Source: an uncultured Candidatus Saccharibacteria bacterium (GTDB lineage: Bacteria > Patescibacteriota > Doudnabacteria > UBA920). From it: DNA of 64,000 bases. Below the pieces are notes generated by a model. That model saw only the letters and a program-made list of their open reading frames with translations, made no database searches and was not told where the DNA came from. This document shows, one piece after another, positions 1 through 64,000 of this stretch. Positions within the stretch are counted from its first letter, which is position 1. Each line of letters begins with the position of its first letter. Location: assembly GCA_964532425.1 (NCBI GenBank), contig CAZHIA010000002.1:13945-77944 (forward strand), in the 5' to 3' direction. Both the position numbers and the translations under genes were made by a program.

Positions 1-204
1 ACTTGCCTGCTTCTCATAAGCGGCACGTTCGTTTCCAGCTTTATCGGCAACGAAATTATCATGACCGGCTTGCGCGGTGAGAAGAAGCTGACCGAAAGGA
101 CTGAGACCGAGATGCGGACCGAAGTCAGTGCCATTGCGGACATTAAGGAAAAACTGGACACGGTCCTGAAGCGATTGGATGAAATAGAAAAAAAGACGAA
201 ATGA
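1..204 (+). CDS. 3' end of an unknown protein (partial, continues upstream of window)
   Basis: Frame 1 is open from pos 1 to TGA at 202-204 (...LDEIEKKTK*); followed by hairpin terminator. Confidence 0.4.
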   Translation, partial: TCLLLISGTFVSSFIGNEIIMTGLRGEKKLTERTETEMRTEVSAIADIKEKLDTVLKRLDEIEKKTK

Positions 205-209
205 TTACG

Positions 210-232
210 CAGCCCGAAAGGGCTGCTTTTAA
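210..232 (+). terminator. intrinsic terminator
   Basis: cagcccgaaagggctg hairpin followed by cttttaaattt. Confidence 0.45.
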
Positions 233-461
233 ATTTACTAAGCCATGAGCCATGCTTATATTAATGTCAAATGACAAATATCAAATTACAAATCAATTTC
301 AAATTATATAATTTCAAATTTGACATTAGGATTTGATTTGAAATTTGATATTTAAAATTTGTCATTTAAGCCTTAAGAAATTACCAGAATTTCCCCTGTC
401 CAACACGGTGTTGACTAAACCTTTTTACTCAGTTATACTGCCCAATCCACAGGAGGAAACT

Positions 462-1178
462 ATGGGATCGCTCGTTATCACCCCCACCGACACAGACATC
501 TTTATCGCGCACAAGAAGCTGTATAGTTCGCTCCGCTACTGGTTGCTCGGGAAGGAGTATCATAATGCCTCCCGCGCCCTGAACTTCGCCGCCAAGTGGC
601 ATAACAAGGTCCGCAAGGACGGCAAGACTCCGGAATTCGACCACCAGCTGCGAATTTGCCACTATATCCGCACCCTGCCGAAGCTGCTGTACCCGGAAGA
701 GACCATCACCACCGGCCTGTTGCATGATGTGGTCGAAGACTATGACGTCACCATCAACCAGATTGCGGATCTGTTCGCTGACCGCGCATTTGCGATGCGG
801 GTCAGTCACTCCACCTGGCTGGTCACCAAAAAGAAAGACGGCGAAGGCAAGTCAGCGCAGTTCTACTACGGGGAAATGTCGTCCGACCCGATCGCTTCAA
901 TAGTCAAAGGCGCGGATCGCGGCCACAATTTCCAGACCATGGTCGAAGTCTTCACGCTCGAAAAGCAACGGGAGTACATCGCAGAAGCAGAAGCCTACAT
1001 TCTGCCGATGCTCAAACGAGCCCGCCGCCTGTTTCCCGAACAGGAACCGGCGTACGAAAACATCAAGCATGTTCTCGTCTCGCAGATCGAGCTGATCCGG
1101 CATATTCATGCCGCTGCAGCTGCCGCCAACCGGCAGCCGCGACAGGCGGTGCGCCGGCCAGCGAAGAAGGCGAAGTAG
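462..1178 (+). CDS. HD-domain phosphohydrolase, RelA/SpoT-type (p)ppGpp hydrolase-like
   Basis: AGGAGG at 451-456 then ATG 462; conserved H...LLHDVVED motif typical of RelA/SpoT HD domains; ORF track 345..1178 starts too early (inside upstream palindrome). Confidence 0.6.
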   Translation: MGSLVITPTDTDIFIAHKKLYSSLRYWLLGKEYHNASRALNFAAKWHNKVRKDGKTPEFDHQLRICHYIRTLPKLLYPEETITTGLLHDVVEDYDVTINQIADLFADRAFAMRVSHSTWLVTKKKDGEGKSAQFYYGEMSSDPIASIVKGADRGHNFQTMVEVFTLEKQREYIAEAEAYILPMLKRARRLFPEQEPAYENIKHVLVSQIELIRHIHAAAAAANRQPRQAVRRPAKKAK

Positions 1179-1280
1179 CAAACAAGCCGTCCCGACGCGT
1201 CTGGACGGCTTTTATCACAAGTATAAACCTCCAACGTCCAGTAGTATGGTAAGATGTAGTTGACTATTAACCGGATACCC

Positions 1281-1883
1281 ATGAACGGAACATTCAACAT
1301 CCTCGCGTTTTGCGGCAGCTTGCGCAAAGGTTCGTACAACATGTCACTCCTGCAAGCCGCACAAAAACTTGCTCCGGAAAATACCAAAATCGAAATATTC
1401 GATATCAGCACCTTCCCTTTGTTTAACCAGGATCTCGAACACAATATGCCTGCACCGGTGCTGGAATTCAAACAGAAAATCAAAGCTGCCGACGCCGTGC
1501 TTATTTCCTCGCCGGAATATAATTACTCAATCCCGGGCGTACTCAAGAATGCCATTGACTGGGCCTCGCGCCCATACGGCGACAGCGCGTTCGAGGACAA
1601 GCCGGTAGCCATTATGAGCACCTCTACCGGCATGCTGGGCGGGTCGCGCGCGCAATACCATCTGCGCCAGGTCTTCGTCTTTTTAAATGCCCACCTGCTC
1701 AACAAGCCGGAGGTCATTGTCCCGAATGCCGCGGAAAAATTCGACGAACAGGGCAGACTGAAAGACCTTAAGACGTGTGACAAAATTTCAGAGCTGCTTA
1801 CAGCCCTCTCTGCCTGGGCCGAACGCCTCCACACCCAGCCCCAGCCAGCCCGCCAGCAACAAAAGCAAACAGAAAAGAAATAA
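1281..1883 (+). CDS. NAD(P)H-dependent FMN reductase family oxidoreductase
   Basis: ILAFCGSLRKGSYN...VLISSPEYNYSIPGVLKNAIDW matches FMN_red family; ORF-track start 1260 is TTG, ATG at 1281 fits family N-terminus. Confidence 0.7.
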   Translation: MNGTFNILAFCGSLRKGSYNMSLLQAAQKLAPENTKIEIFDISTFPLFNQDLEHNMPAPVLEFKQKIKAADAVLISSPEYNYSIPGVLKNAIDWASRPYGDSAFEDKPVAIMSTSTGMLGGSRAQYHLRQVFVFLNAHLLNKPEVIVPNAAEKFDEQGRLKDLKTCDKISELLTALSAWAERLHTQPQPARQQQKQTEKK

Positions 1884-1887
1884 ATAA

Positions 1888-1920
1888 TCCCCTTGAGGAC
1901 GGTCCTCAAGGGGATTTTTG
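1888..1920. terminator. bidirectional intrinsic terminator
   Basis: atccccttgaggacggtcctcaaggggat hairpin + ttttg; convergent genes on both sides. Confidence 0.6.
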
Positions 1921-1928
1921 TATTCAAG

Positions 1929-2417
1929 TCATTGGAAACTTTTCAGCTGCCGTTCGATCTCGAGAATCTGATTCGTGATCGGAAACAGGCAAGCGTCGAC
2001 CAGGCGACGACTGACCATAAGTCCCTTTTGGGCGAACGCGCCGATCATTTCATCCACACAATCAATAGAACGTCCTTTGTACGTAAGACCAAGAGTGTTA
2101 CGGCTGGTCACCGACCAATTTCGTGGCAGTTCGATCGTTACTTTGGCAAAGGTAAGATCGCCACTGTACAGCCAATTAAACTCGAAAGCACAAACCAGAT
2201 AGCAAACACCTTCAAATGTTACCTGATGATCAATTGATCGGATCAGGAAAGGCTTGGCGTGGTACACGACCGGCAACGGATCCGGCTCGCGGGCCCTGGC
2301 CAGCTCCTTGGGCCCAGACACTGCTATGGGTGGCTTGGCAGGGGAAGGCTTTTCACTTATTGTCACTGCCGTCTTCCGATTATCCCTCTTGTCATCGAAC
2401 AACCTGATCAAATCCAT
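1929..2417 (-). CDS. hypothetical protein
   Basis: 162-aa ORF ending at bidirectional terminator; no recognised motif. Confidence 0.4.
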   Translation of the reverse strand: MDLIRLFDDKRDNRKTAVTISEKPSPAKPPIAVSGPKELARAREPDPLPVVYHAKPFLIRSIDHQVTFEGVCYLVCAFEFNWLYSGDLTFAKVTIELPRNWSVTSRNTLGLTYKGRSIDCVDEMIGAFAQKGLMVSRRLVDACLFPITNQILEIERQLKSFQ

Positions 2418-2475
2418 AGCCCCTCCTGTTTAGACTTGGTGTTACCGAAGGCTTGAAGGCAGCCTTCAAGGGGAT

Positions 2476-2856
2476 TCAAATTCCGCAACAAGTTTTCATA
2501 ATGAGAGTATGGATACCCCAAAACACCGATCCTATTCCGCATAACGCACCTCCCAAAGCGATCCCAGGAAACAGAATAGTTGGACTGTTCCAAAGCAAAT
2601 CCTGGAACCCTGACCATATCAGGCAGATCAGACTTTGATCCGGTGAGGCGACCCTCAGTCCATCCCGTCTGCCGTAACCAAAGGCCATAATCGTGAGCAC
2701 GCCATGTATCACCAAAAATAACTCAAGCCACCGGCAGGGAGTAATAGCCACCAACGCGCCCTCGAAAACAATTAACGCAAGATTTTCACGTGCGTACTTA
2801 ACTATGAGAGCAATCATTTTTCTTCTCCCATTTCTCATACTTCCAATGTGCTTCAA
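2476..2856 (-). CDS. hypothetical membrane protein (uncertain, overlaps next ORF)
   Basis: 126-aa hydrophobic ORF; overlaps 2798..3040 ORF in another frame, start uncertain. Confidence 0.25.
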   Translation of the reverse strand: MKHIGSMRNGRRKMIALIVKYARENLALIVFEGALVAITPCRWLELFLVIHGVLTIMAFGYGRRDGLRVASPDQSLICLIWSGFQDLLWNSPTILFPGIALGGALCGIGSVFWGIHTLIMKTCCGI

Positions 2857-3040
2857 TCAAAAATTGTGCACCCGGGAAACCGAACAAAAATACTAGTGCC
2901 AGGATCACAATTCCCAACCCTCCTTGCCGAGCCAGCTGCTTACCCAACTCACCCACTAGCAGCCAAATCACAACTCCAACATAGGCCGCATAAAGAGCCA
3001 ATCCAGCCAGAAGCGGCCTACGGTAATACCAGCGAGACAT
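2798..3040 (-). CDS. small membrane protein
   Basis: 80 aa, two predicted TM helices; AGGAGGAAGT SD immediately upstream of ATG on minus strand. Confidence 0.45.
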   Translation of the reverse strand: MSRWYYRRPLLAGLALYAAYVGVVIWLLVGELGKQLARQGGLGIVILALVFLFGFPGAQFLIEAHWKYEKWEKKNDCSHS

Positions 3041-3065
3041 ACTTCCTCCTCTAGTGTTGAATTTT

Positions 3066-3080
3066 GTTACATACTGTAAC
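3066..3080. promoter_or_regulatory. 15-bp palindrome GTTACAtacTGTAAC upstream of TrmB-family regulator gene (candidate operator)
   Basis: Perfect inverted repeat 120 bp upstream of 3199 start. Confidence 0.25.
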
Positions 3081-3198
3081 TCAGGAGTATATATTGTTGA
3101 TTTATTGTTGTAAATAATGTAGTATATAAAGTGTCAGAATGTACAACACTTTAACTTACCCCTAACCCCTATCTTTAGAAAAGAGAGCAGGATCGAGT

Positions 3199-3936
3199 AT
3201 GAGCATAGAGAACCTTCTCACCAACATCGGGCTTTCCAAGGTAGAATCCCAGGTATATTTGGCAGCTCTGGAACTCGGCACTTCCCTGCCGAAACATCTA
3301 GCCGAAAAGGCCGGCGTAAAACGGCCGACACTCTATGAACTGCTTCCCCGTCTGTTTGAGCATGGGTTATTGTCTGAAACCGTCATAGGCAAACGCAGAT
3401 TTTTAGTTGCAGAGGATCCTGAGGCTTTTCTCGATAAGAAGCAGTCCGAACTGCAACAATTGCAGCAGGCCGTGCCCCAGCTTCAATTATTATTGGCAAC
3501 GGCATCCATCAAGCCCAATATTATCTTTTATGAAGGAGTCGAGGGTTTAAAAAAAATCTATTTGGACAACCTGCGCGTTGGTCAGTCAACACTGGAGCTC
3601 GTCGGCATCGAACAGATCCAGCCGGAGATCGAGCGTTATATTGACCAGTACTACATTCCGCTGCGCGTGAAACGCAGGATCCCGCTCAAAATGCTCATCT
3701 CCGGAGAAGCCAAAACCGGTATTTGGAATTTAAAAAGCAACCCCGCACTGCTCAGGGAAGTTAAAACCATCGGTAAAGATGTTTGCCCGGTACCGCTCGA
3801 CTGCAACATTTATGGCGATAATGTCTCCTTCGCCCTCTACCGAAAGGATAGCGAACCGATTGGACTAATTATCAGGTCCAAAGAAATTGCGACGACCATG
3901 CGGTCTATTTACAATTTCCTCTGGGATAAGTCTTAA
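3199..3936 (+). CDS. TrmB-family transcriptional regulator (paralog 1)
   Basis: N-terminal HTH (VESQVYLAALELGTSLPKHLAEKAGVKRPTLYELLPRLFEHGLL) plus C-terminal TrmB-like domain; paralog at 37064. Confidence 0.65.
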   Translation: MSIENLLTNIGLSKVESQVYLAALELGTSLPKHLAEKAGVKRPTLYELLPRLFEHGLLSETVIGKRRFLVAEDPEAFLDKKQSELQQLQQAVPQLQLLLATASIKPNIIFYEGVEGLKKIYLDNLRVGQSTLELVGIEQIQPEIERYIDQYYIPLRVKRRIPLKMLISGEAKTGIWNLKSNPALLREVKTIGKDVCPVPLDCNIYGDNVSFALYRKDSEPIGLIIRSKEIATTMRSIYNFLWDKS

Positions 3937-4038
3937 ACCTCTCCCGGCGGTCAAAACGCTTGAACTTGATTTTTCCTGTCATTTCCCGTATACTTAACAA
4001 AGTCAATTACTACAGATGTAGGCCACACTCGAAAACAT

Positions 4039-4067
4039 GGCAGGCCACGGGCCTGCACTACATTCAT
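4039..4067. repeat. GGCAGGCCAnGGGCCTGCACTACAT element, copy 1 (hairpin GCAGGCC/GGCCTGC)
   Basis: 29-bp sequence repeated with 2 mismatches at 48619-48647; both ~100 bp upstream of a gene start. Confidence 0.5.
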
Positions 4068-4104
4068 AACGAGTCATTTAAACACATAATTATCGAAGGT
4101 GCGC

Positions 4105-4155
4105 GGTACCCATCAGCGTAATATCAGCGTACCTATCAGCGTTTTATCGGCGGTC
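4105..4155. repeat. four tandem ~11-bp repeats (c)c(c/t)ATCAGCGT(a) directly upstream of infB
   Basis: cccatcagcgta / atatcagcgta / cctatcagcgtt / ttatcggcggt. Confidence 0.5.
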
Positions 4156-4159
4156 ATTT

Positions 4160-6091
4160 ATGAATCTCTCTTCGCTTTCCTCAGAACTCAATATGTCCAT
4201 TCAAGAGCTTCGCTCGCAGGCGCGTGCGAAGGGATTTTTCATTTCCGACAAAGCGAACAAAATTGATAACTACCTTGCCAAAAAAATAGTAGAAGCCTTG
4301 CGGCCGGACGTTGCAGCCCGCCACCAGCCCCAGACCAATGGCAAGCCGAAAAAAGTTAAACTCCCCACTTTTATTAAAGTCCGCGACTTTGCCGTACTCT
4401 TAGAACTTCCCGTTACGAGTGTCATCAAAGTCCTCATCCAGAACGGAGTCATGGCCACCATTAACGAAGAGATCGATTTCGACACTGCCGCGATTGTGGC
4501 CGGCGATCTTGGATTCGAAGTGGAAAGCCAGGCTGACCAGTCTACCCAGGAAATCGGTCTTGGGTACTTGCAAGAAGTACTCAAAGCTGAAAAAGAAGAA
4601 GACCTGCGGCCCCGGCCGCCAATCGTCGCTATTATGGGACACGTCGACCACGGTAAGACCACCCTGCTCGACACCATCCGCAAGACCAATGTGGCGGCAG
4701 GGGAGTCCGGCGGCATTACCCAGCACATTGGTGCCTACCAGGTTAAAAAGAACGGCAAGACCATTACCTTTTTGGATACTCCGGGCCATGAAGCGTTTTC
4801 GGAAATGCGCGCCCGCGGCGCCAACGTGACCGACTTAATCGTATTGGTCGTAGCAGCCGATGACGGCGTGCGCCCGCAAACCCTGGAAGTCATCAATCGC
4901 GCCAAGTTTACCAACACGCCGATGATCGTGGCCATCAACAAGATCGACAAGCCCGAAGCCAACATCATGCGCGTCAAGCAGGAACTGGCCGGCCAGGGCG
5001 TGCTCACCGAAGAATGGGGTGGCAAAACCATCGCAGTGGAAATCTCCGCCAAGCAAGGCATTGGCCTCGACAATCTTTTGGAAATGATCCTGCTTACTGC
5101 CGAAATTGAGAACTTCCGCGCCAATCCACACGGCAAGACCATCGGTACTATCATCGAATCGAAAATGACCCATGGTAAGGGCTCGACTGCGTCCGTTATA
5201 GTCCAGAATGGCACACTCCGCGTGGGAGATATAATTGTAGCCGGCGCAGCCTATGGACGCATTCGCTCGCTCGATGACGAAAACGGCCGCAAGCTTAAGG
5301 AAGCCGGGCCGTCCTGTGCTGCGCAGATCTCGGGTTTTTCCGAAGTTCCGCAAGCGGGCGACATTCTTCAGACCATGCCAACTCTGGATGAAGCTAAACA
5401 AATCGCCATTGCCGCCCAGAAACGCGCCCAGAGCCACCGTTTGCATGCACGCCAAATCCTGCAAGGAGACGCGGAAAGCAAAACCTTGAATTTGATTATC
5501 AAAGCCGATGTCGCCGGTTCTTTGGAAGCCATTAAACAGTCCATTGGAAAACTGAAGAACGACGAAGTAAAGATCAATATCTTAAGCGAAGGCGTTGGTG
5601 AAGTGAACGAGTCGGATATTATGCTGGCAGACAACTCCAAAGCAAGCATTATTGCCTTCCGAAGCAAAGTAAACCCCAAAGCCGCAAATCTCGCCAAGCA
5701 AAAAAATACACTGGTCGACACGTATGATGTCATTTACGAGCTGATCGAAGATGTTACCTCAGCGGTCATTAAGATGTTCACGCCGGAATTGGAAAAGATC
5801 AGTTATGGCACGGCCAAGGTTCTTGCCATTTTCCGCACGGAAAAGAATCAAATGATCATCGGCGGCCGGGTCGAACAGGGCGAACTCCGCAAGAACGGGC
5901 AGATTGGCATCAACCGCGACGGCGCCGAAGTTGGCCGCGGAGAAATTTTAGAACTTCAGCACAGCAAGGTAGTCACCAAGAATGTCCAAAGCGGTGAAGA
6001 ATTCGGCATCAAGATTAAGACCAACGTGAAAATCAAGGAAGGGGACACTCTGGAGAGCTTCGAAGAAAAGATCAAGCAGAAGACACTGTAA
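4160..6091 (+). CDS. infB: translation initiation factor IF-2 (short-N-terminus form)
   Basis: GTP-binding motifs [27 protein letters not shown]; C-terminal IF-2 domains. Confidence 0.9.
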
Positions 6092-6130
6092 GATCACAGA
6101 TGCGCAGATAAGCACTGATTACACTGATTA

Positions 6131-6160
6131 AAAACTACCACCTTAGGTGGTAGTTTTTAA
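6131..6160 (+). terminator. hairpin + T-run after infB (partial terminator/attenuator)
   Basis: aactaccaccttaggtggtagtt + tttaa. Confidence 0.4.
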
Positions 6161-6353
6161 ATATAGACGAACCCTAATGAAAACTTTTCCTGTAGGAAGC
6201 AGATGGTTTCCATTCGTCAGCGATTATTCAGCCTGCCTGCCGGTAGGCAGGCGTACCAGTCAGCGACCCATCAGCGGTCTAGGACTTGCCATACCCGCGT
6301 TTTCCTGCTACACTGGTAAGTCAAATCTAAATTTTGCGTAGTATAATGTAACT

Positions 6354-6716
6354 ATGAAGCAACCAAAGAAAGACATAAACCGCATAGCCAAGGTCAATTC
6401 ACTTATAGAGCACGAGCTCGGACCGATTCTGCACGAACACTTGGAAGGCGAGCCTGGCCTCGTTACCATTTCCAAAGTCGAAACCAGCGGAGATATGCGC
6501 TGGGCTAAGATTTGGATCTCGATTTTCGGCGGGGATGACGAGAAAATCCTTAAGCTGATCCATGACAACATTTACGATATACAAGGTGCGCTCAATGAAC
6601 ATTTCACCACAAAGATTATTCCGCGGCTCCAATTCTTTTTAGATACGACGCCGCGCCATGCCCAGCATATTGACGAGCTGATCAGAGAAATAAAATCGGA
6701 AGACAAACACGACTGA
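6354..6716 (+). CDS. rbfA: ribosome-binding factor A
   Basis: 120 aa, RbfA-like sequence and conserved position after infB. Confidence 0.75.
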   Translation: MKQPKKDINRIAKVNSLIEHELGPILHEHLEGEPGLVTISKVETSGDMRWAKIWISIFGGDDEKILKLIHDNIYDIQGALNEHFTTKIIPRLQFFLDTTPRHAQHIDELIREIKSEDKHD

Positions 6717-6755
6717 GAATAAGAATATATTAAGGAAGCAGTCTTTTAGAATTGT

Positions 6756-7712
6756 ATGGCACTCGAATCCGAATTCCAGCAGGCCCGCGGCATCATTGAT
6801 GCATCCTCCGATATCATCCTCACCATGCATGAACGCATGGACGGCGACGACGGTGGCAGCCTCTTAGCAATGCGGGAGCATCTCACCGCCGCGGGCAAAC
6901 GGGTGACCTGTGTGATCAAGCGGGGAGTGCCGCCGCAGCTGAAATTCCTGCCGAACCATCATGAGATACAGGATGACGCCGACCGGAACGATTTTGACCT
7001 GCTCATCACCTTTGGCTGCGCAACATTGGACCGCACCGGCAGCAGCGCCATTGCCGGCCTTTCCTGCCCCATTCTCAATTTCGACCACCATCCTGACAAC
7101 AGCTACTTCGGCAAGGTTAATGTCGTCGACAAGCGCAAGTCATCGGTTGCAGAGCTCGTGTATGACTTCTTCACCTGGCACCAAATTCCTATAACGAAAA
7201 ATATGGCCGTCTGCCTGCTGACCGGCATCATTACGGACACCGGATCGTTCATGCACAGCAACACATCAGCTTCCACCCTCAAAGCTGCCGCCGAACTGAC
7301 CAAACGGGGAGCATTGGCAGACAAGATCATCAAGGAAACGTTCAAGAACAAAACACCACAGATCCTGCGGGCCTGGGGCCGGGCCATCGAGAACTCGTAT
7401 TACGATGCCGAGCATAAGATTATTTACTCGGTTGTGACTGAGGATGACCTCCACGACCTTGGACAGCTCCCGCCGGCCGCATTCGAAGGGTTTGCGGAAA
7501 CTTTAAATACCGTGCCTGAAGCGAAATTCGTCATGTTCCTTCGCCAGGACGGCAACCTCATTAAAGGAAGCTTGCGCACTGACAGCTTCAAGAATGTCGA
7601 TGTGGCCGCTATTGCCAAAGCTTTCGGCGGCGGGGGACACAAGCAGGCAGCCGGGTTCTCTGTAGCCGGCAAACTGGTCAAAGACGAAAACGGCATGTGG
7701 AGAGCCCAATAA
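6756..7712 (+). CDS. nrnA: DHH-family phosphoesterase (NrnA-like oligoribonuclease/pAp phosphatase)
   Basis: DHH and DHHA1 (GGGH) motifs; conserved infB-rbfA-nrnA order. Confidence 0.75.
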   Translation: MALESEFQQARGIIDASSDIILTMHERMDGDDGGSLLAMREHLTAAGKRVTCVIKRGVPPQLKFLPNHHEIQDDADRNDFDLLITFGCATLDRTGSSAIAGLSCPILNFDHHPDNSYFGKVNVVDKRKSSVAELVYDFFTWHQIPITKNMAVCLLTGIITDTGSFMHSNTSASTLKAAAELTKRGALADKIIKETFKNKTPQILRAWGRAIENSYYDAEHKIIYSVVTEDDLHDLGQLPPAAFEGFAETLNTVPEAKFVMFLRQDGNLIKGSLRTDSFKNVDVAAIAKAFGGGGHKQAAGFSVAGKLVKDENGMWRAQ

Positions 7713-7778
7713 ATATTCTGTCTCCGGCAGTGTGCAATCCGGCCCAGCGCCGGGGGTAGAATGGAGAGACGGATTCTA

Positions 7779-7961
7779 ATGATGATTGACCATGCGGTCC
7801 TGGGAACCGGACTGGGTGTCATGGGAGGTTTGCTGCTCAGCAAATTTTTACCGAAGAACGCGCCTCGCAAACTGCGCAAGGATGAGCTTAACTCCGCCGA
7901 AGATACCGCCAGGCGACAACGGAATGCTTCCGAAAGCATGTTCGATCCGCTCGAAGAGTGA
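7779..7961 (+). CDS. small hypothetical membrane protein
   Basis: GGAGAG SD 10 nt before ATG 7779; hydrophobic N-terminus. Confidence 0.3.
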   Translation: MMIDHAVLGTGLGVMGGLLLSKFLPKNAPRKLRKDELNSAEDTARRQRNASESMFDPLEE

Positions 7962-7983
7962 CATTACATAACCAGGAGGATGT

Positions 7984-8124
7984 ATGATTTGGAAGCTATA
8001 CCGGAAGATTGTCTATACATGTAAAAGTTTTTGGCACCGGCAGCCTTCCGTAGGCGCCCAATACATGCGATACCTGGACTACGAACAATCAAAACGAGTC
8101 GGCTGGACCATGTACCAGCGCTAA
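7984..8124 (+). CDS. small hypothetical protein (46 aa, Cys/Trp/Tyr-rich)
   Basis: AGGAGG SD 4 nt upstream of ATG; followed by terminator 8141-8173. Confidence 0.35.
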   Translation: MIWKLYRKIVYTCKSFWHRQPSVGAQYMRYLDYEQSKRVGWTMYQR

Positions 8125-8140
8125 CAATGAACACTACCGT

Positions 8141-8173
8141 CCTGAGCCCTTAAAGGTTCAGGCGGTTTTTTTA
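8141..8173 (+). terminator. intrinsic terminator
   Basis: cctgagcc/ggttcagg stem then 8-T run. Confidence 0.5.
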
Positions 8174-8320
8174 TGAGTATCAAATACGAGACCACTCTGC
8201 TTGTCCAGCTAAGGCCTATCTACCGGTTTCGACTCCGAGACTGCTCAGGCGCAAGGGGCAGAAGGCGATACAATTATGATAAATTCGGAGTATGCACTAA
8301 AAAAGGACGCGGGTGCGTCC

Positions 8321-8959
8321 TTAGAGGGTGGCCGGTGTGGCCGAGGGTTGGCTGAGTGCGGTATCGGTCTTGGGAGTGATGAATCCTAGCTCCCGAAAAT
8401 ACTGCAACAGCTGGCTGCTCTGGTAGGCGATGCGAACTCGGTAGCCGTGGTCATTGAGCAGATCAGGGCCGCCGGCTTCGCAGTCAAGCAGGGCGATAAT
8501 GGCGGCAATTTTCAATCCGGCAGATTCGGCAAGCTCGCAGATCTGCAGCGATGTAGTGCCGGTGACGATGATGTCTTCCACGAGTAGAACCGTGTCTCCT
8601 GGCTGAAAGTGGCCATCGACGTGGCGATTGTGGCCGTTAAACCCATGCAGGTTAAAACGGATAAGCTGACGGTTGAGGTCGTTGGCCATGAGAGCCGCGA
8701 TCGGCCCGATGCCACTGGAAACTTCGCCGAAGTGCTGAAATTTGATCCCGTTGGCCAGTTGCCAGAATTTGGAGAAGACCAGTTGGGTCGCTCCGGGATC
8801 GCCGAACAATTGGCGGAGATAAAAGTAATGGTCGACAGTGCGGGTATCGTGAGGGCTCAATCTAAACGTTCCCAATTCCAGGCAGCCGGTCGTAAAGATG
8901 GATCTAGCCAGCTGTTTTGAAGCCAGCGTGTGCTCGGAAATCGGCAGAGCAGAACCCAT
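8321..8959 (-). CDS. type I phosphoribosyltransferase (orotate PRTase-like)
   Basis: PRPP-binding motif TVLLVEDIIVTGTTSL. Confidence 0.55.
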   Translation of the reverse strand: MGSALPISEHTLASKQLARSIFTTGCLELGTFRLSPHDTRTVDHYFYLRQLFGDPGATQLVFSKFWQLANGIKFQHFGEVSSGIGPIAALMANDLNRQLIRFNLHGFNGHNRHVDGHFQPGDTVLLVEDIIVTGTTSLQICELAESAGLKIAAIIALLDCEAGGPDLLNDHGYRVRIAYQSSQLLQYFRELGFITPKTDTALSQPSATPATL

Positions 8960-9021
8960 GAAAGCCTCCTTTATTCTCTTGATATCGTACTCTCCCTGAA
9001 ACCAAACTGCAATAGGAGCAC

Positions 9022-9050
9022 TTGAAAAAAATAGCTCTAAGCGGTATAAT
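9022..9050 (+). promoter_or_regulatory. sigma70-like promoter of tRNA-Leu (TTGAAA-17-TATAAT)
   Basis: -35 9022-9027, 17-bp spacer, -10 9045-9050, 20 nt before tRNA. Confidence 0.5.
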
Positions 9051-9070
9051 AGATGAGCATTATATGAAAA

Positions 9071-9157
9071 GCCCGGGTGGCGAAATTGGCAGACGCACTA
9101 CCTTGAGGTGGTAGCGGCCGCAAGGCTGTGGGAGTTCGAATCTCCCCTCGGGCACCA
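9071..9157 (+). tRNA. tRNA-Leu (anticodon GAG), CCA encoded
   Basis: Cloverleaf with long variable arm; anticodon loop TTGAGGT; GTTCGAATC T-arm. Confidence 0.85.
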
Positions 9158-9158
9158 T

Positions 9159-9192
9159 GAAAAATACTCTACCTAAAGGTAGAGTATTTTTC
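9159..9192 (+). terminator. intrinsic terminator after tRNA-Leu
   Basis: aaaaatactctacc taaa ggtagagtattttt. Confidence 0.6.
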
Positions 9193-9266
9193 ATGGTGAG
9201 CAGAGGTTTAATAATTATACTTCCGGCTGTATTGAAAACATCATTTCATATCGCTATACTAGATTC

Positions 9267-9593
9267 ATGTCCACTACATTCAAAAGAACCACAGAAAACT
9301 TCATCTGCGGCAATTGCAAGAAAAAAGTCAAAGGCAACGGGTATACCAACCACTGCCCGTTTTGCCTCTGGAGCAAGCACGTGGACAACCATCCGGGCGA
9401 CCGAGCCAACACCTGCGGCGGCATGATGGAGCCGGTTAGTTATACCCTTGAAAAGAACCAATATCACATCATTTTCCGCTGCCAAAAGTGTGACACCTTC
9501 AAACGTAATAAATTTCAGGAAGGCGATAACTTCGAAGCTCTCTTAAAACTTGCCCAACAAACTGCGGATAAATTTTCAAAAAACACCCCTTGA
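9267..9593 (+). CDS. RNHCP-domain zinc-ribbon protein
   Basis: Y-T-N-H-C-P-F-C motif plus additional CxxC pairs, typical of RNHCP domain. Confidence 0.65.
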   Translation: MSTTFKRTTENFICGNCKKKVKGNGYTNHCPFCLWSKHVDNHPGDRANTCGGMMEPVSYTLEKNQYHIIFRCQKCDTFKRNKFQEGDNFEALLKLAQQTADKFSKNTP

Positions 9594-9611
9594 TGAACGA
9601 GGGGTGTTTTA
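9583..9611. terminator. bidirectional intrinsic terminator
   Basis: aaaaacacccctTGAtgaacgaggggtgtttt; overlaps stop of RNHCP gene. Confidence 0.6.
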
Positions 9612-9623
9612 ATGTACCGCAAG

Positions 9624-9893
9624 CTATTTAATCGTTCCTGGTCGGGTAGAGGGGGAAAGCTGTGGGGGAGCAGATTGCGGGGATGTTCGGTGGAGCATGA
9701 AATATATAACCATCAAAAATCCAACCAGAATACCAATAGCCAGACCGATCTCGATTTTAGAAACGCTCCGCCGGCCAGTGGAAACAGGAAAAACAGTCTG
9801 TTGAATTTGCGGCTGATTGGCCGATCCGGTAAGGATCGACTGGGAATTCCTAAAGTCAGCTGCATTCTCGTCGAATTCCTGGTTAGTGTCCAT
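9624..9893 (-). CDS. hypothetical small membrane protein downstream of pilin
   Basis: 89 aa, one TM helix; 4-nt gap to pilin gene. Confidence 0.4.
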   Translation of the reverse strand: MDTNQEFDENAADFRNSQSILTGSANQPQIQQTVFPVSTGRRSVSKIEIGLAIGILVGFLMVIYFMLHRTSPQSAPPQLSPSTRPGTIK

Positions 9894-9896
9894 ACG

Positions 9897-10499
9897 TTAG
9901 TTGCCCCCAACACAAAGAGTATAATTAGAATTCCAATGCCAACTGGCATTGGCACCAGTATATTTGCCCAAACAATAATTTACTAATGGCCCCAACTCAT
10001 ACCCGCCTGGATAAATGCCGTTAGGATTTGAGAATCTGGAAACATTGGAGTTATCCTCAAAAGCAGAAACCCCAACACCATAATACTGACCATTGCTCGT
10101 GGAAGGATTGTTGTAATAATAGTAACGATTGCTGTCATTGACCGGATCCTTGGGCATCTGGCTCATATATGGCTTGAGGGTATCAGCTAGCCAGCACCAG
10201 CGGTTGCACCAGCCGCATCCAGCCTGGGCAGCCACCACCGCCCCACCGTTAACAACAGGTCCGCCGCACGTGCCCGACCAATCCACGCTGTATGCATCGT
10301 CTGAAAGAGGATAGGTGCCATTATGGTCAGCCGCGTACAATTCCAGAGCCTTCGAGATTTGAGTAATATCCGTTGCACGCTTGGCATCACGGGCTTTCAC
10401 ACGGGCGCTGTTTAAAGCCACCATGACGGTACTCGCAAGTAAACCGATGATGGATATAACCACGAGCAGCTCGATGAGTGTAAAACCCTTTTGGCTCAT
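9897..10499 (-). CDS. type IV pilin (prepilin-type N-terminal cleavage/methylation domain)
   Basis: MSQKGFTLIELLVVISIIGLLA class III signal; Cys pairs in C-terminal part. Confidence 0.8.
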   Translation of the reverse strand: MSQKGFTLIELLVVISIIGLLASTVMVALNSARVKARDAKRATDITQISKALELYAADHNGTYPLSDDAYSVDWSGTCGGPVVNGGAVVAAQAGCGWCNRWCWLADTLKPYMSQMPKDPVNDSNRYYYYNNPSTSNGQYYGVGVSAFEDNSNVSRFSNPNGIYPGGYELGPLVNYCLGKYTGANASWHWNSNYTLCVGGN

Positions 10500-10673
10500 A
10501 AAAATTAGCCTGACATTCTATAAGCCATTATACCATGTAAGACAGTAATAACCGCATAATGTATAGAGTTTTTTACACCGGCCAAACAGTATATAGAGAG
10601 CTATAAAGTGGTTAAATATTACCTTGCTTCAAGTTGAAACGTAAGCCTAATTCCTATGTAATCTTGATCGATA

Positions 10674-10701
10674 TAGAAAAAACATTCCGTAAAGGGATGT
10701 T
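10674..10701 (-). terminator. intrinsic terminator at end of minus-strand tRNA cluster transcript
   Basis: minus strand reads acatccctttacggaatgt + ttttttc. Confidence 0.45.
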
Positions 10702-10709
10702 CTTTCATA

Positions 10710-11130
10710 TGGAGCGGCTAAGGGGAATTCCGCCTTGCGGCCCTGCAGGGCCGCTTCGTTGTCCAGGACAGGGGTACCCCTAAAATGCCTTCGGCATTTT
10801 TGGGGAATCCCCTGGGCAGCGCTGAAGTGCTATCCGTAGCACTTCAGCGGCGTTCGCTGCATCCCGCTCTGCTGAGCAGGATTAGCTCACTGCTGCCCGT
10901 TCGATTCCCCTTGCGCCGTATCAAAAAAGAAATTGCCCCACCCACAAGGGGTGAGGCACTTTCTTTTGGAGCGGCTAAGGGGAATTCATCGCGCTCGGCT
11001 TCTGCTGAAGCCTCACTTGTCCATGGGTTGCCAAAATGCTGCGCTAGCTCGCATTTTGGGTTGCTCGACTGCTACTTTTGCTGCAGCAAGAGTCTTGTCT
11101 CACTTCAACCCAGTTCGATTCCCCTTAGCC
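10710..11130. repeat. array of tRNA-Gly 3'-end fragments in alternating orientation
   Basis: TGGAGCGGCTAAGGGGAAT at 10710-10728 and 10967-10985 (minus sense); GTTCGATTCCCCTT(A/G)(G/C)CC at 10899-10917 and 11112-11130 (plus sense). GC-rich hairpin-laden spacers between them. Confidence 0.7.
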
Positions 11131-11180
11131 TATAATCTATCCAAAGAAAAATACTCCAGACAAGCTGGAGTATTTTTCTT

Positions 11181-11254
11181 TGGAGCGGCTAAGGGGAATC
11201 GAACCCCTATCCTCTCCATGGCAAGGAGAAGTTCTACCATTGAACCATAGCCGC
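11181..11254 (-). tRNA. tRNA-Gly (anticodon GCC), CCA encoded
   Basis: revcomp GCGGCTATGGTTCAATGGTAGAACTTCTCCTTGCCATGGAGAG...GGGGTTCGATTCCCCTTAGCCGCTCCA. Confidence 0.85.
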
Positions 11255-11317
11255 GTAACGTATAGATATTATACCAAATCTCTAAAATTTTACCAGCCTC
11301 ATTCCATGACCGCACGC

Positions 11318-11498
11318 TCGTTCGTGGCATGCCATGTACCTGATCGAAGCGAATGAAGGTGGCAGTGAACCATTCAGCTTTCGGCCTCAGGTACACTGCA
11401 CTCACCACTCACTTCGTTTAAGTACATAGCATTTCTTAAATCGATTGCTTCGGTATGGTTCGTGGCATGCCATGAACCCGAACGAAGTGAGTGGTTCG
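11318..11498. repeat. ~45-bp imperfect direct repeats (GTTCGTGGCATGCCATG(t/a)ACC...) abutting tRNA-Phe
   Basis: R1 11318-11362, R2 11454-11498; inverted CGAAGTGAGTGG segment between. Confidence 0.45.
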
Positions 11499-11573
11499 TG
11501 GTGCCGGAGGTCAGAATCGAACTGACGACACGACGCTCTTCAGGCGTCTGCTCTACCACTGAGCTACTCCGGC
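11499..11573 (-). tRNA. tRNA-Phe (anticodon GAA), CCA encoded
   Basis: revcomp GCCGGAGTAGCTCAGTGGTAGAGCAGACGCCTGAAGAGCGTC...GTTCGATTCTGACCTCCGGCACCA. Confidence 0.85.
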
Positions 11574-11763
11574 AAAATAAGATGAAAATTTGAGGGTGCA
11601 ACTCCAATTGCCCTAATGCTTACACTGCGCAGGGCACTACTCTACTGTCACTAAGCGGAAAACACTCGTTTATAATCACTTAAAGGAGAAGGGTCCTTGC
11701 ACTTCGAAGCCTTGGCGAAGAAGTGGTGGGCGATACAGGAATTTCACCCCGCACCATTTCTCG

Positions 11764-11840
11764 TGGTGGGTCCGACAGGATTCGAACCTGTGACCTCCTC
11801 GGTGTAAACGAGGCGCTCTAACCAGCTGAGCTACGAACCC
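11764..11840 (-). tRNA. tRNA-Val (anticodon TAC), CCA encoded
   Basis: revcomp GGGTTCGTAGCTCAGCTGGTTAGAGCGCCTCGTTTACACCGAGG...GGTTCGAATCCTGTCGGACCCACCA. Confidence 0.85.
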
Positions 11841-11896
11841 GTTTTACATATAATATCAAGCCCGAAGATATTTCACCAGAAATGGTGCAGGGCGGG

Positions 11897-11934
11897 CCTG
11901 TGACCTCCTCGGTGTAAACGAGGCGCTCTAACCA
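11897..11934 (-). pseudogene. 38-nt tRNA-Val fragment (duplicate of T-stem/anticodon-arm/D-loop segment)
   Basis: Identical to 11787-11824; flanks do not form acceptor or T arms. Confidence 0.6.
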
Positions 11935-12105
11935 TCCGCCTCCGCCAACAGGCGGATGGCGGATAACCGCCCAGGAGTCACAAAGGTTAGCTCAAGTACT
12001 ATAACAAAAACTGCCTTTCCTTGCAAGAGCCTATCCAGCCAAAATATGGCAAAAAAACCGCAATTGCGCTACACTAAGCGTAAGGTAAATCTTAATTGAA
12101 ACCAA

Positions 12106-12972
12106 ATGATCACCCAAGAGATGCTCAGCTATATCCGGGAGCAGCGCGCTGCCGGCCATAGCGATGAAGAAATCAGACAGCAACTTATAGCCTCCGGCTG
12201 GCAGCAGGCTGACATTGAGGAGGGTTTAAAAGCCCCGACAGGATCTACCGCCAGTTTCTCCGGTTCTGCCTCAGGTCCACTGCCTGGACTAGGAGCCTTG
12301 TTTTCTGAAGCCTGGCGCCTTTATAACCAAAGGTTTTGGCCTTTGATCGGCACCTACCTGGCTCCCATGCTGGTATTCTTTGGGGTCGGACTCCTCGCTG
12401 GCGCAGGTTTTGTCCTCAATAAAGCCACTGGAAATGTAATCAGCGGACCTATCGCGATCGTAATATTACTCATTGCCGTTGTTGCTGCCATTTATATCGG
12501 AGTCTGGGGGCAGGCCGCCATGCTTATAGCCATCCGGGACAGCAGCGAAAATATCCCAGTCAAGGAAGCATACAAGCGAGCACGTCCATTCATTGGCGCA
12601 TATTTTTCCACCTCGCTTCTGGCTGGACTGGCAGTCCTCGGAGGCTTTATCCTCTTCATTATCCCAGGCATCATTTTTGCCTTGTGGTTCTGCTTCGCCA
12701 CCTATGCCGTGGTCACCGATAACGTCTCCAATACTGCAGCATTAAAGTTCAGCAAATCCATAGTTAAAGGGCAGATGGGAGCGATCTTCTGGAGATTCCT
12801 GTTCATTGGCGTTCTCACTATCATTTTCAGCTGGCTCGTTACCGCCGCAGGCACTTCCATTCACAACGAACAGGTCGGGAGTCTACTCAATTCGATTTTC
12901 TCACTGTTCTGGTCTCCGTTGGCTGCGGTCTATGGCTTCCTTCTGTTCCAGCACGCGAAGAGCAGAAAATAA
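12106..12972 (+). CDS. hypothetical polytopic membrane protein
   Basis: 288 aa, multiple hydrophobic segments; ends at terminator. Confidence 0.5.
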   Translation: MITQEMLSYIREQRAAGHSDEEIRQQLIASGWQQADIEEGLKAPTGSTASFSGSASGPLPGLGALFSEAWRLYNQRFWPLIGTYLAPMLVFFGVGLLAGAGFVLNKATGNVISGPIAIVILLIAVVAAIYIGVWGQAAMLIAIRDSSENIPVKEAYKRARPFIGAYFSTSLLAGLAVLGGFILFIIPGIIFALWFCFATYAVVTDNVSNTAALKFSKSIVKGQMGAIFWRFLFIGVLTIIFSWLVTAAGTSIHNEQVGSLLNSIFSLFWSPLAAVYGFLLFQHAKSRK

Positions 12973-12985
12973 CTCGCTCATTAAC

Positions 12986-13016
12986 AGCCTGGGAAGAAAT
13001 TTCCAGGCTGTTTTTA
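12986..13016 (+). terminator. intrinsic terminator
   Basis: cagcctgg gaagaaattt ccaggctg + ttttt. Confidence 0.6.
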
Positions 13017-13093
13017 AATGGCTTAAATAAGCCATTTGTAAGCCAAAAGAAATTTTTTTTCTTTTATATAAGCAATATTTTGGTAAAACTGTC

Positions 13094-13122
13094 TTGAAAA
13101 AGAATCCAAAAAGAGGTATAAT
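13094..13122 (+). promoter_or_regulatory. consensus-like promoter TTGAAA-17-TATAAT
   Basis: -35 13094-13099, -10 13117-13122; followed at 13133-13155 by hairpin+T6 (agtgc tatttg gcact cttttttc). Confidence 0.4.
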
Positions 13123-13317
13123 TAATACAGAAAGTGCTATTTGGCACTCTTTTTTCATGAGAGGCTCGTAGCAACTTTCTGGTCTGTTAAATAGTATCCT
13201 TGCGTTCCTTAAAAACGAGGATAAAAACTAGCTTTCCTTAAGGTTTTGGCGTCTTCCGCGAAAGCGGGGGGCATAAAACCAGGGGAAGCCAGGGGAGAAA
13301 GGAGTTTTGATTAAATA

Positions 13318-14043
13318 ATGAAAGCTCTTTCACTCCTTCGGTCTGCCATCGATCACGGCACCATTGCTTCTGCAATAGCCTTGGTCTCGCTGGTTTCCGT
13401 GATTTATCCGGAAATCGGTTTAGCTTCTAGCTTACAGACCGGAGAGGAAAATGCTCTAGTTGTTGAAATCAAAGATCCCGCGTCCGTTCTCACACCAAAA
13501 CCTCAAGAAAAACTGGCGGAAATAACCGCCACCACTTCTGATACCAGTCTTACCTACGACCAGGTCATTAATAATGACCCGTTGGTAAACAACCTCCGCG
13601 AATACCTGAATTCCTACGGCTCGCCATTGGCTGTCTATGCCGACCAAATCGTGCAGCAGCCCAATTGGCAGAAAGCCTTGGCCATCAGTTTCGTGGAGAG
13701 CAATATGGGCAAATACTGCGCTGATAATAACTGCAGCGGCATCGGTGTCGCCCCGGGACATCCGTCCTGGCGCAAGTATGACACCAAGCTCGATTGGTTC
13801 AAGGACCTCTGCCAACTGCTCGATAAGCCCATCTACCAAAAGTACAACACTTTTGAAAAGATGAAAGGAGTTTATGTGCAGCCGGGAAGTGCTCAATGGG
13901 TTAATGGCGCAAAGAAAATTTACGCCGAACTCATGACGGTAGAGGAGCAATCCAACCAACAGCGCGTTGCCATGCAGCAACCGCACACGGTCACAATCGC
14001 AGCCGTAGAACAAGAAGCCCAACTTGCGGTTTTGAAGAAATAA
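13318..14043 (+). CDS. hypothetical secreted/membrane-anchored protein
   Basis: AAAGGAG SD; N-terminal hydrophobic signal-like segment; 241 aa. Confidence 0.5.
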   Translation: MKALSLLRSAIDHGTIASAIALVSLVSVIYPEIGLASSLQTGEENALVVEIKDPASVLTPKPQEKLAEITATTSDTSLTYDQVINNDPLVNNLREYLNSYGSPLAVYADQIVQQPNWQKALAISFVESNMGKYCADNNCSGIGVAPGHPSWRKYDTKLDWFKDLCQLLDKPIYQKYNTFEKMKGVYVQPGSAQWVNGAKKIYAELMTVEEQSNQQRVAMQQPHTVTIAAVEQEAQLAVLKK

Positions 14044-14049
14044 AAAAAA

Positions 14050-14082
14050 TCCCTCCGGTAACCCCGGAGGGATTTTTGTTTT
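14050..14082 (+). terminator. intrinsic terminator
   Basis: tccctccgg taacc ccggaggga + tttttgtttt. Confidence 0.65.
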
Positions 14083-14170
14083 ACTAACCTTTGAATTAAC
14101 CTCTGGCTAATCTATCCACGAGAATACAAAATTAAAAATCCCTCTCAATAAGGGATGTGTGTCGAATAAT

Positions 14171-14258
14171 TGGTGCCCAGGGAGGGAATCGAACCCTCAA
14201 TCCCTTGCGGGCGACAGATTTTAAGTCTGTAGCGTATACCAGTTCCGCCACCTGGGCA
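14171..14258 (-). tRNA. tRNA-Leu (anticodon TAA), CCA encoded
   Basis: revcomp GCCCAGGTGGCGGAACTGGTATACGCTACAGACTTAAAATCTGT...long variable arm...GGGTTCGATTCCCTCCCTGGGCACCA. Confidence 0.85.
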
Positions 14259-14324
14259 ATAGAAATCCATCCAGACTTCGCAAAACCTTAGTTGGTGTTA
14301 GCCAGAAGAAGCCTTAGCGAAGCC

Positions 14325-14400
14325 TGGAGGTGCGGGCGGGATTTGCACCCGCGAATGGCGGTTTTGCAGACCGCAGTGTTAGCTACTTCACCACCGCACC
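14325..14400 (-). tRNA. tRNA-Cys (anticodon GCA), CCA encoded
   Basis: revcomp GGTGCGGTGGTGAAGTAGC...CGGTCTGCAAAACCG...GCGGGTGCAAATCCCGCCCGCACCTCCA. Confidence 0.8.
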
Positions 14401-14630
14401 ATAGACAAAAGGTTAGCTTTTATATTTTACTCGGTATCTGCAATTCTGACAACCCCAACCATTATTCACAGCTTCAATGTTTTCTGATTGACAGAACAAG
14501 AACAATCCCTCATACTTACCCCATGAACCAAAAGATCCAATCCAACATTTCCTATTTCTGGCACTACAAGCTTTCTCCGGGAAAGTTGGTTTTGGAAATG
14601 TCCGCATAGTACTCCACTCACATTTCAAAA

Positions 14631-14662
14631 CAGCTTTCTCGGGTCCGAGAAAGCTGTTTTTT
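14631..14662 (+). terminator. intrinsic terminator (plus strand) with no upstream ORF
   Basis: cagctttctcgggtccgagaaagctg + tttttt. Confidence 0.5.
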
Positions 14663-14678
14663 ATTTATATACCATCAC

Positions 14679-14716
14679 CCCTCCATGGTCCCCATCGGGA
14701 TGGGGACCATGGAGGG
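14679..14716. repeat. 38-bp perfect palindrome P1 (CCCTCCATGGTCCCCATC-GG-GATGGGGACCATGGAGGG)
   Basis: Inverted copy at 15695-15732 (centre CC); degenerate copy at 47554-47577. Confidence 0.8.
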
Positions 14717-14845
14717 AACCATATATTATAGATAAACATTAACCATCCGATCATGTCATTCTCCACCCTGCAAAGCCTAAAGTTTTGGTACCGCTCCTCC
14801 TCAGGCACCTGAAGGCTGTTTTCCATTGTTTGTTGGAAATCATAA

Positions 14846-14883
14846 AACGCCCTCCAGGTTCGCCTGGAGGGCGTTTTTGTTTC
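14846..14883 (+). terminator. hairpin + T-run in leader 25 nt upstream of gene 14906 (attenuator-like)
   Basis: aacgccctccaggttcgcctggagggcgtt + tttttgtttcc. Confidence 0.5.
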
Positions 14884-14905
14884 CATCAATTTCAAAGGGG
14901 GAATT

Positions 14906-15685
14906 ATGAATCACGCTCAATACTACGTTCCGCTTCAAAAGAGTCGGGACCTGCTCGCATCACGAAGCGGCCTGCGCCAACAAGTGGAGGACTTCTGGTT
15001 GTCGCGCGGCTGGGGCTTGCCGCCCCAGCAGATCAGTAGGGGACGCAACATTTCCGTGCTTGCCCGACAGCTGGTCACCTTTCGCATGGAGGAAGCTTTG
15101 TTTGTGACAATGAGCAAACAGGCCGGACTCGAACCGGTGCTGGCCGGCTATTCGGCAGACAAGCATAGTTCACAGTCACGACTCAAACAGAGCTACCTGA
15201 GTCCGAAATTCATCGAGGGTCGCAATAAGAACAACGAACTCATTATCCGTCGGGACAAATTAACTGCCAAGAGCTGGCACGGTACTCCGCTCCATTGCAT
15301 CACACTCGACAAGAAAGGCGGTACCAGCCTGGTCGACTACCACCAAAGCATTCTCGACCGGGCCAGTCCGGGAACACTCCGCTGCGATGTCAGCGAATGG
15401 TATACCAATATCCCATGGAACGATCGGTACATAGCCCTCATGTCCTGGTTTATTGCCCACGCCGTGCTTTTCGAGGACTATCACGGAGGGGAATCGGGGC
15501 CCGGACTTTCGGCGCTAACCCGGCAGCGGTTTGAACCGGCCTTTCACCAAGCAACCCGGATGTTCGGTGTTAGCCCAATCATAACCCCGCTTCCATGGTG
15601 GAATGAGTTGTCCTACTACCCCCAAGATGCGGACTGGCAACGCCTTGGTATTATTCCGCAGGAGCTACTGCAAGCGGTCGCGTAG
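14906..15685 (+). CDS. hypothetical protein (no recognised family), bracketed by P1/P2 palindromes
   Basis: AAAGGGGG SD 5 nt before ATG; 259 aa; GC-richer than neighbours. Confidence 0.55.
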   Translation: MNHAQYYVPLQKSRDLLASRSGLRQQVEDFWLSRGWGLPPQQISRGRNISVLARQLVTFRMEEALFVTMSKQAGLEPVLAGYSADKHSSQSRLKQSYLSPKFIEGRNKNNELIIRRDKLTAKSWHGTPLHCITLDKKGGTSLVDYHQSILDRASPGTLRCDVSEWYTNIPWNDRYIALMSWFIAHAVLFEDYHGGESGPGLSALTRQRFEPAFHQATRMFGVSPIITPLPWWNELSYYPQDADWQRLGIIPQELLQAVA

Positions 15686-15694
15686 TAAGTCAAT

Positions 15695-15732
15695 CCCTCC
15701 ATGGTCCCCATCCCGATGGGGACCATGGAGGG
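15695..15732. repeat. 38-bp palindrome P2 (reverse-complement orientation of P1)
   Basis: CCCTCCATGGTCCCCATC-CC-GATGGGGACCATGGAGGG; 10 nt after stop of 14906 gene. Confidence 0.8.
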
Positions 15733-15759
15733 ACACCATTATAAATAATATATCCTCAT

Positions 15760-16719
15760 ATGTTTACAATAGCATCATTCATCAACCAATTGTGCGCCTT
15801 AGGCAGCCGCCAAGGAAAAACAGAAACTTTGGCAAAGAAGCACATCATCAACATTCTCCAAAAAAACTCTGTGCCATTCTTGCTGCAGGAATTTACCACC
15901 CTGATCCCCGACTACAAACATTCACGACTGACAGCAGACAGGAAAACCATTCTGGCAGAACCCTGTTGCTTTACGAGCGGTACCATTACCAACAAAAGCA
16001 ATATAATCAGCTCCCTTATTAGTTCGCAAAAAAATCTTATTGATCCAAATATCAACTTCAATCCAAAATGTGACCTTATATCACGCAGCAATCACTACTT
16101 TGCGCCGGCTTTTGCCATAGCGAGAAGAGATTTGAAAGATATCCTAAATGCAAAACAAGTTACCGGGGTCGTGCGCGTCAAGAAACTCCACCATCGTTCC
16201 GCCAACATCCTTATCGGCAACATCCATAACCCGCGCTCGATTGTTTTTACCCACTATGATTCCCTTGGTCCCGGCGCCTGTGACAATGCTTCGGGGGTGG
16301 CGGCAGTCATAACTGCTATTACGAACCAGCCTCAGCTGCTCGTCACCTCCCTGTTTGTTATTGCAGGAAATGAAGAGATTTCCTTTGATTTCCCAGTCTA
16401 TTGGGGCCATGGTTACCGAATTTTCGAGCAAAAATACAATAACCTGCTTAAGAAAACCAAAAAAATCATTGTCATCGACTCGGTTGGAATAGGGAAAACA
16501 GTCAGAGTGAAGGGAAAAAAGCTGCTTTCATTGGGCTTTCCTCTGGTAGCGATCAAACAATTAGCCCAGAAAACCTCAATGATTACAGGAGATTTTGGTA
16601 AATTAATGGCAGTTTACCACTCGGAAGGCGATATTCCTGAGGTTTTAGACATGAATGAGGTAGATAATGCAGCACAATTCATTATAAAATCCTTGAAATA
16701 CTCAATATCTAAAGGTTAA
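15760..16719 (+). CDS. M28-family zinc peptidase (aminopeptidase-like)
   Basis: Metal-ligand pattern THYDSLGPGACDNASG ... IAGNEEIS ... VIDSVG ... VYHSEGD. Confidence 0.6.
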   Translation: MFTIASFINQLCALGSRQGKTETLAKKHIINILQKNSVPFLLQEFTTLIPDYKHSRLTADRKTILAEPCCFTSGTITNKSNIISSLISSQKNLIDPNINFNPKCDLISRSNHYFAPAFAIARRDLKDILNAKQVTGVVRVKKLHHRSANILIGNIHNPRSIVFTHYDSLGPGACDNASGVAAVITAITNQPQLLVTSLFVIAGNEEISFDFPVYWGHGYRIFEQKYNNLLKKTKKIIVIDSVGIGKTVRVKGKKLLSLGFPLVAIKQLAQKTSMITGDFGKLMAVYHSEGDIPEVLDMNEVDNAAQFIIKSLKYSISKG

Positions 16720-16741
16720 AATGAAAAATCCCTCATAATTC

Positions 16742-16770
16742 TTTACAAATTAATAAAAATATGCTAAAAT
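16742..16770 (+). promoter_or_regulatory. promoter TTTACA-17-TAAAAT for HTH/giant-fibre operon
   Basis: -35 16742-16747, -10 16765-16770; 5'UTR hairpin gaaatcc...ggatttc at 16808-16831 containing TATAGGAT. Confidence 0.45.
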
Positions 16771-16871
16771 ATAAGTATAAAAGTATCGGATAGCCAAAAA
16801 GTATTCGGAAATCCCAAAAATATAGGATTTCTGGCTAATTCGAAACAAAAATCAAAATAAAAATTACATAC

Positions 16872-17123
16872 ATGTCCGAGCAGGAACGGCTGACGTTCCT
16901 GGCTTCTAAAGACCTGCTTTCCATTAGTGAAGCAGCCAAGTTGACCCCGTATTCAGGGGAATATTTAAGTCTTTTAGCCAGAAATGGACGATTGCCGGCC
17001 ATTAAGATCGCAAGAAATTGGCTTACTACGCGTAAGGCCGTTTTGTCGTACCTGCAGGAACAACAACAAAAGCACCAGAATATTGTCGAACAACTCAGAC
17101 AGCTGCAGGAGGAGGTTATATGA
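16872..17123 (+). CDS. excisionase-family helix-turn-helix DNA-binding protein
   Basis: [47 protein letters not shown] resembles HTH_17/excisionase-type DNA-binding domain; stop overlaps next start (ATGA). Confidence 0.55.
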
Positions 17124-20100
17124 AGACCAAATTCCTGTTTGCTTGGATGTGCGGCACGCTGGTTCTCGCCGAACTCTTAGTGTCTTTCAGGGCCGCTCAA
17201 GATCAGCTCGTTACGTTTATTCCCCATGCGGTACACCGGGCGGTGCCGACCATTTTCCAAGATGCATCAAACTTTGTCTCCTTTTCCGAACGGATGGCTG
17301 GAGAAAAAAACCGGTTGTTGGTACAATTAGGATTTACGATTGAAAATGATCTGCAACATACCGGCCTCATAGCCAAATCTTTCCGTAACGATTCGGTTGA
17401 ACCATACCGCGCCATGGCAAATGCCATTCAAACCGGAATTCGGAAGCAAGCAAAAGACATAGAGTATGCTACCAGGTATGGCACGATTACCCTTAAAATG
17501 TGGAAGAGCTTCTTAGCCTGGGAAAACCAAGCAGTGGTAACTGCGGGCAACTGGGCATCATCAGATCTTAGGACTGACATTACGGCGCCATATCAAACCG
17601 GAGCTGTAGCAATCAGGCAAGGGTTATACGAACAGTCCCGGCAGGTTGGTAGGTTCTGGCAGGGAATAGTAGAAAACGCCGGTTCAATCGACATTGCAGT
17701 CAATGGCTTAGGGGAGCAACCGAATTTACCGCAACGGCTTGTTGCTACTAACGTTTTTCATCTCAAAAAACAAACTGAGGCCACAAATTCAACCCCTCAA
17801 CTTTCCCTTAACGCTCAAAACGGAAAAGTCCTTGCAGCCAAAACTTCGACAAACACGAATACTGGCAAACCAGTAGCACAACCTACATACCAGCCGGGCG
17901 ATACCATGGCTATGGTCAACCAGCGATTGGATGAATACACCCAATTCTTAGCTAGCTTTGGGTATGGGGTGAATGGGAATAATGGGTCGAATGGGGTGAA
18001 TACGACCAATCAGGCATCGGGAAATCAAACCACGGTCATCAACAATGTTCCGCTCGTTACCTATGTCCCGTCCAACCAATCGCAGAACTTCTCTGGTGGC
18101 TCCCTGGCCGGCTTTACCCAGCTTGGGGCAGACGGGTTGACCGTTTCCACCGCCAGAATCAACTCCAGTTTAAATCTTTCAGGCCCGGCCACACTCTCAT
18201 CACTGACGGTGAGTGGTTTGTCCTCTCTTGCTACAACTACGGTCACCGGCACCCTGACTGCAGAACATTTTGTCGGCGACGGAAGCGGCCTAACCGGCTT
18301 ACCCAGTGGTTCGCAATGGACCACCAGCGGAAGCGATATTTATTACAACAGCGGGAATGTCAGTATCGGAACAACTACACCGACTGCAAAATTCCAGGTT
18401 GATGGGACCTCTTATCTTGGATCTAATGCATCACAAGTTGCTAGTTATTTATCCGGTTGGGCCACAGCTGAAGCGTTCGTATACGGTCACACTAGCGGTA
18501 CCGATACCAGCTGGTACGAACGAAACGGTTTATATGTAGTAGAAGAAGATCATTCAGTGGATTCAAACACCCCTTATGTATATGGGGCCACCATTCAAGG
18601 AAACGGATATGGAACCGGTGATTATTCGGAAATTGCAGGTTTAAAAGTGTGGGGAACCGTAAACAACTCCACGACAATGTCCAATCAATATAGCAGTTTA
18701 TACGGGATTCAGACTTTTGGTGGAGCATATGACGATTCATCGGTTCAAAACGCTTATGGAGTTTGGTCAACCGGCGTCTACAACGGCAATTCAAATGTGA
18801 ATAACTTGTACGCCATATATTCCAGAAGGGCCGGCTATAGTCCCGGAGGCAAAGTAAATAACAGTTACGGAGTTTATATACAAAATCCAGTAGGGGGTGC
18901 TACTGGTAATAATTATGGATTGTTTTTGGATAACATGTCGGCCGGCACATCGACAAATTTTTCTATATATTCCGCTGGAGGTACCAGTTATTTTGCCGGC
19001 AGCATAGGAGTCGGCACAACTTCTCCTGTCGCGAGTTTGACAATAAAAGGAAGTGGTGGAACAAATCCGTTTGTGATTGCGTCATCGGCCGGGTCGACTT
19101 TATTAGCAGTTACACAGTCCGGCAACGTTGGTATAAACACTTCAACCCCGGCTTTCAAATTGGATGTTAATGGCATAATAAATGCTACTGCCCTGTACGT
19201 GAATGGCTCGCCTTACATTGGCAGCCAGTGGGCCACGAACGGATCGAGTGTCTACTACAATGGCGGCAATGTTGGCATTGGGACGACAACGCCGCAAGCC
19301 AAGCTCGAAGTTGACGCTACCGTAACCCCGACAGGAAGCGAGCTGGTGAGTAACGGTTCGTTCACCGGTGGAACTGCAGGGTGGACGCTTGGGTCCAATG
19401 TCAGTTATGGCACGAATAATGTCGTGAGCACCTACGCTGGCGGTGACCCATCGTTAAGTACGAATTTTAATACGGAAGCTGGTAAAACTTATTTGCTTAC
19501 CTTTACTGTTTCCAATGCCAACGCGAATTCATATTTGTATTTCTACTTGGACAACAACCGGCTTTCTTATAATTCGGGCCAAGTCTCGAATCAGACGTAT
19601 AGCGTGGCTTTTAAAACCGACTTTACCGGAACCGAAACAATACATTTTGACCAATGGAATTACACGAATGGGGAGACGTGGACTTTAGATAATGTATCCA
19701 TTAAGGAAATAAATCCCACAAAACCCTCTCTGCTCGTTAAAAATTATAATGGTGAGACGGTTCTTTCCGCTGGCGGGGATTTATATGGGAATACCGTATT
19801 CGGATCAGCTGCACTGAGCTCAAACACCACCGGTGGTAATAATCTCGCCTTAGGCAATAGAGCATTATTGTCCAATACGTCCGGCTGGGAAAATATAGCG
19901 TTAGGTGCGAATGCTTTATTCGCAAATACAACAGGAACGCATAACATTGCTGTTGGTCCGGCGCTGGCTAGCAACACGACAGGTGATGACAATTATGCGT
20001 TTGGAATCGGTTCCATGGCTAATAACACGAGCGGCAGCGCTAATATTGCCTTGGGACACATGACGCTTAACAGCAATCAAACAGGAAGTTTTAACATAGC

Positions 20101-23100
20101 TGTCGGAGCGGGTTCTTTATGGGATATGACTGGTGGTACCAATGTAACAGGGATTATAACCGGAACCGCGTGGGGACGGTCAGCTTATCCTTTTCCGTCA
20201 ATTTTCCGCGGAACACAAAAACAACTTGACAGTTCAGTACTTATTGGGCCACGAGCAACAACCGGTGTCAACAGCGATTCCGCATCTATGCTTACAAATG
20301 TTGTGGCGATAAACGGTATGGCCACACAGAGCAACCAGGTCGTCATCGGCAATAGCGCTACTCAGCAAATGATATTGTATGGCAATGTCGGGATTGGGAC
20401 CACTACCCCTTCCGCGACTTTGCATATAGAGGGAGCTCAGCCGCAGATTTTATCCAAAGCCACGGACCCGGCACAATCAGCTTCCTGGTCCCTGACAACT
20501 CCCGGCAACAACGTCTCATTCACGGCATACCAATATGGCAGCAGTTATGTCGGTACGTATTTGGGATTGAACGCTACCGGAGTTTCGGTACTTCGCGCCG
20601 CAGGCGGATCGGCAGGCATGGTCATCAACGAAGAATCCAACGCACCTATTTTGTTCGGCACCAGCAACCACGAACAAATGCGCATCGAGGGCGGCGGCAA
20701 TGTAGGCATTGGTATTACCGTACCCCAGGCCAAACTGCATGTATCCGGAGGCAATGTCCTGTTTGAAACCGGTAATGTCAGCATTGGCACCACCACAACA
20801 CCCAGCAAATTATTAGTCCAAGGAGCAACCGTTGACCCCACCGCTCCAGTCTTGAGCGTACTGAACCATTCAGCTGCAAATGTATTGACTGTGCTCGATA
20901 GTGGTAATATCGGTATTGGCACCACCACTCCTTCCCAGCTTTTGACGGTAGGCAATAATAACCAATTTACTGTGAGTACCACTGGTGCTGTAACCGGGCT
21001 TAGCTTTACGGATGTAAATGGTTCGCAAATGGGCGGCGGTGTATTAAATGTAGCCGGAGGAGGCAACGCGACTTATATTAATTCTTCCGGCATCAGTTTG
21101 CAGACCGGCAGCAGTATGAGGATTTTATGGAACGGCCAAAGCGTGGGATTGTCGAGCGGCGCGTCAGGAAAGCTTTATGTTGGTAACGGGACTATTGGTG
21201 ATTATTCGGGAACTTTAATCGCCGGCAACGTCGGCATCGGGACGACATCACCATCACAATTACTTGCGGTGGGAAATAATAATCAGGTCACGGTAGATTC
21301 GAATGGCTTGATTACAATGACAAAACCGAGCAGCGCTTTACCCGCAACGTATTTATATTTTAAAGTGCCAGGTTCCGCGGATTGGGGCGTATCGTTGGGC
21401 GCTGAAACTATTCCGAATTGGTATTTTGGTAGAGCGTCTACCCGCCAGACATCGGACTATTTTTGGAGAGCTAACTGGAATACCGCAGGCGTTGCGGTGA
21501 ACACATTCCAGAATGCGGATTCGGGTAACGGCTACGGTGGGGCTGCACTGACTACTATGAATATTCAAGGCATAACAAATCAGACGGGGGATTTGTTTGC
21601 AATTAGCACTTCCAGCTCGAGCCCAATGGGTAATTTGTTTAAGGTCCAGCAAAACGGGAATGTCGGGATTGGGACGACGAGTCCTATTGTAAAATTAGAT
21701 GTCTGGGGAAATTTGAATGTTGCAACGTCTTCCACATCGACTTTGTATGTAGATGCGGGCACAGGCAGGGTGGGGATTGGGAAGAATAATCCGAGCTATG
21801 CACTGGATGTAACGGGTCCAATACGTTCGACCAGTAATATTTACGGCGGCTGGGCAATGCTCCAACGCTTAGTCGATTCTGACAATAATTCTTATTACGT
21901 TAACCCCGACGCCAACGGCAGTGGATTTTCCGCAGTTTTAGCCGGCAACGTCGGCATTGGCACCACCACACCTAACCAAACTTTGGAAGTTGTTGGTAGT
22001 TTCGGGATTAGCAATGGGAGTAACAATACCAGGGTTGTCATGACTCCGGTATTCGCCAACACGTTGCAATTCAGTTATGGCGGTACGGGGGCTAACATTG
22101 GCAGCCTTACCAATGGTTCCTACTTATTGTTAGGTCCATCGGGCAGCACTACCACTCCGGTATACGCCTTTACCAATGACGCCAATACCGGCATTGGCAC
22201 TGCAGGGAACAGCAGTGACACCATCAGTTTAATTACCGCTGGCTCCAGCAGGGTATTTATTGATGCTCTTGGGAATGTCGGCATCGGGACGACGACACCA
22301 AAGGCAACACTGCATGTGGAGGGATCGCTAAATATAAACAACGGATCAATTACGCACACGACAAGCACCAATTTGACCACTATTGATTATTTACAGGTCG
22401 GGGCGAGCGGGTTTGAGACAGACGCCGGCATGGTGACATGGACAGATATGCCGGTGACGGCAAGCTCTGCCACTACCACGATTTTAAGCTACACCGCTTC
22501 TATGAACGGCGCGCCAGTGTTAACGGTGTATGCCAACGGCGACGGTGCGGGCGGCATCCAGAATGCGGCGGTCGGCATCGGCACCACTACGCCAACCTTA
22601 GGACCCTTAACGGTCAGTAACGGCGCTTATGTTACTGCCGGCGGAACCTGGACCAACTCTTCTGATAGGAATAAGAAAGAGAACTTTACCGATGTAGACC
22701 CGTTCGAGGTCCTGCAAAAAATCAACTTGCTTAGCATTCAACAGTGGAACTACAAGAACGAAACCGCTTCCACTACGCACATCGGCCCGGTCGCACAGGA
22801 CTTTTACGATAAGTTCCACCTGGGCGGCAGCGACCTTTCGATTTCCACTATCGACCCTGCCGGTGTGGCACTCTTAGGCATGCAGGGCTTTAGCAAAATT
22901 TTTGGATTGCAAGGCAACTTAAACGGCAGTTTATCATCCACCACCCCCATAACTATCACCCGCCAAGTTAACTTTGCTGGCGACACCGTGGGTGAGGCTA
23001 AAATTTTAGCCGGCGCAACCTCAGTCAGAGTGAATTTTGACCAGCCGTACGAGTATCAGCCAATTGTTACCCTAACACCTTTGGACTTCGTTGACGGCGC

Positions 23101-23536
23101 ATACCGCGTGACCGCAGCAGATGCCAGTGGCTTTACCATTGAGCTGCAGAAAATCCAAAGCATAGATGCCTCATTTAACTGGCATGCATTCGGCGGCAAA
23201 GGTACGCAGCTAACCGTATCCAACGGCAGCAAATCGAAAATAATTTTGGTGCCTGCAGGCAAAGGCCAAGTCGGCCAAACCAATCCCGCACTTACTGTAA
23301 CAACCGGAAACGGTTCCCCGCAGCCGACTACTACCACAACCGAAAACGAGAATAAAGGCACGGTAGCCGGCGCAAACACCGGAACTGAAGAACAACCGGC
23401 AACCGGAATTACGGAACCTGCAGCGAAGACTGATGGCACCATCACGACTCCGGAGCCGGCAGGAACCTCAACTCCTGACACCGGCACACAGGAAACTGCC
23501 AGCCCGGAAACCCCGACTGGGACGGCGGGGGAATAG
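17120..23536 (+). CDS. giant membrane-anchored fibre protein: tail-fibre-like G-I-G-T-T-T-P repeats, CBM-like module, Hep_Hag-like repeats, C-terminal Peptidase_S74-like intramolecular chaperone domain, Thr/Pro/Glu-rich tail
   Basis: GGAGGAGG SD; N-terminal TM helix; about 14 copies of GNVGIGTT(T/S)PxAKLxV; [12 protein letters not shown] module; SDRNKKENF...[10 protein letters not shown] near C-terminus. Confidence 0.85.
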
Positions 23537-23593
23537 GACTGGTAGGATGAATGGGTGAGATGAGTCCAATAGGGTAGATAAGAATAATAAGAT

Positions 23594-23670
23594 CTATAGG
23601 ATTGATAATTAATATAGGATGAATAGGAAGTATAGGATGTATAGGTCCTATCAAACCTATTTATCTTATA
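23594..23670. repeat. TAGGAT-word repeat tract (7-8-bp periodic)
   Basis: tataggattgataattaatataggatgaataggaagtataggatgtataggtcctat; 14-mer ATAGGATGAATAGG repeated at 24315-24328. Confidence 0.6.
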
Positions 23671-23676
23671 AAGCCT

Positions 23677-24309
23677 ATGGGTGGTTATAGGGATTTAAAA
23701 TCTTTCCAAGGAACGGAGATTATTTTTGATTTGACTGTGGAATTTTTATCCCGCTATATAAAAAATAACCGCAAGCTTTGGGAACAGATGGAAGGAGCCG
23801 CACGGAGCGGCAAGCAAAATTTAGCTGAAGGTTCAAAATACATGAACACTTCCCGCGCCTCTGAAATCAGGTTGATTGAGGTTAACCGTGGCAGCTTGGA
23901 AGAACTCTTGCTTGACTACGAAGATTGTCTGCGCAAGAATCATTTACCCATTTGGAGCATGCAGGACCACCGCGTGACCAAAATCAGGAAACTAGCTTAT
24001 GCTCCCAATAAGTCCTATAAAACCTATTTATCCTATTTGGAAAATCTAGAAACAGCTGCCAATTGTTTAATTACCATCATCAATCAAACTAACTATCTCT
24101 TAGACCGGCAAATGAGAAGCCTGAAAACCGATGTAATTGAAAAGGGCGACATGAGGGAAAGACTGTCACAAGAACGCAATGCATTTAAGAAAACTCAACT
24201 AGCCAACCCCGGACCATCGCTCGACGAATTTCTAAAAGGGTTCGGAATGAAACGTTTAGAAAACGGCCAAGTGATAAAAATTGAGGAATATGATTCAAAG
24301 AAACAATAA
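23677..24309 (+). CDS. four-helix-bundle protein (23S rRNA intervening-sequence protein family), extended C-terminus
   Basis: YRDLKSFQ...QNLAEGSKY...RLIEVNRGSLEEL pattern; paralog at 39760. Confidence 0.5.
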   Translation: MGGYRDLKSFQGTEIIFDLTVEFLSRYIKNNRKLWEQMEGAARSGKQNLAEGSKYMNTSRASEIRLIEVNRGSLEELLLDYEDCLRKNHLPIWSMQDHRVTKIRKLAYAPNKSYKTYLSYLENLETAANCLITIINQTNYLLDRQMRSLKTDVIEKGDMRERLSQERNAFKKTQLANPGPSLDEFLKGFGMKRLENGQVIKIEEYDSKKQ

Positions 24310-24319
24310 GACAAATAGG

Positions 24320-26452
24320 ATGAATAGGTCAGATATGACCAATAAGACCTATAGGACGTATAAGACCTTTATTGCTGCAATGATTGCGGCTGTTTTTCTG
24401 CTGCCCGGTTTTTCTGCCCAGGCTGCAATGATAAAAAAACAGCCGAATAATTTGGGACTGAAAGCTTATTGGAATTTTGACGAAGGCAAGGGGATAAAGG
24501 CTGGGGATTTTAGCGGGAATGGCAACAAAGGAACCCTATCCAACACCACCTGGACTAATGGCAAGCACGGCAAGGCTTTAAATTTTAACGGCAGCAACAG
24601 CGCCATGTCAGTTGCCAGCTACACTAACATGAGCCCAGGCGCCAACAACTTTTCTATAGCTTTTTGGATCAAAACTTCGGGCTATGGCGATTTAATTATA
24701 GGTGCGGACGGCAATGCGGGCACCACGCTGCAAGGCTACGGCCTGGCTATTCCTTTCGGCTGGGGCTGTGCCACACCCGGCCAGCTGTATTTTAATTTTT
24801 CTAATGGCGCTGCACGCGAAGTAGGTTTTTGTTCCAGCAGTATCATTAACGATGGTGGCTGGCATCATGTTTCTATAACTGTCACCCGCGGCGATAAAGT
24901 AAAATTTTACATAGACGGCAACTTGGACAACTCCTTAAACACTACCTTAAACGGTTCCGTACTCCTCCACCATTTCAGCATAGGACAAATTGCCTGGCAA
25001 GGCTGGCTGAACGGATTAATGGATGATATCCGCCTTTATAACCGCGCGTTGTCCGCAAGCGAGGCACTCACCTTATATCAAAGCGGCCAGGAAACCATAG
25101 GTGGCAACCAGGCTGGCCGCGGGACAGACGGTTTAGTAGGGTATTGGTCATTGAATGCCAGTGATGTTTCAGGATCGTCAGCAACCGATGCCAGCGGCAA
25201 AGGCAGAACCTTAACACTATTTAACGGTCCTGCAGCAGCCACTGGACGGTTTGGGCAGGCTTTGTCTTTTAACGGCAGTACGCAGTACGCCAGCACGAGC
25301 AATGCTTTTTCCGAAATCGGCGTGAGCAACCAGGCTTACACGGTTTCAGCCTGGGTCAAAATAGCGCAGGGCAAAACCCAGGGCGATATAATTCATACTT
25401 CCAGTTTGTCAAACGGTTCAGGCTGGTGTTTGGCGCCGCTTAAAATCAACGGCTCAAAAATTGAAACCACCAGCTGGAGTTCCGGTGATGTTACAATTTC
25501 CGGTAATACCACTTTAAAAGCCGATGCTTGGTATTTTTTGGCCGCCACCTGGTCTGCTTCCGGCGGACTACGCGCCTATGTTAATGGAAATTTAGATGCC
25601 TCGACAACTCAGAACACTTATACCGCCAGCGGAGTATCTAATTATATATTTTTGGGCGGGCACGGCGGAGGCTGCGCTTCTGACCGCGGCTATTTTACCG
25701 GAACTATAGATGAACCGCGGGTTTATAGTCGCGCTTTATCACAAACCGAATTAACCGCGCTTTATAATCTTGGCAAAAAAACCGAGAACACCTCACCAAC
25801 ATCGCGCTTAAATGACGGACTCATTGGCTACTGGAACTTTAACGGCGCGAATATGACGGACACACTTGCTTTAGACTCATCCGGTAACGGTTATACCGCC
25901 ACTCTTGCCGGTAACACCGCCAAAGCCATCGGCAAAATAGGGCAAGGGTTATATTTTGACGGCAGCGGCGATTACGTGGCAGTACCTTATACGGCGGCTT
26001 TGGCGCCTGCAAGCGCCATCAGTTATGGCGCTTGGTTTAAATCCTCCGATGTTTCCGCCAATACGCGCATTATTTCCAAAACCGAATTTGGCGGGTTTAA
26101 CCTAGGGCTCAACGACACGGTTTCCGGCATATCCGCCACCGTCAATACAACAAACGGGGGTTATCATTATGTAAATTACCCATCGCCGCAAAACAATCGC
26201 TGGTACCACGCGTTTGTCACCTATGACGGCAGCAATGTGAGTCTGTATGTGGATGGGCAGCTAGCCAGCAGCACGCCAGCTACCGGATTAGCCAACTTCA
26301 CCCGCACCAACCCTTTATGCATCGGGTCAGAACCCAATTCAACAGCGTGCACGTACGGCAACTATTTGACGGGCTTAATTGATGAAGTGCGCATTTATAA
26401 CCGCGCTCTGGCACCGGCTGAGGTTAAACAATTATACATAATGGGAAAATAG
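24320..26452 (+). CDS. secreted protein with three tandem LamG-like (concanavalin A-like lectin) domains
   Basis: Signal peptide ...AAVFLLPGFSAQA; three repeats each ending D(D/E)(I/V/P)R(L/I/V)YNRAL(S/A)..E(L/V)..LY; start ambiguous (24290/24320/24335). Confidence 0.7.
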   Translation: MNRSDMTNKTYRTYKTFIAAMIAAVFLLPGFSAQAAMIKKQPNNLGLKAYWNFDEGKGIKAGDFSGNGNKGTLSNTTWTNGKHGKALNFNGSNSAMSVASYTNMSPGANNFSIAFWIKTSGYGDLIIGADGNAGTTLQGYGLAIPFGWGCATPGQLYFNFSNGAAREVGFCSSSIINDGGWHHVSITVTRGDKVKFYIDGNLDNSLNTTLNGSVLLHHFSIGQIAWQGWLNGLMDDIRLYNRALSASEALTLYQSGQETIGGNQAGRGTDGLVGYWSLNASDVSGSSATDASGKGRTLTLFNGPAAATGRFGQALSFNGSTQYASTSNAFSEIGVSNQAYTVSAWVKIAQGKTQGDIIHTSSLSNGSGWCLAPLKINGSKIETTSWSSGDVTISGNTTLKADAWYFLAATWSASGGLRAYVNGNLDASTTQNTYTASGVSNYIFLGGHGGGCASDRGYFTGTIDEPRVYSRALSQTELTALYNLGKKTENTSPTSRLNDGLIGYWNFNGANMTDTLALDSSGNGYTATLAGNTAKAIGKIGQGLYFDGSGDYVAVPYTAALAPASAISYGAWFKSSDVSANTRIISKTEFGGFNLGLNDTVSGISATVNTTNGGYHYVNYPSPQNNRWYHAFVTYDGSNVSLYVDGQLASSTPATGLANFTRTNPLCIGSEPNSTACTYGNYLTGLIDEVRIYNRALAPAEVKQLYIMGK

Positions 26453-26509
26453 AACTACGAAGCTACAAATAGGGGACACTACAAAAAACTACGAAATCCC
26501 AAACAACGA

Positions 26510-26543
26510 AAACACCCCGACAAAAAGTCGGGGTGTTTTTCTT
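26510..26543. terminator. bidirectional intrinsic terminator (LamG operon / rpsA)
   Basis: acaccccgac aaaaa gtcggggtgt + ttttctt. Confidence 0.65.
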
Positions 26544-26547
26544 AGTT

Positions 26548-27774
26548 TTACGCTGCCGCTTCTTCCGTTTTTTCCTCTACAGCCTTTTCTTCCTTCTCAG
26601 CTTTCTTCGGCGGCTCCTGCAAAGCTTTCAAAGACAGCCCTAAGCGGTGTTCAGCCGGCTCGATGGAGATAACCTTGAAATCGCATTCCTGGCCGGGCTT
26701 TAAGACCTCTTCAGGATTCTTAATAGCCTGGTGGGACAGTTCCATAATGTGGGCAAGGCCCTGAATGTCCTTGTCGAGTTCAACGAAGACTCCGAACGGC
26801 ATGATCTTGGTGACTTTACCATTCACCACCTGGCCGATCTGGTACTTCTTCACGGCTTCCAACCAGGGATCCTGCTGCAATTGCTTGATAGACAGGGAAA
26901 CACGGCCCTTGTCGATGGAAATAATCTTAGCTTGCACTTTCTGGCCGACTTTGACGATATCCTTGGGATTCTCGATGCGCTGCCAGGCCAGTTCACTGAT
27001 GTGGACCAAGCCTTCCAAGTCGCCGAATTTGACGAAAGCACCGAAATCAACCACGCCGGTCACCATACCATCAACCACGTCGCCGATCTTGAGCTTGGAG
27101 AGGCGTTCTTCCACTTCCTTCTCGAAGACAGCCTTTTCGGAAACAATCAGTTTTTCTTCAGTAGAATCAGCGGTGATAATCTGGACATCAAACGGCTGGC
27201 CGACATAGCTCTGCAAGACAGAGAGAATCTTGTTCTTGTCGCCATCTTCCACGCGGGGATAGTGCTCGAGGCTCAACTGGGACACGGGCAAGAAACCCAT
27301 GACATTGTTGATCTCGACCATGAGACCGCCTTTGTTGGCTTCCAAAATCTTGGTGCGGACAACTTCCTTGCTGTCCATCTTGGCCTTGAGGGTCTGCCAG
27401 ACGCGTTCCTGGCCAGCTTGGCGCAGGGACAGTTCGACAATACCTTCCTTGTTCTCGGGCTCAACCACAGAAACAAAGATTTGGTCACCGGGCTTGAGGC
27501 TGGCCAGAGTCGCTTCGTCATCATACAGCTCGCGGCCGCGGACCACGCCGACACCGTAGCCTTCCAGGTCAACATAGACCTCGTTCTTGCCCACGGAAAT
27601 GAGCGTTCCCTCGACCATGTCGCCGGGCTTTAAAACCTTGATCTCAACGCCGGATGACAGTAAATCCTGCATGGTTTCGGCTTTGGCCGCTTCTGCCGGG
27701 ATATTCTGCTGGAGCAGTTGGGTAGGGGTTTGGGGGGTAGTTAATTCTTCCATTGAAATTCCTTTACTAACCAT
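26548..27774 (-). CDS. rpsA: 30S ribosomal protein S1
   Basis: Multiple S1 RNA-binding repeats (GxxVxGxVxxI..fGaFV). Confidence 0.9.
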   Translation of the reverse strand: MVSKGISMEELTTPQTPTQLLQQNIPAEAAKAETMQDLLSSGVEIKVLKPGDMVEGTLISVGKNEVYVDLEGYGVGVVRGRELYDDEATLASLKPGDQIFVSVVEPENKEGIVELSLRQAGQERVWQTLKAKMDSKEVVRTKILEANKGGLMVEINNVMGFLPVSQLSLEHYPRVEDGDKNKILSVLQSYVGQPFDVQIITADSTEEKLIVSEKAVFEKEVEERLSKLKIGDVVDGMVTGVVDFGAFVKFGDLEGLVHISELAWQRIENPKDIVKVGQKVQAKIISIDKGRVSLSIKQLQQDPWLEAVKKYQIGQVVNGKVTKIMPFGVFVELDKDIQGLAHIMELSHQAIKNPEEVLKPGQECDFKVISIEPAEHRLGLSLKALQEPPKKAEKEEKAVEEKTEEAAA

Positions 27775-27968
27775 TAAAGAATCGAGTATAAAAAAACAAC
27801 GATCCTAAATCGCTGTACAACCAGTACTGAGTAGGATATGCGATGATAATGGTTAATTGTTAACAGCGCCTATTACTTGGACCTGCCTGGGATTAATATT
27901 ATTTACTTAAGGCGCTTTACGCCAGACAAGTGGTGCCATTATAGCATTTTCCTTGAATTCTGTCACTG

Positions 27969-27999
27969 TTGACAAAAGTTCTTAAATATTCCATATTAT
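27969..27999 (+). promoter_or_regulatory. promoter-like TTGACA-19-TATTAT upstream of 28025
   Basis: -35 27969-27974; AAGGAGG SD at 28012-28018. Confidence 0.35.
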
Positions 28000-28024
28000 A
28001 CTGATAGATATAAGGAGGCATGTT

Positions 28025-28297
28025 ATGCGAGTTCGCGATAGCGAAGTCTGCCGTGATGGCCAAATCATGGCCTGGATACTACTCTGCTGTGTACCAGCTG
28101 TTTTCATGTTCGAGATCCCTTTCGTAGGCATCGCATGGTTGACCGCTGTAGTCATCATCACCACCCTGATCGGTAACACAGTCGGAGCTTGGGCAGGTAC
28201 GACTTTTTTTATCCTCGCGTACCCACTGACCGTCGTCATCTTCATCGCCTGTATCAAAAAGCCGCTCGCGCGCCGCGAAATCCATCTCTGGAATTAG
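28025..28297 (+). CDS. small membrane protein
   Basis: AAGGAGG SD; two TM helices; 90 aa. Confidence 0.45.
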   Translation: MRVRDSEVCRDGQIMAWILLCCVPAVFMFEIPFVGIAWLTAVVIITTLIGNTVGAWAGTTFFILAYPLTVVIFIACIKKPLARREIHLWN

Positions 28298-28564
28298 AAT
28301 GGACCACATCCACAGAACCCTGGTCTTGCTTGCCGGGGTTTTTTGTTTCCATTGATTTTTGATCGTTAAAATCACGAACGGATAATGTCCGCCCCTATGC
28401 GAAAAAACATCTGAATTATGCGGTAAAATATGGTCTTTTTTGCTGTCTTTTCCTTCACTTTTTGGCCAAAAACATGTATAATTTAAGAACGGATTTAAGA
28501 TTAAAGAATAAGGATTTCAGATAAAAAAACTTAAATCCTCAATCTGAAATCTTCCAACTTTTCC

Positions 28565-29191
28565 ATGCAAATACAATATTTCGGCCTGTCTAGTTTCAAA
28601 ATCACAACCAAGGAAGCGGTAGTTGCCACTGACCCGTTCCATAAGGATTCCGGCCTGGTACCGCCCCGGGGAGCTGCTGATATTATCATCCTGTCTCAAA
28701 AGGAAAAGAACCTTTATTCTGCCGTTTCTGGGTTTTCCGGTGACCCATTTATGATGGATACGCCGGGGGAATACGATGTTAAAGGTGTAACCGTCACCGG
28801 AATTCCGCTTAAGCAAGAGGATAAATATGTCACGGTCGAACTTATCGAAAGCGAGGATATCAGGATCCTGAACCTTTCCCATATCAAGGAATGGAACATG
28901 AAGGAAGACGAAGTGGAAGAATTGGGGGAGATAGACATTCTCATCCTGCCGGTCGGTGGCAACACTGTCCTCTCCGCCGCTGCCGCAGCCAAAGTGGTCA
29001 ACGAAATCGAACCGAAAGTTGTCATTCCCTCGCACTACAAAATGAAAGAATTAATTCTGGACCTCGATCCGCTCGAGAAATTCATCAAGGAAATGGGCGG
29101 TAAGAACGAATCCATGGACAAGCTGACCCTCAAGAAGAAAGACCTGGCCGAAGAGGGGACGAAGGTTGTGGTGTTGGAACCGTTAAGATAG
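28565..29191 (+). CDS. MBL-fold metallo-hydrolase-like protein
   Basis: 208 aa; ...ILILPVGGN...VVIPSHY pattern of metal-dependent hydrolases (beta-lactamase fold). Confidence 0.5.
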   Translation: MQIQYFGLSSFKITTKEAVVATDPFHKDSGLVPPRGAADIIILSQKEKNLYSAVSGFSGDPFMMDTPGEYDVKGVTVTGIPLKQEDKYVTVELIESEDIRILNLSHIKEWNMKEDEVEELGEIDILILPVGGNTVLSAAAAAKVVNEIEPKVVIPSHYKMKELILDLDPLEKFIKEMGGKNESMDKLTLKKKDLAEEGTKVVVLEPLR

Positions 29192-29272
29192 TTAAAAGTT
29201 CAAAGTGAAAAGTTCAAAGTTACTTACAAACCAAGCAATTTTTAATTTTGAATTTTAAATTTTGAATTTACC
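29192..29272. repeat. word-built AT-rich palindromic spacer (TTCAAA words)
   Basis: aagttcaaagtgaaaagttcaaagtt ... aattttgaattttaaattttgaattt. Confidence 0.5.
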
Positions 29273-29482
29273 ATGTCTTGGCTTGAGCGCATTCGGAAAA
29301 AATCACACGATGAAAAAGTTAAACTGATCTGGATCATTTGCGGTTGGACCGCTGCCGTGCTGGTCATTGTCTGGATCGTCTCGGCACATTATGCCAAAAG
29401 ACTCCCGACCGACCCATCCCTGTTTACCACCCTTGGACAAAGTTTCCATGATTTAAAGCAAAACTTTAACAATAACCATTGA
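29273..29482 (+). CDS. small membrane protein
   Basis: 69 aa, one TM helix; flanked by word-palindromes. Confidence 0.35.
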   Translation: MSWLERIRKKSHDEKVKLIWIICGWTAAVLVIVWIVSAHYAKRLPTDPSLFTTLGQSFHDLKQNFNNNH

Positions 29483-29580
29483 CCTTTAACATTTGACATT
29501 TGACAGGGCAGGCCACTGCTTGCTTCGCTGAAGCGAGCCTACACTACGGTCAAAGGTCAAATGTCACATGTTAAATGTAA
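29477..29580. repeat. word-built palindromic spacer (TGACATTT/TTAACA words) upstream of gyrA, contains GGCAGGCCAC motif
   Basis: ccattgacctttaacatttgacatttgaca ... ggtcaaaggtcaaatgtcacatgttaaatgt. Confidence 0.5.
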
Positions 29581-29587
29581 TAACGAA

Positions 29588-32053
29588 ATGCCCAAAGACT
29601 CCAAAACACCCCTCTCAGACAATGTCGGATTGATCCGACCGCGGACCATCGAGTCGGAAATGCAGGAGAGCTACCTGGACTACGCCATGAGTGTGATTGT
29701 CCAGCGCGCCCTGCCTGATGTCCGCGATGGTATCAAGCCAGTACACCGCCGCATCCTCTATGTCATGCATGAGCTCGGCTTGCGCCACAGCGCCAAATTC
29801 CGCAAATCCGCAGCTGTGGTCGGTGACGTGCTTGGTAAATATCACCCGCACGGCGATATTGCCGTATATGATTCCATGGTGCACATGGCGCAGACTTTTG
29901 CCATGCGCTACCCGCTCATCGACGGCCAAGGAAACTTCGGTTCCATGGACGGCGACGGTGCGGCTGCCATGCGGTACACCGAAGCCAGAATGTCGGCCCT
30001 CGCCGAAGAACTATTGACGGATATCGACAAAGACACCATCGACTGGCGCGATAACTACGATGCTACCCGGAAAGAACCTATTGTCCTGCCCGGCAAAGTT
30101 CCAAATCTGCTCCTCAACGGTACGCTCGGCATTGCCGTCGGTATGGCGACTGACATCCCGCCCCATAATTTGAGCGAGCTTTGCGATGCCATCGTCGCGC
30201 TTATTGAAGACCCGGATGTGACCGTGGAAGATTTATTGCAGTTCATCAAAGGGCCGGATTTCCCGACTGGCGGCATTATTTATGATATCAACGCCATCAA
30301 GAACGCCTATGCGACCGGCAAGGGTAGTATTGTTATGCGCGCCAAGACCGAAATTGTCGAGACCAAGACCGGCGCCTTCCAGATCCTCATCCATGAAATC
30401 CCGTACCGCGTCAACAAGGCCACCTTGCTCGAAAAGATTGCCGAACTGGTACGGGACAAAAAACTCGAAGGCATCCGCGACGTGCGCGACGAATCAGACA
30501 AGGACGGCGTCCGCGTGGTTGTCGACCTCAAGAAGGAAGCACTGCCGAACAAAATCCTCAACCAACTCTTCTCCTACACCCAGCTGCAGGAAACCTTCCA
30601 CATGAACATGTTGGCCCTGGTGGACGGCATCGAACCGCACGTACTGAACCTCAAGACCGTGCTGGAAAAGTATTTGGAACACCGCCAGATCGTCGTCCGC
30701 CGCCGCACCGAGTACGAACTCAGGAAAGCCAAGGAACGCGCCCACATTTTGGAAGGCTTGTCCAAGGCGCTCGACCACATCGACGAGATCATCAACACCA
30801 TCAAGAAAAGTCCGACCAAGGAAGAAGCCAAGGTCAACTTGATGAAGAAGTTCAAGTTTACCGAGATTCAGACTGACGCCATTTTAGAAATGCGCCTGCA
30901 GACCCTGGCTGGTTTGGAACGCAAGAAGATCGAGGACGAGTTGAAGGAAAAGAAAGCTCTCATCGCCGAACTCGAAGGCATTCTGCAGTCCAAGAAGAAG
31001 ATCCTTGGCATCATCAAAAAAGAAGTGACCGACCTTAAGGACCGCTTCGGCGACGAACGCCGCACGGCCGTGGTCAAGAACGCAGTCGGCACCTTCTCGG
31101 CTGAAGACCTGATTCCGGAAGAAAGTGTTATTATCACCATCACCAAGTCCGGCTACGTCAAGCGCCTCGCTCCGGACACCTACCGTTTGCAAAGCCGCGG
31201 CGGCAAAGGTGTTATTGGCCAGACCCTCAAGGAAGAGGATGCGGTGGACAAGCTGCTCTCGGCCAACACCCACGATGATATCCTGTTCTTTACCAACAAA
31301 GGCCGCGTCTTCCAGACCAAGGTGTATGAACTGCCCGAAGGCAGCCGCACCAGCCGCGGCCAGGCCCTGGTCAACTTCCTCCAGCTCGGGGCAGGGGAAA
31401 TCGCCACTTCGGTCCTGACCTTAGGTAAGAAAGACGACGCCAAATTCCTGGTCATGGCCACCAGAAACGGCCTTATCAAGAAGACGCCTCGCGAAGAGTT
31501 CACGAAGGTCCGCCGCTCCGGCATGATTGCCATCACCCTCAAGTCCGACGATGAACTCAAGTGGGTAGAATGCTCGGCCGGCGACGACCAGATTATACTC
31601 TCGACCGAAAATGGCCAGGCTATCCGCTTCAAGGAAAAGGATGTTCGCCCCATGGGCAGGAACGCCTCCGGTGTGACCGGTATGCGCCTTAAAAAAGACG
31701 ACAAGATCATCAGCATGGACGTTATCCGCAAGGATGTCGATGTGAAGAACCTGGAAGTGCTGGTTATTACCGAAAATGGCCTTGGCAAGAAGACCGACTT
31801 GTCCTTCTACAAAATCCAGAATCGCGCCGGCAGCGGCATCAAGACGCTGAAGGTCACCCCGAAGACCGGGCGCATCGTGTCCATGTACATCCTCGACAGC
31901 AAAGAAGAACACGACCTGGTCATGATCAGCAAGGCCGGCCAGACCATCCGCACCCCGCTCAACTCCGTTTCCACTTTGGGCCGGGCTACGCAAGGAGTCA
32001 GGGTTATGAGACTCGACGATGGAGACAAGGTTGCCAGTGCCACGATCATCTAA
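29588..32053 (+). CDS. gyrA: DNA gyrase subunit A
   Basis: [27 protein letters not shown], active-site Tyr region (AAMRYTE), C-terminal beta-pinwheel repeats; ATG 29588 chosen over 29561 (which lies in the palindrome). Confidence 0.9.
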
Positions 32054-32062
32054 TGTTTTCTC

Positions 32063-32099
32063 GTAGGGGACGGTCGCGACCGTCCCCTACATTTTTTTA
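32063..32099 (+). terminator. intrinsic terminator after gyrA
   Basis: gtaggggacggtcgcgaccgtcccctac + atttttttat. Confidence 0.7.
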
Positions 32100-32103
32100 T
32101 CAC

Positions 32104-32697
32104 ATGATCACTACCATCATTTTCGACTTCGGCGGCGTCATCGCCACAGACACCATCGATTTATTCGAACAAAAGTTTCAATTCAACCGCTTACCGCCGA
32201 AAAAACGCGTCATATATGAGAATGCTGTCAAACAGTGCGAGCTCGGCCGTATCAGTAGGCAAGGGTTATTTGTAGTTATGCGGGAAATATTTACTCCCCA
32301 TCTCAGTACAACAGAAATAGAACGCTGGTTGCTCGACCATGCCAAAACCCTTCCTCCCTACCGACTAATCGGCAAGCTGCGCAAAAACTACCGCATCATG
32401 ATCATTTCCAACAACTTCAAACATTGGCCGGCCAAAATGTGCAAAAGCTTAGACATCACACTTACCGGCATCCCGTTCGTCAACTCCGCCCTTATTGGCA
32501 GCCGCAAACAGGATGGTGCTGCCTTCCGCTATGCGATAAAAGAATACAAACTGGACCCCTCATCCTGTGTATTCATCGACGACCGGCCGTACAACATAAA
32601 ACCGGCCAAACATTTGGAGTTTAAAACCATTTTATATAAAGGCAATATTACTGATCTCAAATCCCAACTTAAAAAAGCCGGAATTACAACCCTTTAA
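32104..32697 (+). CDS. HAD-superfamily hydrolase
   Basis: IIFDFGGVI motif I (DxG) at N-terminus; start placed after terminator. Confidence 0.55.
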   Translation: MITTIIFDFGGVIATDTIDLFEQKFQFNRLPPKKRVIYENAVKQCELGRISRQGLFVVMREIFTPHLSTTEIERWLLDHAKTLPPYRLIGKLRKNYRIMIISNNFKHWPAKMCKSLDITLTGIPFVNSALIGSRKQDGAAFRYAIKEYKLDPSSCVFIDDRPYNIKPAKHLEFKTILYKGNITDLKSQLKKAGITTL

Positions 32698-32733
32698 AAG
32701 AACCGGGGAATGTTTTATAATACCCTAAGCTAT

Positions 32734-32809
32734 GGGCGTATAGCTCAGTTGGTAGAGCGGACGTCTTATACACGTCTGGTCCTAGGTTCGAGTCCTAGTA
32801 CGCCCACCA
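32734..32809 (+). tRNA. tRNA with anticodon TAT (tRNA-Ile UAU, AUA-decoding), CCA encoded
   Basis: GGGCGTATAGCTCAGTTGGTAGAGCGGACGTCTTATACACGTCTGGTCCTAGGTTCGAGTCCTAGTACGCCCACCA; anticodon loop CTTATAC. Confidence 0.8.
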
Positions 32810-32825
32810 CTGACAAACCTTGTAA

Positions 32826-32849
32826 ACTCCCCTGAAGGGGAGTTTTTTG
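32826..32849 (+). terminator. intrinsic terminator after tRNA
   Basis: actcccc tgaa ggggagt + tttttg. Confidence 0.65.
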
Positions 32850-32886
32850 GTATAATATAAATGTCAAAACACTGATAGAAACAAAA

Positions 32887-34503
32887 ATGCCTCTGAAAAA
32901 GAATTTAAGTATTGCGGTACTTATTTTGGTGGCGGCCATGCTGGTCGCCAGCGTTTTTGCGTTCAAAGGAAGCCAGCAACCACCGATCCAACAACCACTG
33001 TCACAGGACGAGGTCGCCAAACTGGTCAAGCCTTCCGTGGTCCGCATTATCAGCCACATTACCGGGCATGTCACCATACCCGCGTTTGATTTTAACACCT
33101 CCGACCTATCCTTCGCTCCTATTCCCGGCAAAACCTTCAAAGATGAAGATGTGAATGAGTATTACTCAGGGAGCGGGTTCATTGTCAATCCTGACGGCTA
33201 CATCGTAACCAACTCCCACGTGGTCTCATTGGAAACCCTAAAAAACGACTACATTGAACAGATTGGGGAGAAAGTTATTGATGACAAAACAAAAGACCTG
33301 ACCGACGCCCAGCTGTTGGAGATTTTCAAGGACCGGGAGACGGCGTTTGACTTCCAGAACCGGCTGGTAGCGTTCGTCAAAAGCCGCAGCACGTTCAAAC
33401 TCACTTCAACCATAACCGTTCTCAACCCCACTTCCCAATACGAATCCCTTAAAGACCTTATCGCATTTGGCTTTCCCGCCACCACAGTCAGCGTAAACGA
33501 CAATTATTGGGATGATGAAAAAGATGTGGCATTGATCCACATCAACCAAAAAGACTTGCCAGCCATGGCGATCGGTGATTCGGCAGCTGCCAATGTCGGC
33601 GAACGCATTGTCGTGTTCGGTTTCCCGGCCACGGCGGAATTCAACAGCAGAAACCCGCTTGAATCGACCTTTACCCAGGGGATTATTAGCGCGAGCAAAT
33701 ATTCGGAAGGCAAGGACTTTTCCATTCTCCAGACCGACGCAAAAATATCAGAAGGCTCAAGCGGCGGCCCGTTACTGGACAATACAGGCAACGCCATCGG
33801 CATCATCACGTTTCAAACCGGGTCCGGAAACCGGGACGCAGGCGATAATTTTGCCTTTGCCCTGCCCACACAGCTGATTACCACCATGCTGGACAAAAAC
33901 GGCGTTACAAACCAGCCGGGCAGCTACTATCAGCATTTTCAGCAAGGCCTGTTCCTCTACCACGCAGGCATGTGCCAGGAAGCATTGAAAGAACTCGCCG
34001 CAGCCGCGGCCAATTCCGCCTTTGGGGCGGACCGAGCTACCAAGCCGTATGTCGAAAAATGCGGGCAACTGATCGCGAGCGGAAAATCCGTAGATACGAC
34101 ATGGCAGCGCAATTTAAGCAAACTCAAGACAGTCAACGGATTCGCCTGGTTTGTCATACTCGGCAGACTACTGTTGGTTGCCATCGGCATGTGGTGCATC
34201 ACTATCTTGGTCAAACAAATGAACCGAGATGAGCAGGAGATCACTGTCATTTCAGAAAGTCTGGCGGAAGAAAAGCGGCTCGCCGCGCGTTTATTGGAAG
34301 AGCTGGGCAAGCGGGGCATTATACTTCCCGTGCCCGATGAAGAAATCCACGCCGAGCACCGGATAGCCCTGGATATCCCTCACCCCCACCTCCAGGAATT
34401 CGTTCAGGAAGCCAGGTCAGTTGGATTAAAAGATGAGCAGATCGCGGAAGAATTGAAGAAGGTCAGTTGGGATCCCGGTGAGATTGCCGCCGCCTTAAAA
34501 TAG
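32887..34503 (+). CDS. trypsin-like serine protease (S1 family) with C-terminal TM/extra domain
   Basis: N-terminal signal anchor; catalytic triad contexts TNSHVV, DVALI, SEGSSGGPLL. Confidence 0.75.
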   Translation: MPLKKNLSIAVLILVAAMLVASVFAFKGSQQPPIQQPLSQDEVAKLVKPSVVRIISHITGHVTIPAFDFNTSDLSFAPIPGKTFKDEDVNEYYSGSGFIVNPDGYIVTNSHVVSLETLKNDYIEQIGEKVIDDKTKDLTDAQLLEIFKDRETAFDFQNRLVAFVKSRSTFKLTSTITVLNPTSQYESLKDLIAFGFPATTVSVNDNYWDDEKDVALIHINQKDLPAMAIGDSAAANVGERIVVFGFPATAEFNSRNPLESTFTQGIISASKYSEGKDFSILQTDAKISEGSSGGPLLDNTGNAIGIITFQTGSGNRDAGDNFAFALPTQLITTMLDKNGVTNQPGSYYQHFQQGLFLYHAGMCQEALKELAAAAANSAFGADRATKPYVEKCGQLIASGKSVDTTWQRNLSKLKTVNGFAWFVILGRLLLVAIGMWCITILVKQMNRDEQEITVISESLAEEKRLAARLLEELGKRGIILPVPDEEIHAEHRIALDIPHPHLQEFVQEARSVGLKDEQIAEELKKVSWDPGEIAAALK

Positions 34504-34518
34504 CAGTATACTACCCGC

Positions 34519-34710
34519 ATGCCTGCAGGAGGATCGTTCGTTCTTAAGCTGGACACCATTGCCGCCGCCGCTGCCCAGCTGCTGCAGTGGCTTGATTCCG
34601 CCTACCGGATGCTATCACCAATGGCCTGGGAACTCATTCTCACGCTCTTTGCCCTCTTAGCATACCTGGTCTACCAAAGCTACCGGAACCCTTCGGATGA
34701 AGAAACCTAA
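34519..34710 (+). CDS. small membrane protein
   Basis: 63 aa, one TM helix; 16 nt after protease stop. Confidence 0.35.
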   Translation: MPAGGSFVLKLDTIAAAAAQLLQWLDSAYRMLSPMAWELILTLFALLAYLVYQSYRNPSDEET

Positions 34711-34752
34711 AAACTGGACACCTGATCCTGTTAAGAACACCTCATAACCTTT

Positions 34753-34786
34753 CCCCGCCACCTCGCACGGTGGCGGGGTTTTATAT
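34753..34786 (+). terminator. intrinsic terminator
   Basis: ccccgccacc tcgcac ggtggcgggg + ttttatat. Confidence 0.7.
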
Positions 34787-34790
34787 ATTA

Positions 34791-34870
34791 TTCCTACGAA
34801 CTTACGAATTACTCGAACTGCGAATAACGCACTAGTTCGTATCTCGCTTTTGTTCGTAAGTTCGTAGGAA
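34791..34870. repeat. word-built palindrome (TACGAA/TTCGTA words)
   Basis: ttcctacgaacttacgaattactcgaa ... ttcgtaagttcgtaggaa. Confidence 0.55.
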
Positions 34871-35013
34871 CTGAGCCATCCATTTCAGATAAAAGATACT
34901 CTTATGACTTTATTATCTCCTTATAGGCCAAGTTGACATCGAAACGGATTAAGATTATCCTGACCTGTAGCGCAAAAACGGTTAGACCGTCAGTAAATAT
35001 GTAAGGAGGGATA

Positions 35014-35442
35014 ATGAAACAGATCGCATTAATGGCACTGGTCGTACTCGGTTCCTGCTCGGCGATTTCATGCATAGCCTGGCATTCAGGGCCGGTCCAC
35101 GGCGGAGCAGGAGGCATTGCCGTTCCAGGAAAGATATGGCGGACGAAGAAAGACACCCTAAATCTTCAGACCGTCGAAGGGGTGGTGACCAAAGCCGAAC
35201 CCATGCTGCTTACCACCACGCTCACCGACCTAAGCGGAGCAGCCGCCACCAGCCAGAACGTCAGCCCGCCGCTCGACGCCGTTCGACTCACTTTTGAAGA
35301 CAACACGACCATGGTCTTTGTCGGGGCCGAAGCCCGTATATTCGAACCTAAAAAGTACCACGAGATCGAGTTTGTAACAGAAGGAACCATAAACCGCATC
35401 CGCGGTCTCGCGATTGAAGGGAAGGAGATAAAACTCCGCTGA
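35014..35442 (+). CDS. hypothetical secreted protein
   Basis: AAGGAGGG SD; signal peptide with Cys (lipoprotein-like LGSCSA). Confidence 0.5.
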   Translation: MKQIALMALVVLGSCSAISCIAWHSGPVHGGAGGIAVPGKIWRTKKDTLNLQTVEGVVTKAEPMLLTTTLTDLSGAAATSQNVSPPLDAVRLTFEDNTTMVFVGAEARIFEPKKYHEIEFVTEGTINRIRGLAIEGKEIKLR

Positions 35443-35466
35443 CCACCTCCGGGTGGTCTTTTTATA
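35441..35466 (+). terminator. intrinsic terminator
   Basis: gaccacc tccg ggtggtc + tttttat. Confidence 0.6.
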
Positions 35467-35589
35467 TAGATGAGAATTGAAGAACGTAGATCAGGAGCGG
35501 ACCGAAATATAGTCCATTAAAAATATAATTTTGGCCAGGAACATCCGTCTGTTGTACTGCAACTCTTAATTACAAGGAGCTTCCCATAT

Positions 35590-36114
35590 ATGCCTAATGT
35601 TGTCGGTGTTTTCCGCGATACCCATGCGGCTGAGCAGGCGATTACCCAGCTGCGTGAAAACGGGGTGGCGGATAAGAATATTTCGTTTGCATTTATTAAC
35701 AAAGAAGGAAAAACCGAAACCCAAACCGCAACCGGGGAACATGTGGCCTCAGGAGCCGCATCCGGCATCGGCACCGGAGCTATTATCGGGGCGATTGCCG
35801 GCCTGGCGGTGGCAAACGGGATCCTGCCAGGACTTGGAACAATTTTTGTAGGCGGTGCGCTCGCCACCAGCCTAGGCCTCACCGGCGCAGCAGCCACCAC
35901 CGCAGCCGGAGCCATTACCGGCGCAGCAGCAGGCGGGGTTATTGGCGCATTTACCGGCCTGGGCATGAAAGATGAAGATGCCCGTCGCTATGAAGAACGG
36001 GTAAAAAACGGTGACGTGGTCGTCATTGCCCACACGGATGATCCGGATGCAAAAACCGTTATGGAACAGCATGGTGCCGAAGATGTCAATGAATATGAAA
36101 CTACAACTGCATAA
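35590..36114 (+). CDS. general stress protein 17M-like / glycine-zipper membrane protein
   Basis: AAGGAG SD; N-terminal VGVFRDTHAAEQAITQL domain, Gly/Ala-rich zipper, acidic C-terminus. Confidence 0.45.
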   Translation: MPNVVGVFRDTHAAEQAITQLRENGVADKNISFAFINKEGKTETQTATGEHVASGAASGIGTGAIIGAIAGLAVANGILPGLGTIFVGGALATSLGLTGAAATTAAGAITGAAAGGVIGAFTGLGMKDEDARRYEERVKNGDVVVIAHTDDPDAKTVMEQHGAEDVNEYETTTA

Positions 36115-36115
36115 A

Positions 36116-36148
36116 AAACGGCTACCTGGTTCCAGGTAGCCGTTTTGT
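36116..36148. terminator. bidirectional intrinsic terminator
   Basis: acggctacctgg ttcc aggtagccgt + tttg. Confidence 0.6.
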
Positions 36149-36612
36149 CATTTGATGCCGCCATTTCGGCGGCTCTCAATTTCCATGAACCTGGCAATGA
36201 CCTGGTAATGGGAAAATCCCACATCAGCCGGATTAAGTTCGCGTGGCCGTACCAGTGCAATTCCATGCACCTCAGTTGGATTTGGCCGAAGAGCAGGCCA
36301 CGAAGCGAGGCGGAGCACATACACCTGCGAAATATGCCTACCCGGGCGAGGATCGAGATTTTCAAGCTCCATAAAGAACTCTAAATCTCCCTGATCGGAC
36401 ACCAGTAGTCCAAGCTCTTCGCGCAACTCGCGGCAGCACGCGCTCTCAAAAGTCAGATCACCCGGTTCCACGTGGCCGCCCGGCAATACCAACTTGTCGA
36501 GGAACGGCTCTGTCCCGCGCCGTATCAGCAGCACGCGGCCATCCGGAACCACAATCAAGCAATCCACCGTGTGCACAATGGGAGCTGTGGCGTTATAAGA
36601 ACGAGACATCAA
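36148..36612 (-). CDS. NUDIX hydrolase
   Basis: Nudix box GGHVEPGDLTFESACCRELREELGL. Confidence 0.75.
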   Translation of the reverse strand: MMSRSYNATAPIVHTVDCLIVVPDGRVLLIRRGTEPFLDKLVLPGGHVEPGDLTFESACCRELREELGLLVSDQGDLEFFMELENLDPRPGRHISQVYVLRLASWPALRPNPTEVHGIALVRPRELNPADVGFSHYQVIARFMEIESRRNGGIK

Positions 36613-36905
36613 CCACCCCTCCTTTCCATGAGATCATTCTGCTCTTTTTTCTTCTTCATCTCCCAAGGCGTAATGCCAATTTGCCATTCAGGATACAACA
36701 GCTGCCCGCAACTCGGGCACCGCAGGGAGTAGTGCCACTGGCCGTCACAATCCTCGCGCATGACAATGTCATCCAGAGTGATCTCAATAACTGCAAAACA
36801 GCCATCCACCCGGTTGAGCCCTCCAGCCCAGGCACAGACCGGGTGGGCGCAGCGCACCTTTACAGTCCAGGGAGCAGGGGACTTGCCTTCCAGTATCGTT
36901 GCCAT
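36609..36905 (-). CDS. hypothetical Cys-rich zinc-ribbon protein
   Basis: 98 aa with CxxC...CPSCG; 4-nt overlap (ATGA) with NUDIX gene. Confidence 0.45.
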   Translation of the reverse strand: MATILEGKSPAPWTVKVRCAHPVCAWAGGLNRVDGCFAVIEITLDDIVMREDCDGQWHYSLRCPSCGQLLYPEWQIGITPWEMKKKKEQNDLMERRGG

Positions 36906-37041
36906 AATCCTCCTTTACTCTTTTAATGAGCCTCACATTTGCAGTATTGCACAGGTGGGGAATAAAAGTGGATAACTTTTCGGTGTTTGTTTGCAAGAAA
37001 ATATTAAAACCTTTAAAGTAAAAGGGTAATTGAGTGTAAAT

Positions 37042-37062
37042 TATTACGAAATTTTTCGTAAT
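37042..37062. promoter_or_regulatory. perfect palindrome ATTACGAAAtTTTCGTAAT immediately upstream of TrmB paralog 2 (candidate operator)
   Basis: ends 2 nt before ATG 37064; same TACGAA word as palindrome 34791-34870. Confidence 0.35.
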
Positions 37063-37063
37063 T

Positions 37064-37831
37064 ATGGTAGATTTCTCTCAAAACAAGGAGATCTCAGAGG
37101 TACTGGCTGGCTTTGGTCTGCATGATACAGACCAGCGGGTATATCTCGCTGCGCTTCCACTCGGACAAACCAATCTGGTTCCTCTGGCCCAAGCTGCATC
37201 ACTGCCGCTGACCACCGTCCAATCCATCGCCCAACGCCTGGAAAGACGGGGATTTTTCCTCGTAAGCAAAAAAGGATCACGCTCTACTTACGAGGCGGCC
37301 GACCCCGCCATGCTCGAACAGATCTTGTCGCGGCAAACCCGGGATCTCAAAGCCATAACCCCGCTGCTGGCCAGCCTAAAAGAACACAAAGGTGGGGAGG
37401 CGGGCATCCGCGTCTACCGCGGCGAGCGCATGCGCGATATTTTTTATGAGATTTTAAACAGCCGGGAAAAAATAGTTTATGAGATAGTCTCAGCCAAGGA
37501 CATCCAGGCTATCATGGGGGAAAAATTGCACTTCAGCAGACGGCGGGTTGAAAAGGGTATCCACTTAAAGAGCCTGCGTATTGAAAACAAGGAGATTAAG
37601 AAATACTCGCCCCGCATCCACGCCAAAGAACTGCGCGAGGCGCGCTTTCTGCCTAAGGAATTGGCTTTTAAGACCTCAATCATCCTTTGGGGAACCAGTA
37701 TTGCCTACTTTACTACCTACGAAGAAGGCCTGGCCTGGACCGTGCAGAGCAATGCCATGGCCGAGAGTTTCAAGCAACTGTTCAACCTGTTATGGATGAT
37801 CAGCCGACCAATGATCACCCTGAAAGAATAA
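37064..37831 (+). CDS. TrmB-family transcriptional regulator (paralog 2)
   Basis: HTH (DQRVYLAALPLGQTNLVPLAQAASLPLTTVQSIAQRLERRGFF) and TrmB C-domain; similar to 3199 gene. Confidence 0.65.
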   Translation: MVDFSQNKEISEVLAGFGLHDTDQRVYLAALPLGQTNLVPLAQAASLPLTTVQSIAQRLERRGFFLVSKKGSRSTYEAADPAMLEQILSRQTRDLKAITPLLASLKEHKGGEAGIRVYRGERMRDIFYEILNSREKIVYEIVSAKDIQAIMGEKLHFSRRRVEKGIHLKSLRIENKEIKKYSPRIHAKELREARFLPKELAFKTSIILWGTSIAYFTTYEEGLAWTVQSNAMAESFKQLFNLLWMISRPMITLKE

Positions 37832-37856
37832 TCTTAAGAATTTTTTTTTTGCTCTT

Positions 37857-37894
37857 TGTGGGGAAGCACTCACAATTGTGAGTGCTTCCCCACA
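37857..37894. repeat. 38-bp perfect palindrome TGTGGGGAAGCACTCACAA|TTGTGAGTGCTTCCCCACA
   Basis: preceded by T10 run, followed by AAAA; not a canonical terminator on either strand. Confidence 0.7.
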
Positions 37895-38025
37895 AAATTC
37901 AATCGCATATTATTTGTTATAAGATGCACTTATACAACCCCCTCTAAAAGCAAACTGAAATTGTATGCCCCATAATAAAAAGCCTACTAAAGCCAAAAAA
38001 GGCTCGTTCGGCGAAGATTGAGGTG

Positions 38026-38259
38026 CTACTGGCGGGTAAATACGGCCAGACCGAGCAAGGTGCAGCCAGCAAGTCTCGCGGAGAGATTGTAGGCGCCTGG
38101 CAGAAATAGACCTGTGCTCACACAGATTAAAGCAAGGCCTATATAACCCAGGGCAACATACATCCTATGCGGCTCATGCAGATGGTCGTACCACATCCAT
38201 ATCTTTTTCATATAGCCTCCTTCCAGAGACAGCATACCGACACCAAAAAAAGTCCGCAA
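38026..38259 (-). CDS. small membrane protein
   Basis: 77 aa, two TM helices. Confidence 0.35.
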   Translation of the reverse strand: MRTFFGVGMLSLEGGYMKKIWMWYDHLHEPHRMYVALGYIGLALICVSTGLFLPGAYNLSARLAGCTLLGLAVFTRQ

Positions 38260-38262
38260 GCC

Positions 38263-38291
38263 TAGACAACCTCTGAAAAATTTGCTATAAT
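38263..38291 (+). promoter_or_regulatory. promoter TAGACA-17-(TG)cTATAAT
   Basis: -35 38263-38268, extended -10 38284-38291. Confidence 0.4.
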
Positions 38292-38297
38292 ATATAT

Positions 38298-38525
38298 AGA
38301 AAAGTTCCTTTCACTCTGCTGCCAACTAGGTAACAGGGCGGAAACAAAAATCAAATAGCAAAATCCACCACTTATCCAATGTAGTCCCGACATTTTGTCG
38401 GGATGACCTTATTGCCCCACTGTACCGGGGCAAAGAGTTGACCAGTGTTTTTGGCTCAATTCACAGTTGTTCTTAGAACTTTTCTATAAAAACCCCCTCC
38501 GCACTTTCCGGGGGTTTTTAATTTT
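38298..38525 (+). ncRNA. candidate small non-coding RNA (promoter to intrinsic terminator, no ORF longer than 12 aa)
   Basis: hairpins gtcccgacattttgtcgggat and ttgccccactgtaccggggcaa, then terminator. Confidence 0.3.
38491..38525 (+). terminator. intrinsic terminator
   Basis: ccccc...ggggg stem + tttttaatttt. Confidence 0.55.
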
Positions 38526-38599
38526 GTTGATTTGGTATAAAATATAAAAGCTTAAAAATTAATATGCAAATCAACAGATTAGAACAAATTTACAAATAA

Positions 38600-38658
38600 C
38601 TACAGATCAAAATCCATCTGTAGATATCTGTATTTCTACATCCATCTGCATATCTGTT
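38600..38658. repeat. word-built palindrome (CTACAGAT/ATCTGTAG words)
   Basis: ctacagatcaaaatccatctgtagatatctgtatttctacatccatctgcatatctgtt. Confidence 0.5.
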
Positions 38659-38664
38659 AACCAT

Positions 38665-38943
38665 ATGGACCAAGAAGACATCAAAGACCTGTTTGAAGAG
38701 AAGTACGAAGATCGCATCGGAATGAACTACCAGGAATGGCTGGAACAGGGACCGCAAAATGAAGCCGAAGCCTACGCCCGCCTGCAGGAAATTGACGACG
38801 AGCTGACCAGCACCTATGAAGAATGGTATGAAGCTGTCGGCGAAAAGAAAGACGAGATGGAAGAACACCGGGACCGGTTAAAAGCCGAGTATGATCTAAT
38901 CGAAGAATCGTTCGGACTTGAGGCAGGGGATAAGGGATGGTAA
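38665..38943 (+). CDS. hypothetical acidic protein
   Basis: 92 aa, Glu/Asp-rich, helical-looking. Confidence 0.45.
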   Translation: MDQEDIKDLFEEKYEDRIGMNYQEWLEQGPQNEAEAYARLQEIDDELTSTYEEWYEAVGEKKDEMEEHRDRLKAEYDLIEESFGLEAGDKGW

Positions 38944-38947
38944 GTTA

Positions 38948-39050
38948 AATGACAAAAATTAAAAAAATGACATAATTGACAAAATGTAAACACCCGACTG
39001 CTATCTATTTTTTGTCAATTTTGTTCAATTATGTCATTTATGTCAATTAC
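38948..39050. repeat. TTGACAAAA-family ~100-bp inverted-repeat element, copy A
   Basis: aaatgacaaaaattaaaaaaatgacataattgacaaaatg ... ttttttgtcaattttgttcaattatgtcatttatgtcaatt. Confidence 0.65.
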
Positions 39051-39053
39051 CCT

Positions 39054-39719
39054 ATGCTCTACGTTTTAGCTACTCCAATTGGAAACTTAAAAGATATCAC
39101 CCTTCGCGCAATTGAAACCTTGAAAAGTTGTGATTTTGTGATTGCCGAAAATCCCAGCTATACCAAGCGCTTGCTGGACCACTTTGAGATCGGCCAAAAA
39201 AAGACCATGCAATTCGCCGAGCATAATGAGCAGAAAGTGCTGCCAGGACTTATTGGCTTGCTGGAAAAGCAGAACGGCTGCCTGCTGACTGATGCGGGTA
39301 CGCCGGGAATTTCCGATCCAGGCTTCCGGCTCGTGCGGGAATGCGTGCAGGAAAATATCCAAGTAGTTCCCATCCCCGGGGCTAGCGCAGCCATTACCGC
39401 GCTGTGTGCATCAGGCCTGCCGACCGACAAATTCCTGTTCTTCGGCTTTTTACCCAAAACCGAGATCAAAGTCATGAAAGCCATGGTCGAAGCCAAGACC
39501 ATCGAAGCCACGGCAGTGTTCTACGAATCCCCTGAACGTATTATAAAAACGATTAGTTTTGTAAAAAAAGCCTACCCCGGATGCAATGTCGTCATTGCGC
39601 GAGAGCTGACTAAAATGCATGAAGAGTTTATCCGCGGAACAGCCACAGAAGTCTTGGGAATTCTCCAGAAAAAAGGTAAAGTGAAGGGGGAGATTGTGGT
39701 GCTCGTTTCATTTAAATGA
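39054..39719 (+). CDS. rsmI: 16S rRNA (cytidine1402-2'-O)-methyltransferase
   Basis: LYVLATPIGNLKDITLRAIETLKSCDFVIAEN tetrapyrrole-methylase-family RsmI N-terminus; ORF-track start 38976 lies inside repeat. Confidence 0.8.
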   Translation: MLYVLATPIGNLKDITLRAIETLKSCDFVIAENPSYTKRLLDHFEIGQKKTMQFAEHNEQKVLPGLIGLLEKQNGCLLTDAGTPGISDPGFRLVRECVQENIQVVPIPGASAAITALCASGLPTDKFLFFGFLPKTEIKVMKAMVEAKTIEATAVFYESPERIIKTISFVKKAYPGCNVVIARELTKMHEEFIRGTATEVLGILQKKGKVKGEIVVLVSFK

Positions 39720-40158
39720 TTTAAATGATTGACACGATTTAAATGAATAGCACAAACAAATGGACCACAATGATTTAACGAAACGAACAAAAAATTTCGC
39801 TGTTAAGATCATCGAGCTGGCAAAATATCTAGAAGAGTATTGTGGCAACACTGGGAGAAAAATAGGAGATCAATTACTACGATCAGGTACGAGAGTTTAT
39901 GCCAACTATAGGGCCGCTTGCAGATGCAAGTCGGCAAAAGATTTTATCTCTAAAATAGGAACAGTGGTAGAAGAATCTGATGAATCACTAGGGTGGCTAG
40001 AGTTAATTGACGCAGCTAATTTAATTCCTCATTATATGCTTGAAGAACTGCTAAGAGAAACAAATGAGATCACTGCTATAATGAACGCCTCAAAAACAAC
40101 TGCGATCAGAAATGTAAAGCGTGACAGACCTTAATCATGTCAATCATTTAAATCATTT
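39714..40158. mobile_element. 445-bp cassette with perfect 21-bp terminal inverted repeats carrying a 4HB gene
   Basis: AAATGATTTAAATGATTGACA (39714-39734) and exact reverse complement TGTCAATCATTTAAATCATTT (40138-40158); left TIR overlaps rsmI stop codon. Confidence 0.45.
39760..40134 (+). CDS. four-helix-bundle protein (23S rRNA intervening-sequence protein family)
   Basis: FAVKIIELAKYL...GDQLLRSGTRVYANYRAA...AKDFISKIGTVVEESDESLGWLELI matches family pattern. Confidence 0.7.
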   Translation: MDHNDLTKRTKNFAVKIIELAKYLEEYCGNTGRKIGDQLLRSGTRVYANYRAACRCKSAKDFISKIGTVVEESDESLGWLELIDAANLIPHYMLEELLRETNEITAIMNASKTTAIRNVKRDRP

Positions 40159-40176
40159 AATTCTTGTCAATCTTTT

Positions 40177-40887
40177 ATGTCCGGACATTCCAAATGGGCC
40201 CAAATCAAACGAACAAAAGGCGTACTCGACCAGAAGCGCGGGCTTTTGTTTTCCAAACTTTCGAAAAAGATCAGTATTGCGGTCAAGGAAGGCGGCAGCC
40301 CGGACCCGGGTGTTAATTACAAACTGAAAAGTGCTATTGAATACGCCAAAGGCCAGGGGATGCCGAACGATAATATTGAACGGGCGATCAAGAACACAGC
40401 CAATGCCGGCGAGATCAAAGAAGTGGCCTACGAAGGTTACGGCCCGTACGGTACCGCTTTTTTGGTGGAAGCAGCCACTGACAACCCGAATCGCACCACA
40501 AATAACGTCAAGCATATTTTTTCCAAACATGGAGGTAATATGGGCGCCCAAGGCTCTGTAGCCTGGCAGTTCACCACCAAAGGACAAATTCTTGTTGAAC
40601 GTGACGAAAAGATTTCTGATATCGAAATGGCAGCCATCGACGCCGGAGCTGACGATGTACGCGAATCGGCGGAAGGTCTGGAAGTGTATACTGCACCGAA
40701 CGACCTGATCAAGGTTAAAGAAGCGCTCATTGCAGCCGGGGCTAAAGTAGCCCAGGCCGATATTATCAAAGAATCCAGCCAGGGTACTGACCTCACCGAA
40801 GACCAAAAACCGAAGGTTGACGCTCTGTTTGCCGAGCTCGAGAATGATGAGGATGTGATCGCCGTCCATACGAGCGCTAACCTTTAA
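40177..40887 (+). CDS. yebC: YebC/PmpR-family DNA-binding transcriptional regulator
   Basis: MSGHSKWAQIKRTKG N-terminus and full-length family similarity. Confidence 0.85.
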   Translation: MSGHSKWAQIKRTKGVLDQKRGLLFSKLSKKISIAVKEGGSPDPGVNYKLKSAIEYAKGQGMPNDNIERAIKNTANAGEIKEVAYEGYGPYGTAFLVEAATDNPNRTTNNVKHIFSKHGGNMGAQGSVAWQFTTKGQILVERDEKISDIEMAAIDAGADDVRESAEGLEVYTAPNDLIKVKEALIAAGAKVAQADIIKESSQGTDLTEDQKPKVDALFAELENDEDVIAVHTSANL

Positions 40888-40895
40888 TCAGGTAG

Positions 40896-40975
40896 TACAT
40901 TTGACCATTAACCATTAACAATTAAACAGGCCATTGCCATCCGGTCAAAAGTCAATGGTTAATTGTTAAATGTTT
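40896..40975. repeat. word-built AT-rich spacer (TTGACC/TTAACA words)
   Basis: catttgaccattaaccattaacaattaaac ... ggtcaaaagtcaatggttaattgttaaatg. Confidence 0.45.
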
Positions 40976-40977
40976 AT

Positions 40978-41493
40978 ATGAACATTCTTGGCATCGACCC
41001 AGGGACCGCAACAACCGGATATGGCGTGATTACCCCCACCAAGCGGATGGGGGAGTTTGGGTTAGTTGATTTCGGAGTCGTGGAAACCGATAAGCACCTG
41101 ACCGATGCCGAGCGGCTCGCCATGCTGGCTGAAGATTTGGAAATTTTGATCAAAAAATACAAACCTGCCTGCGTAGGCGTGGAAAAATTATACTTTGAGA
41201 CCAACCAGAAAACAGCCATGACCGTGTCCCAAGCCAGGGGAGTTGTACTGCTCACCGCGCAGCGCGCTATGATTCCTATTTTAGAATTCACACCGCTTCA
41301 AGTAAAAAATTTCATTTGCGGGTACGGCAAGGCGGAAAAGAAACAGGTGCAATTTATCATACAAAGAACTTTTAAACTGAAAATAGCTCCCAAGCCGGAT
41401 GACGCCGCGGATGCGCTGGCGATTGCGCTCTATGCGGGACACATGTTTGCAAAAAAAGAACTGTTTGACCCCATACAGAAGAAGCGTGTATAA
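40978..41493 (+). CDS. ruvC: crossover junction endodeoxyribonuclease RuvC
   Basis: ILGIDPGTATTGYGV..., catalytic D/E residues, DAADALAIA C-terminal motif. Confidence 0.85.
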   Translation: MNILGIDPGTATTGYGVITPTKRMGEFGLVDFGVVETDKHLTDAERLAMLAEDLEILIKKYKPACVGVEKLYFETNQKTAMTVSQARGVVLLTAQRAMIPILEFTPLQVKNFICGYGKAEKKQVQFIIQRTFKLKIAPKPDDAADALAIALYAGHMFAKKELFDPIQKKRV

Positions 41494-41732
41494 ATTCTTT
41501 TGAAAGAATTTCCACAACTTTGACTAGACACAAAAAATCCTCATTGTTATAATGCGCTTACAGCTGCCTTTCGGGCAGCTTCACCCAAGCACCAATGTTT
41601 TTGAATACTTGATGAGTTTCATTGGCGGATAGCCAGTCATCCCTCATCACTCCATTTAAAAATTTTGGTACCCGGGTAAAAAACTAAAATTCAACCCTCA
41701 ATCTGAAAGATCGAGGCAAGGAGAATATACCC

Positions 41733-41864
41733 ATGTTCATGGATGATGAAGATACCAATACTGGTGTCGACGGCGGCATGCCTGCTGATGATACTACTCC
41801 CGAAGAAACCGCTCCTGAAGCCGGCGCAGAAGAAGCTCCTCACGAGCCCGAGCCGGGAATGTAA
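41733..41864 (+). CDS. small acidic peptide (43 aa)
   Basis: AAGGAGA SD 8 nt upstream; MFMDDEDTNTGVDGGMPADDTTPEE...; terminator immediately after. Confidence 0.3.
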   Translation: MFMDDEDTNTGVDGGMPADDTTPEETAPEAGAEEAPHEPEPGM

Positions 41865-41880
41865 TCTCGTTGCAATAGAA

Positions 41881-41915
41881 AACCCCCTCTTACGAGGGGG
41901 TTTTGTTTATTTTTG
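41881..41915. terminator. bidirectional intrinsic terminator
   Basis: ccccctc ttac gaggggg + ttttgtttatttttg; tyrS converges from opposite strand. Confidence 0.7.
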
Positions 41916-41978
41916 CGGGCAGCCAATGGCTGCCCCTACACAATTCACCGAATACAGGATTTATTTTTTCACTTCATA

Positions 41979-43160
41979 TTATTTGATCCGTACGAATCGG
42001 CGCTTGCCGACTTGGATCAGATATTCCATCTTGCCATCAAGCTCGATCGTATGATCCTGAGCAGTCCGCTCGTTAACCTTTACACCATTCTGCTGCAAGA
42101 GCCTCCGACTTTCCGATTTACTGGCAGCGAGGCTGACAACCACTAATAGCTCTGAAAGTTGGTAACTGCCGGATTTCATTTTCTTGAGCGGAATATCCTG
42201 CGGCAACTCGCCTTTGCTGAATTGGGAAACAAAAGCGTCGCGCGCCGCGGCTGCCGCTTTCTCGCCGTGATACAGTTTGGCAATCTCAAGGGCCAGTTCC
42301 AATTTTTGATCGCGCGGATTGGCATGACTCGCAATCACCTCGTCGATGCGCGACAATGGCACGCGGGTAGCAAGCAGAAAATACTTCTTGATCAGATTAT
42401 CCGGAATACTCATGGCCTTGCCGAACATATCAGTGGGGGAGTCGGTCAGATTAATGACATTACCCCAGGAAGATGACATCTTGCGGCCGTCAGTACCTTC
42501 AAGCAAGGTCATGGTCAACACGTCCTGCTGTTCCATTTTATAGGCCTTCTGAATAGACCGGCCTGCCAGTAGGTTAAAGCGCTGGTCAGTGCCGCCCAGC
42601 TCCACATCCGCTTTAATAGCTACGGAATCATACCCTTGCATTAAAGGATATAACAGTTCGCGCAACGAAACCCTCTTTCCTTCCTTCATGCGCTTACTGA
42701 TATTCTCGCGTGCTTCGAATTCGTGCAAGCCAAACAAATCAGCCAATCTGCCAATTTCCGCAAAGCCGAGCTTCTTAAGCCATTTGGAATTATAATGGGT
42801 TTCTGTTTTGGTCTTATCCAAAATCTTGAACGCCTGAGCGAAGTAGCTCTTCAGGTTTTTCTTGATCGTCGCCTCGTCAAGCATTGGACGTTCCGAATCC
42901 TTGTCCGAGGTATCGCCAATTTGTCCGGTAAAATCACCTACAATAAACACCACCTTGTGCCCAAGTTCCTGGAACGTACGGAGTTTCCAAAGGACAACAG
43001 CCCGCCCGATATGAATATTCGGACTGGTTGGGTCTATCCCCAGCTTGACCCGCAGCTTCTTTTTAGAACGCAGGGCGGCAGCCAGGTGATCACGGTCAAT
43101 AACCTCCTCGACCCCGCGGGTAAGTAATTCTTCAATTTGCTGGTCACTTATTTTAATCAT
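41979..43160 (-). CDS. tyrS: tyrosine--tRNA ligase
   Basis: HIGH-type motif (PNIHIGRAV), KMSSS motif, C-terminal S4 domain. Confidence 0.85.
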   Translation of the reverse strand: MIKISDQQIEELLTRGVEEVIDRDHLAAALRSKKKLRVKLGIDPTSPNIHIGRAVVLWKLRTFQELGHKVVFIVGDFTGQIGDTSDKDSERPMLDEATIKKNLKSYFAQAFKILDKTKTETHYNSKWLKKLGFAEIGRLADLFGLHEFEARENISKRMKEGKRVSLRELLYPLMQGYDSVAIKADVELGGTDQRFNLLAGRSIQKAYKMEQQDVLTMTLLEGTDGRKMSSSWGNVINLTDSPTDMFGKAMSIPDNLIKKYFLLATRVPLSRIDEVIASHANPRDQKLELALEIAKLYHGEKAAAAARDAFVSQFSKGELPQDIPLKKMKSGSYQLSELLVVVSLAASKSESRRLLQQNGVKVNERTAQDHTIELDGKMEYLIQVGKRRFVRIK

Positions 43161-43374
43161 ATTCGTATTATATCAGGATTTGACGTATGGGTAATCTTAA
43201 ATACATTGTATTAGATATAATCCGAATCTACAAATGATATCCCTGCCTACCGGCAGGCAGGCATATACCCCGAATCGAATGCGGGGGCATTCGGGGCATA
43301 TGGATTGTTTATATTCGGGTCATTAGGATTATTTTATACTAGTCTTTCCGCCATAAAAAAGGTATAATGTCAAT

Positions 43375-46230
43375 ATGAAAATCTACAATTACGAAACTCG
43401 GCCTGCCGTAAAATCACGGGCCAAAAGGCATTTTTTTCACTTTCCAAAATTCCTGCCGAATAATTTTCGAGGGTGGATGACACTCATTGTTCGCATCGCT
43501 GCTGTTGGAATTGTGGTCGCCGCGGCATTATTCCTGTATTACAGCCGAGGATTACCCGATCCAAACAAGCTTCTTGAGCGGAATGTTCCGGAATCTACCA
43601 AAATCCTCGCCCGCGACGGCAGTCTGTTGTATGAGATCCATGGCGAAATTAAACGCACCCAGGTAACACTGGACCAGATCTCTCCGTTCCTGCCCCAAGC
43701 CACCATAGCCATTGAAGACAAGGATTTCTACCGCCACAAGGGTATTTCAGTAACCGGTATAGCCCGCTCTGCCTTGATAGACTTGATCACGCTGCATAAA
43801 TCCCAAGGTGCCAGTACCATTACCCAACAACTGGTCAAGAACGCGATTCTCACCAAAGACAAGTCTTGGGACCGCAAGATCCGCGAAGCCATCCTCGCTG
43901 TTGCACTTGATGCCCGCTACTCGAAAAATGAGATTCTCCAGATGTACCTGAATGAGATTCCCTACGGCCGAAATGCCTATGGAGTGGAGGCCGCCGCGCA
44001 ATCCTATTTCGGCAAGCCGGCCAAGGACCTGGATTTGGCGGAAAGCGCTTACCTAGCTTCCCTCCCGCAAGCGACAACCTACTACAACCCGTACGGATCC
44101 CACCGTGACGCCCTTGATGCGCGCAAGAACACCGTGCTGACCAAAATGCGTGAACAAGGATACATTACCGCGGACCAGGAACAAAAAGCCAAGGCTGAGA
44201 AAGTCGACTTCAAACAGACAACGACCGGCATTATTGCTCCACACTTTGTCATGTACGTCCAGGATTATCTTGCCGAACGTTATGGTGAAAAAACCCTCGA
44301 GGAGGGTGGTTTGAAAGTAACCACCACACTGGATCCCAAATTGCAGCAAATTGCCGAACAGGCGGTAAAAGACAATATGGACAAGGATGCCACCAAGTAT
44401 AACGCGCACAATGCAGCACTGGTAGCGATAGACCCCAAAACCGGGCAAATTTTGGCTATGGTGGGAAGCAAGGACTACTTCGGCGATCCAGAGCCGGCCG
44501 GTTGCACCCCGGGGAAAAATTGCTTATTCGAACCAAACTTTAATGTCGCTGATTCCGAACGCCAACCCGGTTCTAGTTTTAAACCTTATGTCTATGTAAC
44601 TGCCTTCAAAAAAGATTTCAAATATTCCCCCGCATCCCTGCTCATGGATGTCACGACTGACTTTGGTACCTATGGCGGCAAAGATTACACCCCGCACAAC
44701 TATAACGGACAAAGCTACGGGCCGGTATCCATGCGTAAAGCCCTGGCCGGCAGCTTGAACGTTCCGGCTGTCAAAACTTTGGCGTTGGTCGGCGTCGACA
44801 ACGCCACACAAACCGCACACGACCTTGGTATCACCTCGCCGCTACAGGATTGCGGATTATCCCTCGTGCTGGGTGGATGCGAGGTCAAATTAGTTGACCA
44901 TGTCAGCGCTTTTTCTGCCATTGCCAACGAGGGTTTGCGCAACGATAAAACCGCTATTTTAAAAGTGGAGGATCGCAACGGAAAAGCTTTGGAAGAATAC
45001 CAGGACAACCCACACCAAGTACTCGATCCACAGGCGGCATATGAGCTAATCAGCATCATGACCGATAACAATGCTCGCAGTTATATCTTCGGCTCCAATT
45101 CGCCGCTTATTCTGCCTGATCGCGTCGTAGCTGCTAAGACCGGTACTACCCAGAACTGGCACGATGGCTGGACTGTGGGCTTCACCCCGTCTTTAGCTGC
45201 AGGCGTCTGGGCGGGCAACAACGACGGCACCCTGCTCAAAAAGGGAGCGGATGGTGTGTTTGTGGCTGCTCCGATCTGGAATGAATTCATGAAGAATGCC
45301 CTCAAAGGAACCCCAGCCGAAGAATTCAAAGTGCCTGATGGGATCCAAAAAGTCACGGTAGATGAAGTCTCAGGAAAACTGCCTACTCAGTTCACTCCAT
45401 CAACCAAAGTTGAAACATTCGCCAGTTATTCGGTACCGACCGATTACGACCCGGTACACATTACGGTCGCCATGGATTCCCAAACCAACCTGCCGGCTGA
45501 TTCTTCTACGCCGCCGGACCGCATCGTAAACAAAATTTATACGGTCTTCCATAGCGAGCGGCCGAATAGCCCGAATTGGGAAGATCCAGTCGTCGCCTGG
45601 GCCCAGGCTAATGGCTATGAGTATCCCACCGGGACCATCACCGTGCCCCCGCCACAACCGAGCAATGGCGGGGATAGTGGTGTAACAACGGACATTGTTT
45701 CCCCGAACGACGGATCATTCATTTCTGTGTTCCCATTCCAATTGGTTGCAGTTGCTGATTCTCCCAACACCATAGCCCGACTCGATCTGTCCATTGATGG
45801 GCAATTTTACAAGACTGTTACCGGGCAGCCTTACACCTTTACTATTGATAAGCAGTTGCCAGACGGCCCGCACACCCTGGCTATCCGGGCCACGGACAAA
45901 TCCGGCTATACGAACGACACCAGCATTACCATCACGGTCACCACTACCAAACCCGCTTTGAACCTTACCGAGCCATCAGGAACCATTACCGGTTTTCCCA
46001 CTACACTGACCGCAGAGAGCAACAATTTGTATAGCCAGGTTATGTTCTACTACCAGCCGGATAAAGGCCAGCCAAAACTGCTCGGGCAAGCCTCCAATGT
46101 CAGCCACTTCGGCGACACCTATCAATACCAACTGCTTTGGTCCGAACGCCCGGCACCGGGTAACTACCGAGTGTATGCGCAGACTGACCAAGGAGTGACA
46201 TCGTCGAAAGTAAAAGTGACAGTTCCGTAA
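43375..46230 (+). CDS. class A penicillin-binding protein (transglycosylase + transpeptidase) with C-terminal Ig-like domains
   Basis: GT51 motifs (EDKDFYRHKG, QGASTITQQL), transpeptidase SSFKP, KTGTT; N-terminal TM anchor. Confidence 0.9.
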   Translation: MKIYNYETRPAVKSRAKRHFFHFPKFLPNNFRGWMTLIVRIAAVGIVVAAALFLYYSRGLPDPNKLLERNVPESTKILARDGSLLYEIHGEIKRTQVTLDQISPFLPQATIAIEDKDFYRHKGISVTGIARSALIDLITLHKSQGASTITQQLVKNAILTKDKSWDRKIREAILAVALDARYSKNEILQMYLNEIPYGRNAYGVEAAAQSYFGKPAKDLDLAESAYLASLPQATTYYNPYGSHRDALDARKNTVLTKMREQGYITADQEQKAKAEKVDFKQTTTGIIAPHFVMYVQDYLAERYGEKTLEEGGLKVTTTLDPKLQQIAEQAVKDNMDKDATKYNAHNAALVAIDPKTGQILAMVGSKDYFGDPEPAGCTPGKNCLFEPNFNVADSERQPGSSFKPYVYVTAFKKDFKYSPASLLMDVTTDFGTYGGKDYTPHNYNGQSYGPVSMRKALAGSLNVPAVKTLALVGVDNATQTAHDLGITSPLQDCGLSLVLGGCEVKLVDHVSAFSAIANEGLRNDKTAILKVEDRNGKALEEYQDNPHQVLDPQAAYELISIMTDNNARSYIFGSNSPLILPDRVVAAKTGTTQNWHDGWTVGFTPSLAAGVWAGNNDGTLLKKGADGVFVAAPIWNEFMKNALKGTPAEEFKVPDGIQKVTVDEVSGKLPTQFTPSTKVETFASYSVPTDYDPVHITVAMDSQTNLPADSSTPPDRIVNKIYTVFHSERPNSPNWEDPVVAWAQANGYEYPTGTITVPPPQPSNGGDSGVTTDIVSPNDGSFISVFPFQLVAVADSPNTIARLDLSIDGQFYKTVTGQPYTFTIDKQLPDGPHTLAIRATDKSGYTNDTSITITVTTTKPALNLTEPSGTITGFPTTLTAESNNLYSQVMFYYQPDKGQPKLLGQASNVSHFGDTYQYQLLWSERPAPGNYRVYAQTDQGVTSSKVKVTVP

Positions 46231-46335
46231 TTAATTGACAAAAATGACAAAATTGATCAAAATTGACAAAATTATACTGCAATCCTGTTCTCCATTTTTG
46301 TCAATTTTGTCAATTTTTTAAATTTTGTTCAATTC
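46231..46335. repeat. TTGACAAAA-family inverted-repeat element, copy B
   Basis: aattgacaaaaatgacaaaattgatcaaaattgacaaaatt ... atttttgtcaattttgtcaattttttaaattttgttcaatt. Confidence 0.7.
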
Positions 46336-46339
46336 TACT

Positions 46340-47521
46340 ATGCCTTTCCTCCTCATCCTCACTTTCCTCCTTACTCCTGCCTACGCGGCGCGTTTTAGCG
46401 TGTTTGGCTTGCCGACCGATGTGCTCATGGTATGGGTCGGTGTCTTCTGGATCGCGGCCATTGCCTGGTTTACAACCAGAAAATTGTGGGGGGAATTCTT
46501 TGCTTTTCTGAAAACATTCGAACGGCCAATTCTCCTGCCAATCCTGCTATTCTCTCTGGCAGGAGTTTTCGCGCTCGATGTTCACGGGTTTGACCTCAAG
46601 AAGACAGGGCAGTTTTTAGTGCTCTTCTTACAACCAGTTTCTGTCTTTTTTATTTCCTCTTTCATATTTCGAAAGACCCCAAAGGCCAAACATACATTCC
46701 TAACCGCCTGTTCCATACTCCTAGCGGTTATGGGGCTGTTCGCTATCCTGCAATACTTCACCCGTATTGGACTGCCGGCCGCGTATTGGGGTAATAGCAT
46801 AGAACCAAAGCGCGCCTTGGGATTCTTTGGCCACCCGAACTTCTATGCGTTATTCGCAGCGCCGCTATTGGCACTATTGTTACCGGATGTACGATTAAAA
46901 CTACAAGAGGCAAGGAAACACAGCGCTCCGATCATTATGTGGGTTATTGGAGTGGTTGGACTGCTACTGTCCCTATCCCGTGCCGGCTGGCTGGGCTTGG
47001 GAGTAACTGTTCTACTGTATGCGATCATAGCAGGGGACAAGCGGATCCGAAGCGGTCTCGGTATTATCGCGCTAGTCGGAATATTAATCGTTAGCCTCAA
47101 TACCAACCTTCGATGGAGAATCCTTCTACCGCTGCATGGAGAAAAATCAGCCGTCTCGCGCATTTCGTTATGGAATACGGGATGGAAGGGGGTTAAGGAA
47201 GCGCCCATCAGCGGGCTTGGCCTGGCTGGTTTTTCCCGGCAATGGCCTATACTCAACACTGACCCCAACCTCGATACCCATAATTACCCGCACAATATCT
47301 TTCTCGATGTCTGGGTAGAGACCGGGTTGCTAGGGTTGATAAGTTTTATTTGGCTGCTTGGTGTTTTCCTCTGGCGTGGATATTCCAACCGAAACGACCT
47401 ATGGAAATTTTCAGTGGCTTTGTTTTTGACCGCTCTGCTCGTACAAGGACAGGTTGATAATCCATACTTTAAAAATGATTTGGCGATGGTCTTTTGGATG
47501 ATGTTAGCCCTGGCTGTATAA
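46340..47521 (+). CDS. O-antigen ligase/polymerase-family membrane protein
   Basis: Polytopic; SLSRAGWLGLGVTVLLY Wzy_C-like segment; ATG 46340 preferred over TTG 46325 inside repeat. Confidence 0.65.
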   Translation: MPFLLILTFLLTPAYAARFSVFGLPTDVLMVWVGVFWIAAIAWFTTRKLWGEFFAFLKTFERPILLPILLFSLAGVFALDVHGFDLKKTGQFLVLFLQPVSVFFISSFIFRKTPKAKHTFLTACSILLAVMGLFAILQYFTRIGLPAAYWGNSIEPKRALGFFGHPNFYALFAAPLLALLLPDVRLKLQEARKHSAPIIMWVIGVVGLLLSLSRAGWLGLGVTVLLYAIIAGDKRIRSGLGIIALVGILIVSLNTNLRWRILLPLHGEKSAVSRISLWNTGWKGVKEAPISGLGLAGFSRQWPILNTDPNLDTHNYPHNIFLDVWVETGLLGLISFIWLLGVFLWRGYSNRNDLWKFSVALFLTALLVQGQVDNPYFKNDLAMVFWMMLALAV

Positions 47522-47553
47522 CCACAGCACCCAAAGCGCTGCTGAGGAAGGCT

Positions 47554-47577
47554 CCCTCCATGGTCCCCATGGGGGGA
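47554..47577. repeat. degenerate copy (P3) of the P1/P2 palindrome
   Basis: CCCTCCATGGTCCCCATGGGGGGA, shares first 17 nt with P1. Confidence 0.6.
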
Positions 47578-47621
47578 ATTTGATATTTGGCTTATTTATT
47601 ATTGCTGTTTATACTATAGGT

Positions 47622-48479
47622 ATGAACAAACCACTTTTTTCCAAATTAGCCAAAGTCACGCTTTTGATCGTTTTTTGGGTTGTAGTCGTATTTATCGGCT
47701 GGCAGGCCATGAAAAAACCGGCTTTGACCGGCGACTGGCAGCCCCAATTGGCAGTGCCTTCTACCGCCGAATTTCACGACGACTTGGTGACTATCCACAA
47801 CGTACGCAATTTCCGCTACGGACCGGGAAAAGAATCAGACACTCATCCTGCGTATTATGATAAAACCTATGACCTGCGGAAAATCAAACAGATTTGGTAT
47901 GTGACCGAACCATTTAACGAAAATAAGACGGCCGCTCACACCTTCCTGTCGTTCGAATTTAATAATGGAGATTTTTTAGCGATCACAATTGAAGCCCGCA
48001 AGACCAAAGACCAAACCTATAGTATTTGGAAGGGGATGCTCCACACGTATCCGCTCATGTATATTGCGGCGGACGAGCGTGATGTGGTTCTGGTTCGGGC
48101 CAATTTACGCAAAGACAATGTCTACGCGTACCCAGTCAAACTCAGCAAGCCGGAAAATGCCCGGGTACTACTGGTTGATATGTTGGAGCGCATGAATAAT
48201 CTCTTAGTCCACCCAACCTGGTACAACACCTTCTGGGCCAATTGTACGTCCAGTATTGCTTACCATGTTAACCGCATCACCCCGCACCGTATTTCCATGT
48301 GGTCATGGCAATTGTGGCTGACCGCTTCGGCTGATGAACTGGCTTTAAAACATGGGTTATTGGATACCAACCTTCCTATAGAACAAGCCCGGCAACAATA
48401 CTTTATTACTGAACGCTCGCAAAAAGTCGGGGATGTGGAAGGATATTCGAAGTTGATCAGGGAGTTTGAGAAGAAATAG
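47622..48479 (+). CDS. DUF4105/Lnb-N-terminal-domain-like membrane-anchored protein
   Basis: N-terminal TM; AHTFLSFEF...YSIWKGMLHTYPLMYIAADERD pattern; family assignment from memory. Confidence 0.5.
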   Translation: MNKPLFSKLAKVTLLIVFWVVVVFIGWQAMKKPALTGDWQPQLAVPSTAEFHDDLVTIHNVRNFRYGPGKESDTHPAYYDKTYDLRKIKQIWYVTEPFNENKTAAHTFLSFEFNNGDFLAITIEARKTKDQTYSIWKGMLHTYPLMYIAADERDVVLVRANLRKDNVYAYPVKLSKPENARVLLVDMLERMNNLLVHPTWYNTFWANCTSSIAYHVNRITPHRISMWSWQLWLTASADELALKHGLLDTNLPIEQARQQYFITERSQKVGDVEGYSKLIREFEKK

Positions 48480-48618
48480 AAAAATAAAAAAATAGAAAAT
48501 TCAAAAATTCAGATCTTCGAAGGTGTAGGGGCGGCCAGCGGCCGCCCGATAACCAAAAGCTAGTAGTTTCCCTTACAAAATTTTAAAATCTTTCTATTTT
48601 TTTATCTTTTTATTTATT

Positions 48619-48647
48619 GGCAGGCCAAGGGCCTGCACTACATGCAT
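48619..48647. repeat. GGCAGGCCAnGGGCCTGCACTACAT element, copy 2
   Basis: matches 4039-4067 at 27/29 positions. Confidence 0.5.
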
Positions 48648-48649
48648 CC

Positions 48650-49204
48650 ATGCCTCCACTTATCATAAATCTCCCCCTCCCCGAATATACCATCGAAACA
48701 CAACCTAATTACCAGACTATCGGAAAAAAGATCGATGACACTCTCGAAAAGAACTTCTTTGGTAAACAAATTGCCATTCGCGCACTCAGTCTCACTGACC
48801 ATCCACAGTTAACTATGGATGAATTCGTTGATATCATCGTCAAGACTGGTACGGATAAGTACGATCCCAGCCGTAAAGGAGTAGGGAATGAAGACTTTGA
48901 GCCGTATAATGTCGACTTGCAAGCCGGTTTTGGCACGGTGGGAAAAGATCTGGCCGGAGAGGGAGCCGATATTATCCAAAAGTTCTACGAAAACGCATTA
49001 CTCGATCGCGGTTACCGACTCAGGATCGATCTTTTGGTGGTATACGATCTCAACCAGCTCACCAAGGCAGAAAAAGTTGATCTTTCAAAACCCGGTGTCC
49101 ACCCTCGCCTAGAGCCGTACCTGTTCCGGTTCAAGGACCCTGAGCACAGACCCGAAGCGTTGCTTGGTATTATAAAACTACTAAGTAAAACACCTGCTTT
49201 CTAG
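48650..49204 (+). CDS. hypothetical protein
   Basis: In-frame ATG after the repeat (ORF track starts at TTG 48617); 184 aa; terminator overlaps stop. Confidence 0.45.
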   Translation: MPPLIINLPLPEYTIETQPNYQTIGKKIDDTLEKNFFGKQIAIRALSLTDHPQLTMDEFVDIIVKTGTDKYDPSRKGVGNEDFEPYNVDLQAGFGTVGKDLAGEGADIIQKFYENALLDRGYRLRIDLLVVYDLNQLTKAEKVDLSKPGVHPRLEPYLFRFKDPEHRPEALLGIIKLLSKTPAF

Positions 49205-49216
49205 CAGGTGTTTTAT
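49190..49216 (+). terminator. intrinsic terminator
   Basis: acacctgc tttcta gcaggtgt + tttat. Confidence 0.5.
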
Positions 49217-49249
49217 GTGTAGAGAACAGTAGATTGTGGATTACTTAGG

Positions 49250-49549
49250 TTAATGTATATGTTCGAATAACTCAGGCAAGGTAAGATGTATTCCTAATAA
49301 TTCAGGATCATTATAAATATCCAATCTTTTGCCAAAGGCCTGTTTAGTTGCCTGGAAAATATACTCCCTCACACCGCTTTGCAGCTGTTTGGCTTCGCGG
49401 CATATGGCAGCATATTTCGAGATGTCTTCCTGATTCTTTAAGACCCCTTCTTGTACATATGCCTCCACAAGCTGACGAAACGGGCCGGTGAACGGAGAAA
49501 GATCAAGCACCGGCTCGTTTTCCCGTGTAGGCGAAAAGGTTTCAGCCAT
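49250..49549 (-). CDS. hypothetical protein
   Basis: 99-aa ORF, 12 nt downstream of peroxiredoxin gene on same strand. Confidence 0.4.
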   Translation of the reverse strand: MAETFSPTRENEPVLDLSPFTGPFRQLVEAYVQEGVLKNQEDISKYAAICREAKQLQSGVREYIFQATKQAFGKRLDIYNDPELLGIHLTLPELFEHIH

Positions 49550-49561
49550 AGAGAATGGTGA

Positions 49562-50146
49562 TTAAATCTTCCCCACTAACTCATCGCTTTTCTTTAATGC
49601 CGCCTTATCAGGCGTCCAACTGGCCGGACAGACTTCGCCATTATGACTGGCTACATACTGGGCTGCCTGAATTTTGCGGAGGAGTTCCTGGGCCGAACGG
49701 CCAATACTGTTATCGTTTACCTCCACGGCCTTAATCACACCTTCTGGGTCGACGATGAATGTACCGCGCAGCGCCTGGCCTTCTTCCTCAATATACACCC
49801 CGAGTGTCTTTGACAGCTTGCCGTTCGTGTCCGCGGCCATGGGGAATTCCACCGTCTTGATGGCAGGCGACATATCATGCCAGGCCATATGGGCATACGC
49901 GGTATCCGTACTCACACTTACCACTTCAGCACCTATCTTTTGGAACTCTCCATACATGGAAGCTAATTCCTGCAGCTCAGTCGGGCAAACAAAAGTGAAA
50001 TCTGCCGGATAGAAGAACAATACCAGCCATTTGCCGCGAAGGCTGGAAAGTTTGAGTAGCCCTAATTTTCCACTATGGTACATATTAAGTTCAACATCCG
50101 GCAACTGGCTACCGACGAGCGGAGTGGGATAAAATGATTGATCCAT
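49562..50146 (-). CDS. 2-Cys peroxiredoxin (AhpC/Prx1 family)
   Basis: Peroxidatic Cys motif FTFVCPTEL; resolving Cys near C-terminus (GEVCPASW). Confidence 0.85.
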   Translation of the reverse strand: MDQSFYPTPLVGSQLPDVELNMYHSGKLGLLKLSSLRGKWLVLFFYPADFTFVCPTELQELASMYGEFQKIGAEVVSVSTDTAYAHMAWHDMSPAIKTVEFPMAADTNGKLSKTLGVYIEEEGQALRGTFIVDPEGVIKAVEVNDNSIGRSAQELLRKIQAAQYVASHNGEVCPASWTPDKAALKKSDELVGKI

Positions 50147-50308
50147 ATTGTTTTCTAATTTAAGATTAAATTATTTTAAATTATAGATTTGGTATAAAAA
50201 GGCGTCATTCTGAGGGAGTGCAGCCGACCGAAGAATCTCATTTGAGATCCTTCGTCCCTCAGATGCATTCGGGACTCAGGATGACGCCGGGAAAAGTGTT
50301 AATTATTT

Positions 50309-50779
50309 CTATTTTCTCAACCGAATCACGATCTTCCGGTGCGGTTCATGGCCAATGCTTTCCGTGTACACTTCCGGGTTATGTTCTTGTAAGTAGGCGT
50401 GTATAAAGCGGCGCTCGTAGTTCGGCATGGATTCTAAACTGACGCTCTTCCCAGTCCGTTTGACCTGCTCAGCTGCCTGTTTGGCGGTCTCCTTCAAATA
50501 CCACTCTCGCTTGCGCTTGTAATCATCCACATCCAGGCTGAAACGGAACTGTTGGTCAGGCGGCAACTGGCGGGCGACAACACCCTGCACCACCACCTGC
50601 AAGGCGTGAAGCGTGGCACCCTGCCTGCCAATAAGCAGGTAGGAATCAGGTGAAGAAATGTTAAAAATCAAACCCTTGGTAATGCTATCTTCGAATTCAA
50701 CTTCGCCCGGAACGCCTATCTTTCCAAGCACGTCAATAATTAAAGCTTTTACTTTATCGATTTTTTCGTAGTCGGTCAT
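50309..50779 (-). CDS. khpB: Jag/KhpB RNA-binding protein (KH + R3H domains)
   Basis: R3H motif ERRFIHAYL; conserved position after yidC. Confidence 0.7.
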   Translation of the reverse strand: MTDYEKIDKVKALIIDVLGKIGVPGEVEFEDSITKGLIFNISSPDSYLLIGRQGATLHALQVVVQGVVARQLPPDQQFRFSLDVDDYKRKREWYLKETAKQAAEQVKRTGKSVSLESMPNYERRFIHAYLQEHNPEVYTESIGHEPHRKIVIRLRK

Positions 50780-50780
50780 G

Positions 50781-50845
50781 ATTGTAACATTTAACAGTTA
50801 ACATTTGATCCGCCGCGGCGGATCAATTGTCAAAGGTCAATTGTT
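50781..50845. repeat. word-built palindromic spacer with 20-bp perfect core TGATCCGCCGCGGCGGATCA
   Basis: taacatttaacagttaacatttgatccgccgcggcggatcaattgtcaaaggtcaattgtt between yidC stop and jag start. Confidence 0.6.
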
Positions 50846-51577
50846 GGTCGATGAGGGTTGCTTTCTCATCATATAGTATTGCTGGGCGACGGCAAAAAGT
50901 GTAGTTACGATCCAGTACAGCGGCAAACCAGCCGGTAATTTCAAAGCCACAAAAACGCTTACCAGCGGCAGGACATAGGTGGTTTGTATGCGCATAGCCG
51001 CAGCGGTCGCATCTTGTCCTGGTTGCGCCGGCATCATCATTTTGGATTGCCAGAACTGTGCAAAGCCGGCTAGGAGGGCAAAAATCAGGCTCGGGATATA
51101 GAATTTACCCCCGGCAAGCAGCGCGGGTTTGGAAAGATCGACGATATGGAGGAAATAAGGACTGATTGATCCAGGGTTGGGTACGAAGGAATATAATCCG
51201 GTAATATCATGGCTGCCAAGGGCCAGCCTGAACACTTGAAAAAGAGCTAGTAGGATAGGAATTTGGATCAAAACCGGCAGACAAGAAGAAAAAGGGTTAA
51301 TCTTATGCTCTTTATAAAGTTCCATCATCGCCCGAGCCTGCCCTTCCTTGTCGTCCTTGTATTTTTCTTTGACAGCATTTAATTTCGGCTGCAAGTCATT
51401 CATAGCCTTTTGGCTTTTGAGTGACTTATGAAAACTAGGAGCTAAAATCAAACGAATAACAATCGTTAGGAGAATAATAACAATTCCAATATCATGCCCG
51501 GGAATAACACGGTAAAATCCGATAAGTAAGTTTAGGAGCGGCCGGTAAATTATCTCGTGATACAAAAATGTGATCAT
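50837..51577 (-). CDS. yidC: membrane protein insertase YidC (short form)
   Basis: 5 TM-type YidC/Oxa1 core; conserved rnpA-yidD-yidC order. Confidence 0.8.
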   Translation of the reverse strand: MITFLYHEIIYRPLLNLLIGFYRVIPGHDIGIVIILLTIVIRLILAPSFHKSLKSQKAMNDLQPKLNAVKEKYKDDKEGQARAMMELYKEHKINPFSSCLPVLIQIPILLALFQVFRLALGSHDITGLYSFVPNPGSISPYFLHIVDLSKPALLAGGKFYIPSLIFALLAGFAQFWQSKMMMPAQPGQDATAAAMRIQTTYVLPLVSVFVALKLPAGLPLYWIVTTLFAVAQQYYMMRKQPSSTNN

Positions 51578-51635
51578 AATAAGTAGTTTTCAATTTTCGT
51601 TGTTTACACCCCCTCATTCCTGTCAGTGACTGGGC

Positions 51636-51893
51636 CTAGGGCACCAAATCAACCGATGGTTGTGCGAAAGGATTACATTTAATAACTCTTTTTAAAGAAA
51701 GTAAAAACCCCTTGCCTAATCCATGCTTTTTCAAAGCTTGTTTGGAATATTCACTGCAGGTGGGGTAATACCGGCAATACCCATGCGGATACCTACCTTT
51801 CAACCAACCATGGTCAGGGGAGAGGGTGTGCTGGTATAGGGTAATCATGCCAACAAATAGCGTGGTTGGCAATCTTTTTAGGATATTCCACAT
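51636..51893 (-). CDS. yidD: membrane protein insertion efficiency factor YidD
   Basis: YQHTLSPD...CRYYPTCSEYSKQAL...CNPF family signature. Confidence 0.8.
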   Translation of the reverse strand: MWNILKRLPTTLFVGMITLYQHTLSPDHGWLKGRYPHGYCRYYPTCSEYSKQALKKHGLGKGFLLSLKRVIKCNPFAQPSVDLVP

Positions 51894-51896
51894 GTG

Positions 51897-52232
51897 TTAA
51901 CGTATTAATTTCGAGTTGTGTATAAGTTGTGTAAAAGCGGATAACAACTCGTTTTTCCCCAATTTTGAAGCATTCGGCTTCACAATAACCGCATAGTCTC
52001 CATGGTTTAAACCGTCAAAGTTGATGCGAATATATTCCCGAAGAGTCCTTTTAAACCAATTTCGCTTTACCGCGCTTTTGGAAACTTTGGTGGAAACTAT
52101 TACCGTAAACCGCTTTATTTCAGGGTTAAACCGATATTTTATTGTTAAATAAGGGTTAAAAAAACCCCGCCCCCTGGCAAACACAGCTTTAATGTCCTTG
52201 CTCTTAGCGAGACGGTGAGTTTTTTTCAACAT
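51897..52232 (-). CDS. rnpA: ribonuclease P protein component
   Basis: 111 aa basic protein with RnpA-like RNR motif region (KRNWFKRTLRE); position after rpmH. Confidence 0.8.
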   Translation of the reverse strand: MLKKTHRLAKSKDIKAVFARGRGFFNPYLTIKYRFNPEIKRFTVIVSTKVSKSAVKRNWFKRTLREYIRINFDGLNHGDYAVIVKPNASKLGKNELLSAFTQLIHNSKLIR

Positions 52233-52238
52233 ATTCGT

Positions 52239-52373
52239 TTAAACAGTGAGTTTTTTTCTGCCTTTAAGACGTCTGTTAGCCAGGACGTTTCTACCGCCTT
52301 TAGTCTGCATGCGTGTGCGAAATCCATGCCTTCTGCTGCGTCTCTGGGCTTTGGGTTGGTAGGTTCTCTTCAT
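52239..52373 (-). CDS. rpmH: 50S ribosomal protein L34
   Basis: Hand translation of minus strand: [44 protein letters not shown]; not in ORF track (<60 aa). Confidence 0.85.
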
Positions 52374-52487
52374 GGTCTTTCCTATATATCAATTTAGTTA
52401 ATATTCTCGGCTAATTATACTAAAAAAAACTACCATAGTCAACTCTTCATAACAATATAAACCAGGTATCCAATCATTAAACACACA

Positions 52488-52601
52488 TTATCCACAACAT
52501 ATAAACAGCTAAGTCAATTATCCTTATATCTATGAGGTTTTTTAGTGCATTTACATGTTGATAACTCCCTGTTAGAATGAGGTATCGATAGGATATCCAC
52601 A
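52488..52601. promoter_or_regulatory. DnaA boxes upstream of dnaA
   Basis: TTATCCACA 52488-52496 (perfect), TTATCCTTA 52518-52526, TTATCAACA (minus) 52556-52564, ATATCCACA 52593-52601. Confidence 0.55.
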
Positions 52602-52655
52602 AGTTATTTCGAATTTTTCAAAGGAAACCCAAATTCAATTGCAAATTTTGCCTGT

Positions 52656-54026
52656 ATGAACAACCAACAACTCTGGCAAGCCATTCTGGGAAGTCTTGAA
52701 GTCTCGTTAAGCAAGGCTAATTTTAACACATGGTTTAAAAATACCAATATTGTTCAACGAGGGGATGATTATATTATTATTGGCGTACCAAGTGCTTTTA
52801 ACCGCGACTGGATTGCCGCCAAATACCACCATGAGATGTTAAAAGCACTAAAAACTATTGCCCCAGAGATAAAGGAAATTAGATACCAATTAGGAAACCA
52901 AACCCCCACCCCTCAAGCACAACCCACCGTTCAGCAAAATCGGCCACCCCAACACCCAGAGCAATCCACTCAACCGTACCGGTCCGGCGAGCAAGCTGTT
53001 ATTCCCACAACCGGTTTAAACCCCAAATATACATTTGAGACCCTTATTATAGGCAAAAACAACGAACTCGCCCACGCCGCATGTGTGGCGGTCGCTAAAA
53101 ACCCTGGGACCCAGTATAACCCTTTATTTATTTATGGTGGGGTGGGATTAGGTAAAACCCACATGATGCAGGCCGTCGGCCATAGACTGCTTCAGACGAG
53201 CAGCCGAACCAGGATCTTGTATGTAACGAGTGAAAAATTCACAAACGACTACATTACCGCGATCAGCCAAAAACGCTTCGAGGAATTCAAGAAAAATTAC
53301 CGCGATGTTGATGCGTTATTAGTTGACGATATTCAATTTTTAGCTGGGAAAGAAGGAATTCAAGAGGAGTTTTTCCACACCTTTAACGAACTTCGGGATA
53401 AAGGTAAGCAAATCATTCTCACTTCAGACCGTCCACCAAAAGAAATCCCTTCTATTGAACAACGGCTTATCTCCCGGTTTGAATGGGGGATGGTAGCTGA
53501 TATTCAAGCCCCTGACTTGGAAACCAGGATGGCGATTTTACGCACCAAAATGGAAAAGCGAGGTGTGGTTATTAGCGAGGATATTCTTTTCTATATAGCG
53601 GAGAATATTCAAAGCAATGTCCGTGAATTGGAAGGTGCATTAAACCGCCTCGCTGTCTACCAGCAAATGGAAAATCGCGGATTAGTTCTTGAACAAGCCA
53701 AAAATATCCTTGCCAGTATTGTTGGCGCAAAGAAAAAAGTTACCTCCATTAAAAAAATAGCTGAATCTGTTGCGGAATTTTACAACATTACCATGGAAGA
53801 TTTGGTTAAACAGTCCAGAAAAAAGGAATTTGTAAAACCAAGGCAGATTGCCATGTATTTGATCAGAAAAGAATTGGATAATTCCTTCCCATCTATTGGA
53901 GACTTCTTTGGTGGCAGGGACCACACTACTGTCATGCATGCAGTGGAAAAAATCGAGTTGATGGTGAATCAGAAGGATTCATTCAAACAAGAAGTGGATT
54001 TAATTCTGGATAAACTGTATACATAG
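52656..54026 (+). CDS. dnaA: chromosomal replication initiator protein DnaA
   Basis: AAA+ Walker A GGVGLGKTHM, sensor motifs, C-terminal DNA-binding domain. Confidence 0.9.
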   Translation: MNNQQLWQAILGSLEVSLSKANFNTWFKNTNIVQRGDDYIIIGVPSAFNRDWIAAKYHHEMLKALKTIAPEIKEIRYQLGNQTPTPQAQPTVQQNRPPQHPEQSTQPYRSGEQAVIPTTGLNPKYTFETLIIGKNNELAHAACVAVAKNPGTQYNPLFIYGGVGLGKTHMMQAVGHRLLQTSSRTRILYVTSEKFTNDYITAISQKRFEEFKKNYRDVDALLVDDIQFLAGKEGIQEEFFHTFNELRDKGKQIILTSDRPPKEIPSIEQRLISRFEWGMVADIQAPDLETRMAILRTKMEKRGVVISEDILFYIAENIQSNVRELEGALNRLAVYQQMENRGLVLEQAKNILASIVGAKKKVTSIKKIAESVAEFYNITMEDLVKQSRKKEFVKPRQIAMYLIRKELDNSFPSIGDFFGGRDHTTVMHAVEKIELMVNQKDSFKQEVDLILDKLYT

Positions 54027-54284
54027 CATGGGAAAAGTGGTTGATAGGCATGGAATAAAAGTTGGATAAGTTGTGTGAAAAACTTCAAACAAACCGCCTC
54101 TAGCAGGATACACACTAAGATACCCACAACCAGTACCAAGTTATCCACGGAAAAACACAGACTTATCTACAGGATTACTTTTAAAATCATGTGATGAATA
54201 CGGATAAAACCAACTATTCCACAAATCAACAAGGCTTATTATCACTATTGTTATGTATTTAAATTATTTATTTATAAATAATAT
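54027..54284. promoter_or_regulatory. candidate oriC: DnaA-box cluster plus AT-rich unwinding element in dnaA-dnaN spacer
   Basis: TTATCCACG 54141-54149, TTATCTACA 54164-54172, TTATCCAAC (minus) 54062-54070, TATTCCACA 54215-54223, aTACCCACA 54120-54128; AT-rich 54241-54284. Confidence 0.55.
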
Positions 54285-55385
54285 ATGAAAGTAATCTGCA
54301 CCCAAGAAAACCTAAAAGGAGGTTTGGCAGTGGTGGGGAGAATTATCTCTCCAAGCAACACACTCCCTATCTTGAACAATATATTGATCAAGACAGAGAA
54401 TGGGATGTTGAAAATTTCTTCAACCAACCTTGAGGTGGCGATTACTACACAAATTAGATGCAAGGTGGAAGAAGATGGTGAAGTAACAGTCTTTGCCAAA
54501 ACCATCACTGATTTGGTGAATAATCTTCCGAATAAGAATATTACCTTAGAAACAGAGAATCTAAATCTGCATATCGAAGCAGATAATTTTCACACCTCAA
54601 TAAAAACCTTACCAGCTGAGGAGTTTCCTCTCATTCCACAAATTGAAGGGAGGGAAACATTTAAAATCCCTGCCCAGGCTTTGAAACGGTCTATAGACCA
54701 AGTTGTGTTCGCAGCATCAACTAATCAAACTCAACCAGAGATTTCCGGGGTGTTTTTAGGAACTCAGGACAATGAGTTGCGTCTCGTAGCAACTGATCGG
54801 TACCGTTTGGCTGAAAAAAGGCTAGCTCTCGCCCAAAAAACCAATCATCCCACTGAAGTGATAGTGCCGCAAAAAACCATTGCCGAACTAGCTCGAATTA
54901 TCGGAAACCAGGAAGGTGAGGTAGAGATTACCCTTGCTGATACTCAGATTTCCATGGTTTTTAACCAAACTCAAATCATTAGCCGCCTGATTGACGGCCA
55001 ATATCCCCCCTATCAACAGATTATCCCCGAGCAATTTATTACCACTGTTGCCACCCAAAAACAACCACTTATTAATGCGTTAAAAGCTGGAAGTATTTTC
55101 AGCCAGAATAATAACAGTATTTTTATCGAGTATGGTACAAATGAGCAGAATTTACGGATTACTGCCGAATCTCAGGAATTAGGTAAGAGTGTTGTGGATC
55201 TTCCTTCCAAGGTTGAAGGAGAGTCTGGTAAACTCATATTAAACCATCGGTATGTGTTAGATTGCCTTTCCGCAATCGAGAGCCAAGAGGTGGTGGTTAA
55301 AATGATTAATGATAGTTCCCCAGCGATTATCGTACCAGAAGACCAGTCGAATTATACATACCTTGTAATGCCAATTAAAAGTTAA
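54285..55385 (+). CDS. dnaN: DNA polymerase III subunit beta
   Basis: 366 aa, three-domain beta-clamp pattern; follows dnaA. Confidence 0.9.
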   Translation: MKVICTQENLKGGLAVVGRIISPSNTLPILNNILIKTENGMLKISSTNLEVAITTQIRCKVEEDGEVTVFAKTITDLVNNLPNKNITLETENLNLHIEADNFHTSIKTLPAEEFPLIPQIEGRETFKIPAQALKRSIDQVVFAASTNQTQPEISGVFLGTQDNELRLVATDRYRLAEKRLALAQKTNHPTEVIVPQKTIAELARIIGNQEGEVEITLADTQISMVFNQTQIISRLIDGQYPPYQQIIPEQFITTVATQKQPLINALKAGSIFSQNNNSIFIEYGTNEQNLRITAESQELGKSVVDLPSKVEGESGKLILNHRYVLDCLSAIESQEVVVKMINDSSPAIIVPEDQSNYTYLVMPIKS

Positions 55386-55486
55386 TCAACATAATTCGAA
55401 TTCCCCGAATGAATACAATCCGAATGATCCAAATATAATCATTTGGGGCATTCGGAAGGAATTCGTAGATTCGGATTATATACCTT
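55386..55486. repeat. word-built palindrome (CGAAT/ATTCG words)
   Basis: aattcgaattccccgaatgaatacaatccgaatgatcc ... ggggcattcggaaggaattcgtagattcggatt. Confidence 0.55.
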
Positions 55487-56569
55487 ATGAAGATTAAGAA
55501 TATCCAGATTAAGAATTTTCGCAATTACCCGAACCTTAACATTGATATCACCAGTGATGTGGTGGTGCTTTCCGGTCCGAATGCTGTGGGGAAAACCAAC
55601 CTACTTGAATCAATTTATTTTGCCTCGTTATTCAAATCATTCCGCGATGATACGGAATTTATCTTCTTGAAAGACTTTACGAGCGCTGAAATAAGAGTCA
55701 AGCTCGATAAAAAACAAGAAGATCATATTTTGGAGATCTTTTTGGAAAAACGCGACAAAATTTACGCCAATTTTGTGATTGATGGTGTTAAAATGAAGCG
55801 CCGTGAAGCACAGGGTTATGTGAGTGTGGTTATTTTTGACCCAACTGATGTTGATATGTTCAGTAAAACACCTGAAACCAGGCGTAAGTATTTAAACATG
55901 GTGCTGTCCCAAAAGGATTTGAAGTACCTTGAGAATATAACCCAGTATAAAAAAATCCTGTATCAGAAGAATAAACTGCTTGGTGATATGCGAGCTGGCC
56001 GTTCCACTGGTAGTGATTTGCAATCCTGGAACGAACAATTGGTAGCGGTTGGTAGCGAGATAGTGTTAAGCCGGCGCCAGTTCATCAACTACCTTAATAA
56101 CAATATTGCGGAAGTATACACTACTATTTCCGGCTTCCACCGTCCGGTGGAAGTGCAATATGAAAGTTACGAAGGTGAGACGGTTGCTGAAATTGCTGAA
56201 AATATGCAACATAAACTCGCCACTTATTCCGAAAAAGAACGGCTTATTGCCACTTGTTTGGTTGGGCCACACCGTGATGATTTCTTCCTAAAAAGCGATG
56301 GATTGTATTTGTCACCATTTTCTTCTCGTGGTGAACTGCGCAGTCAAGTGTTGGCTTTGAAGATTTTAGAGCTTGAATATCTCAGTCGTGGCGACGACAA
56401 ACCGATACTACTCTTGGATGATGTGTTGTCTGAATTGGATGAGACCCGTAGAACTTTCCTGCTCCGTTACCTGCAGGGAAAGTTTCAAACCTTTATTACG
56501 ACCACACACCCGCTTGAGATGCCAGCCCAGCATATTACACTGACGCCTGCCGTAGCTGAAGAAGAGTAA
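55487..56569 (+). CDS. recF: DNA replication/repair protein RecF
   Basis: Walker A GPNAVGKTNLLE; SMC-like signature LLLDDVLSELD. Confidence 0.9.
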   Translation: MKIKNIQIKNFRNYPNLNIDITSDVVVLSGPNAVGKTNLLESIYFASLFKSFRDDTEFIFLKDFTSAEIRVKLDKKQEDHILEIFLEKRDKIYANFVIDGVKMKRREAQGYVSVVIFDPTDVDMFSKTPETRRKYLNMVLSQKDLKYLENITQYKKILYQKNKLLGDMRAGRSTGSDLQSWNEQLVAVGSEIVLSRRQFINYLNNNIAEVYTTISGFHRPVEVQYESYEGETVAEIAENMQHKLATYSEKERLIATCLVGPHRDDFFLKSDGLYLSPFSSRGELRSQVLALKILELEYLSRGDDKPILLLDDVLSELDETRRTFLLRYLQGKFQTFITTTHPLEMPAQHITLTPAVAEEE

Positions 56570-56668
56570 ATATATCGAATCAACGAATTAACCGAATCTA
56601 CGAAGGGCTACAAATTCGAAATTTCATAGTTATTCGTTGATTCGTACCTTTCGCAGATTCGATATATT
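56570..56668. repeat. word-built palindrome (CGAAT words)
   Basis: atatatcgaatcaacgaattaaccgaatctacgaa ... ttcgttgattcgtacctttcgcagattcgatatatt. Confidence 0.6.
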
Positions 56669-56702
56669 ACGATACCTTTAAAATATTTACAAAAAAACAG
56701 AA

Positions 56703-57008
56703 ATGAAAAAGTTTTATGACTTCAATACGGTTGGGGACTTGATTCCCAAAATGCTGCAAGAACGGCATTTAGGGGAAATTGTAGAAGAACAACGGGTATT
56801 AAGGACTTGGGAGCGGGTGGCCCCTGGTTTTTTAACCGAATCAACTGAACAAACAAAAGCTATTGAATTCAAAAAGGGGAGACTGGTTATTGCTTGTTTA
56901 TCCGATGAATTGGCTCGAAAAATCATTGGACTTGTAGAACAGATTACCCAGGCAATCAATGAGGTGCTTGGTAAGAAAATGGTTTTTGTGATTCATGTAG
57001 AATACTAA
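56703..57008 (+). CDS. DUF721-domain protein (DciA-like position after recF)
   Basis: 101 aa; RVLRTWERVAPGFLTE pattern and conserved synteny. Confidence 0.55.
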   Translation: MKKFYDFNTVGDLIPKMLQERHLGEIVEEQRVLRTWERVAPGFLTESTEQTKAIEFKKGRLVIACLSDELARKIIGLVEQITQAINEVLGKKMVFVIHVEY

Positions 57009-57745
57009 TGTCTTATTTTCTCAGTCCAGAAAAAATTACCATCAACGGCCAATTGTCATTTTCCGGGGATGAAGCGGATCATATCCTGCTCTCACGGAGA
57101 CTGAAGACAGGGGAACGATTTTATCTGCAGGATCCGGCTGGACAGCGCTTTTTAGTCGAATTAGTCGCATCAGACAAAAAATCGCTCACTGTCAGGGCGC
57201 TCAAGCAAATACCAGTACCTCAGGAGTTACCGTATGTGTTAGTGTTATACCAGGCATTAGTTGCAGAAAAGGCGTGGGACTTTATCCTTCAGAAGGAAAC
57301 TGAGCTGGGTGTTTCTGAGATTGTTCTGTTTAACGCAAAAAATACCGCCACCAAGCTGCGTAAGGAGCAGTTCCAACAGAAGTTACCACGTTGGAACAAA
57401 ATCCTTTGGGAAGCGGCAAAACAGTGCGACCGGGCCAAAATTCCAACCCTGCAGTATGTCGAAAATCTGGAGGGTGTACTGGTACAAAGTGTGGAATGCG
57501 GCCAATTACTGGTCTTGGATTCTACAGGAACACGCTTGCATGCTGGTATGTATGATTCCCCGCTGTCTAAAATCGGTATTGTAGTCGGCCCGGAGGGAGG
57601 GTTTGCAGAAGATGAGGTTCAATCTCTCACTAAACAGAAAAATTCACGGTGTGTTTCGGTGGCACCGTTCGTGCTTCGAGCAGAGACTGCGGCTGTGGCC
57701 GGTATCGCCGCGGTGGAAAATATCATACCGCAGCACCGTGAATAA
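57008..57745 (+). CDS. rsmE: 16S rRNA (uracil1498-N3)-methyltransferase
   Basis: PUA-like N-terminus, SPOUT C-terminus with VVGPEGGFAEDEV. Confidence 0.75.
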   Translation: MSYFLSPEKITINGQLSFSGDEADHILLSRRLKTGERFYLQDPAGQRFLVELVASDKKSLTVRALKQIPVPQELPYVLVLYQALVAEKAWDFILQKETELGVSEIVLFNAKNTATKLRKEQFQQKLPRWNKILWEAAKQCDRAKIPTLQYVENLEGVLVQSVECGQLLVLDSTGTRLHAGMYDSPLSKIGIVVGPEGGFAEDEVQSLTKQKNSRCVSVAPFVLRAETAAVAGIAAVENIIPQHRE

Positions 57746-57861
57746 AATGAATTTTACAAACCCCCGCTCATATATGAGCGGGGGTTCTTTGTAACAGTTT
57801 TCTTGTTGAACTTCGTCAAAAAAATATAGAGTAGAAATATAAATTTGGCCGGAGAATAATT

Positions 57862-58758
57862 ATGGGAAAATTCTCAATTGTTAAAAAACTATTATTAGGT
57901 TTGGTGGCAGGGATGGTGTTTGTTTCAGTAAGTGGCGGATCTGTTCGTTATAATACACCCCACGCAGCCGCAAATAATTTTTCTGGAGCATATATTCTTC
58001 TTTCAGAGTATTATCGGCTCCCAGGACAATCATTTACGGTCTTTGGACACGGATTTCCCGTCCATGAAGTGGTTTCTGTAAGTTTTGCTGGAACAAACCA
58101 AAATGTAACCACATCGGGTTCGGGTGATTTTTCTACAAGTTTTACCGTCCCGTTCAGTGAAATTAATTCCACTGCAGCGGTTGTGGTACGCGGGGACTCT
58201 TCCGGAGCCCGTTCAGCGAACTTATCGGTGGGTAATTTCTACCCCAATGTGAGCCCGAATACATACAATGTGCTTCCTGGTGGGCAGGTGTTTTTTTCCG
58301 GAAACGGGTTTGCACCAAACGAGCCAGTAATCATTACCGGAGGGGATGGAATGAATGCGTCAACTACCGCGGACAGTGGTGGAAATATTGTAACCTCTCC
58401 CATTACCCTTCCATACCAGGGAGGTAAACAAGTGTTTGTCTTTACTGGCCAGTTGAGTCGGGTGGTAACTCGTGTTGAAATAGATGTCAGAGATTTACAT
58501 CCTTGGATAGATCTCGCCCCGTATTATAGTGTCGCGGGTGCCACTCTCACCGTACAAGGCCATGGGTTTGGGGCCAGTGAGCCGGTGGTGGTAATGTTTG
58601 AAGGAGTGGTCAAGAATACGTATACGACAAACAACACAGGAGATTTTACCGGTTCATTTGTCGTGCCATCTGGAAGTCCGGGATTCAAAACAATCAGCGC
58701 CAGTGGAGCCTCAACTCATACCGGTGCCACCCAGCAGTTTACTCAGGCAGTGAAATGA
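57862..58758 (+). CDS. secreted protein with three tandem ~90-aa Ig-like repeats
   Basis: Signal anchor; repeated pattern GHGF..E.V.V.F.G....T...GDF(T/S).SF.VP three times. Confidence 0.5.
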   Translation: MGKFSIVKKLLLGLVAGMVFVSVSGGSVRYNTPHAAANNFSGAYILLSEYYRLPGQSFTVFGHGFPVHEVVSVSFAGTNQNVTTSGSGDFSTSFTVPFSEINSTAAVVVRGDSSGARSANLSVGNFYPNVSPNTYNVLPGGQVFFSGNGFAPNEPVIITGGDGMNASTTADSGGNIVTSPITLPYQGGKQVFVFTGQLSRVVTRVEIDVRDLHPWIDLAPYYSVAGATLTVQGHGFGASEPVVVMFEGVVKNTYTTNNTGDFTGSFVVPSGSPGFKTISASGASTHTGATQQFTQAVK

Positions 58759-58759
58759 T

Positions 58760-58787
58760 AAAAAAACCCGCTTCGGCGGGTTTTTTA
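58760..58787. terminator. bidirectional intrinsic terminator
   Basis: aaaaaaa cccgc ttcg gcggg tttttt. Confidence 0.75.
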
Positions 58788-58800
58788 AGGCTTTGGTTTA

Positions 58801-59229
58801 TTAGGAGCTGCTTTTGACTTTTTTGACTAATTCGCTTGAACTTTGAATTTTGCCGCTGTGTCCAATATTGAATTCCATTTTGATACCCAAGCGGTTACAT
58901 AGTTCATACTCGGGAATATTGTCCGCTTTGCGGTCCCCACCGTTGGCGAAAATATCAGGTTTCAGCTTTTCCAATTCCGCACACACTGACATGTCTGAAG
59001 TGTTTTCCGGGTGGTTGGTGATGATGACTTCGTCAACGTACCGGATTGCCGAAACAATAATAGCCCGTTCGTTTTCACCCATGAATACAAACCCTTTTTT
59101 CTTTCGGAGCCAATTATCGTTATTCATGATTACAATAAGGCGATCACCAAGAGCTTTGGCTTCCTTCATCATCTCGACATGGCCGATGTGGATTGGATCA
59201 AACCCTCCAGAAACAGCGACAGTAGTCAT
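58801..59229 (-). CDS. cytidylyltransferase-like nucleotidyltransferase (RfaE domain II/TagD-like)
   Basis: VSGGFDPIHIGHVEM (H/T)IGH motif; 142 aa. Confidence 0.6.
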   Translation of the reverse strand: MTTVAVSGGFDPIHIGHVEMMKEAKALGDRLIVIMNNDNWLRKKKGFVFMGENERAIIVSAIRYVDEVIITNHPENTSDMSVCAELEKLKPDIFANGGDRKADNIPEYELCNRLGIKMEFNIGHSGKIQSSSELVKKVKSSS

Positions 59230-59240
59230 AAAGATATAAG

Positions 59241-59807
59241 TTATTGGTGCGTTAAGTGTGTTGGGTTACTTAAGTTTCCTTCCTTGGCAAAATTGGAATT
59301 CTTTTCATACAGATCAAGCACTTGCTTTTCGATCCTGCCCGGGTGGGGAACGTTCTCGAATTCAAACCGTTCCTGGGTACCCGCAGTCTGGATATAGACG
59401 TTTCCATAGTCAAACAAGGTCCCAAAAATACCAGTGGTTTCACTGGTGACATCTTCGATCTTGTCGATATGGAGCTCAGAGATGGTGTGGGAAAATAACC
59501 CAACCTGGTAAATATCAACGACGCGTAGGCTGGTAATGATCTGAATATTGAGGTAGTACATGATCCAGATAAGGAACACGCTCAACATGAGGCACATGGT
59601 GTACAACTGGGTGCATAAAGTGGTGACAACACCGATTTGGCCATCGAACAATCCCGGCAGGTTTACCGGGGCTTTCCATTCAAAAACCACTAACGCCACG
59701 GCAAAGACCGCCCAAATTAACAATTTGAGCATCAGGCGAATCCAGTGTTCGCGGACTACCAGATAGATTTCCTCCTCGTCTAGCTGGCTGGGGAATAGTT
59801 TGCGCAT
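59241..59807 (-). CDS. membrane protein with bacterial PH-like domain (YdbS/YdbT-like)
   Basis: Two TM helices followed by ~100-aa soluble domain; family assignment tentative. Confidence 0.45.
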   Translation of the reverse strand: MRKLFPSQLDEEEIYLVVREHWIRLMLKLLIWAVFAVALVVFEWKAPVNLPGLFDGQIGVVTTLCTQLYTMCLMLSVFLIWIMYYLNIQIITSLRVVDIYQVGLFSHTISELHIDKIEDVTSETTGIFGTLFDYGNVYIQTAGTQERFEFENVPHPGRIEKQVLDLYEKNSNFAKEGNLSNPTHLTHQ

Positions 59808-59813
59808 ATAAAA

Positions 59814-60026
59814 TTAGGAACCAATAGTATGTAGCGTAATATACGACTGCTGAAGCAGTCCCAAAAAAATAATCCCATAGAACACTGCCACCACCAAACT
59901 TACCATGGGGCTTCTCCCATAGCGGAGCAAAATGTACACGGCGAACAAGGAGAAAAATGTTAGTATCCCTGTAATGGCATAATAAATGCCGGCGATGATG
60001 AGTATGGCTGGGTTGGAATAGTCCAT
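59814..60026 (-). CDS. small membrane protein
   Basis: 70 aa, two TM helices; 6-nt gap to downstream gene. Confidence 0.4.
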   Translation of the reverse strand: MDYSNPAILIIAGIYYAITGILTFFSLFAVYILLRYGRSPMVSLVVAVFYGIIFLGLLQQSYITLHTIGS

Positions 60027-60030
60027 AGGT

Positions 60031-60127
60031 TAATTGACAAAATTGATATAATTGACAAAAATGAGCAAAAATTTGGGCCCATTAATTTTGTCAATTTTGT
60101 TCAATTTTTTAAATTTTGTTCAATTAC
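60031..60127. repeat. TTGACAAAA-family inverted-repeat element, copy C
   Basis: taattgacaaaattgatataattgacaaaaatgagcaaaaattt ggg ccc attaattttgtcaattttgttcaattttttaaattttgttcaattac; right arm near-identical to copy B right arm. Confidence 0.7.
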
Positions 60128-61179
60128 AAAAGTGTTTTTTGTTTTCCCGGGTACTCTTTCCCTAAATGCTGGTAGGCTAGTTCAGTGGCTTCCCGTCCTT
60201 TGGGGGTGCGGGAAATAAAGCCGAGGCGGATAAGAAACGGCTCTAGGACATCTGTGATGGTGTCTTCTTCTTCACCGGTGGCAGCCGCTAGGGTATTGAG
60301 TCCGACCGGGCCACCTTTGAATTTATCGATGAGGGTTTCGAGAATACGACGGTCGTTTTTATCAAGTCCTAACGGATCGACTCCAAGCAGGTTGAGAGCC
60401 TCTCGGGCGGTATCTGCTTCAATTGTATCATGGCCATTCACTTGGGCAAAATCACGGACGCGTTTTAGTAGCCGGTTGGCGATGCGAGGGGTGAACCTGC
60501 TGCGGCGGGCTAGCTCGCGACTGGCCTCTTCCGTAATTTTGGCCCGTAAAATTGCACTGCTTCTGGTAATGATCTTAGTCAGGTCGTCTTCTGTATAGTA
60601 TTCCAGGCGGTACAGCGCGCCAAAACGATCGCGGAGCGGAGAGGATATTAATCCAACGCGGGTAGTGGCGCCGATAAGGGTGAACTTTGGCAGTTCCATG
60701 CGAATAGAGCGGGCTCCTGGGCCTTTGCCAAGCACAATATCAAGAACATAATCCTCCATGGCAGGATAGAGGACCTCTTCAACTACCTTGTTGAGCCGGT
60801 GAATCTCGTCAATAAAGAGTACGTCTCCTTCGCTGAGGTTGGTAAGCAGGGAAGCCAGGTCGCCGGCCCGCTCGATAGCTGGGCCTGAGGTGACTTTGAT
60901 GTTGACACCCATCTCACGGGAAATAATGAAAGCCAATGTGGTTTTACCGAGTCCTGGTGGCCCGTACAGCAGGAGGTGCTCCAGGTATTCATTGCGTTGT
61001 TTGGCGGCTTGAATGAGAATATTCAAGTTTTGCTTTATCTCGTCCTGGCCGACATATTCAGATAGCGTTGCGGGCCGGAGGTTTTGGTCGAAAATCCGGT
61101 CTTCAGCACTGCTTGCTGAGGCGTCGACCGGGGAAAGCTCTTCGCTGTTATTTTCTTGTGGGGTGGTGGATTTGATCAT
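60124..61179 (-). CDS. ruvB: Holliday junction branch migration DNA helicase RuvB
   Basis: Walker [15 protein letters not shown], Walker [10 protein letters not shown], sensor motifs. Confidence 0.9.
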
Positions 61180-61285
61180 AATCTACAGAACTACGGATAA
61201 TGCGAATCTACGGATAACTACGGAAAAATGGCTCCTTCTGTAGTTTTTTGTAGCGGACCCTTTCCGTAGTTTGTGTAGTTGTATT
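61180..61285. repeat. word-built palindrome (CTACGGA/TCCGTAG words)
   Basis: atctacagaactacggataatgcgaatctacggataactacggaaaaatgg ... ctgtagttttttgtagcggaccctttccgtagtttgtgtag. Confidence 0.55.
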
Positions 61286-61355
61286 TTACTATATTCCAGT
61301 AATTGACGCGAGGGAAAAACAGCCGTAAGATAAGGTTAAATCAAGTAATTATTTT

Positions 61356-62870
61356 ATGAAAAAATATCACTACCTCATCTTTACCTTGCTTTTTTTAGCC
61401 GCGGGATGCAGCAGGCACGCTCAAGTGCCATCGAGTGGTACCGGGAGCCAAGTTACTCCTACTTCTACCTCATCAACCACCCAAGACATTGTTGGTTGGA
61501 AGTCGTACAACAACACTGTTTATGGATTTGAATTTAAATATCCCTCCACATGGGAAGTCCAGAATAGTAGTGAGACTGGGATTAATGTAGTTGATCCGCA
61601 GCATCGCGATACAGAGTTGGTTTCGGTCTCTGTAACCGGAGCTGATCCTGAAAATTCTTTGCGGGCGCAGAATCAGATTACCAGCAGTACAACAATCCAA
61701 ATACAAGGGGAAACAGCTAAAAAATTCAGCGGTGAAAGCGCGGTGAGTGGACGACAAGCGGTCTTCGTGGCCATTCCCCATAATGGCATGTACTACACTA
61801 TTGTTGCCCCTTCTGATACGGCCAGTCAATTTATATCGAGTTTTTCCTTCATTCCCGCAGTGAGCCAGGCTGGTTGGGTATATGAGAACCGGTATGTGAA
61901 AGTCATGATCCCTACCGGGTGGGCAGCGAAAGAGGCGAGTCAGGTGATCGATTATAATAACTGTGCCACCAAACAGAACTGTTCCCCTTCGATAAAAACC
62001 GGGCCGAACCCAGCCGCAGTGAATATCACCAAAGGGAAATATATTCTCTACGTCAATACCCGCGCGAGCCAGGCGAGCGGGGTAGAGGGTGGGAGATTTG
62101 AGGAGTTTGCAGGCGGGGCGCCGAGCGTGGATGCATTAATTGTCGATCATCCAGGTGGTCCATGTGGTACGCCGACAACCGCCACGGTCACCGTGAACGG
62201 TCAAACTATGAATCGGGTGGATTACTATATTTCCTCCGATGAGCAGAATGGGACTTGCCGAAAGATAGCCTCCAAAAAGCCGGTGTGGTATTTCTCTGTG
62301 GTTGGCGGAGGTATAAACTATTACAATATCCCACATCTTACCGGACCAGACGGTTGGGTAGTGACCATGGCGTATGATAGTAAGGATCCTAAATCCTTTC
62401 CGGCACAAAATGACCCCAGCCTTGAGACTGCTTTATCGGAAATGTCTGGGATCTTAAAAACTCTGACCATCAAAGCTCCAACCCCTTACATTCCCGACGT
62501 GTCTCAATCAATGAGTGATTTGAAGAATACGTATTGGTCAGAAGGGTTTTATGAGGGGTTGAACTCGCCGATTGTGAATTGCACGGAGAGTCTTGTTATC
62601 AAGAAAGATAAGGTGCATGCAACCTTTTACATGGAAACGTCCAGTTCAGACGGAAAGGCTGCCTATTCCCCATCAGAGCTGAGTAACCGCATTGAAGCTC
62701 TTCAAAATATCTTAAGCTCCCATGGCTGGTCAAAATGCAACAGTGCGGTGCCGAATGGGATTAGTATGACTGATGTATATAAAAAAGGGAATGAGCTGGT
62801 AAATCTCAATAAACCGATTAATCCCAGCGCTTTCCCTGGCGTTGATCTCTATTTCTTTCAGCTCGAGTAA
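61356..62870 (+). CDS. hypothetical lipoprotein
   Basis: Lipobox LFLAAGC at residues 13-19; 504 aa; Ser/Thr-rich linker. Confidence 0.55.
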   Translation: MKKYHYLIFTLLFLAAGCSRHAQVPSSGTGSQVTPTSTSSTTQDIVGWKSYNNTVYGFEFKYPSTWEVQNSSETGINVVDPQHRDTELVSVSVTGADPENSLRAQNQITSSTTIQIQGETAKKFSGESAVSGRQAVFVAIPHNGMYYTIVAPSDTASQFISSFSFIPAVSQAGWVYENRYVKVMIPTGWAAKEASQVIDYNNCATKQNCSPSIKTGPNPAAVNITKGKYILYVNTRASQASGVEGGRFEEFAGGAPSVDALIVDHPGGPCGTPTTATVTVNGQTMNRVDYYISSDEQNGTCRKIASKKPVWYFSVVGGGINYYNIPHLTGPDGWVVTMAYDSKDPKSFPAQNDPSLETALSEMSGILKTLTIKAPTPYIPDVSQSMSDLKNTYWSEGFYEGLNSPIVNCTESLVIKKDKVHATFYMETSSSDGKAAYSPSELSNRIEALQNILSSHGWSKCNSAVPNGISMTDVYKKGNELVNLNKPINPSAFPGVDLYFFQLE

Positions 62871-62888
62871 TTGGGGAGATGGTTTAAA

Positions 62889-62916
62889 AACCCGAGAACA
62901 AGTCTCGGGTTTTTAT
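62889..62916. terminator. bidirectional intrinsic terminator
   Basis: aaaaa cccgaga acaag tctcggg ttttt. Confidence 0.7.
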
Positions 62917-62925
62917 TATGCAGCT

Positions 62926-64000
62926 TTAGTTTGCTTTGATGGTTTGAGTGTTGGTTTGAGGTGTCGCTGTGGGTGGGGTAGTGGGGTTTGAAGTTTGTGT
63001 TGCGGCGGCTTGAGTGGAGGAAGCGAAACCTTCTTCCTTGTGGAAGAGTGCTGGTGGCAGGTAAACGGAGTTGAATGTCGAAGTTGCGGCAGTTCCATCT
63101 TTAATTACCACCCTGGTCCAACTGGCTTTCATGGAGCCGTCGGCCTTGCGATCCCATTGTTTGGGTTTTTCCAAATTGACCTGGCGGCTATCTTTGGTTC
63201 CGTAGAAATCAAAAACCAGTGTGTTGGTGTCTTTAAGATATGGCCAGACCAGAATGGAGCCGGGTGTGTCGTTAACAAATTTTAAATCAACCACTCCTGG
63301 GTAGATGGTCGCATCTGTTCCTTGGGGTGCATAGTAGGAAACAGCATAAGCATGGTTGCGACGCTGGGTAATAGGGAGGCCGGCCTGCATGGCTGCCCGG
63401 AACGTAGTCGAAGAGACCTGGCATAATCCACCGCCAAATTCCGGAACTGTTCCGGATTTTTTTATGACCAGTTCCGGCAGGAAGTCATGTTCTCCATCAA
63501 CTGGACCGAGATATTTATTGAAACTAAATTCCTGTCCTGGAGCAATAATAACACCGGTCATTTTTTGCACTCCGACTTTAATATTGTGCCTGCGGTTGCT
63601 GGGACTGCCTTTAAAGTTTGATTCGCCGCGCGCAATGAGTTCCGTAATGCCGAGATTGTTGGTGTCCGCGAGCAAGGTATGCGGGGTAGATGTATTCACG
63701 GAAAGCGGGCTTGAAGTGGCTCCTGCATCCAAGGCGGCCAATGCCTGGAAAGTGGAAGTGTATGCGTCCACCATCATCCCGTCCTGGGGAGGAGCAAACG
63801 AAGCGGCGCGACCATCTTCAATCACGAGGCGAGGTTCTATCGCTGGTACATCAATTTGATTGGCGAGGCCTCGAATAAACGAGTAGACCAAGGCTGGCTG
63901 GTAGCGGTAAGTTTGGCCTGTTTGGCTGCTTGTGTTGACAGGGCTGCCTAAGTACTGGCTGAGCAGGTTCTGGGGTGAAAATTCCAGCGAAGCAACAAGG
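62926..64000 (-). CDS. VanW-domain protein (partial; N-terminus beyond window end)
   Basis: GQEFSFNKYLGP...GGGLCQVSSTTFRAAMQAGLPITQRRNHAY VanW signature; Thr/Pro-rich C-terminal tail. Confidence 0.65.
   Translation of the reverse strand, partial: LVASLEFSPQNLLSQYLGSPVNTSSQTGQTYRYQPALVYSFIRGLANQIDVPAIEPRLVIEDGRAASFAPPQDGMMVDAYTSTFQALAALDAGATSSPLSVNTSTPHTLLADTNNLGITELIARGESNFKGSPSNRRHNIKVGVQKMTGVIIAPGQEFSFNKYLGPVDGEHDFLPELVIKKSGTVPEFGGGLCQVSSTTFRAAMQAGLPITQRRNHAYAVSYYAPQGTDATIYPGVVDLKFVNDTPGSILVWPYLKDTNTLVFDFYGTKDSRQVNLEKPKQWDRKADGSMKASWTRVVIKDGTAATSTFNSVYLPPALFHKEEGFASSTQAAATQTSNPTTPPTATPQTNTQTIKAN

Follow-up and report, generated by a model that had tools for sequence, protein, structure and literature searches.

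Word-built palindromes at gene junctions of a Doudnabacteria-related chromosome and their relation to S23p-bearing elements

On balance, we favour the view that the palindromes described here are inverted-repeat elements of the intervening-sequence (IVS) type, with or without an S23p gene, which colonise operon junctions instead of rRNA genes. They were found in the window, a stretch of 64,000 nucleotides that represents the oriC region of a Doudnabacteria-related CPR chromosome, where hairpin-forming inserts of 60-150 bp made of short repeated words occupy about one quarter of the gene junctions. The S23p gene has hitherto been known mainly from the "intervening sequences" of rRNA genes, and here it lies between ordinary genes. 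Since some palindromes have arms in common with S23p-bearing elements, they look like that old, poorly understood type of element.

Palindromic elements and their junctions

Hairpins were searched for by a banded Smith-Waterman scan of the window, with 20 shuffles keeping dinucleotides within 100-nt blocks as the control. The window contains 35 hairpins with scores of at least 12, against a mean of 1.5 (maximum 3) per shuffle, and 18 with scores of at least 16, against none in the shuffles. The first-pass annotation had listed 15 regions as imperfect palindromes and had proposed a shuffled control; all 15 were confirmed in place, and the palindrome density is well above that of the shuffles. 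Its list was incomplete, and a 148-bp palindrome and a 470-bp gene-bearing element (39708-40177) were added. The long class comprises 17 elements of 60-150 bp, mostly AT-rich, with arms consisting of tandem 7- or 9-nt words (Table 1). RNAfold z-scores, computed for 16 regions against 100 dinucleotide shuffles, ranged from -3.7 to -7.9 in 15 of them, the sole weak region being 28486-28560. The palindromes are not assembly artefacts, since two Logan assemblies, independent of each other, match the window with 100% identity over stretches of 8.3 and 2.2 kb, three palindromes included.

Table 1. Word-built elements of the window, with their enclosed genes and immediate surroundings
Position	Strand	Feature	Setting	Evidence
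263..366		AT-rich palindrome, 104 bp, 7-nt words (ATGTCAA/ATGACAA/ATATCAA...)	Between canonical terminator (210-232) and TTGACT-17-TATACT promoter (411-440)	Score 22; period 7, p=0.007; z=-4.8
23587..23669		ATAGGA/TCCTAT word palindrome	Left end of composite ORF-bearing element	z=-4.0
23677..24309	+	210-aa ORF, four-helix bundle (TIGR02436, weak match) with four-helix-bundle suffix domain (TIGR04258)	Enclosed by ATAGGA arrays	
24305..24361		Third ATAGGA/CCTAT word set	Closes composite element	Repeat comparison
28486..28560		Weak palindrome, GATTTCAG words	Probably within 5' leader of gene 28565; promoter-like site upstream (28454-28482)	z=-2.4
29196..29269		GTTCAAA-word palindrome	Occupies junction from stop at 29191 to ATG at 29273	Period 7, p=0.003-0.007; z=-4.6
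29478..29581		TTGACC/TTAACA/TTGACA palindrome, 7-nt words, GC-rich centre	Immediately upstream of gyrA	Score 18.5; p=0.003; z=-6.0
34791..34870		TACGAA-word palindrome	Canonical terminator before (34753-34778), promoter-like site after (34933-34961)	Score 18; z=-7.9
38591..38658		CTACAGAT/ATCTGTAG-word palindrome	Terminates 6 nt upstream of ATG at 38665	Score 12; z=-3.9
38946..39049		TTGACAAAA-family palindrome, ORF-less	orf92/rsmI junction	Score 19; 92.5% over 40 nt to 46231
39708..39749		Left arm of S23p-bearing element, ATTTAAATGA/ATTGACA, 9-nt period	Overlaps rsmI stop codon	IR score 23.5 vs 7.9±1.2
39760..40134	+	124-aa four-helix-bundle protein, PF05635 23S_rRNA_IVP/TIGR02436, S23p/Avd-like	In "loop" between arms	
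40132..40177		Right arm of S23p-bearing element	Ends at yebC ATG (40177)	Arm comparison
40897..40973		TTGACC/TTAACC/TTAACA palindrome, 7-nt words	Fills yebC/ruvC junction	Score 15.5; p=0.003; z=-4.3
46233..46334		TTGACAAAA-family palindrome	Fills PBP1/wzy junction	Score 25.5; z=-6.9; 97.5% over 40 nt to 60031
48471..48618		148-bp palindrome, AAATAGAAA words, GC-rich core hairpin		Score 20.5; z=-5.2
50786..50845		TTAACA-word palindrome, perfect 20-bp core (TGATCCGCCGCGGCGGATCA)	Occupies yidC/jag junction, minus strand	Score 15; z=-3.9
55386..55486		CGAAT-word palindrome	Exact fit between dnaN stop and recF ATG	z=-4.1
56569..56668		CGAAT-word palindrome	3' of recF stop	Score 16; z=-7.0
60031..60126		TTGACAAAA-family palindrome	Between ruvB (-) and 70-aa ORF (-)	Score 21.5
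61183..61278		CTACGGA-word palindrome	Divergent junction, ruvB start/gene 61356	z=-4.5

The best arm period was 7 nt in the elements at 263, 28486, 29192, 29472, 40896 and 50781 and 9 nt in those at 38946, 46231 and 60031 (p <= 0.03 against shuffles). The arm periodicity of the CGAAT, TACGAA and CTACGGA elements, whose words are irregularly spaced, was not significant against shuffles. Most loci have a word of their own, as proposed previously, but the elements at 38946, 46231 and 60031 form one sequence family. In addition, 15 of the 17 elements have an A-rich 5' arm and a T-rich 3' arm, a polarity left unaccounted for by the IVS-type model.

The long elements sit in 15 tandem and two divergent junctions. 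None lies in the nine convergent junctions of the window, which hold short canonical terminators instead. The earlier statement that all three junction types are occupied alike was thus not confirmed, although the vacancy of the convergent ones is not significant with 17 elements (P about 0.08); the canonical hairpin-plus-T terminators that it placed elsewhere in the window are present. One element end is located within 7 nt of a start codon in 13 of the 17 cases, and within 9 nt of the upstream stop codon, or overlapping it, in 11. No promoter signature was found at the start codons adjoining palindromes.

The junctions in relatives that are equivalent to four occupied ones (dnaN/recF, recF/dciA, PBP/wzy and ruvB/next gene) measure 0-16 nt, against palindromes of 96-104 bp in the window. 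In relative L084, dnaN and recF are 3 nt apart, recF and dciA overlap, and the PBP/wzy and ruvB junctions are 10 and 9 nt long; the ruvB junction is 16 nt in L082, which has a palindrome after recF, but with a different word (CACAGAT). Judged from these comparisons, the palindromes are insertions into tight junctions. The close relatives L002-L004 and L084 are without such elements, whereas they do occur in L082 and in distant L067, which bears out the suggestion that the elements are restricted to certain lineages.

Arms shared by gene-bearing and gene-less elements

The arms of the S23p-bearing element (39712-39739 and 40133-40160) are 96% complementary over 28 nt, with six word copies at 9-nt spacing. 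The enclosed ORF matches PF05635 with 46.2 bits (cut-off 33.8), TIGR02436 with 64.6 bits (cut-off 24) and PDB entry 2rld (1.9e-11). The second ORF, starting at 23677, matches PF05635 below the cut-off (E=1.3e-4) and TIGR04258 with 49.4 bits, above the cut-off of 40. Its composite element spans 23578-24361, with arms (23614-23645 and 24005-24036) that are 78% complementary. The palindrome annotated on the first pass at 23594-23670 does consist of TAGGAT-type words; it is not a stand-alone element but the left end of this larger composite.

Among eight S23p homologue loci fetched from elsewhere, seven have word-built inverted arms on both sides, namely L207 (dnaK operon), L208, L210, L211 (pilB/pilC), L222, L228 and L230 (after parB). 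Their inverted-repeat (IR) scores lie between 16 and 30, whereas shuffles give 7.7-9.2 (± 1.2-1.4) and highest values of 12-15; the eighth, L227, retains the upstream heptamer array only. With the two loci of the window included, both arms are present at nine of ten S23p loci. The gene-bearing arm of L211 is 97.6% identical over 42 nt (E=3e-18) to an ORF-less palindrome of L110, and the left arm of the window palindrome at 60031 shares 96.3% identity over 27 nt with the S23p-element arm of L207. At the level of sequence, then, gene-bearing and gene-less forms have arms in common. Such ties to S23p are limited to the two ORF-bearing elements and, among the 15 ORF-less ones, to the three palindromes of the TTGACA type; the link of the other singletons (CGAAT, TACGAA, CTACGGA, GTTCAAA etc.) is one of architecture and position only. 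The word type appears to track the S23p clade.

Besides its three window copies, the TTGACAAAA family has copies in 10 other metagenomic contigs (43-48% GC), at non-orthologous junctions and beside unrelated genes (ftsE/ftsX, ABC ATPases, tsf). Their centre is frequently CTGCA(G), in an orientation independent of gene direction, and the number and order of words vary between copies as though units had been gained or lost. The presence of one family at non-orthologous junctions in several genomes shows spread rather than inheritance in place. Since the family adjoins unrelated genes in different genomes, the idea that genes with the same word are co-regulated was not borne out.

Only 70-90% of stem positions are paired, compensatory change was not found, and arm mismatches show no RNA wobble bias (G.T and A.C, 11 and 10 in plus-strand contexts), which lends no support to selection on an RNA stem. 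Together with the direction-independent centre motif, the mismatches point to symmetry at the level of DNA. In addition, the two arms of a copy are no better matched to one another than to arms from other copies. What the copies conserve is thus the sequence of their arms and not the pairing.

Proposed mechanism and alternative explanations

The elements are built of two arrays of tandem 7-10-nt words in inverted orientation, and the centre between them is either short (ORF-less, MITE-like) or holds a gene for a four-helix-bundle protein of about 120 aa (S23p/PF05635/Avd-like). In the proposed model, which follows the intervening sequences of 23S rRNA, an element would be co-transcribed with its operon, and the arms would pair into an AU-rich stem of 25-45 bp closing a few nucleotides from the stop codon before it and the start codon after it, so that coding sequences and junction geometry are left untouched. 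RNase III may then cut the stem, separating the cistrons or removing the loop, and the host could in this way tolerate the insertions; no RNase III gene lies in the window. The insertions might behave as selfish or near-neutral DNA, and some could have been recruited as signals for processing or stability. Units would be gained and lost locally in the word arrays by slippage; this, combined with the existence of distinct element lineages, would provide every locus with a word of its own. Given that the arms are conserved in sequence rather than in pairing, and that word type seems to follow S23p clade, a protein may recognise the arrays and act in their spread; pentameric S23p is the most plausible candidate, and this is the least secure step. 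RNase III cleavage and any part played by S23p in spread are both inferences.

The palindromes could instead be minisatellites generated in place, by slippage together with intrastrand template switching, in which one arm is copied to the other, with neither mobility nor function, in a lineage tolerant of palindromes, e.g. through lack of SbcCD or ssDNA exonucleases. Most loci do have a word of their own and are without related sequences both in the window and in the other fetched loci, the unit gain and loss between family copies fits such a process, and distant L067 has similar palindromes with unrelated words; heptamer number is variable among Coxiella strains (PMC4990558), and organellar "palindromic microsatellites" offer a precedent (PMC7218506). 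However, arms 92-98% identical across loci and genomes and a common family centre require copying between sites, the recurrent tie to one gene family is unexpected from mutation alone, and the lack of preferential pairing between own arms speaks against ongoing arm-to-arm homogenisation. We regard this explanation as possible, if rather unlikely. Selection by the host for RNA signals, as long AU-rich bidirectional terminators or attenuators, or as intercistronic stabiliser or processing hairpins tuning operon expression, is a distinctly unlikely origin. The arm polarity is that of bidirectional terminators, GC-rich core hairpins occur at 48471, 50786 and 29478, canonical terminators with extended arms (14830-14889; L008) form a continuum with the palindromes, and many lie immediately 3' of stop codons; REP hairpins of E. 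coli, which are intercistronic stabilisers, are a parallel. Yet the elements interrupt conserved operons (dnaN-recF-dciA, yebC-ruvC, yidC-jag, ftsE-ftsX and pilB-pilC), where termination would be harmful, three of them directly follow a canonical terminator, convergent junctions do with short terminators, and close relatives manage without the elements. The regulatory or nucleoid-structuring role suggested at first receives no support: the downstream starts lack promoter signatures, G.U is not favoured over A.C or accompanied by compensatory change, and own arms are not preferred partners.

Conservation of arm sequence rather than pairing would also suit arrays of dsDNA binding sites for host proteins (transcription factors, nucleoid proteins, or sigma-70 region 4 at TTGACA), each word being the operator of a different regulon; many words equal the -35 consensus TTGACA of the genome's own promoters, and the arrays face the centre from both sides, as operators or iterons do. 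This is nevertheless quite improbable, given more than 10 different words in 64 kb against very few regulators in the genome (only two TrmB-like proteins were seen), one family beside functionally unrelated genes, -35-like words wrongly spaced to any -10-like hexamer, and periods of 7 and 9 nt that put sites on different helix faces. Very improbable, in our judgement, are conventional non-autonomous transposable elements, that is, IS-derived MITEs, or REPINs mobilised by a RAYT transposase whose gene lies in another part of the genome. The palindromes resemble these in being small, multi-copy and intergenic, with terminal inverted repeats and one family across genomes, and their ends, often TTAATTGAC...GTCAATTA(A/C), are compatible with a TTAA or TA target; but no target-site duplication could be demonstrated, palindromic TTAA at the ends being ambiguous, and a scan of about 40 window proteins revealed no transposase (RAYT included), no reverse transcriptase and no further known mobility gene. 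Moreover, S23p, the sole ORF found between such arms (10 loci), is not a known transposase, the copies are much less uniform than REPIN or MITE populations, and GTAG/CGTC REP heads are absent.

Comparison with known systems

The first pass recognised no described repeat class in the palindromes, and they match no REP, MITE, TIGR or Rfam family; they are nevertheless not without precedent, for their architecture, and the arms of the TTGACA type, are those of S23p-bearing elements. The window elements differ from classical IVSs in that none is located in an rRNA gene, the defining IVS location. In gene and architecture, the S23p elements of the window nonetheless agree with the classical intervening sequences of 23S rRNA. 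[quoted passage not shown] Its S23p is probably not translated, and S23p is without demonstrated function (PMC4990558). In CPR bacteria, 23S_rRNA_IVP ORFs are present in rRNA genes, and numerous short insertions without an ORF occupy IVS sites there (bioRxiv 10.1101/2024.02.27.582315).

Long palindromes in operon junctions

The palindromic spacers described in the first-pass annotation are real, in that every listed region folds as a long imperfect hairpin. A banded local-alignment scan returned 35 hairpins scoring at least 12 and 18 scoring at least 16, against means of 1.5 and 0, respectively, in shuffles that kept dinucleotides within 100-nt blocks. The folding-energy z-scores range from -3.7 to -7.9, except that of 28486-28560 (z = -2.4). 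Two kinds of hairpin were found, namely short, GC-containing, terminator-like ones (28-48 nt) and seventeen long, mostly AT-rich ones (60-150 nt), the latter at a density of about 17 in 64 kb. Their stems measure 25-45 bp, and the terminal inverted repeats could pair into a long stem enclosing each element. Among the AT-rich elements the arms show significant periodicity at 7 nt or 9 nt; in the CGAAT, TACGAA and CTACGGA elements the words are irregularly spaced and periodicity is not significant. In addition, A exceeds T in the 5' arm of 15 of the 17 elements, hence T exceeds A in the 3' arm, on either strand.

The elements had been said to sit between convergent, divergent and tandem genes alike. 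On a curated gene list, 15 occupy tandem and two divergent junctions, and none occurs at the nine convergent junctions, which have short canonical terminators instead. The presence of canonical terminators elsewhere in the window was borne out by a consensus scan, and three elements (263, 34791 and 38591, named by start coordinate) lie just 3' of one. Most elements fill the spacer wholly: one end is at most 7 nt from a start codon in 13 of the 17, and at most 9 nt from, or overlapping, the upstream stop codon in 11. All lie between protein-coding genes, with no rRNA-helix insertion, and tRNAs were the only Rfam matches over the whole window.

No promoter signature was found at palindrome-adjacent starts, where scores were no better than background; therefore, those genes are most simply regarded as internal cistrons. 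A leaderless promoter in the start-proximal arm was rejected, because TATAAT-N6-ATG is clear at other genes and at background level beside the palindromes. At six starts (see table) an apparent leaderless promoter, TATAAT or TATACT, stands upstream of the ATG at a distance of exactly 6 nt, frequently with a -35 box TTGxxx another 17 nt upstream, and a Shine-Dalgarno site is lacking. Shine-Dalgarno sites are few in the window, and a GGAG-like motif of any kind precedes only about a quarter of starts. This suggests that leaderless mRNAs are widespread in this CPR genome.

The Pfam matches (IF-2, GyrA, PBP1, DnaA and S1), the gene order (rnpA-yidD-yidC-jag, then dnaA-dnaN-recF-dciA-rsmE), seven tRNAs and the minimum of the cumulative GC skew, at about 52-54 kb, identify the window as bacterial chromosome around oriC. 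A phage origin, first suggested by an HD-domain protein, was rejected on this gene content, and a megablast search of a phage collection with 18 kb gave no match. In a species-representative genome collection, the nearest DnaA relatives belong to uncultured Patescibacteria (76% identity for the top match, labelled Saccharibacteria; 72% and 61% for two Candidatus Doudnabacteria), and RecF relatives likewise carry the name Doudnabacteria. Two independent Logan assemblies, the only other assemblies of the organism, are 100% identical to the window, and the repeats are therefore not assembly artefacts.

Several further features were recorded in passing. The rnpA/dnaA and dnaA/dnaN spacers lie at the GC-skew minimum, where oriC should be located. 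A tRNA-Ile with anticodon UAU (ARAGORN, Rfam) is an unusual way to read AUA, which is usually read by a lysidine-modified CAU tRNA. Meanwhile, perfect 20-22-bp hairpins with a common core GAAAAATACTC start at the CCA ends of tRNA-Leu and tRNA-Gly (minus strand), and may represent a signal that tRNA genes share for 3' processing or termination.

Positions of features in the window and in loci fetched from other genomes or metagenomic contigs (L-numbers)
Feature	Position or locus	Description
S23p element	39708-40177	ORF 39760-40134; arms 39712-39739 and 40133-40160
Second gene-bearing unit	23587-23669, 24005-24036, 24305-24361	ATAGGA/TCCTAT word sets around ORF 23677-24309
Leaderless-type starts	6354, 9267, 43160(-), 43375, 47622, 54285	
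rnpA/dnaA spacer	52233-52655	
dnaA/dnaN spacer	54027-54284	
tRNA-Ile (UAU)	32734-32809	
Hairpin at tRNA-Leu	9153-9198	
Hairpin at tRNA-Gly	11140-11184	
Loop-free palindrome	37855-37896	perfect, 42 bp; directly 3' of TrmB-like regulator gene 37064-37831
Hairpin	15694-15733	perfect, 19 bp; 3' of gene 14906-15685
Nested palindromes	11329-11500	between tRNA-Gly and tRNA-Phe; words CACTCAC / GAAGTGAGTGG; GC-richer, composition unlike AT-rich elements
S23p homologue	L207	within hrcA-grpE-dnaK-[ORF]-x-dnaJ
S23p homologue	L208	sugar-nucleotide cluster
S23p homologue	L210	upstream of rsmI, neighbourhood as in window
S23p homologue	L211	pilB/pilC junction
S23p homologue	L222	adjoins glutamate dehydrogenase gene; 58% GC
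S23p homologue	L227	Chloroflexota arginine/lysine cluster; upstream heptamer array only
S23p homologue	L228	between iPGM and a 3147-aa protein
S23p homologue	L230	3' of parB
TTGACAAAA-family site	L196	ftsE/ftsX
TTGACAAAA-family site	L110	between two ABC ATPases
TTGACAAAA-family site	L093	after tsf
recF/rsmE spacer	L082, 9057-9182	126 bp, almost all CACAGAT-word palindrome
Heptamer arrays	L078 (Oscillatoriales cyanobacterium), 5346-5454, 16783-16856, 17692-17772	AACTGTT x7 then CCAATTA x5; TTAACAG arrays
DnaA-box arrays	L016 (Berkelbacteria), 6373-6507	inverted perfect boxes (TGTGGATAA / TTATCCACA) adjoining dnaA

S23p genes between word-built arms

The ORF between rsmI and yebC encodes a PF05635 "23S rRNA intervening sequence protein" (S23p; TIGR02436 four-helix bundle), with 46.2 bits in Pfam (cut-off 33.8; residues 5-109), 64.6 bits in NCBIfam (cut-off 24) and a PDB match to 2rld (E=1.9e-11). 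Its arms, 28 nt long, 96% complementary and with a 9-nt period, are built of the words ATTTAAATGA and ATTGACA and extend from the stop codon of rsmI to the start codon of yebC. This element has the architecture of the short palindromes plus a gene in the loop. The region 23594-23670, previously listed as one of the palindromes, is a real word array but forms the left end of a second gene-bearing unit rather than a standalone palindrome; the ORF of this unit encodes a four-helix bundle with a TIGR04258 suffix domain, and matches the S23p family more weakly than does the rsmI-yebC ORF. The other 15 palindromes lack an ORF, and no S23p remnants were seen by eye in the loops of ORF-less copies.

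Among eight homologue loci fetched, seven have word-built inverted arms, with inverted-repeat scores of 16-30 compared with 7.7-9.2 +- 1.2-1.4 (maxima 12-15) after shuffling. The words vary with the protein clade: TTGACA or ATTTAAATG types accompany proteins of 59-71% identity, ATTTTCG heptamers S23p homologues of 51-54% and TAAGAT heptamers those of 50-53%, and ATAGGA words go with the suffix-domain ORF. The gene-bearing arm at the pilB/pilC junction (L211) is 97.6% identical over 42 nt (E=3e-18) to the gene-less palindrome between two ABC ATPases (L110), and that in the dnaK-dnaJ cluster (L207) is 96.3% identical over 27 nt to the left arm of window element 60031. These matches between arms of gene-bearing and gene-less elements are the decisive link of the palindromes to S23p elements.

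Close homologues of the S23p-like protein lie mostly on very short contigs (0.5-2 kb). This is expected if the S23p gene with its repeated arms breaks assemblies, and hints at multi-copy status.

Word families and insertion into tight junctions

When 45 palindromes of the window and related loci were compared all against all, nearly all proved to be singletons, which agrees with the first-pass statement that each locus uses its own word; the exception is the TTGACAAAA type, whose copies 38946, 46231 and 60031 have arms 92-97.5% identical over 40 nt. By a metagenome pattern scan this family was also found in ten contigs of 43-48% GC, there too in tight tandem junctions with unrelated genes alongside, and the genes flanking these copies show no homology or orthology to the window's flanking genes. 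The TTGACAAAA family has spread to non-orthologous sites, and its occurrence beside unrelated genes lends no support to the idea that word identity marks co-regulated gene sets. Its copies have common ends (AAGTTAATTGAC...GTCAATTAACYT), frequently a CTGCA(G) centre, and either orientation relative to genes, and the number and order of words vary as though units were gained and lost. The same ten contigs carry own-word palindromes of AATAGG, ACGGAT, TTAGAGA, AAGTAAG and CACAAAT.

Arm-arm mismatches are mostly transversions, and in a test for RNA wobble (plus-strand contexts) G.T, the wobble pair of the sense strand, showed no excess over A.C (11 vs 10). Compensatory or co-evolving arms were not found in the TTGACAAAA family, the mean score being 19.0 within copies and 20.4 +- 5.3 between copies. 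Therefore, what is conserved is the inverted arm sequence, not pairing inside a copy.

In L084 (RecF 79% identical) dnaN/recF is 3 nt, recF/dciA overlaps, PBP/wzy is 10 nt and ruvB/next gene is 9 nt, and in L082 (RecF 81%) the last is 16 nt. At all four junctions the window has 96-104-bp palindromes with conserved flanking codons. The window palindromes are insertions into tight junctions. No convincing target-site duplication was found at element ends; the flanks lack a direct repeat, and palindromic TTAA/TA at the ends is indistinguishable from extension of the terminal inverted repeat. Long palindromes are absent from the loci L002-L004 and L084, whereas L082 has them with other words (following recF, for instance, CACAGAT instead of the window's CGAAT) and L067, from a distant member of the Patescibacteria, has heptamer-word palindromes (CTAATAA and TTAGAAG), so this style is patchy across CPR lineages.

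In L082, recF and rsmE have no dciA between them, and loss of this gene may be associated with the element in that spacer. Most matches of the metagenome scan were an unrelated low-GC repeat, not the TTGACAAAA family: more than 50 contigs of 23-35% GC (L087-L165; JGI Ga0214542-5, Ga0209589, Ga0209389, Ga0099822/3) share a conserved element of ~150 nt (...ggtcccaatTTTTGTCAATTTTGTTCAATTgggtccttttttgctaacaccgtttaaatcattaacggccatgaa) that has many TTGTCAA-like words and terminates at an opposite-strand start codon; it is a high-copy repeat of an unrelated organism. The hairpin scan also matched STRR/TAACTGA-like heptamer arrays in L078. The oriC of L016 resembles a word-built palindrome, and serves as a positive control showing that proteins can bind inverted arrays of words.

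Interpretation and relation to known elements

The best-supported reading is that the palindromes are elements of the intervening-sequence (IVS) type, some carrying the S23p gene and others not, that have settled in operon stop-start junctions. It builds on the observed architecture, gene identity, arms common to both forms, tight-junction insertion and spread of one family; the own-word singletons are tied to IVS-type elements by architecture only. Under this reading the elements would be co-transcribed with the operon, the transcript would fold into a stem that is closed next to the flanking stop and start codons, RNase III might cut the stem as it does in rRNA IVSs, and the host would tolerate the insertions; a protein, possibly S23p, may recognise the words. 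A wider proposal, which we consider rather unlikely, is that S23p proteins and word-built inverted arms form an unrecognised mobile hairpin class, in which the protein pentamer would read the words (one type per clade) and help new copies of the cassette to enter both stop-start junctions and rRNA helices; rRNA IVSs and intercistronic palindromes would then be two habitats of one class, both removed or neutralised as RNA by the host via RNase III.

The main rival, local growth by slippage and template switching, likely accounts for a share of the palindromes. Termination as a general function is argued against by the operon-internal positions, the adjacent canonical terminators and the absence from convergent junctions, although two features recall bidirectional terminators and are left unexplained by the IVS-type reading, namely the polarity with an A-rich 5' arm and, in some elements, a GC-rich core. 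As a class, intrinsic or bidirectional terminators were rejected because the long palindromes are AU-rich stems with no free T-run and share with them only the A-to-T arm polarity. IS-derived MITEs were rejected since no transposase was found among the window proteins scanned and S23p is the sole ORF seen between such arms (10 loci), and REP/REPIN-RAYT systems since there is no common GTAG/CGTC head, copies are mostly unique and the window yielded no Y1 transposase. TIGR-Tas arrays (~36-nt dual-spacer units) were dismissed on architecture, the elements being single dispersed hairpins with 7-10-nt words, and no Nop-domain protein occurs among the window proteins scanned. Integron attC sites (RYYYAAC...GTTRRRY) do not suit flanks that are housekeeping operons in conserved order with no integrase, and GTTAAAT-like ends are confined to a few elements. 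DnaA boxes, uptake sequences and LexA (CGAAC) boxes, like attC, were dropped because the words vary by locus and the surroundings are housekeeping operons.

The questions of where rRNA IVSs come from, how they move and what their S23p gene, an Avd homologue, does date back to about 1990. If the IVS-type reading is true and such elements are numerous between ordinary genes in CPR bacteria, they offer a rich comparative set, with many insertion sites, both gene-bearing and gene-less forms and words that appear to track protein clades, and S23p becomes testable as a mobility or recognition factor. Selfish hairpin DNA within essential operons would then make up about 5% of a streamlined genome of roughly 1 Mb, which would bear on transcription organisation, mRNA processing and non-Shine-Dalgarno or leaderless translation in CPR bacteria. 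On the practical side, repeats of this kind cause breaks in assemblies and lead gene and operon prediction astray in CPR MAGs.

The first-pass annotation did not recognise the class. Its observation stands, and its interpretation is supported in part: the IVS-type element was already known, and what is new is the habitat and a word-built, largely gene-less population. Full-text literature searches, of incomplete coverage and thus giving absence of evidence only, turned up no account of elements like these at sites between protein-coding genes.

Like MITEs and REP/REPIN elements (Correia, RUP, BIME, REPIN-RAYT), the window elements are small non-coding inverted repeats in intergenic or intercistronic positions, pair ORF-less with ORF-bearing forms and would be transcribed as hairpins inside operons; unlike them, they lack a transposase or RAYT as well as a clear target-site duplication, their copies are of low similarity, their arms consist of tandem words, and S23p is the partner gene. 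Palindromes of organelles (Fusarium mitochondrial "palindromic microsatellites", PMC7218506; Volvox, Lobosphaera; hairpin-forming elements of sponges) likewise consist of microsatellite-like words in intergenic positions, vary in presence between close relatives and are suspected to be mobile, but they belong to organelle genomes, differ in sequence and have no associated protein gene. TAACTGA repeats (Beggiatoaceae, Cyanobacteria, Bacteroidetes; PMC4679880) and cyanobacterial STRR share the tandem 7-nt words, placed a few nt from starts without Shine-Dalgarno sites, and the patchy phylogenetic distribution; in contrast to the window elements, they use one word per genome, repeated in direct orientation except for one inverted case in 170, and neither palindrome nor associated ORF is reported. 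Avd, the accessory protein of diversity-generating retroelements (DGRs), is a homologue of PF05635 proteins and a basic four-helix bundle that forms pentamers and associates with nucleic acids (PMC10053308), but the window genes have an inverted-repeat cassette as their context, without adjacent reverse transcriptase, template repeat or variable repeat.

The closest likeness is to IVSs. In CPR rRNA genes, 23S_rRNA_IVP ORFs and many short ORF-less insertions occur at classical IVS sites (bioRxiv 10.1101/2024.02.27.582315). Like those insertions of <200 bp and the ORF-less IVSs of Salmonella and alpha-proteobacteria, the window elements are ~100-nt AU-rich non-coding stem-loops of variable sequence and constant shape, in which CPR lineages are rich; they differ in lying at mRNA junctions, not in rRNA. 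To our knowledge, tandem-word arms are not described for either. In Coxiella burnetii the 23S IVS is a 428-nt selfish element excised by RNase III, its S23p being of unknown function, with two or three tandem GACAGAT heptamers, strain-dependent in number, just 5' of the ORF; excision without religation is known for Coxiella, Salmonella and Leptospira (PMC4990558). With the S23p-type IVSs of Coxiella burnetii, Leptospira and Brucella (PMC4990558), the window elements share terminal inverted repeats forming a long stem, a ~120-aa PF05635 four-helix-bundle ORF in the loop, ORF-adjacent tandem heptamers of variable copy number and a sporadic distribution considered selfish. Unlike them, the window elements lie between protein genes of housekeeping operons rather than in rRNA helices 9, 25 or 45, are mostly ORF-less, and combine several word types per genome with high density.

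Follow-up and report, generated by a model that had tools for sequence, protein, structure and literature searches.

The region between positions 10,710 and 11,130 of the window (the whole 64-kb stretch of DNA that was analysed) probably consists of two RtT-like elements in tandem, associated with a tRNA-Gly gene. The tandem modules are members of a widespread, covarying family in Patescibacteria. Each ends in a copy of the 3' end of the neighbouring tRNA and begins with an arm complementary to it, and in this they resemble the RtT repeats of E. coli.

Two structured units behind tRNA-Gly

The features of the array, listed in the order in which they are met on the minus strand, are as follows.

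11268-11276, minus strand: candidate extended -10 element TGGTATAAT, starting point of tRNA-Gly about 13 nt further on, from direct reading
11181-11254, minus strand: tRNA-Gly(GCC) with encoded CCA (ARAGORN; Rfam tRNA model, 68.9 bits)
11140-11184, minus strand: perfect 20-bp hairpin with a U-run, directly 3' of the tRNA and taking in its UCCA (repeat search)
10967-11130, minus strand: unit 2, 164 nt (model R1, 111.2 bits, E = 1.8e-26; repeats, folding, alignments A1 and A2)
10925-10967, minus strand: terminator-like hairpin after unit 2, stem 10934-10958, tail UUUCUUUUU (terminator scan, repeat search)
10710-10917, minus strand: unit 1, 208 nt (model R1, 85 bits, E = 9.5e-20; repeats, folding)
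10681-10701, minus strand: hairpin after unit 1 (from the plus-strand scan), then UUUUUUC on the minus strand (read directly)

The repeated 19-mer corresponds to tRNA-Gly positions 58-76 (ATTCCCCTTAGCCGCTCCA on the minus strand; source 11181-11199) and is copied identically at 10967-10985 and 10710-10728. The repeat search recovered it as part of a direct repeat in three copies, CTTTC.T.TGGAGCGGCTAAGGGGAAT, at 10702-10730, 10959-10987 and 11173-11201, the third of which is tRNA-Gly itself. Both downstream copies run on as ...AATTC, whereas tRNA-Gly itself reads ...AATCGAA. Inverted copies were found in the same search at 10896-10912 and 11110-11126, and we took 10899-10917 and 11113-11130 as the 5' arms; the arm at 11113-11130 is a perfect complement of 11187-11204 over 18 nt. 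The 13-mer GGCTAAGGGGAAT occurs exactly four times, always within 10716-11199 and nowhere else in the 64 kb, where the chance expectation for exact copies is about 0.002.

An earlier, sequence-only reading of this DNA had reported most of this anatomy, and its sequence statements are all confirmed. ARAGORN and Rfam agree with its tRNA-Gly(GCC) at 11181-11254 on the minus strand; the repeat search returned both of its 19-nt recurrences, and their continuation with TTC, against CGAA in the tRNA, holds on direct reading. The complementary copies that it gave at 10899-10917 and 11112-11130 are present (the second arm being 11113-11130), as are two units of 208 and 164 bp that share hairpins, aaaatgc..gcatttt and gctgaag..cttcagc being common to both spacers. 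It had also noted no integrase nearby, and we found none within about 6 kb.

The minus (tRNA) strand is the natural reading frame, in which each unit closes with the 19-mer and opens with the complementary copy as its 5' arm. The order on this strand is tRNA, hairpin, unit 2, hairpin, unit 1, hairpin, with spacers of 56 nt from tRNA-Gly to unit 2 and 49 nt from unit 2 to unit 1. The hairpin at 11140-11184 resembles a terminator and separates the tRNA from unit 2, and the one at 10925-10967 has 93% identity (blastn) to the hairpin behind the tRNA-Gly of a related locus, L007. The array likely ends at the hairpin at 10681-10701. A consensus promoter scan did not flag the candidate extended -10 element upstream of tRNA-Gly.

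The paired ends of each unit form a closing helix, P1, which imitates the T-stem end of a tRNA, the 5' arm being complementary to the T-loop and the 3' strand of the T-stem of the adjacent tRNA. Within P1 the core consists of a helix P2 enclosing hairpins P3 and P4, followed by a hairpin P5, and is joined by purine-rich junctions (AAGCGAG, GAGCG and AGGGCAACGAG). Unit 2 has a 5' arm (11113-11130) matching tRNA positions 53-70 perfectly in inverted form, a P2 of GGGUUG/CAACCC with P3 and P4 inside, a P5, and a 3' end (10967-10985) copying tRNA positions 58-76. The 5' arm of unit 1 (10899-10917) is an exact inverted copy over 14 nt (10899-10912), its body comprises P2 (GGGCAG/CUGUCC, with one G·U), P3, P4, an extra hairpin inserted at 10771-10811 and P5, and its 3' end (10710-10728) again copies positions 58-76. 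Folding energies are -67.9 kcal/mol for unit 2 (z = -4.9 against shuffles) and -118.5 kcal/mol for unit 1 (z = -8.1). A covariance model search of the 64-kb window returned only these two unit copies, both at tRNA-Gly.

A 3' end identical to that of the tRNA, including the discriminator and CCA, might mark a chargeable tRNA mimic, tmRNA- or minihelix-like, that is charged by GlyRS or used by a tRNA-dependent enzyme, and the 13-bp P1 of unit 2 has approximately the length of an acceptor/T minihelix. We judge such a mimic very improbable, as the units have no T-loop and carry its complement in the 5' arm, unit 2 lacks the acceptor pairs G1-C72 and C2-G71, most family members leave the acceptor 3' strand unpaired, and no Rfam tRNA or tmRNA model matches the units. 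The 5' arm carries the T-loop complement and not its sense strand, which excludes a permuted or split tRNA. A tmRNA-like 5' similarity (GGAUUCGACGGG against GGAAUCGAACGGG) was one of resemblance only and was dropped.

A covarying family behind tRNA genes

The same layout of tRNA, hairpin, unit and 19-mer was found in eight genome loci from Saccharibacteria, Doudnabacteria and other Patescibacteria, and a covariance model gave 108 matches in 100 metagenome loci. The metagenome loci were chosen by the 5' motif, so the invariance of this motif across them is by construction. Units lie behind tRNAs or in arrays wherever the upstream flank is available, about 50 nt downstream of tRNAs of eight identities (Gly, Glu, Trp, Leu, Lys, Thr, His and Pro). 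Among 69 first units the spacer from the tRNA is 18-68 nt long (median 53), and the last 15 nt of the tRNA recur exactly in 43 and with at most two mismatches in 54. Both unit arms match the local tRNA, tandem arrays are frequent, and unit lengths across the family range from about 110 to 210 nt. The repeat starts at tRNA position 58 and its identity stops at the gene-encoded end of the tRNA in 34 of 41 cases, its length being 19 nt where CCA is encoded and 17 nt where it is not. For 21 of 41 units the body with the highest similarity sits behind a tRNA for another amino acid, as in a Trp/Glu pair at 90% over 138 nt.

Covariation supports the structure. An alignment of 30 sequences has 90.8% of its cells paired, compared with 77% after shuffling and about 40% with slid partners, and double changes in 19 of 30 pairs; the corresponding values for 95 distinct sequences are 90.9% against 76.9% shuffled, with double changes in 22 of 30 pairs, and none of 500 shuffles of this larger set matches the observed covariation on any measure. 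P1 changes with the local T-stem, reading GGGG/CCCC behind Gly, GUAGG/CCUAC behind Trp, GCGGG/CCCGC behind Leu and CUGGG/CCCAG behind Pro tRNAs. Columns 1-2 of P1 are paired in only 40-53% of sequences, and the family as a whole mostly leaves its acceptor 3' strand unpaired.

We screened the window and 28 related loci with Rfam release 15 at gathering and permissive thresholds and obtained only tRNAs and chance-level matches, with no RtT, tmRNA or ribozyme; the sequence-only reading had proposed such a scan of the spacers for structured RNAs, and no family matched. A literature search for Patescibacterial structured RNAs linked to tRNAs found none. The family is a new covarying structured-RNA candidate in genome-reduced bacteria, lacking any match in that Rfam release.

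These results bear on the first interpretation in the sequence-only reading, a graveyard of integration and excision in which the copies would be attL/attR fragments of phages or islands at tRNA-Gly. Partial 3'-end copies downstream of a tRNA are expected of such scars, and the reading had pointed out that tRNA 3' ends are classical integration sites. Integrases typically leave repeats that span the T-loop and reach the tRNA 3' terminus, and we do find this span here (position 58 to the gene end). Because conserved, covarying bodies stand behind eight tRNA identities, we consider integration scars hardly credible: the intervening sequence belongs to a family of about 110-210 nt with compensatory changes in many phyla-level lineages, each copy carries an inverted arm that scars do not produce, and no phage, island or mobility genes lie nearby. 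The reading itself had named identical architecture and covariation in related genomes as the observation that would speak against scars, and both were found. Partial tRNA 3' ends near tRNAs are routinely annotated as att sites, which they do not appear to be here, and annotators should be cautious accordingly.

On the tRNA strand the core helices contain 19 G·U/U·G cells and 3 A·C/C·A cells, and because of this bias we take the tRNA strand as the functional one. The junctions are purine-rich on this strand, terminator-like hairpins follow 34 of 41 units, and this strand has the lower folding energy in 30 of 46 units (mean difference 2.3 kcal/mol); folding energy alone is weak evidence of strand, and the counts of G·U against A·C are more informative. 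The G·U bias would equally arise in a folded single DNA strand. An RNA of the opposite strand would open with 19 nt complementary to the tRNA-Gly 3' end in the manner of a primer-binding site or a sponge for the tRNA. The two strands fold with similar energies, A·C/C·A cells outnumber G·U/U·G cells by 11 to 7 in the outer part of P1, and some pairs are A·C on the tRNA strand but would become G·U on the opposite one (arm pairs such as GAGGAAU/AUUCCCC in loci L023 and L032, and one P3 pair in unit 2), but the core counts and the majority of folding comparisons favour the tRNA strand, the loops of an opposite-strand RNA would be pyrimidine-rich, the flanking hairpins have their better U-runs on the tRNA strand, and RttR of E. 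coli is encoded on that strand too. An opposite-strand RNA is therefore very improbable.

Comparison with RtT and other known systems

RtT elements (Rfam RF00391, RttR) are the '178-bp repeats' of the E. coli tyrT-tyrV operon, which have been unexplained since 1978. They number 1-14 copies per E. coli genome. Like the window units, they lie in tandem on the same strand as a tRNA gene and directly behind it, after a spacer of about 55 nt, and like the Patescibacterial units in general they end in a 19-nt copy of tRNA positions 58-76 including CCA, in their case from tRNA-Tyr. The RtT 5' arm likewise repeats the T-stem and the acceptor 3' strand in inverted form and serves as the closing-helix partner of the 19-nt copy, GGGGAAGGAU pairing with AUCCUUCCCC in the tyrT and tyrV units, and the annotated sRNA rttR has its 3' end at the CCA of the 19-nt copy. 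Both groups share a helix topology of P1 around P2 with two hairpins followed by a purine-rich 3' segment, and bodies with many GAGCG/AGCGAG motifs. One Saccharibacterial unit, L040, has GGAUGAGAAC...GGUUCGACUCG in common with RtT.

The two differ in core sequence and in the extra hairpin P5 of most Patescibacterial copies. Whereas RtT is tied to tRNA-Tyr only, the Patescibacterial units are tied to at least eight tRNA identities and usually have hairpins resembling intrinsic terminators between tRNA and unit and between successive units; the hosts are Enterobacteria for RtT and Patescibacteria for the window family. RF00391 (gathering score 45 bits) gave no match on window positions 10500-12100 at E up to 10 or on 28 related Patescibacterial loci (20 + 8) at E up to 5-10, and model R1, which represents the Patescibacterial units, gave no match to E. 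coli RtT at E up to 1. Since the covariance models do not cross-detect, the link to RtT rests on architecture and not on demonstrated homology. On this comparison the window elements appear to be RtT-like, sharing a known design in a new sequence family. The RtT design is common in Patescibacteria, in several sequence families and with at least eight tRNAs, both ends tracking the local tRNA, which makes a curiosity known from a single E. coli operon into a general phenomenon that needs a mechanism.

Small RNAs from tRNA spacers, such as 3'ETS-leuZ of E. coli, are stable RNAs from behind a tRNA that are freed by tRNA processing and pair with sRNAs. Release of a stable RNA by the tRNA-processing machinery is the way of working that we propose by analogy for the units, although spacers of the 3'ETS-leuZ type have no copy of the tRNA 3' end and are not repeated. 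The integrative elements that target tRNAs, and CIMEs, accrete in tandem at tRNA 3' ends, and their direct repeats from the T-loop to the tRNA 3' end, in tandem next to an intact tRNA, resemble the array; Williams reportedly described classes of such integrase repeat spans in tRNA genes in 2002. In contrast to CIMEs, the units are about 200 bp long, have no integrase, cargo or att-flanked genes, and possess an inverted arm and covarying RNA-type structure. Of the hallmarks of an integrative element, the repeat from inside the tRNA to its 3' end is present, and integrase and island genes are absent. REP/BIME, REPIN and attC sequences are also short GC-rich extragenic palindromes in alternating orientation whose structure is kept more than their sequence, and they can form arrays and act as terminators. 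However, neither REPs nor attC sites have a link to tRNA genes or copy the end of an adjacent gene, and they need RAYT or IntI, for which we see no equivalent here. Sequences similar to rtT have been linked with BIMEs (PMC2965389).

The units do not qualify as MITEs or non-autonomous transposons, since their termini copy the local tRNA and are not element-specific. The second suggestion of the sequence-only reading, a tandemly inserted non-autonomous element with inverted, tRNA-derived termini, stands as a description of the anatomy, and no evidence of transposition was found.

Mobility and proposed mode of action

The window array is surrounded by genes for IF-2, RbfA, a DHH phosphoesterase, an RNHCP protein and a type IV pilin, and Pfam found no recombinase among 10 neighbouring proteins, which have housekeeping domains or weak or absent matches. 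Clustering of 750 ORFs within 5 kb of units revealed no recurrent integrase, transposase or reverse transcriptase, the top clusters being housekeeping; the sequence-only reading had proposed looking for the units beside an integrase elsewhere, and none recurs. The idea of tRNA-primed reverse transcription, which came from the 58-76 span, was dropped with no reverse transcriptase in support. The unit motif is absent from 2.9 million viral contigs, in which the 19-mer has two matches, both to lone tRNA genes.

The most substantial competing explanation is a non-autonomous integrative DNA element of miniature size (about 200 bp), in the form of a circle or a folded single strand, with tRNA positions 58-76 as its attachment site and a recombinase of the host or a phage supplied in trans. 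Its P1 hairpin would reproduce the duplex of the 3' region of the tRNA gene, much as in integron attC or the attP of CTX phage, and it would insert at the T-loop/3' end, placing the newest copy nearest the tRNA, with RNA expression incidental. Repeats running from the T-loop (position 58) to the gene-encoded end are the block that tRNA-targeting integrases leave, and they keep a recombinase-based explanation alive at low to moderate probability. Tandem arrays, related bodies behind different tRNAs, degenerate and truncated unit copies, and a patchy distribution among genomes with identical tRNA-Gly also fit this explanation, as does the G·T tolerance, which is compatible with folded single-stranded DNA. 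Compared with L007, the window has one additional module beside the tRNA: the hairpin that stands behind tRNA-Gly in L007 stands behind unit 2 in the window, as if each element carries a trailing hairpin of its own and new ones land next to the tRNA. None of the fetched loci is a close relative suited to comparing empty and filled sites, and L007 allows a partial comparison only.

Against the miniature element are the lack of mobility genes near the window units and within 5 kb of units elsewhere, and of any unit in the viral contigs. An integrase also cannot explain how the attachment site is reset to each tRNA without first breaking it. The conserved purine-rich single-stranded junctions and A·G mismatches resemble RNA tertiary motifs, and the E. 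coli counterpart is a detected RNA. We consider the miniature element unlikely on this evidence.

Returning to the RtT-like RNA element, we infer both its function and its mode of spread. Transcription of the module would run in the same direction as that of the tRNA, by read-through or from its own weak promoter. Given the tRNA-like 3' terminus of the module, the enzymes of tRNA 3' maturation may trim it to an end matching that of the tRNA and release a stable small structured RNA, by analogy with RttR. A strong terminator-like hairpin stands between tRNA and unit in 35 of 41 cases, so co-transcription may be inefficient. We found neither a sharply positioned promoter nor a fixed -10 box upstream of units, a region dominated by the U-run of the preceding hairpin. 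As the acceptor 3' strand is unpaired in most units, recognition by tRNA-processing enzymes is not guaranteed. Nor does a 'stability tag' require exact identity of the 19-mer, which therefore needs selection, gene conversion or a copying mechanism. Modules could be gained, lost, duplicated and exchanged among tRNA loci by recombination, for which the repeated tRNA 3'-end segments and the conserved core would provide the homology. The similar bodies behind different tRNAs and the additional module of the window relative to L007 speak for such exchange. Genome-reduced bacteria keep little non-essential DNA, which suggests that the element either has a function or exploits tRNA loci efficiently as a parasite.

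More tentatively, the units and E. coli RtT could form one unrecognised class of cassette together with at least two further families, namely the type II units (found behind tRNA-Leu and tRNA-Gly) and a group of shorter ones (L040, L027 and L043 among them). Such cassettes would home to the 3' side of any tRNA gene by complementarity to the universal T-loop, their arms being rebuilt from the local tRNA by copying or template switch without an element-encoded enzyme. We give this possibility some weight while doubting it; if true, mobility or concerted evolution would here take a new form, with RtT as its only described, and misunderstood, example. In the few type II cases the 5' arm follows the local T-loop, as with GACUCGAA behind a tRNA-Leu with the T-loop UUCGAGU.

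The tRNA-Gly(GCC) array in the window

The sequence-only reading described the repeats accurately: the tRNA-Gly gene and the direct and inverted copies of its 3' end were all confirmed. A repeat search returned three copies of the plus-strand image of the tRNA-Gly 3' end (CTTTC.T.TGGAGCGGCTAAGGGGAAT; at 10702, 10959, and 11173) and two inverted copies (10896-10912 and 11110-11126), and the 13-mer core has four exact copies inside 500 nt and none in the remaining 63 kb. The region forms an island with a GC content of 0.55-0.62 amid AT-rich flanks, arranged as follows.

Features of the tRNA-Gly array, in minus-strand order
11181-11254, minus: tRNA-Gly(GCC), 3' end ...CCA
11140-11184, minus: hairpin between tRNA-Gly and unit 2, perfect 20-bp stem and U-run
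11130 to 10967, minus: unit 2, 164 nt
10934-10958 (stem), minus: hairpin after unit 2, then U-run
10917 to 10710, minus: unit 1, 208 nt
10681-10701, minus: hairpin after unit 1, then U6

Both units start with (GGCUAA)GGGGAAUCGAAC, the reverse complement of tRNA positions 53-70 with the T-loop complement included, and end with AUUCCCCUUAGCCGCUCCA, a copy of tRNA positions 58-76; the arm at 11113-11130 perfectly complements the tRNA bases 11187-11204 over 18 nt. The ends of each unit pair to give a multi-branched fold whose closing helix mimics the T-stem side of the tRNA, leaving a ...GCUCCA tail free, with predicted folding energies of -67.9 kcal/mol for unit 2 (z = -4.9) and -118.5 kcal/mol for unit 1 (z = -8.1). 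A covariance model built from 30 Patescibacterial units (R1) scores 111 bits on unit 2 and 85 bits on unit 1, with no further matches in the 64-kb window.

A covarying family of tRNA-linked units

The window units are members of a conserved family and not local debris. A genome scan with the 19-mer of the tRNA-Gly end found 47 loci, mainly in Saccharibacteria, Doudnabacteria, and other Patescibacteria, eight of which have paired matches 197-214 nt apart; these eight share motifs and the window's order of tRNA, hairpin, unit, 19-mer, and hairpin, and their hairpins differ by compensatory changes. A metagenome scan that fixed the unit 5' motif and the beginning of the core but placed no constraint on the 3' end found 106 loci. 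Upstream of the motif, at a distance of 18-68 nt (median 53), stand tRNAs for Gly (GCC, UCC, CCC), Glu (CUC, UUC), Trp, Leu, Lys, Thr, His, and Pro, and the last 15 nt of the local upstream tRNA are repeated at the unit 3' end exactly in 43/69 cases and with at most two mismatches in 54/69. Units often stand in tandem arrays (for example in the comparison loci L074, L050, L072, L091, and L109).

The layout of 46 units yielded a common plan, in which P1 is the closing helix formed by the two tRNA-derived ends and P2-P5 are helices of the body.

Order of elements in a unit
1-2: 5' arm; CGAAC
3: P2 (GGGCAG, GGGUUG, GGGUAG, GGGCGG or GGGUGG, each with a matching 3' strand)
4-6: AAGCGAG; P3 hairpin (variable); GAGCG
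7-8: P4 hairpin with a conserved A·G at its base; P2'
9-11: AGGGCAACGAG; P5 hairpin (variable); GAGGCGGAAUUCC
12: T-stem 3' strand, acceptor 3' strand and discriminator of the local tRNA, with CCA if gene-encoded

Support for the paired columns
MAFFT, 30 units, aligned independently of structure: paired cells 90.8%; shuffled 77%; slid partners about 40%; double changes in 19/30 pairs
Model-fitted, 95 distinct units: paired cells 90.9%; shuffled 76.9%; slid partners 33-42%; double changes in 22/30 pairs

The covariation score of the MAFFT alignment was 0.404 vs 0.151 (0/500 shuffles). The 95-unit alignment gave 0/500 shuffles on every measure. It was fitted to the model and is biased toward it, and the sequences are mutually related; even so, the margins over shuffles are large. 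AAG(C/U)GAG pairs with CGA(G/A)CG as C-G (n = 20), U-A (n = 6), or U·G (n = 3 sequences), and P1 changes in step with the T-stem of the local tRNA (GGGG/CCCC for Gly, GUAGG/CCUAC for Trp, GCGGG/CCCGC for Leu, CUGGG/CCCAG for Pro). What is shown is a tRNA-gene-linked module on the tRNA strand whose structure is conserved and covaries, and whose two ends both derive from and match the local tRNA.

Since the opposite strand of units 1 and 2 folds about equally well, folding energy alone cannot fix the strand. An excess of G·U pairs in the core helices (19 G·U/U·G vs 3 A·C/C·A cells on the tRNA strand), a better fold on that strand in 30/46 units, and junctions that are purine-rich on it point to the tRNA strand as the functional one. 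These results are also compatible with a folded single strand of DNA, so an RNA nature is probable only by inference.

The same logic extends to other elements. In 63 of 282 distinct tRNA contexts from the fetched loci, a sample biased by the choice of loci, the last 15 nt of the tRNA are copied within 330 nt downstream; 45 of the 63 carry a type I or type II 5' motif, and the 18 that lack one include some paralogous tRNAs and other, distinct elements. Type II units keep the 5' arm logic and the 3' tRNA-end copy around a different core (...GGGGGUCGCCGCAGCG...GAGCAUAGCGGGAGGUGACCGAGUC), and their 5' arm tracks the local T-loop variant, reading GACUCGAA behind tRNA-Leu(GAG) with T-loop UUCGAGU.

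Further units
Type II: L009:103-262, L042:2431-2588, L028:4061-4226, L026:6913-7072
Type II behind tRNA-Leu(GAG): L008, L023, L026, L032
Short units: L027, L043, L046, L040

Resemblance to the E. coli RtT repeat

We compared the units with the tyrT-tyrV locus of E. coli K-12, which has the same design. There, a spacer of about 57 nt separates tRNA-Tyr from an RtT unit whose start, GGGGAAGGAUGAGAAC, matches 13/16 bases of the reverse complement of tRNA-Tyr positions 53-69, whose body is GC- and purine-rich with GAGCG/AGCGAG motifs, and whose ending, AAUCCUUCCCCCACCACCA, is tRNA-Tyr positions 58-76. These are the '19 nucleotides' classically described for the 178-bp repeats. The Rfam RtT model (RF00391) finds three copies at tyrT-tyrV (112-137 bits), and its consensus has the topology of the Patescibacterial units, with P1 formed from two tRNA-derived ends and P2 holding two hairpins. 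E. coli genomes carry 1 to 14 copies (median 3). The annotated sRNA rttR has its 3' end exactly at the CCA of the 19-nt copy; a preprint describes its mode of action as still unknown (10.1101/2024.07.17.603846), and rtT-like sequences have been linked to BIME repeats (PMC2965389).

RF00391 did not detect the Patescibacterial units and R1 did not detect E. coli RtT, so 'RtT-like' refers here to the architecture of the window units and not to membership in RF00391. We class the window element with the RtT kind as a new form, much more widespread and varied than the single example described. By analogy with RttR, the units would be expressed as RNA and then trimmed to a tRNA-like 3' end.

A short unit behind a Saccharibacterial tRNA-Gly (L040, about 4250-4370, minus strand) has GGAUGAGAAC...GGUUCGACUCG in common with E. 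coli RtT, a sequence match that hints at real kinship in this one case. The 13-mer GGCGGAUGAGAAC, also found in L040 and RtT, opens another element after a unit in L115 (about 2530-2560). RF00391 matched neither the L040 nor the L115 element.

Turnover of units and other elements near tRNAs

Units are patchily present across genomes sharing an identical tRNA-Gly 3' end, and the most similar body sits behind a tRNA of another amino acid in 21/41 cases; one Trp and one Glu unit, for example, share 90% identity across 138 nt, with both arms still fitting the local tRNA. One Saccharibacterial genome has near-identical units behind tRNA-Gly(GCC) (L032) and tRNA-Gly(UCC) (L020), the latter with a GCC-type end on the proximal unit and a UCC-type end on the distal one. 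The window and L007 have the tRNA, hairpin A, and a unit 1-like arrangement in common, and the window has an additional module, made up of hairpin X and unit 2, adjoining the tRNA. Degenerate and truncated copies occur. Arrays may gain, lose, and swap bodies by recombination via the repeated 3'-end segments and the conserved core.

The proposal of a graveyard of repeated integration and excision was wrong, and plain integration scars are effectively excluded; the alternative offered with it, a small element with tRNA-derived inverted termini, was anatomically right. There is no recurrent integrase, transposase, or reverse transcriptase in the 5 kb around the units, whose neighbors in the window encode IF-2, RbfA, a DHH protein, an RNHCP protein, and a pilin, and no units were found in IMG/VR. 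We consider it unlikely that a recombinase acts on the units in trans.

The direct repeat begins at tRNA position 58 and spans 19 nt with an encoded CCA or 17 nt without. Identity ends 0-4 nt from the gene-encoded tRNA end in 34/41 cases, the few long extensions past it being recent tandem duplications. In the 5' arm, the inverted copy is perfect over 10-14 nt in most units and over 17-24 nt in some, including window unit 2. Terminator-like hairpins occupy the tRNA-unit interval in 35/41 cases and follow the unit in 34/41. The 19-mer stays identical to the neighboring tRNA, yet its acceptor strand is mostly unpaired. The candidate processes, both for this upkeep and for how a unit first gains arms that fit a new tRNA, are gene conversion, template switching within the quasi-palindrome of tRNA 3' end, hairpin, and 5' arm, and a trans-acting recombinase that works on a folded strand.

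Other tRNA-related sequences were seen in passing. At L028:3990-4010, a degenerate tRNA-Gly 3' end (..CGUCCCUUAGACCGCUCCA) and a hairpin, with no tRNA, precede a unit; the body of the upstream tRNA has apparently been lost. In the window, 21 nt downstream of tRNA-Val (11764-11840), lies a degenerate copy of its 3' end (11724-11743, minus strand; AAUUCCUGUAUCGCCCACCA vs AAUCCUGUCGGACCCACCA), with GGGGUGAAAUUCC, similar to the 3' junction of units, in front of it; the copy may be what is left of a deleted unit, or else a unit in minimal form. Upstream of tRNA-Val, the region 11879-11990 (minus strand) contains 37 nt (11897-11933) identical to tRNA-Val from D-loop to T-stem, set in a different GC-rich frame (GGGCGG...CCGCCC); because it scores only 17.5 bits against the Rfam tRNA model, we regard it as a tRNA-like structure or a pseudo-tRNA. 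The genuine tRNA-Val is enclosed by the two arms of a 19-nt inverted repeat (11747-11765 and 11874-11892).

A second kind of GC-rich structured element lies between tRNA-Phe and the putative tRNA-Gly promoter (11290-11498, minus strand), with two copies of a GUUCGUGGCAUGCCAUG-like sequence (11320-11355 and 11458-11493) and, in this region, three occurrences of a CCA-CGAAC string, one at the tRNA-Phe 3' end. It matched neither R1 nor Rfam; in L057 a unit is followed by a similar sequence (GUGGCACGCCACGAG..ACGAAGUGAG), and about 43 nt of it are conserved in L025. Group I introns were matched near units in tRNA-rich Patescibacterial loci at L057:615-905 and L040:5249-5477 (54 and 74 bits).

Follow-up and report, generated by a model that had tools for sequence, protein, structure and literature searches.

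The 64-kb window, the whole stretch of DNA analyzed here, is core chromosome (dnaA-dnaN-recF, gyrA, infB, ruvB/C), and in it the gene of a 259-aa protein stands between two inverted copies of a 38-bp perfect palindrome, designated P. The question raised by this locus is whether the palindromes are the ends of an element that brought the gene there or hairpins that serve genes already resident. The central features are the following.

P1: 14679..14716, no strand; 38-bp perfect palindrome with 18-nt arms and the center GG
259-aa gene: 14906..15685, + strand; member of a widespread uncharacterized family with the invariant motif E-D-Y-H-G-G-E-S
P2: 15695..15732, no strand; the P1 palindrome with the center CC instead, exact reverse complement of P1
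M28-family peptidase gene: 15760..16719, + strand; 319 aa, Pfam PF04389, downstream partner of the 259-aa gene

Results

Sequence and folding of the palindromes

P1 reads CCCTCCATGGTCCCCATC-GG-GATGGGGACCATGGAGGG. When P1 and P2 were aligned, 39 of 39 positions were complementary as inverted repeats, and the identity as direct repeats was 95%. Sequence and alignment thus confirm what an earlier, sequence-only reading had described, namely two 38-bp perfect palindromes with GG and CC centers that are mutual reverse complements and bracket the gene; the spurious ORFs that it mentioned also translate both palindromes as stated (PPWSPSRWGPWR). The 18-mer arm of P, which resembles two tandem CC(T)CCAT(C)GG units, has five matches at ≤3 mismatches in the window, against 0.01 expected from shuffles. 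A P2 that arose as a direct copy would need two random substitutions, both at the central bases and both complementing (calculated p ~1.6e-4), and P2 is therefore an opposite-orientation copy of P1 or the product of a loop flip. P1 lies 12 nt past the tail of the terminator T1, between two small-ORF units, while P2 lies 9 nt past the stop codon of the 259-aa gene and 27 nt ahead of the M28 start codon; the distance between them is 976-978 bp, and the segment enclosed is 14717-15694.

An assembly artefact was considered and rejected, since an independent assembly, that of run SRR11567520 in Logan (contigs L020 and L047), reproduces P2 with both its junctions and the orientation fits the synteny conserved among related loci. 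Breaks of the Logan contigs fall at P, which is what a repeat shared at k=31 should cause; at this word length the orientation across a 38-bp repeat is not distinguishable and P is not phased.

The RNA hairpins of P1 and P2 are predicted to have free energies of -36.8 kcal/mol (z -5.4) and -37.8 kcal/mol (z -6.0), respectively, and the corresponding DNA hairpins -21.5 and -22.7 kcal/mol. The GC-rich stems are followed by the tails AACCATATAT and ACACCATTAT, neither of which contains a T-run, and an intrinsic-terminator scan that called T0, T1, and T2 nearby called neither P1 nor P2. No significant promoter-like site overlapping P on the + strand was found by the promoter scan. An AT-rich, -10-box-like stretch occurs at a similar distance after both copies. 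Comparison of the P1 and P2 flanks gave no alignment that beat shuffles, no shared motif, and no target-site duplication.

Related hairpins and copies elsewhere

Further hairpins of the window have sequence in common with P, among them the following two.

T0: 14045..14077, no strand; bidirectional terminator after the preceding gene, with the stem TCCCTCCGG/CCGGAGGGA
P3: 47554..47576, no strand; short form of P, CCCTCCATGG-TCC-CCATGGGGGG

The first 17 nt of P3 are identical to the P arm, and the whole corresponds to P with 15 central bases removed and one base substituted. It lies 33 nt past the stop codon of a Wzy_C (O-antigen-ligase-like) gene, before an Lnb_N gene, and is predicted to fold alone into a stem of 10-11 bp (-19.6 kcal/mol). 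It had been described earlier as a degenerate copy after the O-antigen-ligase-like gene; P3 is more than that, being a self-contained shorter hairpin. P1, P2, and P3 are all intergenic, between same-strand genes. An outer CCCTCC..GGAGGG stem is common to T0, T2, and P, and all four hairpins of this kind in the window are located within 14051-15732 (1.7 kb), although the stems of T0, T2, and P have only 8-9 nt in common.

Two full copies and one short copy of P were counted in 72.9 kb of the source genome, the 8.9 kb beyond the window (Logan contigs and exact-protein look-ups) yielding no further copy. The 18-mer scan showed the palindrome to be absent from the GTDB representative genomes, the JGI metagenomes, and IMG/VR, where only single, chance-level matches were obtained (19, 19, and 1, respectively); those collections therefore contain neither the source genome nor a close relative. 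Carriage of P by plasmids or phages likewise gave no match. With random placement among ~50 spacers, P1 and P2 would fall on the two sides of one gene with a chance of ~4%, which leaves room for pairing or local copying.

The 259-aa protein family and its genomic partner

The 259-aa gene is preceded by a strong Shine-Dalgarno (SD) sequence, AAGGGGGA. Its product had been regarded as an orphan of no recognizable family, which holds for the curated libraries (no match in Pfam or NCBIfam, nor among PDB sequences) but not beyond them, since a word-indexed search found 21 homologues with 33-44% identity and an exhaustive search gathered 829 representative sequence clusters. The AlphaFold2 model, with a pLDDT of 92.6, has no significant fold match in the PDB or among viral proteins, and the invariant residues of the family include no HUH motif. 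The identification of the protein as a RAYT or other transposase was rejected on these grounds, namely the lack of a Pfam, NCBIfam, or PDB sequence match, of an HUH motif, and of a fold match. No homologues were found on plasmids or phages. At 0.558, the GC content of the gene is the highest among the 47 genes of the window, with 0.557, 0.552, and 0.551 following in a continuous series. The remark that the gene is locally GC-richer is accordingly correct as a ranking, but the excess is not a trait of this locus because the family gene has the higher GC content in all seven loci/genomes compared; horizontal transfer as read from GC was rejected for the same reason.

The M28 peptidase has homologues that include named M28 peptidases of Candidatus Pacebacteria and Kaiserbacteria. 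In seven of eight loci from diverged Patescibacteria-type genomes, a gene of the 259-aa family stands immediately upstream of an M28 peptidase gene (the window, L021, L025, L026, L049, L053, and L055, with the L053 and L055 pairs found via M28 alone), with protein identities of only 33-54% across the genomes compared and with upstream neighbors of the pair that differ at each locus. The assembled orientation of the 259-aa gene is that of the ancestral synteny. Because the pair is kept in these diverged loci, P2 splits an ancient gene pair and does not end an insert. We are therefore confident that the 259-aa gene is a long-standing resident, part of a conserved chromosomal module and not mobile cargo. 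No SD sequence is found ahead of the M28 gene, and an AT-rich, -10-like stretch lies directly upstream instead. The M28 gene may have its own promoter and SD-less translation, so that the P2 hairpin may mark the border between two units and not lie within an operon in the strict sense.

Upstream of the 259-aa gene, P1 separates two units with small ORFs, and tRNA genes lie just upstream of the locus.

Small-ORF unit A: 14488..14666, + strand; promoter-like site, 28-codon ORF, and canonical terminator T1
Small-ORF unit B (tentative): 14753..14883, + strand; 19-codon ORF, decayed T1-like hairpin, and terminator-like T2

Unit A consists of a promoter-like site, TTGACA-17-CATACT, at 14488-14516, the 28-codon ORF at 14523-14609 (MNQKIQSNISYFWHYKLSPGKLVLEMSA), and T1 at 14627-14666 (-21.7 kcal/mol, z -7.6), and a similar arrangement of promoter, small ORF, and terminator is present upstream of the family gene in L021, L025, L026, L049, and L053. 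The tentative unit B comprises the 19-codon ORF at 14753-14812 (MSFSTLQSLKFWYRSSSGT), the decayed hairpin at ~14797-14826, and T2, a leader hairpin with a T-run at 14844-14882 (-28.1 kcal/mol, z -7.2) just ahead of the SD sequence of the 259-aa gene. This leader hairpin had been noticed from the sequence alone and does exist, but the spacing of 25 nt to the SD sequence given for it needs correction, as the T-run ends ~13 nt before the SD sequence and 23 nt before the ATG. On the locus, Rfam gave nothing at the gathering threshold, and known RNA families were not matched; the sub-threshold matches for units A and B are attenuator-like and terminator-driven, and include two PyrR-site-like matches that score 30.3 and 29.4 bits where the threshold is 54.

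Stem-loops between the family gene and the peptidase gene

A GC-rich stem-loop of 11-19 bp is found 6-33 nt after the stop codon in all seven gene-to-M28 spacers, i.e., those of the window and six orthologous loci. None of these stem-loops has a T-run, their z-scores range from -2.5 to -7.1, and their sequences are unrelated between genomes; P2 thus fills the slot where six of six orthologous loci hold an unrelated GC-rich stem-loop. With thresholds chosen post hoc, equally strong GC-rich hairpins occur in 7/7 gene-to-M28 spacers versus 6/29 other same-strand spacers. That a stem-loop is kept at the position of P2 while its sequence differs among the loci suggests that the structure is selected and not a recognition sequence. 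The equivalent spacer hairpins of the other genomes do not recur and are single-copy within their own loci, and P1 has no positional counterpart in the six orthologous loci, so the duplication of P is specific to this genome.

Genes for mobility functions

Neither a transposase nor a recombinase was found among the 47 window proteins, the search covering Y1/HUH transposases (PF01797-type), TnpB, and integrases. Resolvase, Recombinase, and Phage_integrase gave no match in the window or in the L048 extension, and the 72.9 kb of source genome that were examined yielded neither a RAYT nor a Y1 transposase. The only recombination-related hint is an 83-aa excisionase-family HTH protein (HTH_17) encoded at 16872-17123, which is one of the HTH regulators encoded nearby, along with TrmB-like proteins at 3199-3936 and 37064-37831.

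Discussion

The best explanation of these findings, to which we give about an even chance as a full positive model, is that P is a lineage- or genome-specific REP-like hairpin module marking transcript boundaries. The order of the module would be one or more small-ORF units with a terminator, the enzyme-like gene of the 259-aa family, a GC-rich stem-loop, and the M28 peptidase gene. P2 would be this genome's version of the position-conserved stem-loop, P1 a second copy set between the two upstream small-ORF units, and P3 a short form placed after another gene. Once transcribed, a copy of P would be expected to form a stem of 17-18 bp (about -37 kcal/mol) on the 3' side of a transcription unit, where it might act as a boundary element, i.e., as a barrier to 3'-exonucleases, as a pause site or partial terminator, or as a processing site, and might, in the manner of the intercistronic REP elements of enterobacteria, uncouple the expression of the adjoining same-strand units. 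Because the stem is symmetric, the same hairpin forms in both orientations; the GG/CC flip would then be without function, recording only which way round the copy was made or that the loop had flipped. The copying itself might be due to a trans-acting REP-type transposase encoded elsewhere or to local templated copying or conversion among the neighboring CCCTCC..GGAGGG hairpins. The previous suggestion of REP-like insulators flanking a recently acquired gene therefore survives in its first half, whereas the recent acquisition is refuted.

REP/REPIN elements and BIMEs are mobilized by RAYT transposases and occur as tens to hundreds of dispersed copies per genome; RAYT genes are flanked by REPs in inverted orientation, and REPs often lie between same-strand genes as possible mRNA stabilizers or attenuators, with decayed variants among them. 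The central dinucleotide of REP palindromes marks their orientation (TT/AA in Pseudomonas) and both orientations occur, long perfect palindromic REP singlets also arise, and REP palindromes can be co-opted for transcription attenuation (PMC3337134). P agrees with such elements in being short (38 bp), GC-rich, extragenic, capable of forming a stable hairpin, and present in both orientations, which can be read from its central bases, GG/CC here, and the layout of P1 and P2 resembles the inverted flanking of RAYT genes. It differs, however, in being a perfect palindrome without asymmetric flanks, in that its copies are 978 bp apart, whereas those of a REP doublet are tens of base pairs apart, and in that the flanked gene is not a RAYT gene (no Y1_Tnp match, no HUH motif). 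Against the REP-like model also stand the count of just two full copies and one short copy in 72.9 kb, high copy number being a defining feature of REPs, the absence of a RAYT or Y1 transposase gene from the same 72.9 kb, and the lack in P of the T-run that the canonical terminators of this genome have.

The REP of malE-malF in Escherichia coli is an intercistronic stem-loop that sets differential expression in a gene cluster. P2 is similar in that its hairpin lies just past the upstream stop codon and before the next same-strand gene, has no T-run, and is conserved in position across orthologous loci while variable in sequence. The likeness has its limit in the possible promoter of the M28 gene itself, with which P2 may be a unit boundary, and the role of P2 here is a predicted one.

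Another possibility, less probable but deserving consideration, is neutral local copying, in which P1 and P2 came from templated copying or gene conversion between neighboring CCCTCC..GGAGGG hairpins, were perfected by fold-back synthesis, and function only as any 3' hairpin would. The clustering of all four such hairpins of the window within 1.7 kb fits this idea, as do the tandem-like units of the arm, the correspondence of P to a P3-like short form with 15 nt inserted so that the fold-back is perfect, and the lack of any mobility gene among those found. P3 is, however, 32 kb away, hence copying was not only local; the shared 8-9 nt of the T0, T2, and P stems are few; and the mechanism is not known to carry hairpins from one site to another.

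Alternatively, P1 and P2 might be perfectly identical because of a role in DNA binding or recombination that depends on their sequence. As for binding, it seems unlikely that the two copies are sites at which a dimeric or tetrameric protein, such as a regulator, a nucleoid protein, or gyrase, which binds at some BIMEs, loops out or insulates the gene. Besides the identity of the sites, their dyad symmetry, the AT-rich stretch that follows each of them, and the HTH regulators encoded nearby (two TrmB-like proteins and HTH_17) would suit such a role, but a half-site of 18 bp is unusually long for an operator, the + strand has no significant promoter-like site overlapping P, and where P2 lies, the orthologous loci keep a stem-loop whose sequence is unrelated.

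As for recombination, sites of serine recombinases such as hix/gix consist of two arms around a 2-bp nonpalindromic center, and the attB sites of large serine recombinases are similar in size to 38 bp. P1 and P2 conform to this logic as 18-bp arms around an asymmetric 2-bp core, inverted ~1 kb apart, and might be crossover sites at which the 978-bp segment of leader and gene flips, switching the gene and possibly the M28 gene off and on. Perfect identity of the two sites is expected if halves are exchanged, both full copies flank one gene, and the assembled orientation would be the ancestral "ON" synteny. We nevertheless regard such an invertible segment as quite improbable, because neither the 47 window proteins nor the L048 extension includes a recombinase, invertase, or integrase, no outward-facing promoter logic was found, and the inverted relation arises by itself whenever a symmetric palindrome is copied the other way round. 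In comparison with hix/gix and invertons, moreover, the half-sites of P are long (18 bp) and perfect, no recombinase gene is in or near the segment, and the short third copy P3 is unpaired. A version with still slimmer prospects is that a trans-encoded recombinase flips the 1-kb enzyme-gene segment and that P3 is a decayed former site; if true, an ultra-small Patescibacteria-type bacterium would have gene-scale phase variation.

The proposal with which the locus first attracted attention, that the 259-aa gene came to its place between tRNA-Cys and the M28 gene on a hairpin-ended element (IS200/IS605 or PATE-like, or resembling an integron cassette), can practically be dismissed: identical hairpins do bracket the gene, tRNA genes lie just upstream, and the gene has the top GC content of the window, but the pair with M28 is conserved in seven of eight loci with upstream neighbors that differ each time, the upstream small-ORF unit recurs as well, the GC excess is family-wide (7/7), no Y1/HUH transposase, TnpB, or integrase is encoded among the 47 window proteins, the 259-aa protein has neither the HUH motif nor a transposase fold match, no member of the family was found on plasmids or phages, and neither a target-site duplication nor similarity of the flanks was found. 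Orthologous loci also carry the family gene without the palindromes, an observation that had been named beforehand as one that speaks against the cassette. IS200/IS605 elements have distinct, imperfect left- and right-end hairpins, a defined target tetra- or pentanucleotide, and tnpA and/or tnpB, and PATEs are their short, non-coding, non-autonomous derivatives. The segment here is like them in having hairpins near both ends of ~1 kb with neither classical terminal inverted repeats nor a target duplication, but its ends are identical perfect palindromes whose flanks have no common motif, its content is a conserved resident gene that is not a transposase gene, with no TnpA or TnpB, and it is not an insertion relative to the compared, albeit diverged, loci, where the gene is beside M28 in seven of eight cases. 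The attC sites of integron cassettes are imperfect, with GTTRRRY cores and extrahelical bases, and all face the same way within an array; a ~1-kb stretch with one promoter-poor ORF between palindromic sites recalls a cassette, but P has no GTTRRRY cores, its copies are in opposite orientations, and no integrase is among the 47 window proteins.

A novel hairpin-ended cassette that moves an orphan gene would have meant a new mobility mechanism, and the evidence removes that reading. What the REP-like module offers instead is a first, small glimpse of a REP-like repeat of identical hairpins in a Patescibacteria-type genome, together with a structured, sequence-variable stem-loop conserved between two partner genes across the Patescibacteria-type group. 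For annotation, palindromes such as P should not be taken for the ends of mobile elements, and they may inform how reduced genomes punctuate transcription without canonical terminators. A by-product of the analysis, perhaps worth more, is the protein family itself, which comprises 829 clusters, has a confident model without a match among solved structures, keeps the EDYHGGES motif invariant, and is fixed beside the M28 peptidase, usually preceded by a strongly promoted small ORF. The small ORF, the 259-aa family, and the M28 peptidase are thus a candidate module for the processing or modification of peptides in organisms dependent on scavenged peptides.

Sequence and setting of the palindromes

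Features around the 259-aa gene, with P denoting the sequence common to P1 and P2:
14051-14071, T0, terminator-type hairpin
14488-14666, apparent small-ORF unit A, terminating with the hairpin T1
14679-14716, P1, 38-bp palindrome with perfect 18-nt arms and the centre GG
~14753-14883, apparent tandem small-ORF unit B, containing T2 and a decayed hairpin that resembles T1
14850-14871, T2, terminator-type hairpin
14906-15685, + strand, 259-aa gene
15695-15732, P2, 38-bp palindrome with perfect 18-nt arms and the centre CC
15760-16719, + strand, M28-family peptidase gene (M28)
47554, P3, shorter relative of P

The central dinucleotide is the only difference between P1 and P2, which makes them exact reverse complements of each other, as the sequence-only reading had described; its observation that spurious ORFs on both strands translate the palindrome as PPWSPSRWGPWR also holds. 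If P2 were a direct copy, two random substitutions falling on exactly both central bases and complementing both would have a calculated probability of ~1.6e-4, so P2 is most sensibly read as a copy of P1 in the opposite orientation or as a loop flip. Predicted folding energies of the palindromes are -36.8 and -37.8 kcal/mol as RNA, and -21.5 and -22.7 kcal/mol as DNA. P2 was recovered with both junctions in a second, independent assembly (Logan, run SRR11567520), whose contigs terminate in P, as a repeat should at k=31. The left end of the Logan contig L020 (k=31 assembly) corresponds to window position 14818, where no repeat is visible in the window; a possible cause of this break is a variant in the population or a gap in coverage between P1 and T2.

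The P arm has five matches in the window at ≤3 mismatches, against 0.01 expected. The fifth is P3, which had been taken for a degenerate copy; the relatedness stands, but P3 is itself a self-contained shorter hairpin, CCCTCCATGG-TCC-CCATGGGGGG, corresponding to P minus 15 central bases. No further relatives of P were found in the window at ≤5 mismatches or with all of its 10-12-mers. Because P1 lies exactly between small-ORF units A and B, P2 between the 259-aa gene and M28, and P3 between Wzy_C-like and Lnb_N-like genes, every copy sits at a boundary of same-strand units.

The window belongs to the core chromosome of a bacterium with a small genome and carries infB, rbfA, gyrA, an S1 protein gene, tyrS, a class A PBP gene, yidC, dnaA-dnaN-recF, ruvB and ruvC, along with seven tRNAs and genes for type IV pilin-like proteins. 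No transposase, integrase or invertase was found among the 47 window proteins scanned, and the sole, weak hint is an 83-aa excisionase-family HTH protein (16872-17123; HTH_17, 28.2 bits). Its gene overlaps by 4 nt the start of the gene for a 2138-aa giant protein with a Peptidase_S74 domain (endosialidase chaperone, tail-fibre-type; region 16872-23536). A 723-aa protein with three Laminin_G_3 domains is encoded after the giant gene (24281-26452). In the spacer behind the giant gene (23537-23676), a TATAGGA(T/A)G-like motif recurs several times as a direct repeat; next comes the gene for a 210-aa protein that weakly matches 23S_rRNA_IVP, and a second IVP-family gene lies at 39760-40134. Other long perfect palindromes of the window are one of 46 nt overlapping the CCA end of tRNA-Leu (9153-9198), one of 28 nt within the start of a HAD hydrolase gene (32063-32090), and one of 42 nt without spacer (37855-37896) directly after a TrmB-like regulator gene (37064-37831). 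AUA is read in most bacteria by a lysidine-modified CAU tRNA, and the tRNA-Ile with anticodon UAU at 32734-32809 is unusual in this respect.

A resident gene pair with a stem-loop in its spacer

The 259-aa gene is resident, not cargo. M28 directly follows the homologue in L021, L025, L026 and L049, loci from other genomes, as it does in the window, and in two further loci found through M28 homologues alone, L053 and L055, a family gene lies directly upstream (HMM E-values of 1e-89 and 1e-103, respectively). L050 is an exception, in which an S66 peptidase gene precedes the family gene and the gene starting downstream, before the contig end, does not look like M28. Each genome has a different upstream neighbour (ftsZ, parB, pheT, a CCA-adding enzyme gene, a UDG-family gene or tRNA-Cys), so the conserved unit is the pair itself. 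Named M28 homologues come from Candidatus Pacebacteria, Kaiserbacteria and Kerfeldbacteria, and a "Patescibacteria group bacterium" encodes one of the homologues of the 259-aa protein; the closest relatives share only 54% and 44% identity, respectively.

The 259-aa protein has no match in Pfam, NCBIfam or PDB sequences, and to that extent the earlier description of an orphan stands; it fails in that an exhaustive profile search reached 829 representative clusters, with E≤1e-30 for 201 of these. Its 21 full-length homologues (33-44% identity) share 25 invariant residues, including E-D-Y-H-G-G-E-S. The AlphaFold2 model is confident (pLDDT 92.6, pTM 0.90) and gave no significant Foldseek match in PDB or BFVD; recurrent weak matches were to HUP/Rossmann-like nucleotidyl-transferase/ATP-pyrophosphatase folds (TyrRS, PanC, QueC), with no transposase or recombinase fold among them. 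The gene is indeed GC-rich (0.558, the highest of the 47 window genes, yet continuous with the others). The family gene, however, exceeds its locus in GC in all seven loci, and its M28 partner by 6-20 percentage points in each of them (the window, L021, L025, L026, L049, L053 and L055), so the composition signal is a property of the family and not of the site. Its GC3 reaches 0.83 versus 0.64, and possible causes of the excess are the level of expression, the structure of the mRNA or a bias peculiar to the family. The proposal that a hairpin-ended mobile element delivered an orphan gene is thus refuted by the conserved pair, the family-wide GC and the lack of any match in plasmid and phage collections, and we give it virtually no credence; from its alternative, REP-like insulators around a recently acquired gene, the insulators are retained and the recent acquisition is not.

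A strong GC-rich stem-loop is present in all seven gene-to-M28 spacers (stems of 11-19 bp, -19.8 to -37.2 kcal/mol; whole-spacer z-scores of -2.5 to -7.1), starting 6-33 nt past the stop codon and followed by no T-run. The sequences of these stem-loops are unrelated between genomes. By thresholds set post hoc, 6 of the 29 remaining same-strand spacers in these loci also hold a GC-rich hairpin of comparable strength, which makes such hairpins a usual form of punctuation in these genomes. Their occurrence in 7 of 7 spacers between the family gene and M28 nevertheless indicates conservation of position, and P2 is this genome's occupant of the slot. P1 has no counterpart in the orthologous loci compared. 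The hairpins of the other genomes are single-copy within their own loci, and the copying of one hairpin sequence is what sets this genome apart.

In the same seven loci, M28 has no Shine-Dalgarno sequence (15733-15762 in the window) and an AT-rich, -10-box-like stretch lies ~7-15 nt before its ATG, which suggests that M28 mRNAs may be leaderless or very short-leadered and made from their own promoter.

Origin and possible role of the palindromes

The flanks of P1, P2 and P3 show no similarity above chance in either orientation and no target duplication. No copy of P occurs in GTDB representative genomes, JGI metagenomes or IMG/VR, where single hits numbered 19, 19 and 1 (~17 expected by chance in the GTDB scan, estimated by hand) and no matched site was a palindrome. 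All four hairpins of the window with CCCTCC..GGAGGG stems (T0, P1, T2 and P2) fall within 1.7 kb. Overall, the two 6-mers are about as common as chance predicts (14 and 15 occurrences). This cluster suggests that terminator-type hairpins were copied or converted locally. The P arm also resembles CC(T)CCAT(C)GG repeated twice in tandem. P may thus have arisen by local templated copying or fold-back synthesis just as well as by REP-type transposition.

We consider the chances about even that P is a lineage-specific REP-like hairpin module whose transcribed copies are boundary stem-loops. Such copies would act in 3'-end protection, pausing, partial termination or processing, and would uncouple the adjacent units of the module, namely the first small ORF, the second small ORF with the enzyme, and M28. 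Such a role would resemble that of REP/BIME elements, and reading orientation from central bases has been described for REP doublets (PMC3337134). No REP-associated transposase (RAYT, Y1/HUH type) was found among the 47 window proteins, and REP/RAYT membership of P is thus only a candidate assignment. The stem is symmetric and would fold alike in RNA whichever way it is oriented, so the flipped loop would carry no meaning. P1 and P2 might instead be crossover sites of an invertible segment, which the site architecture fits; we nevertheless regard this as very unlikely, since the 47 window proteins include no recombinase. That P is an operator for a DNA-binding protein is improbable as well, because the P2 slot conserves structure and not sequence.

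The small-ORF, enzyme and peptidase module

Before the family gene in the window, L021, L025, L026, L049 and L053 lies a short unit made up of a promoter-like site of the TTGACA type, an ORF of 19-37 codons and a canonical terminator. A loose (Y/F/K)(F/A/S)(W/F) motif occurs in seven of eight candidate peptides, in the forms SYFW, LKFW, IYFW, WYFF, GYAW, AFAW and EYSW. The small ORFs, too, begin ~6-10 nt from a -10-like box. In unit B, 28 nt (14800-14827) are 71% identical to T1. Both tandem units upstream of the 259-aa gene resemble attenuators, with a hairpin and a terminator, and each matches the Rfam PyrR binding site over its full length (14567-14663 and 14772-14881). These matches score only 29.4 and 30.3 bits, respectively, below the gathering score of 54, and are probably driven by the terminators.

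Occurrences of the recurring module in Patescibacteria-type genomes, in the order strongly promoted small ORF with terminator, 259-aa-family protein, M28:
Window, 14488-16719
L021, 5700-7806
L025, 5630-8013
L026, 5390-7815
L049, 3700-5816
L053, 2775-4969
L055, 2488-4951

In L050, the S66 peptidase (LD-carboxypeptidase/MccF-type) stands in for M28. The module is a candidate for a peptide-processing system, a RiPP-like one or a peptidase pair under leader-peptide regulation. The remaining value of the locus lies mostly in this module of a conserved uncharacterised enzyme and M28, together with the small ORF, and in the possible inversion.
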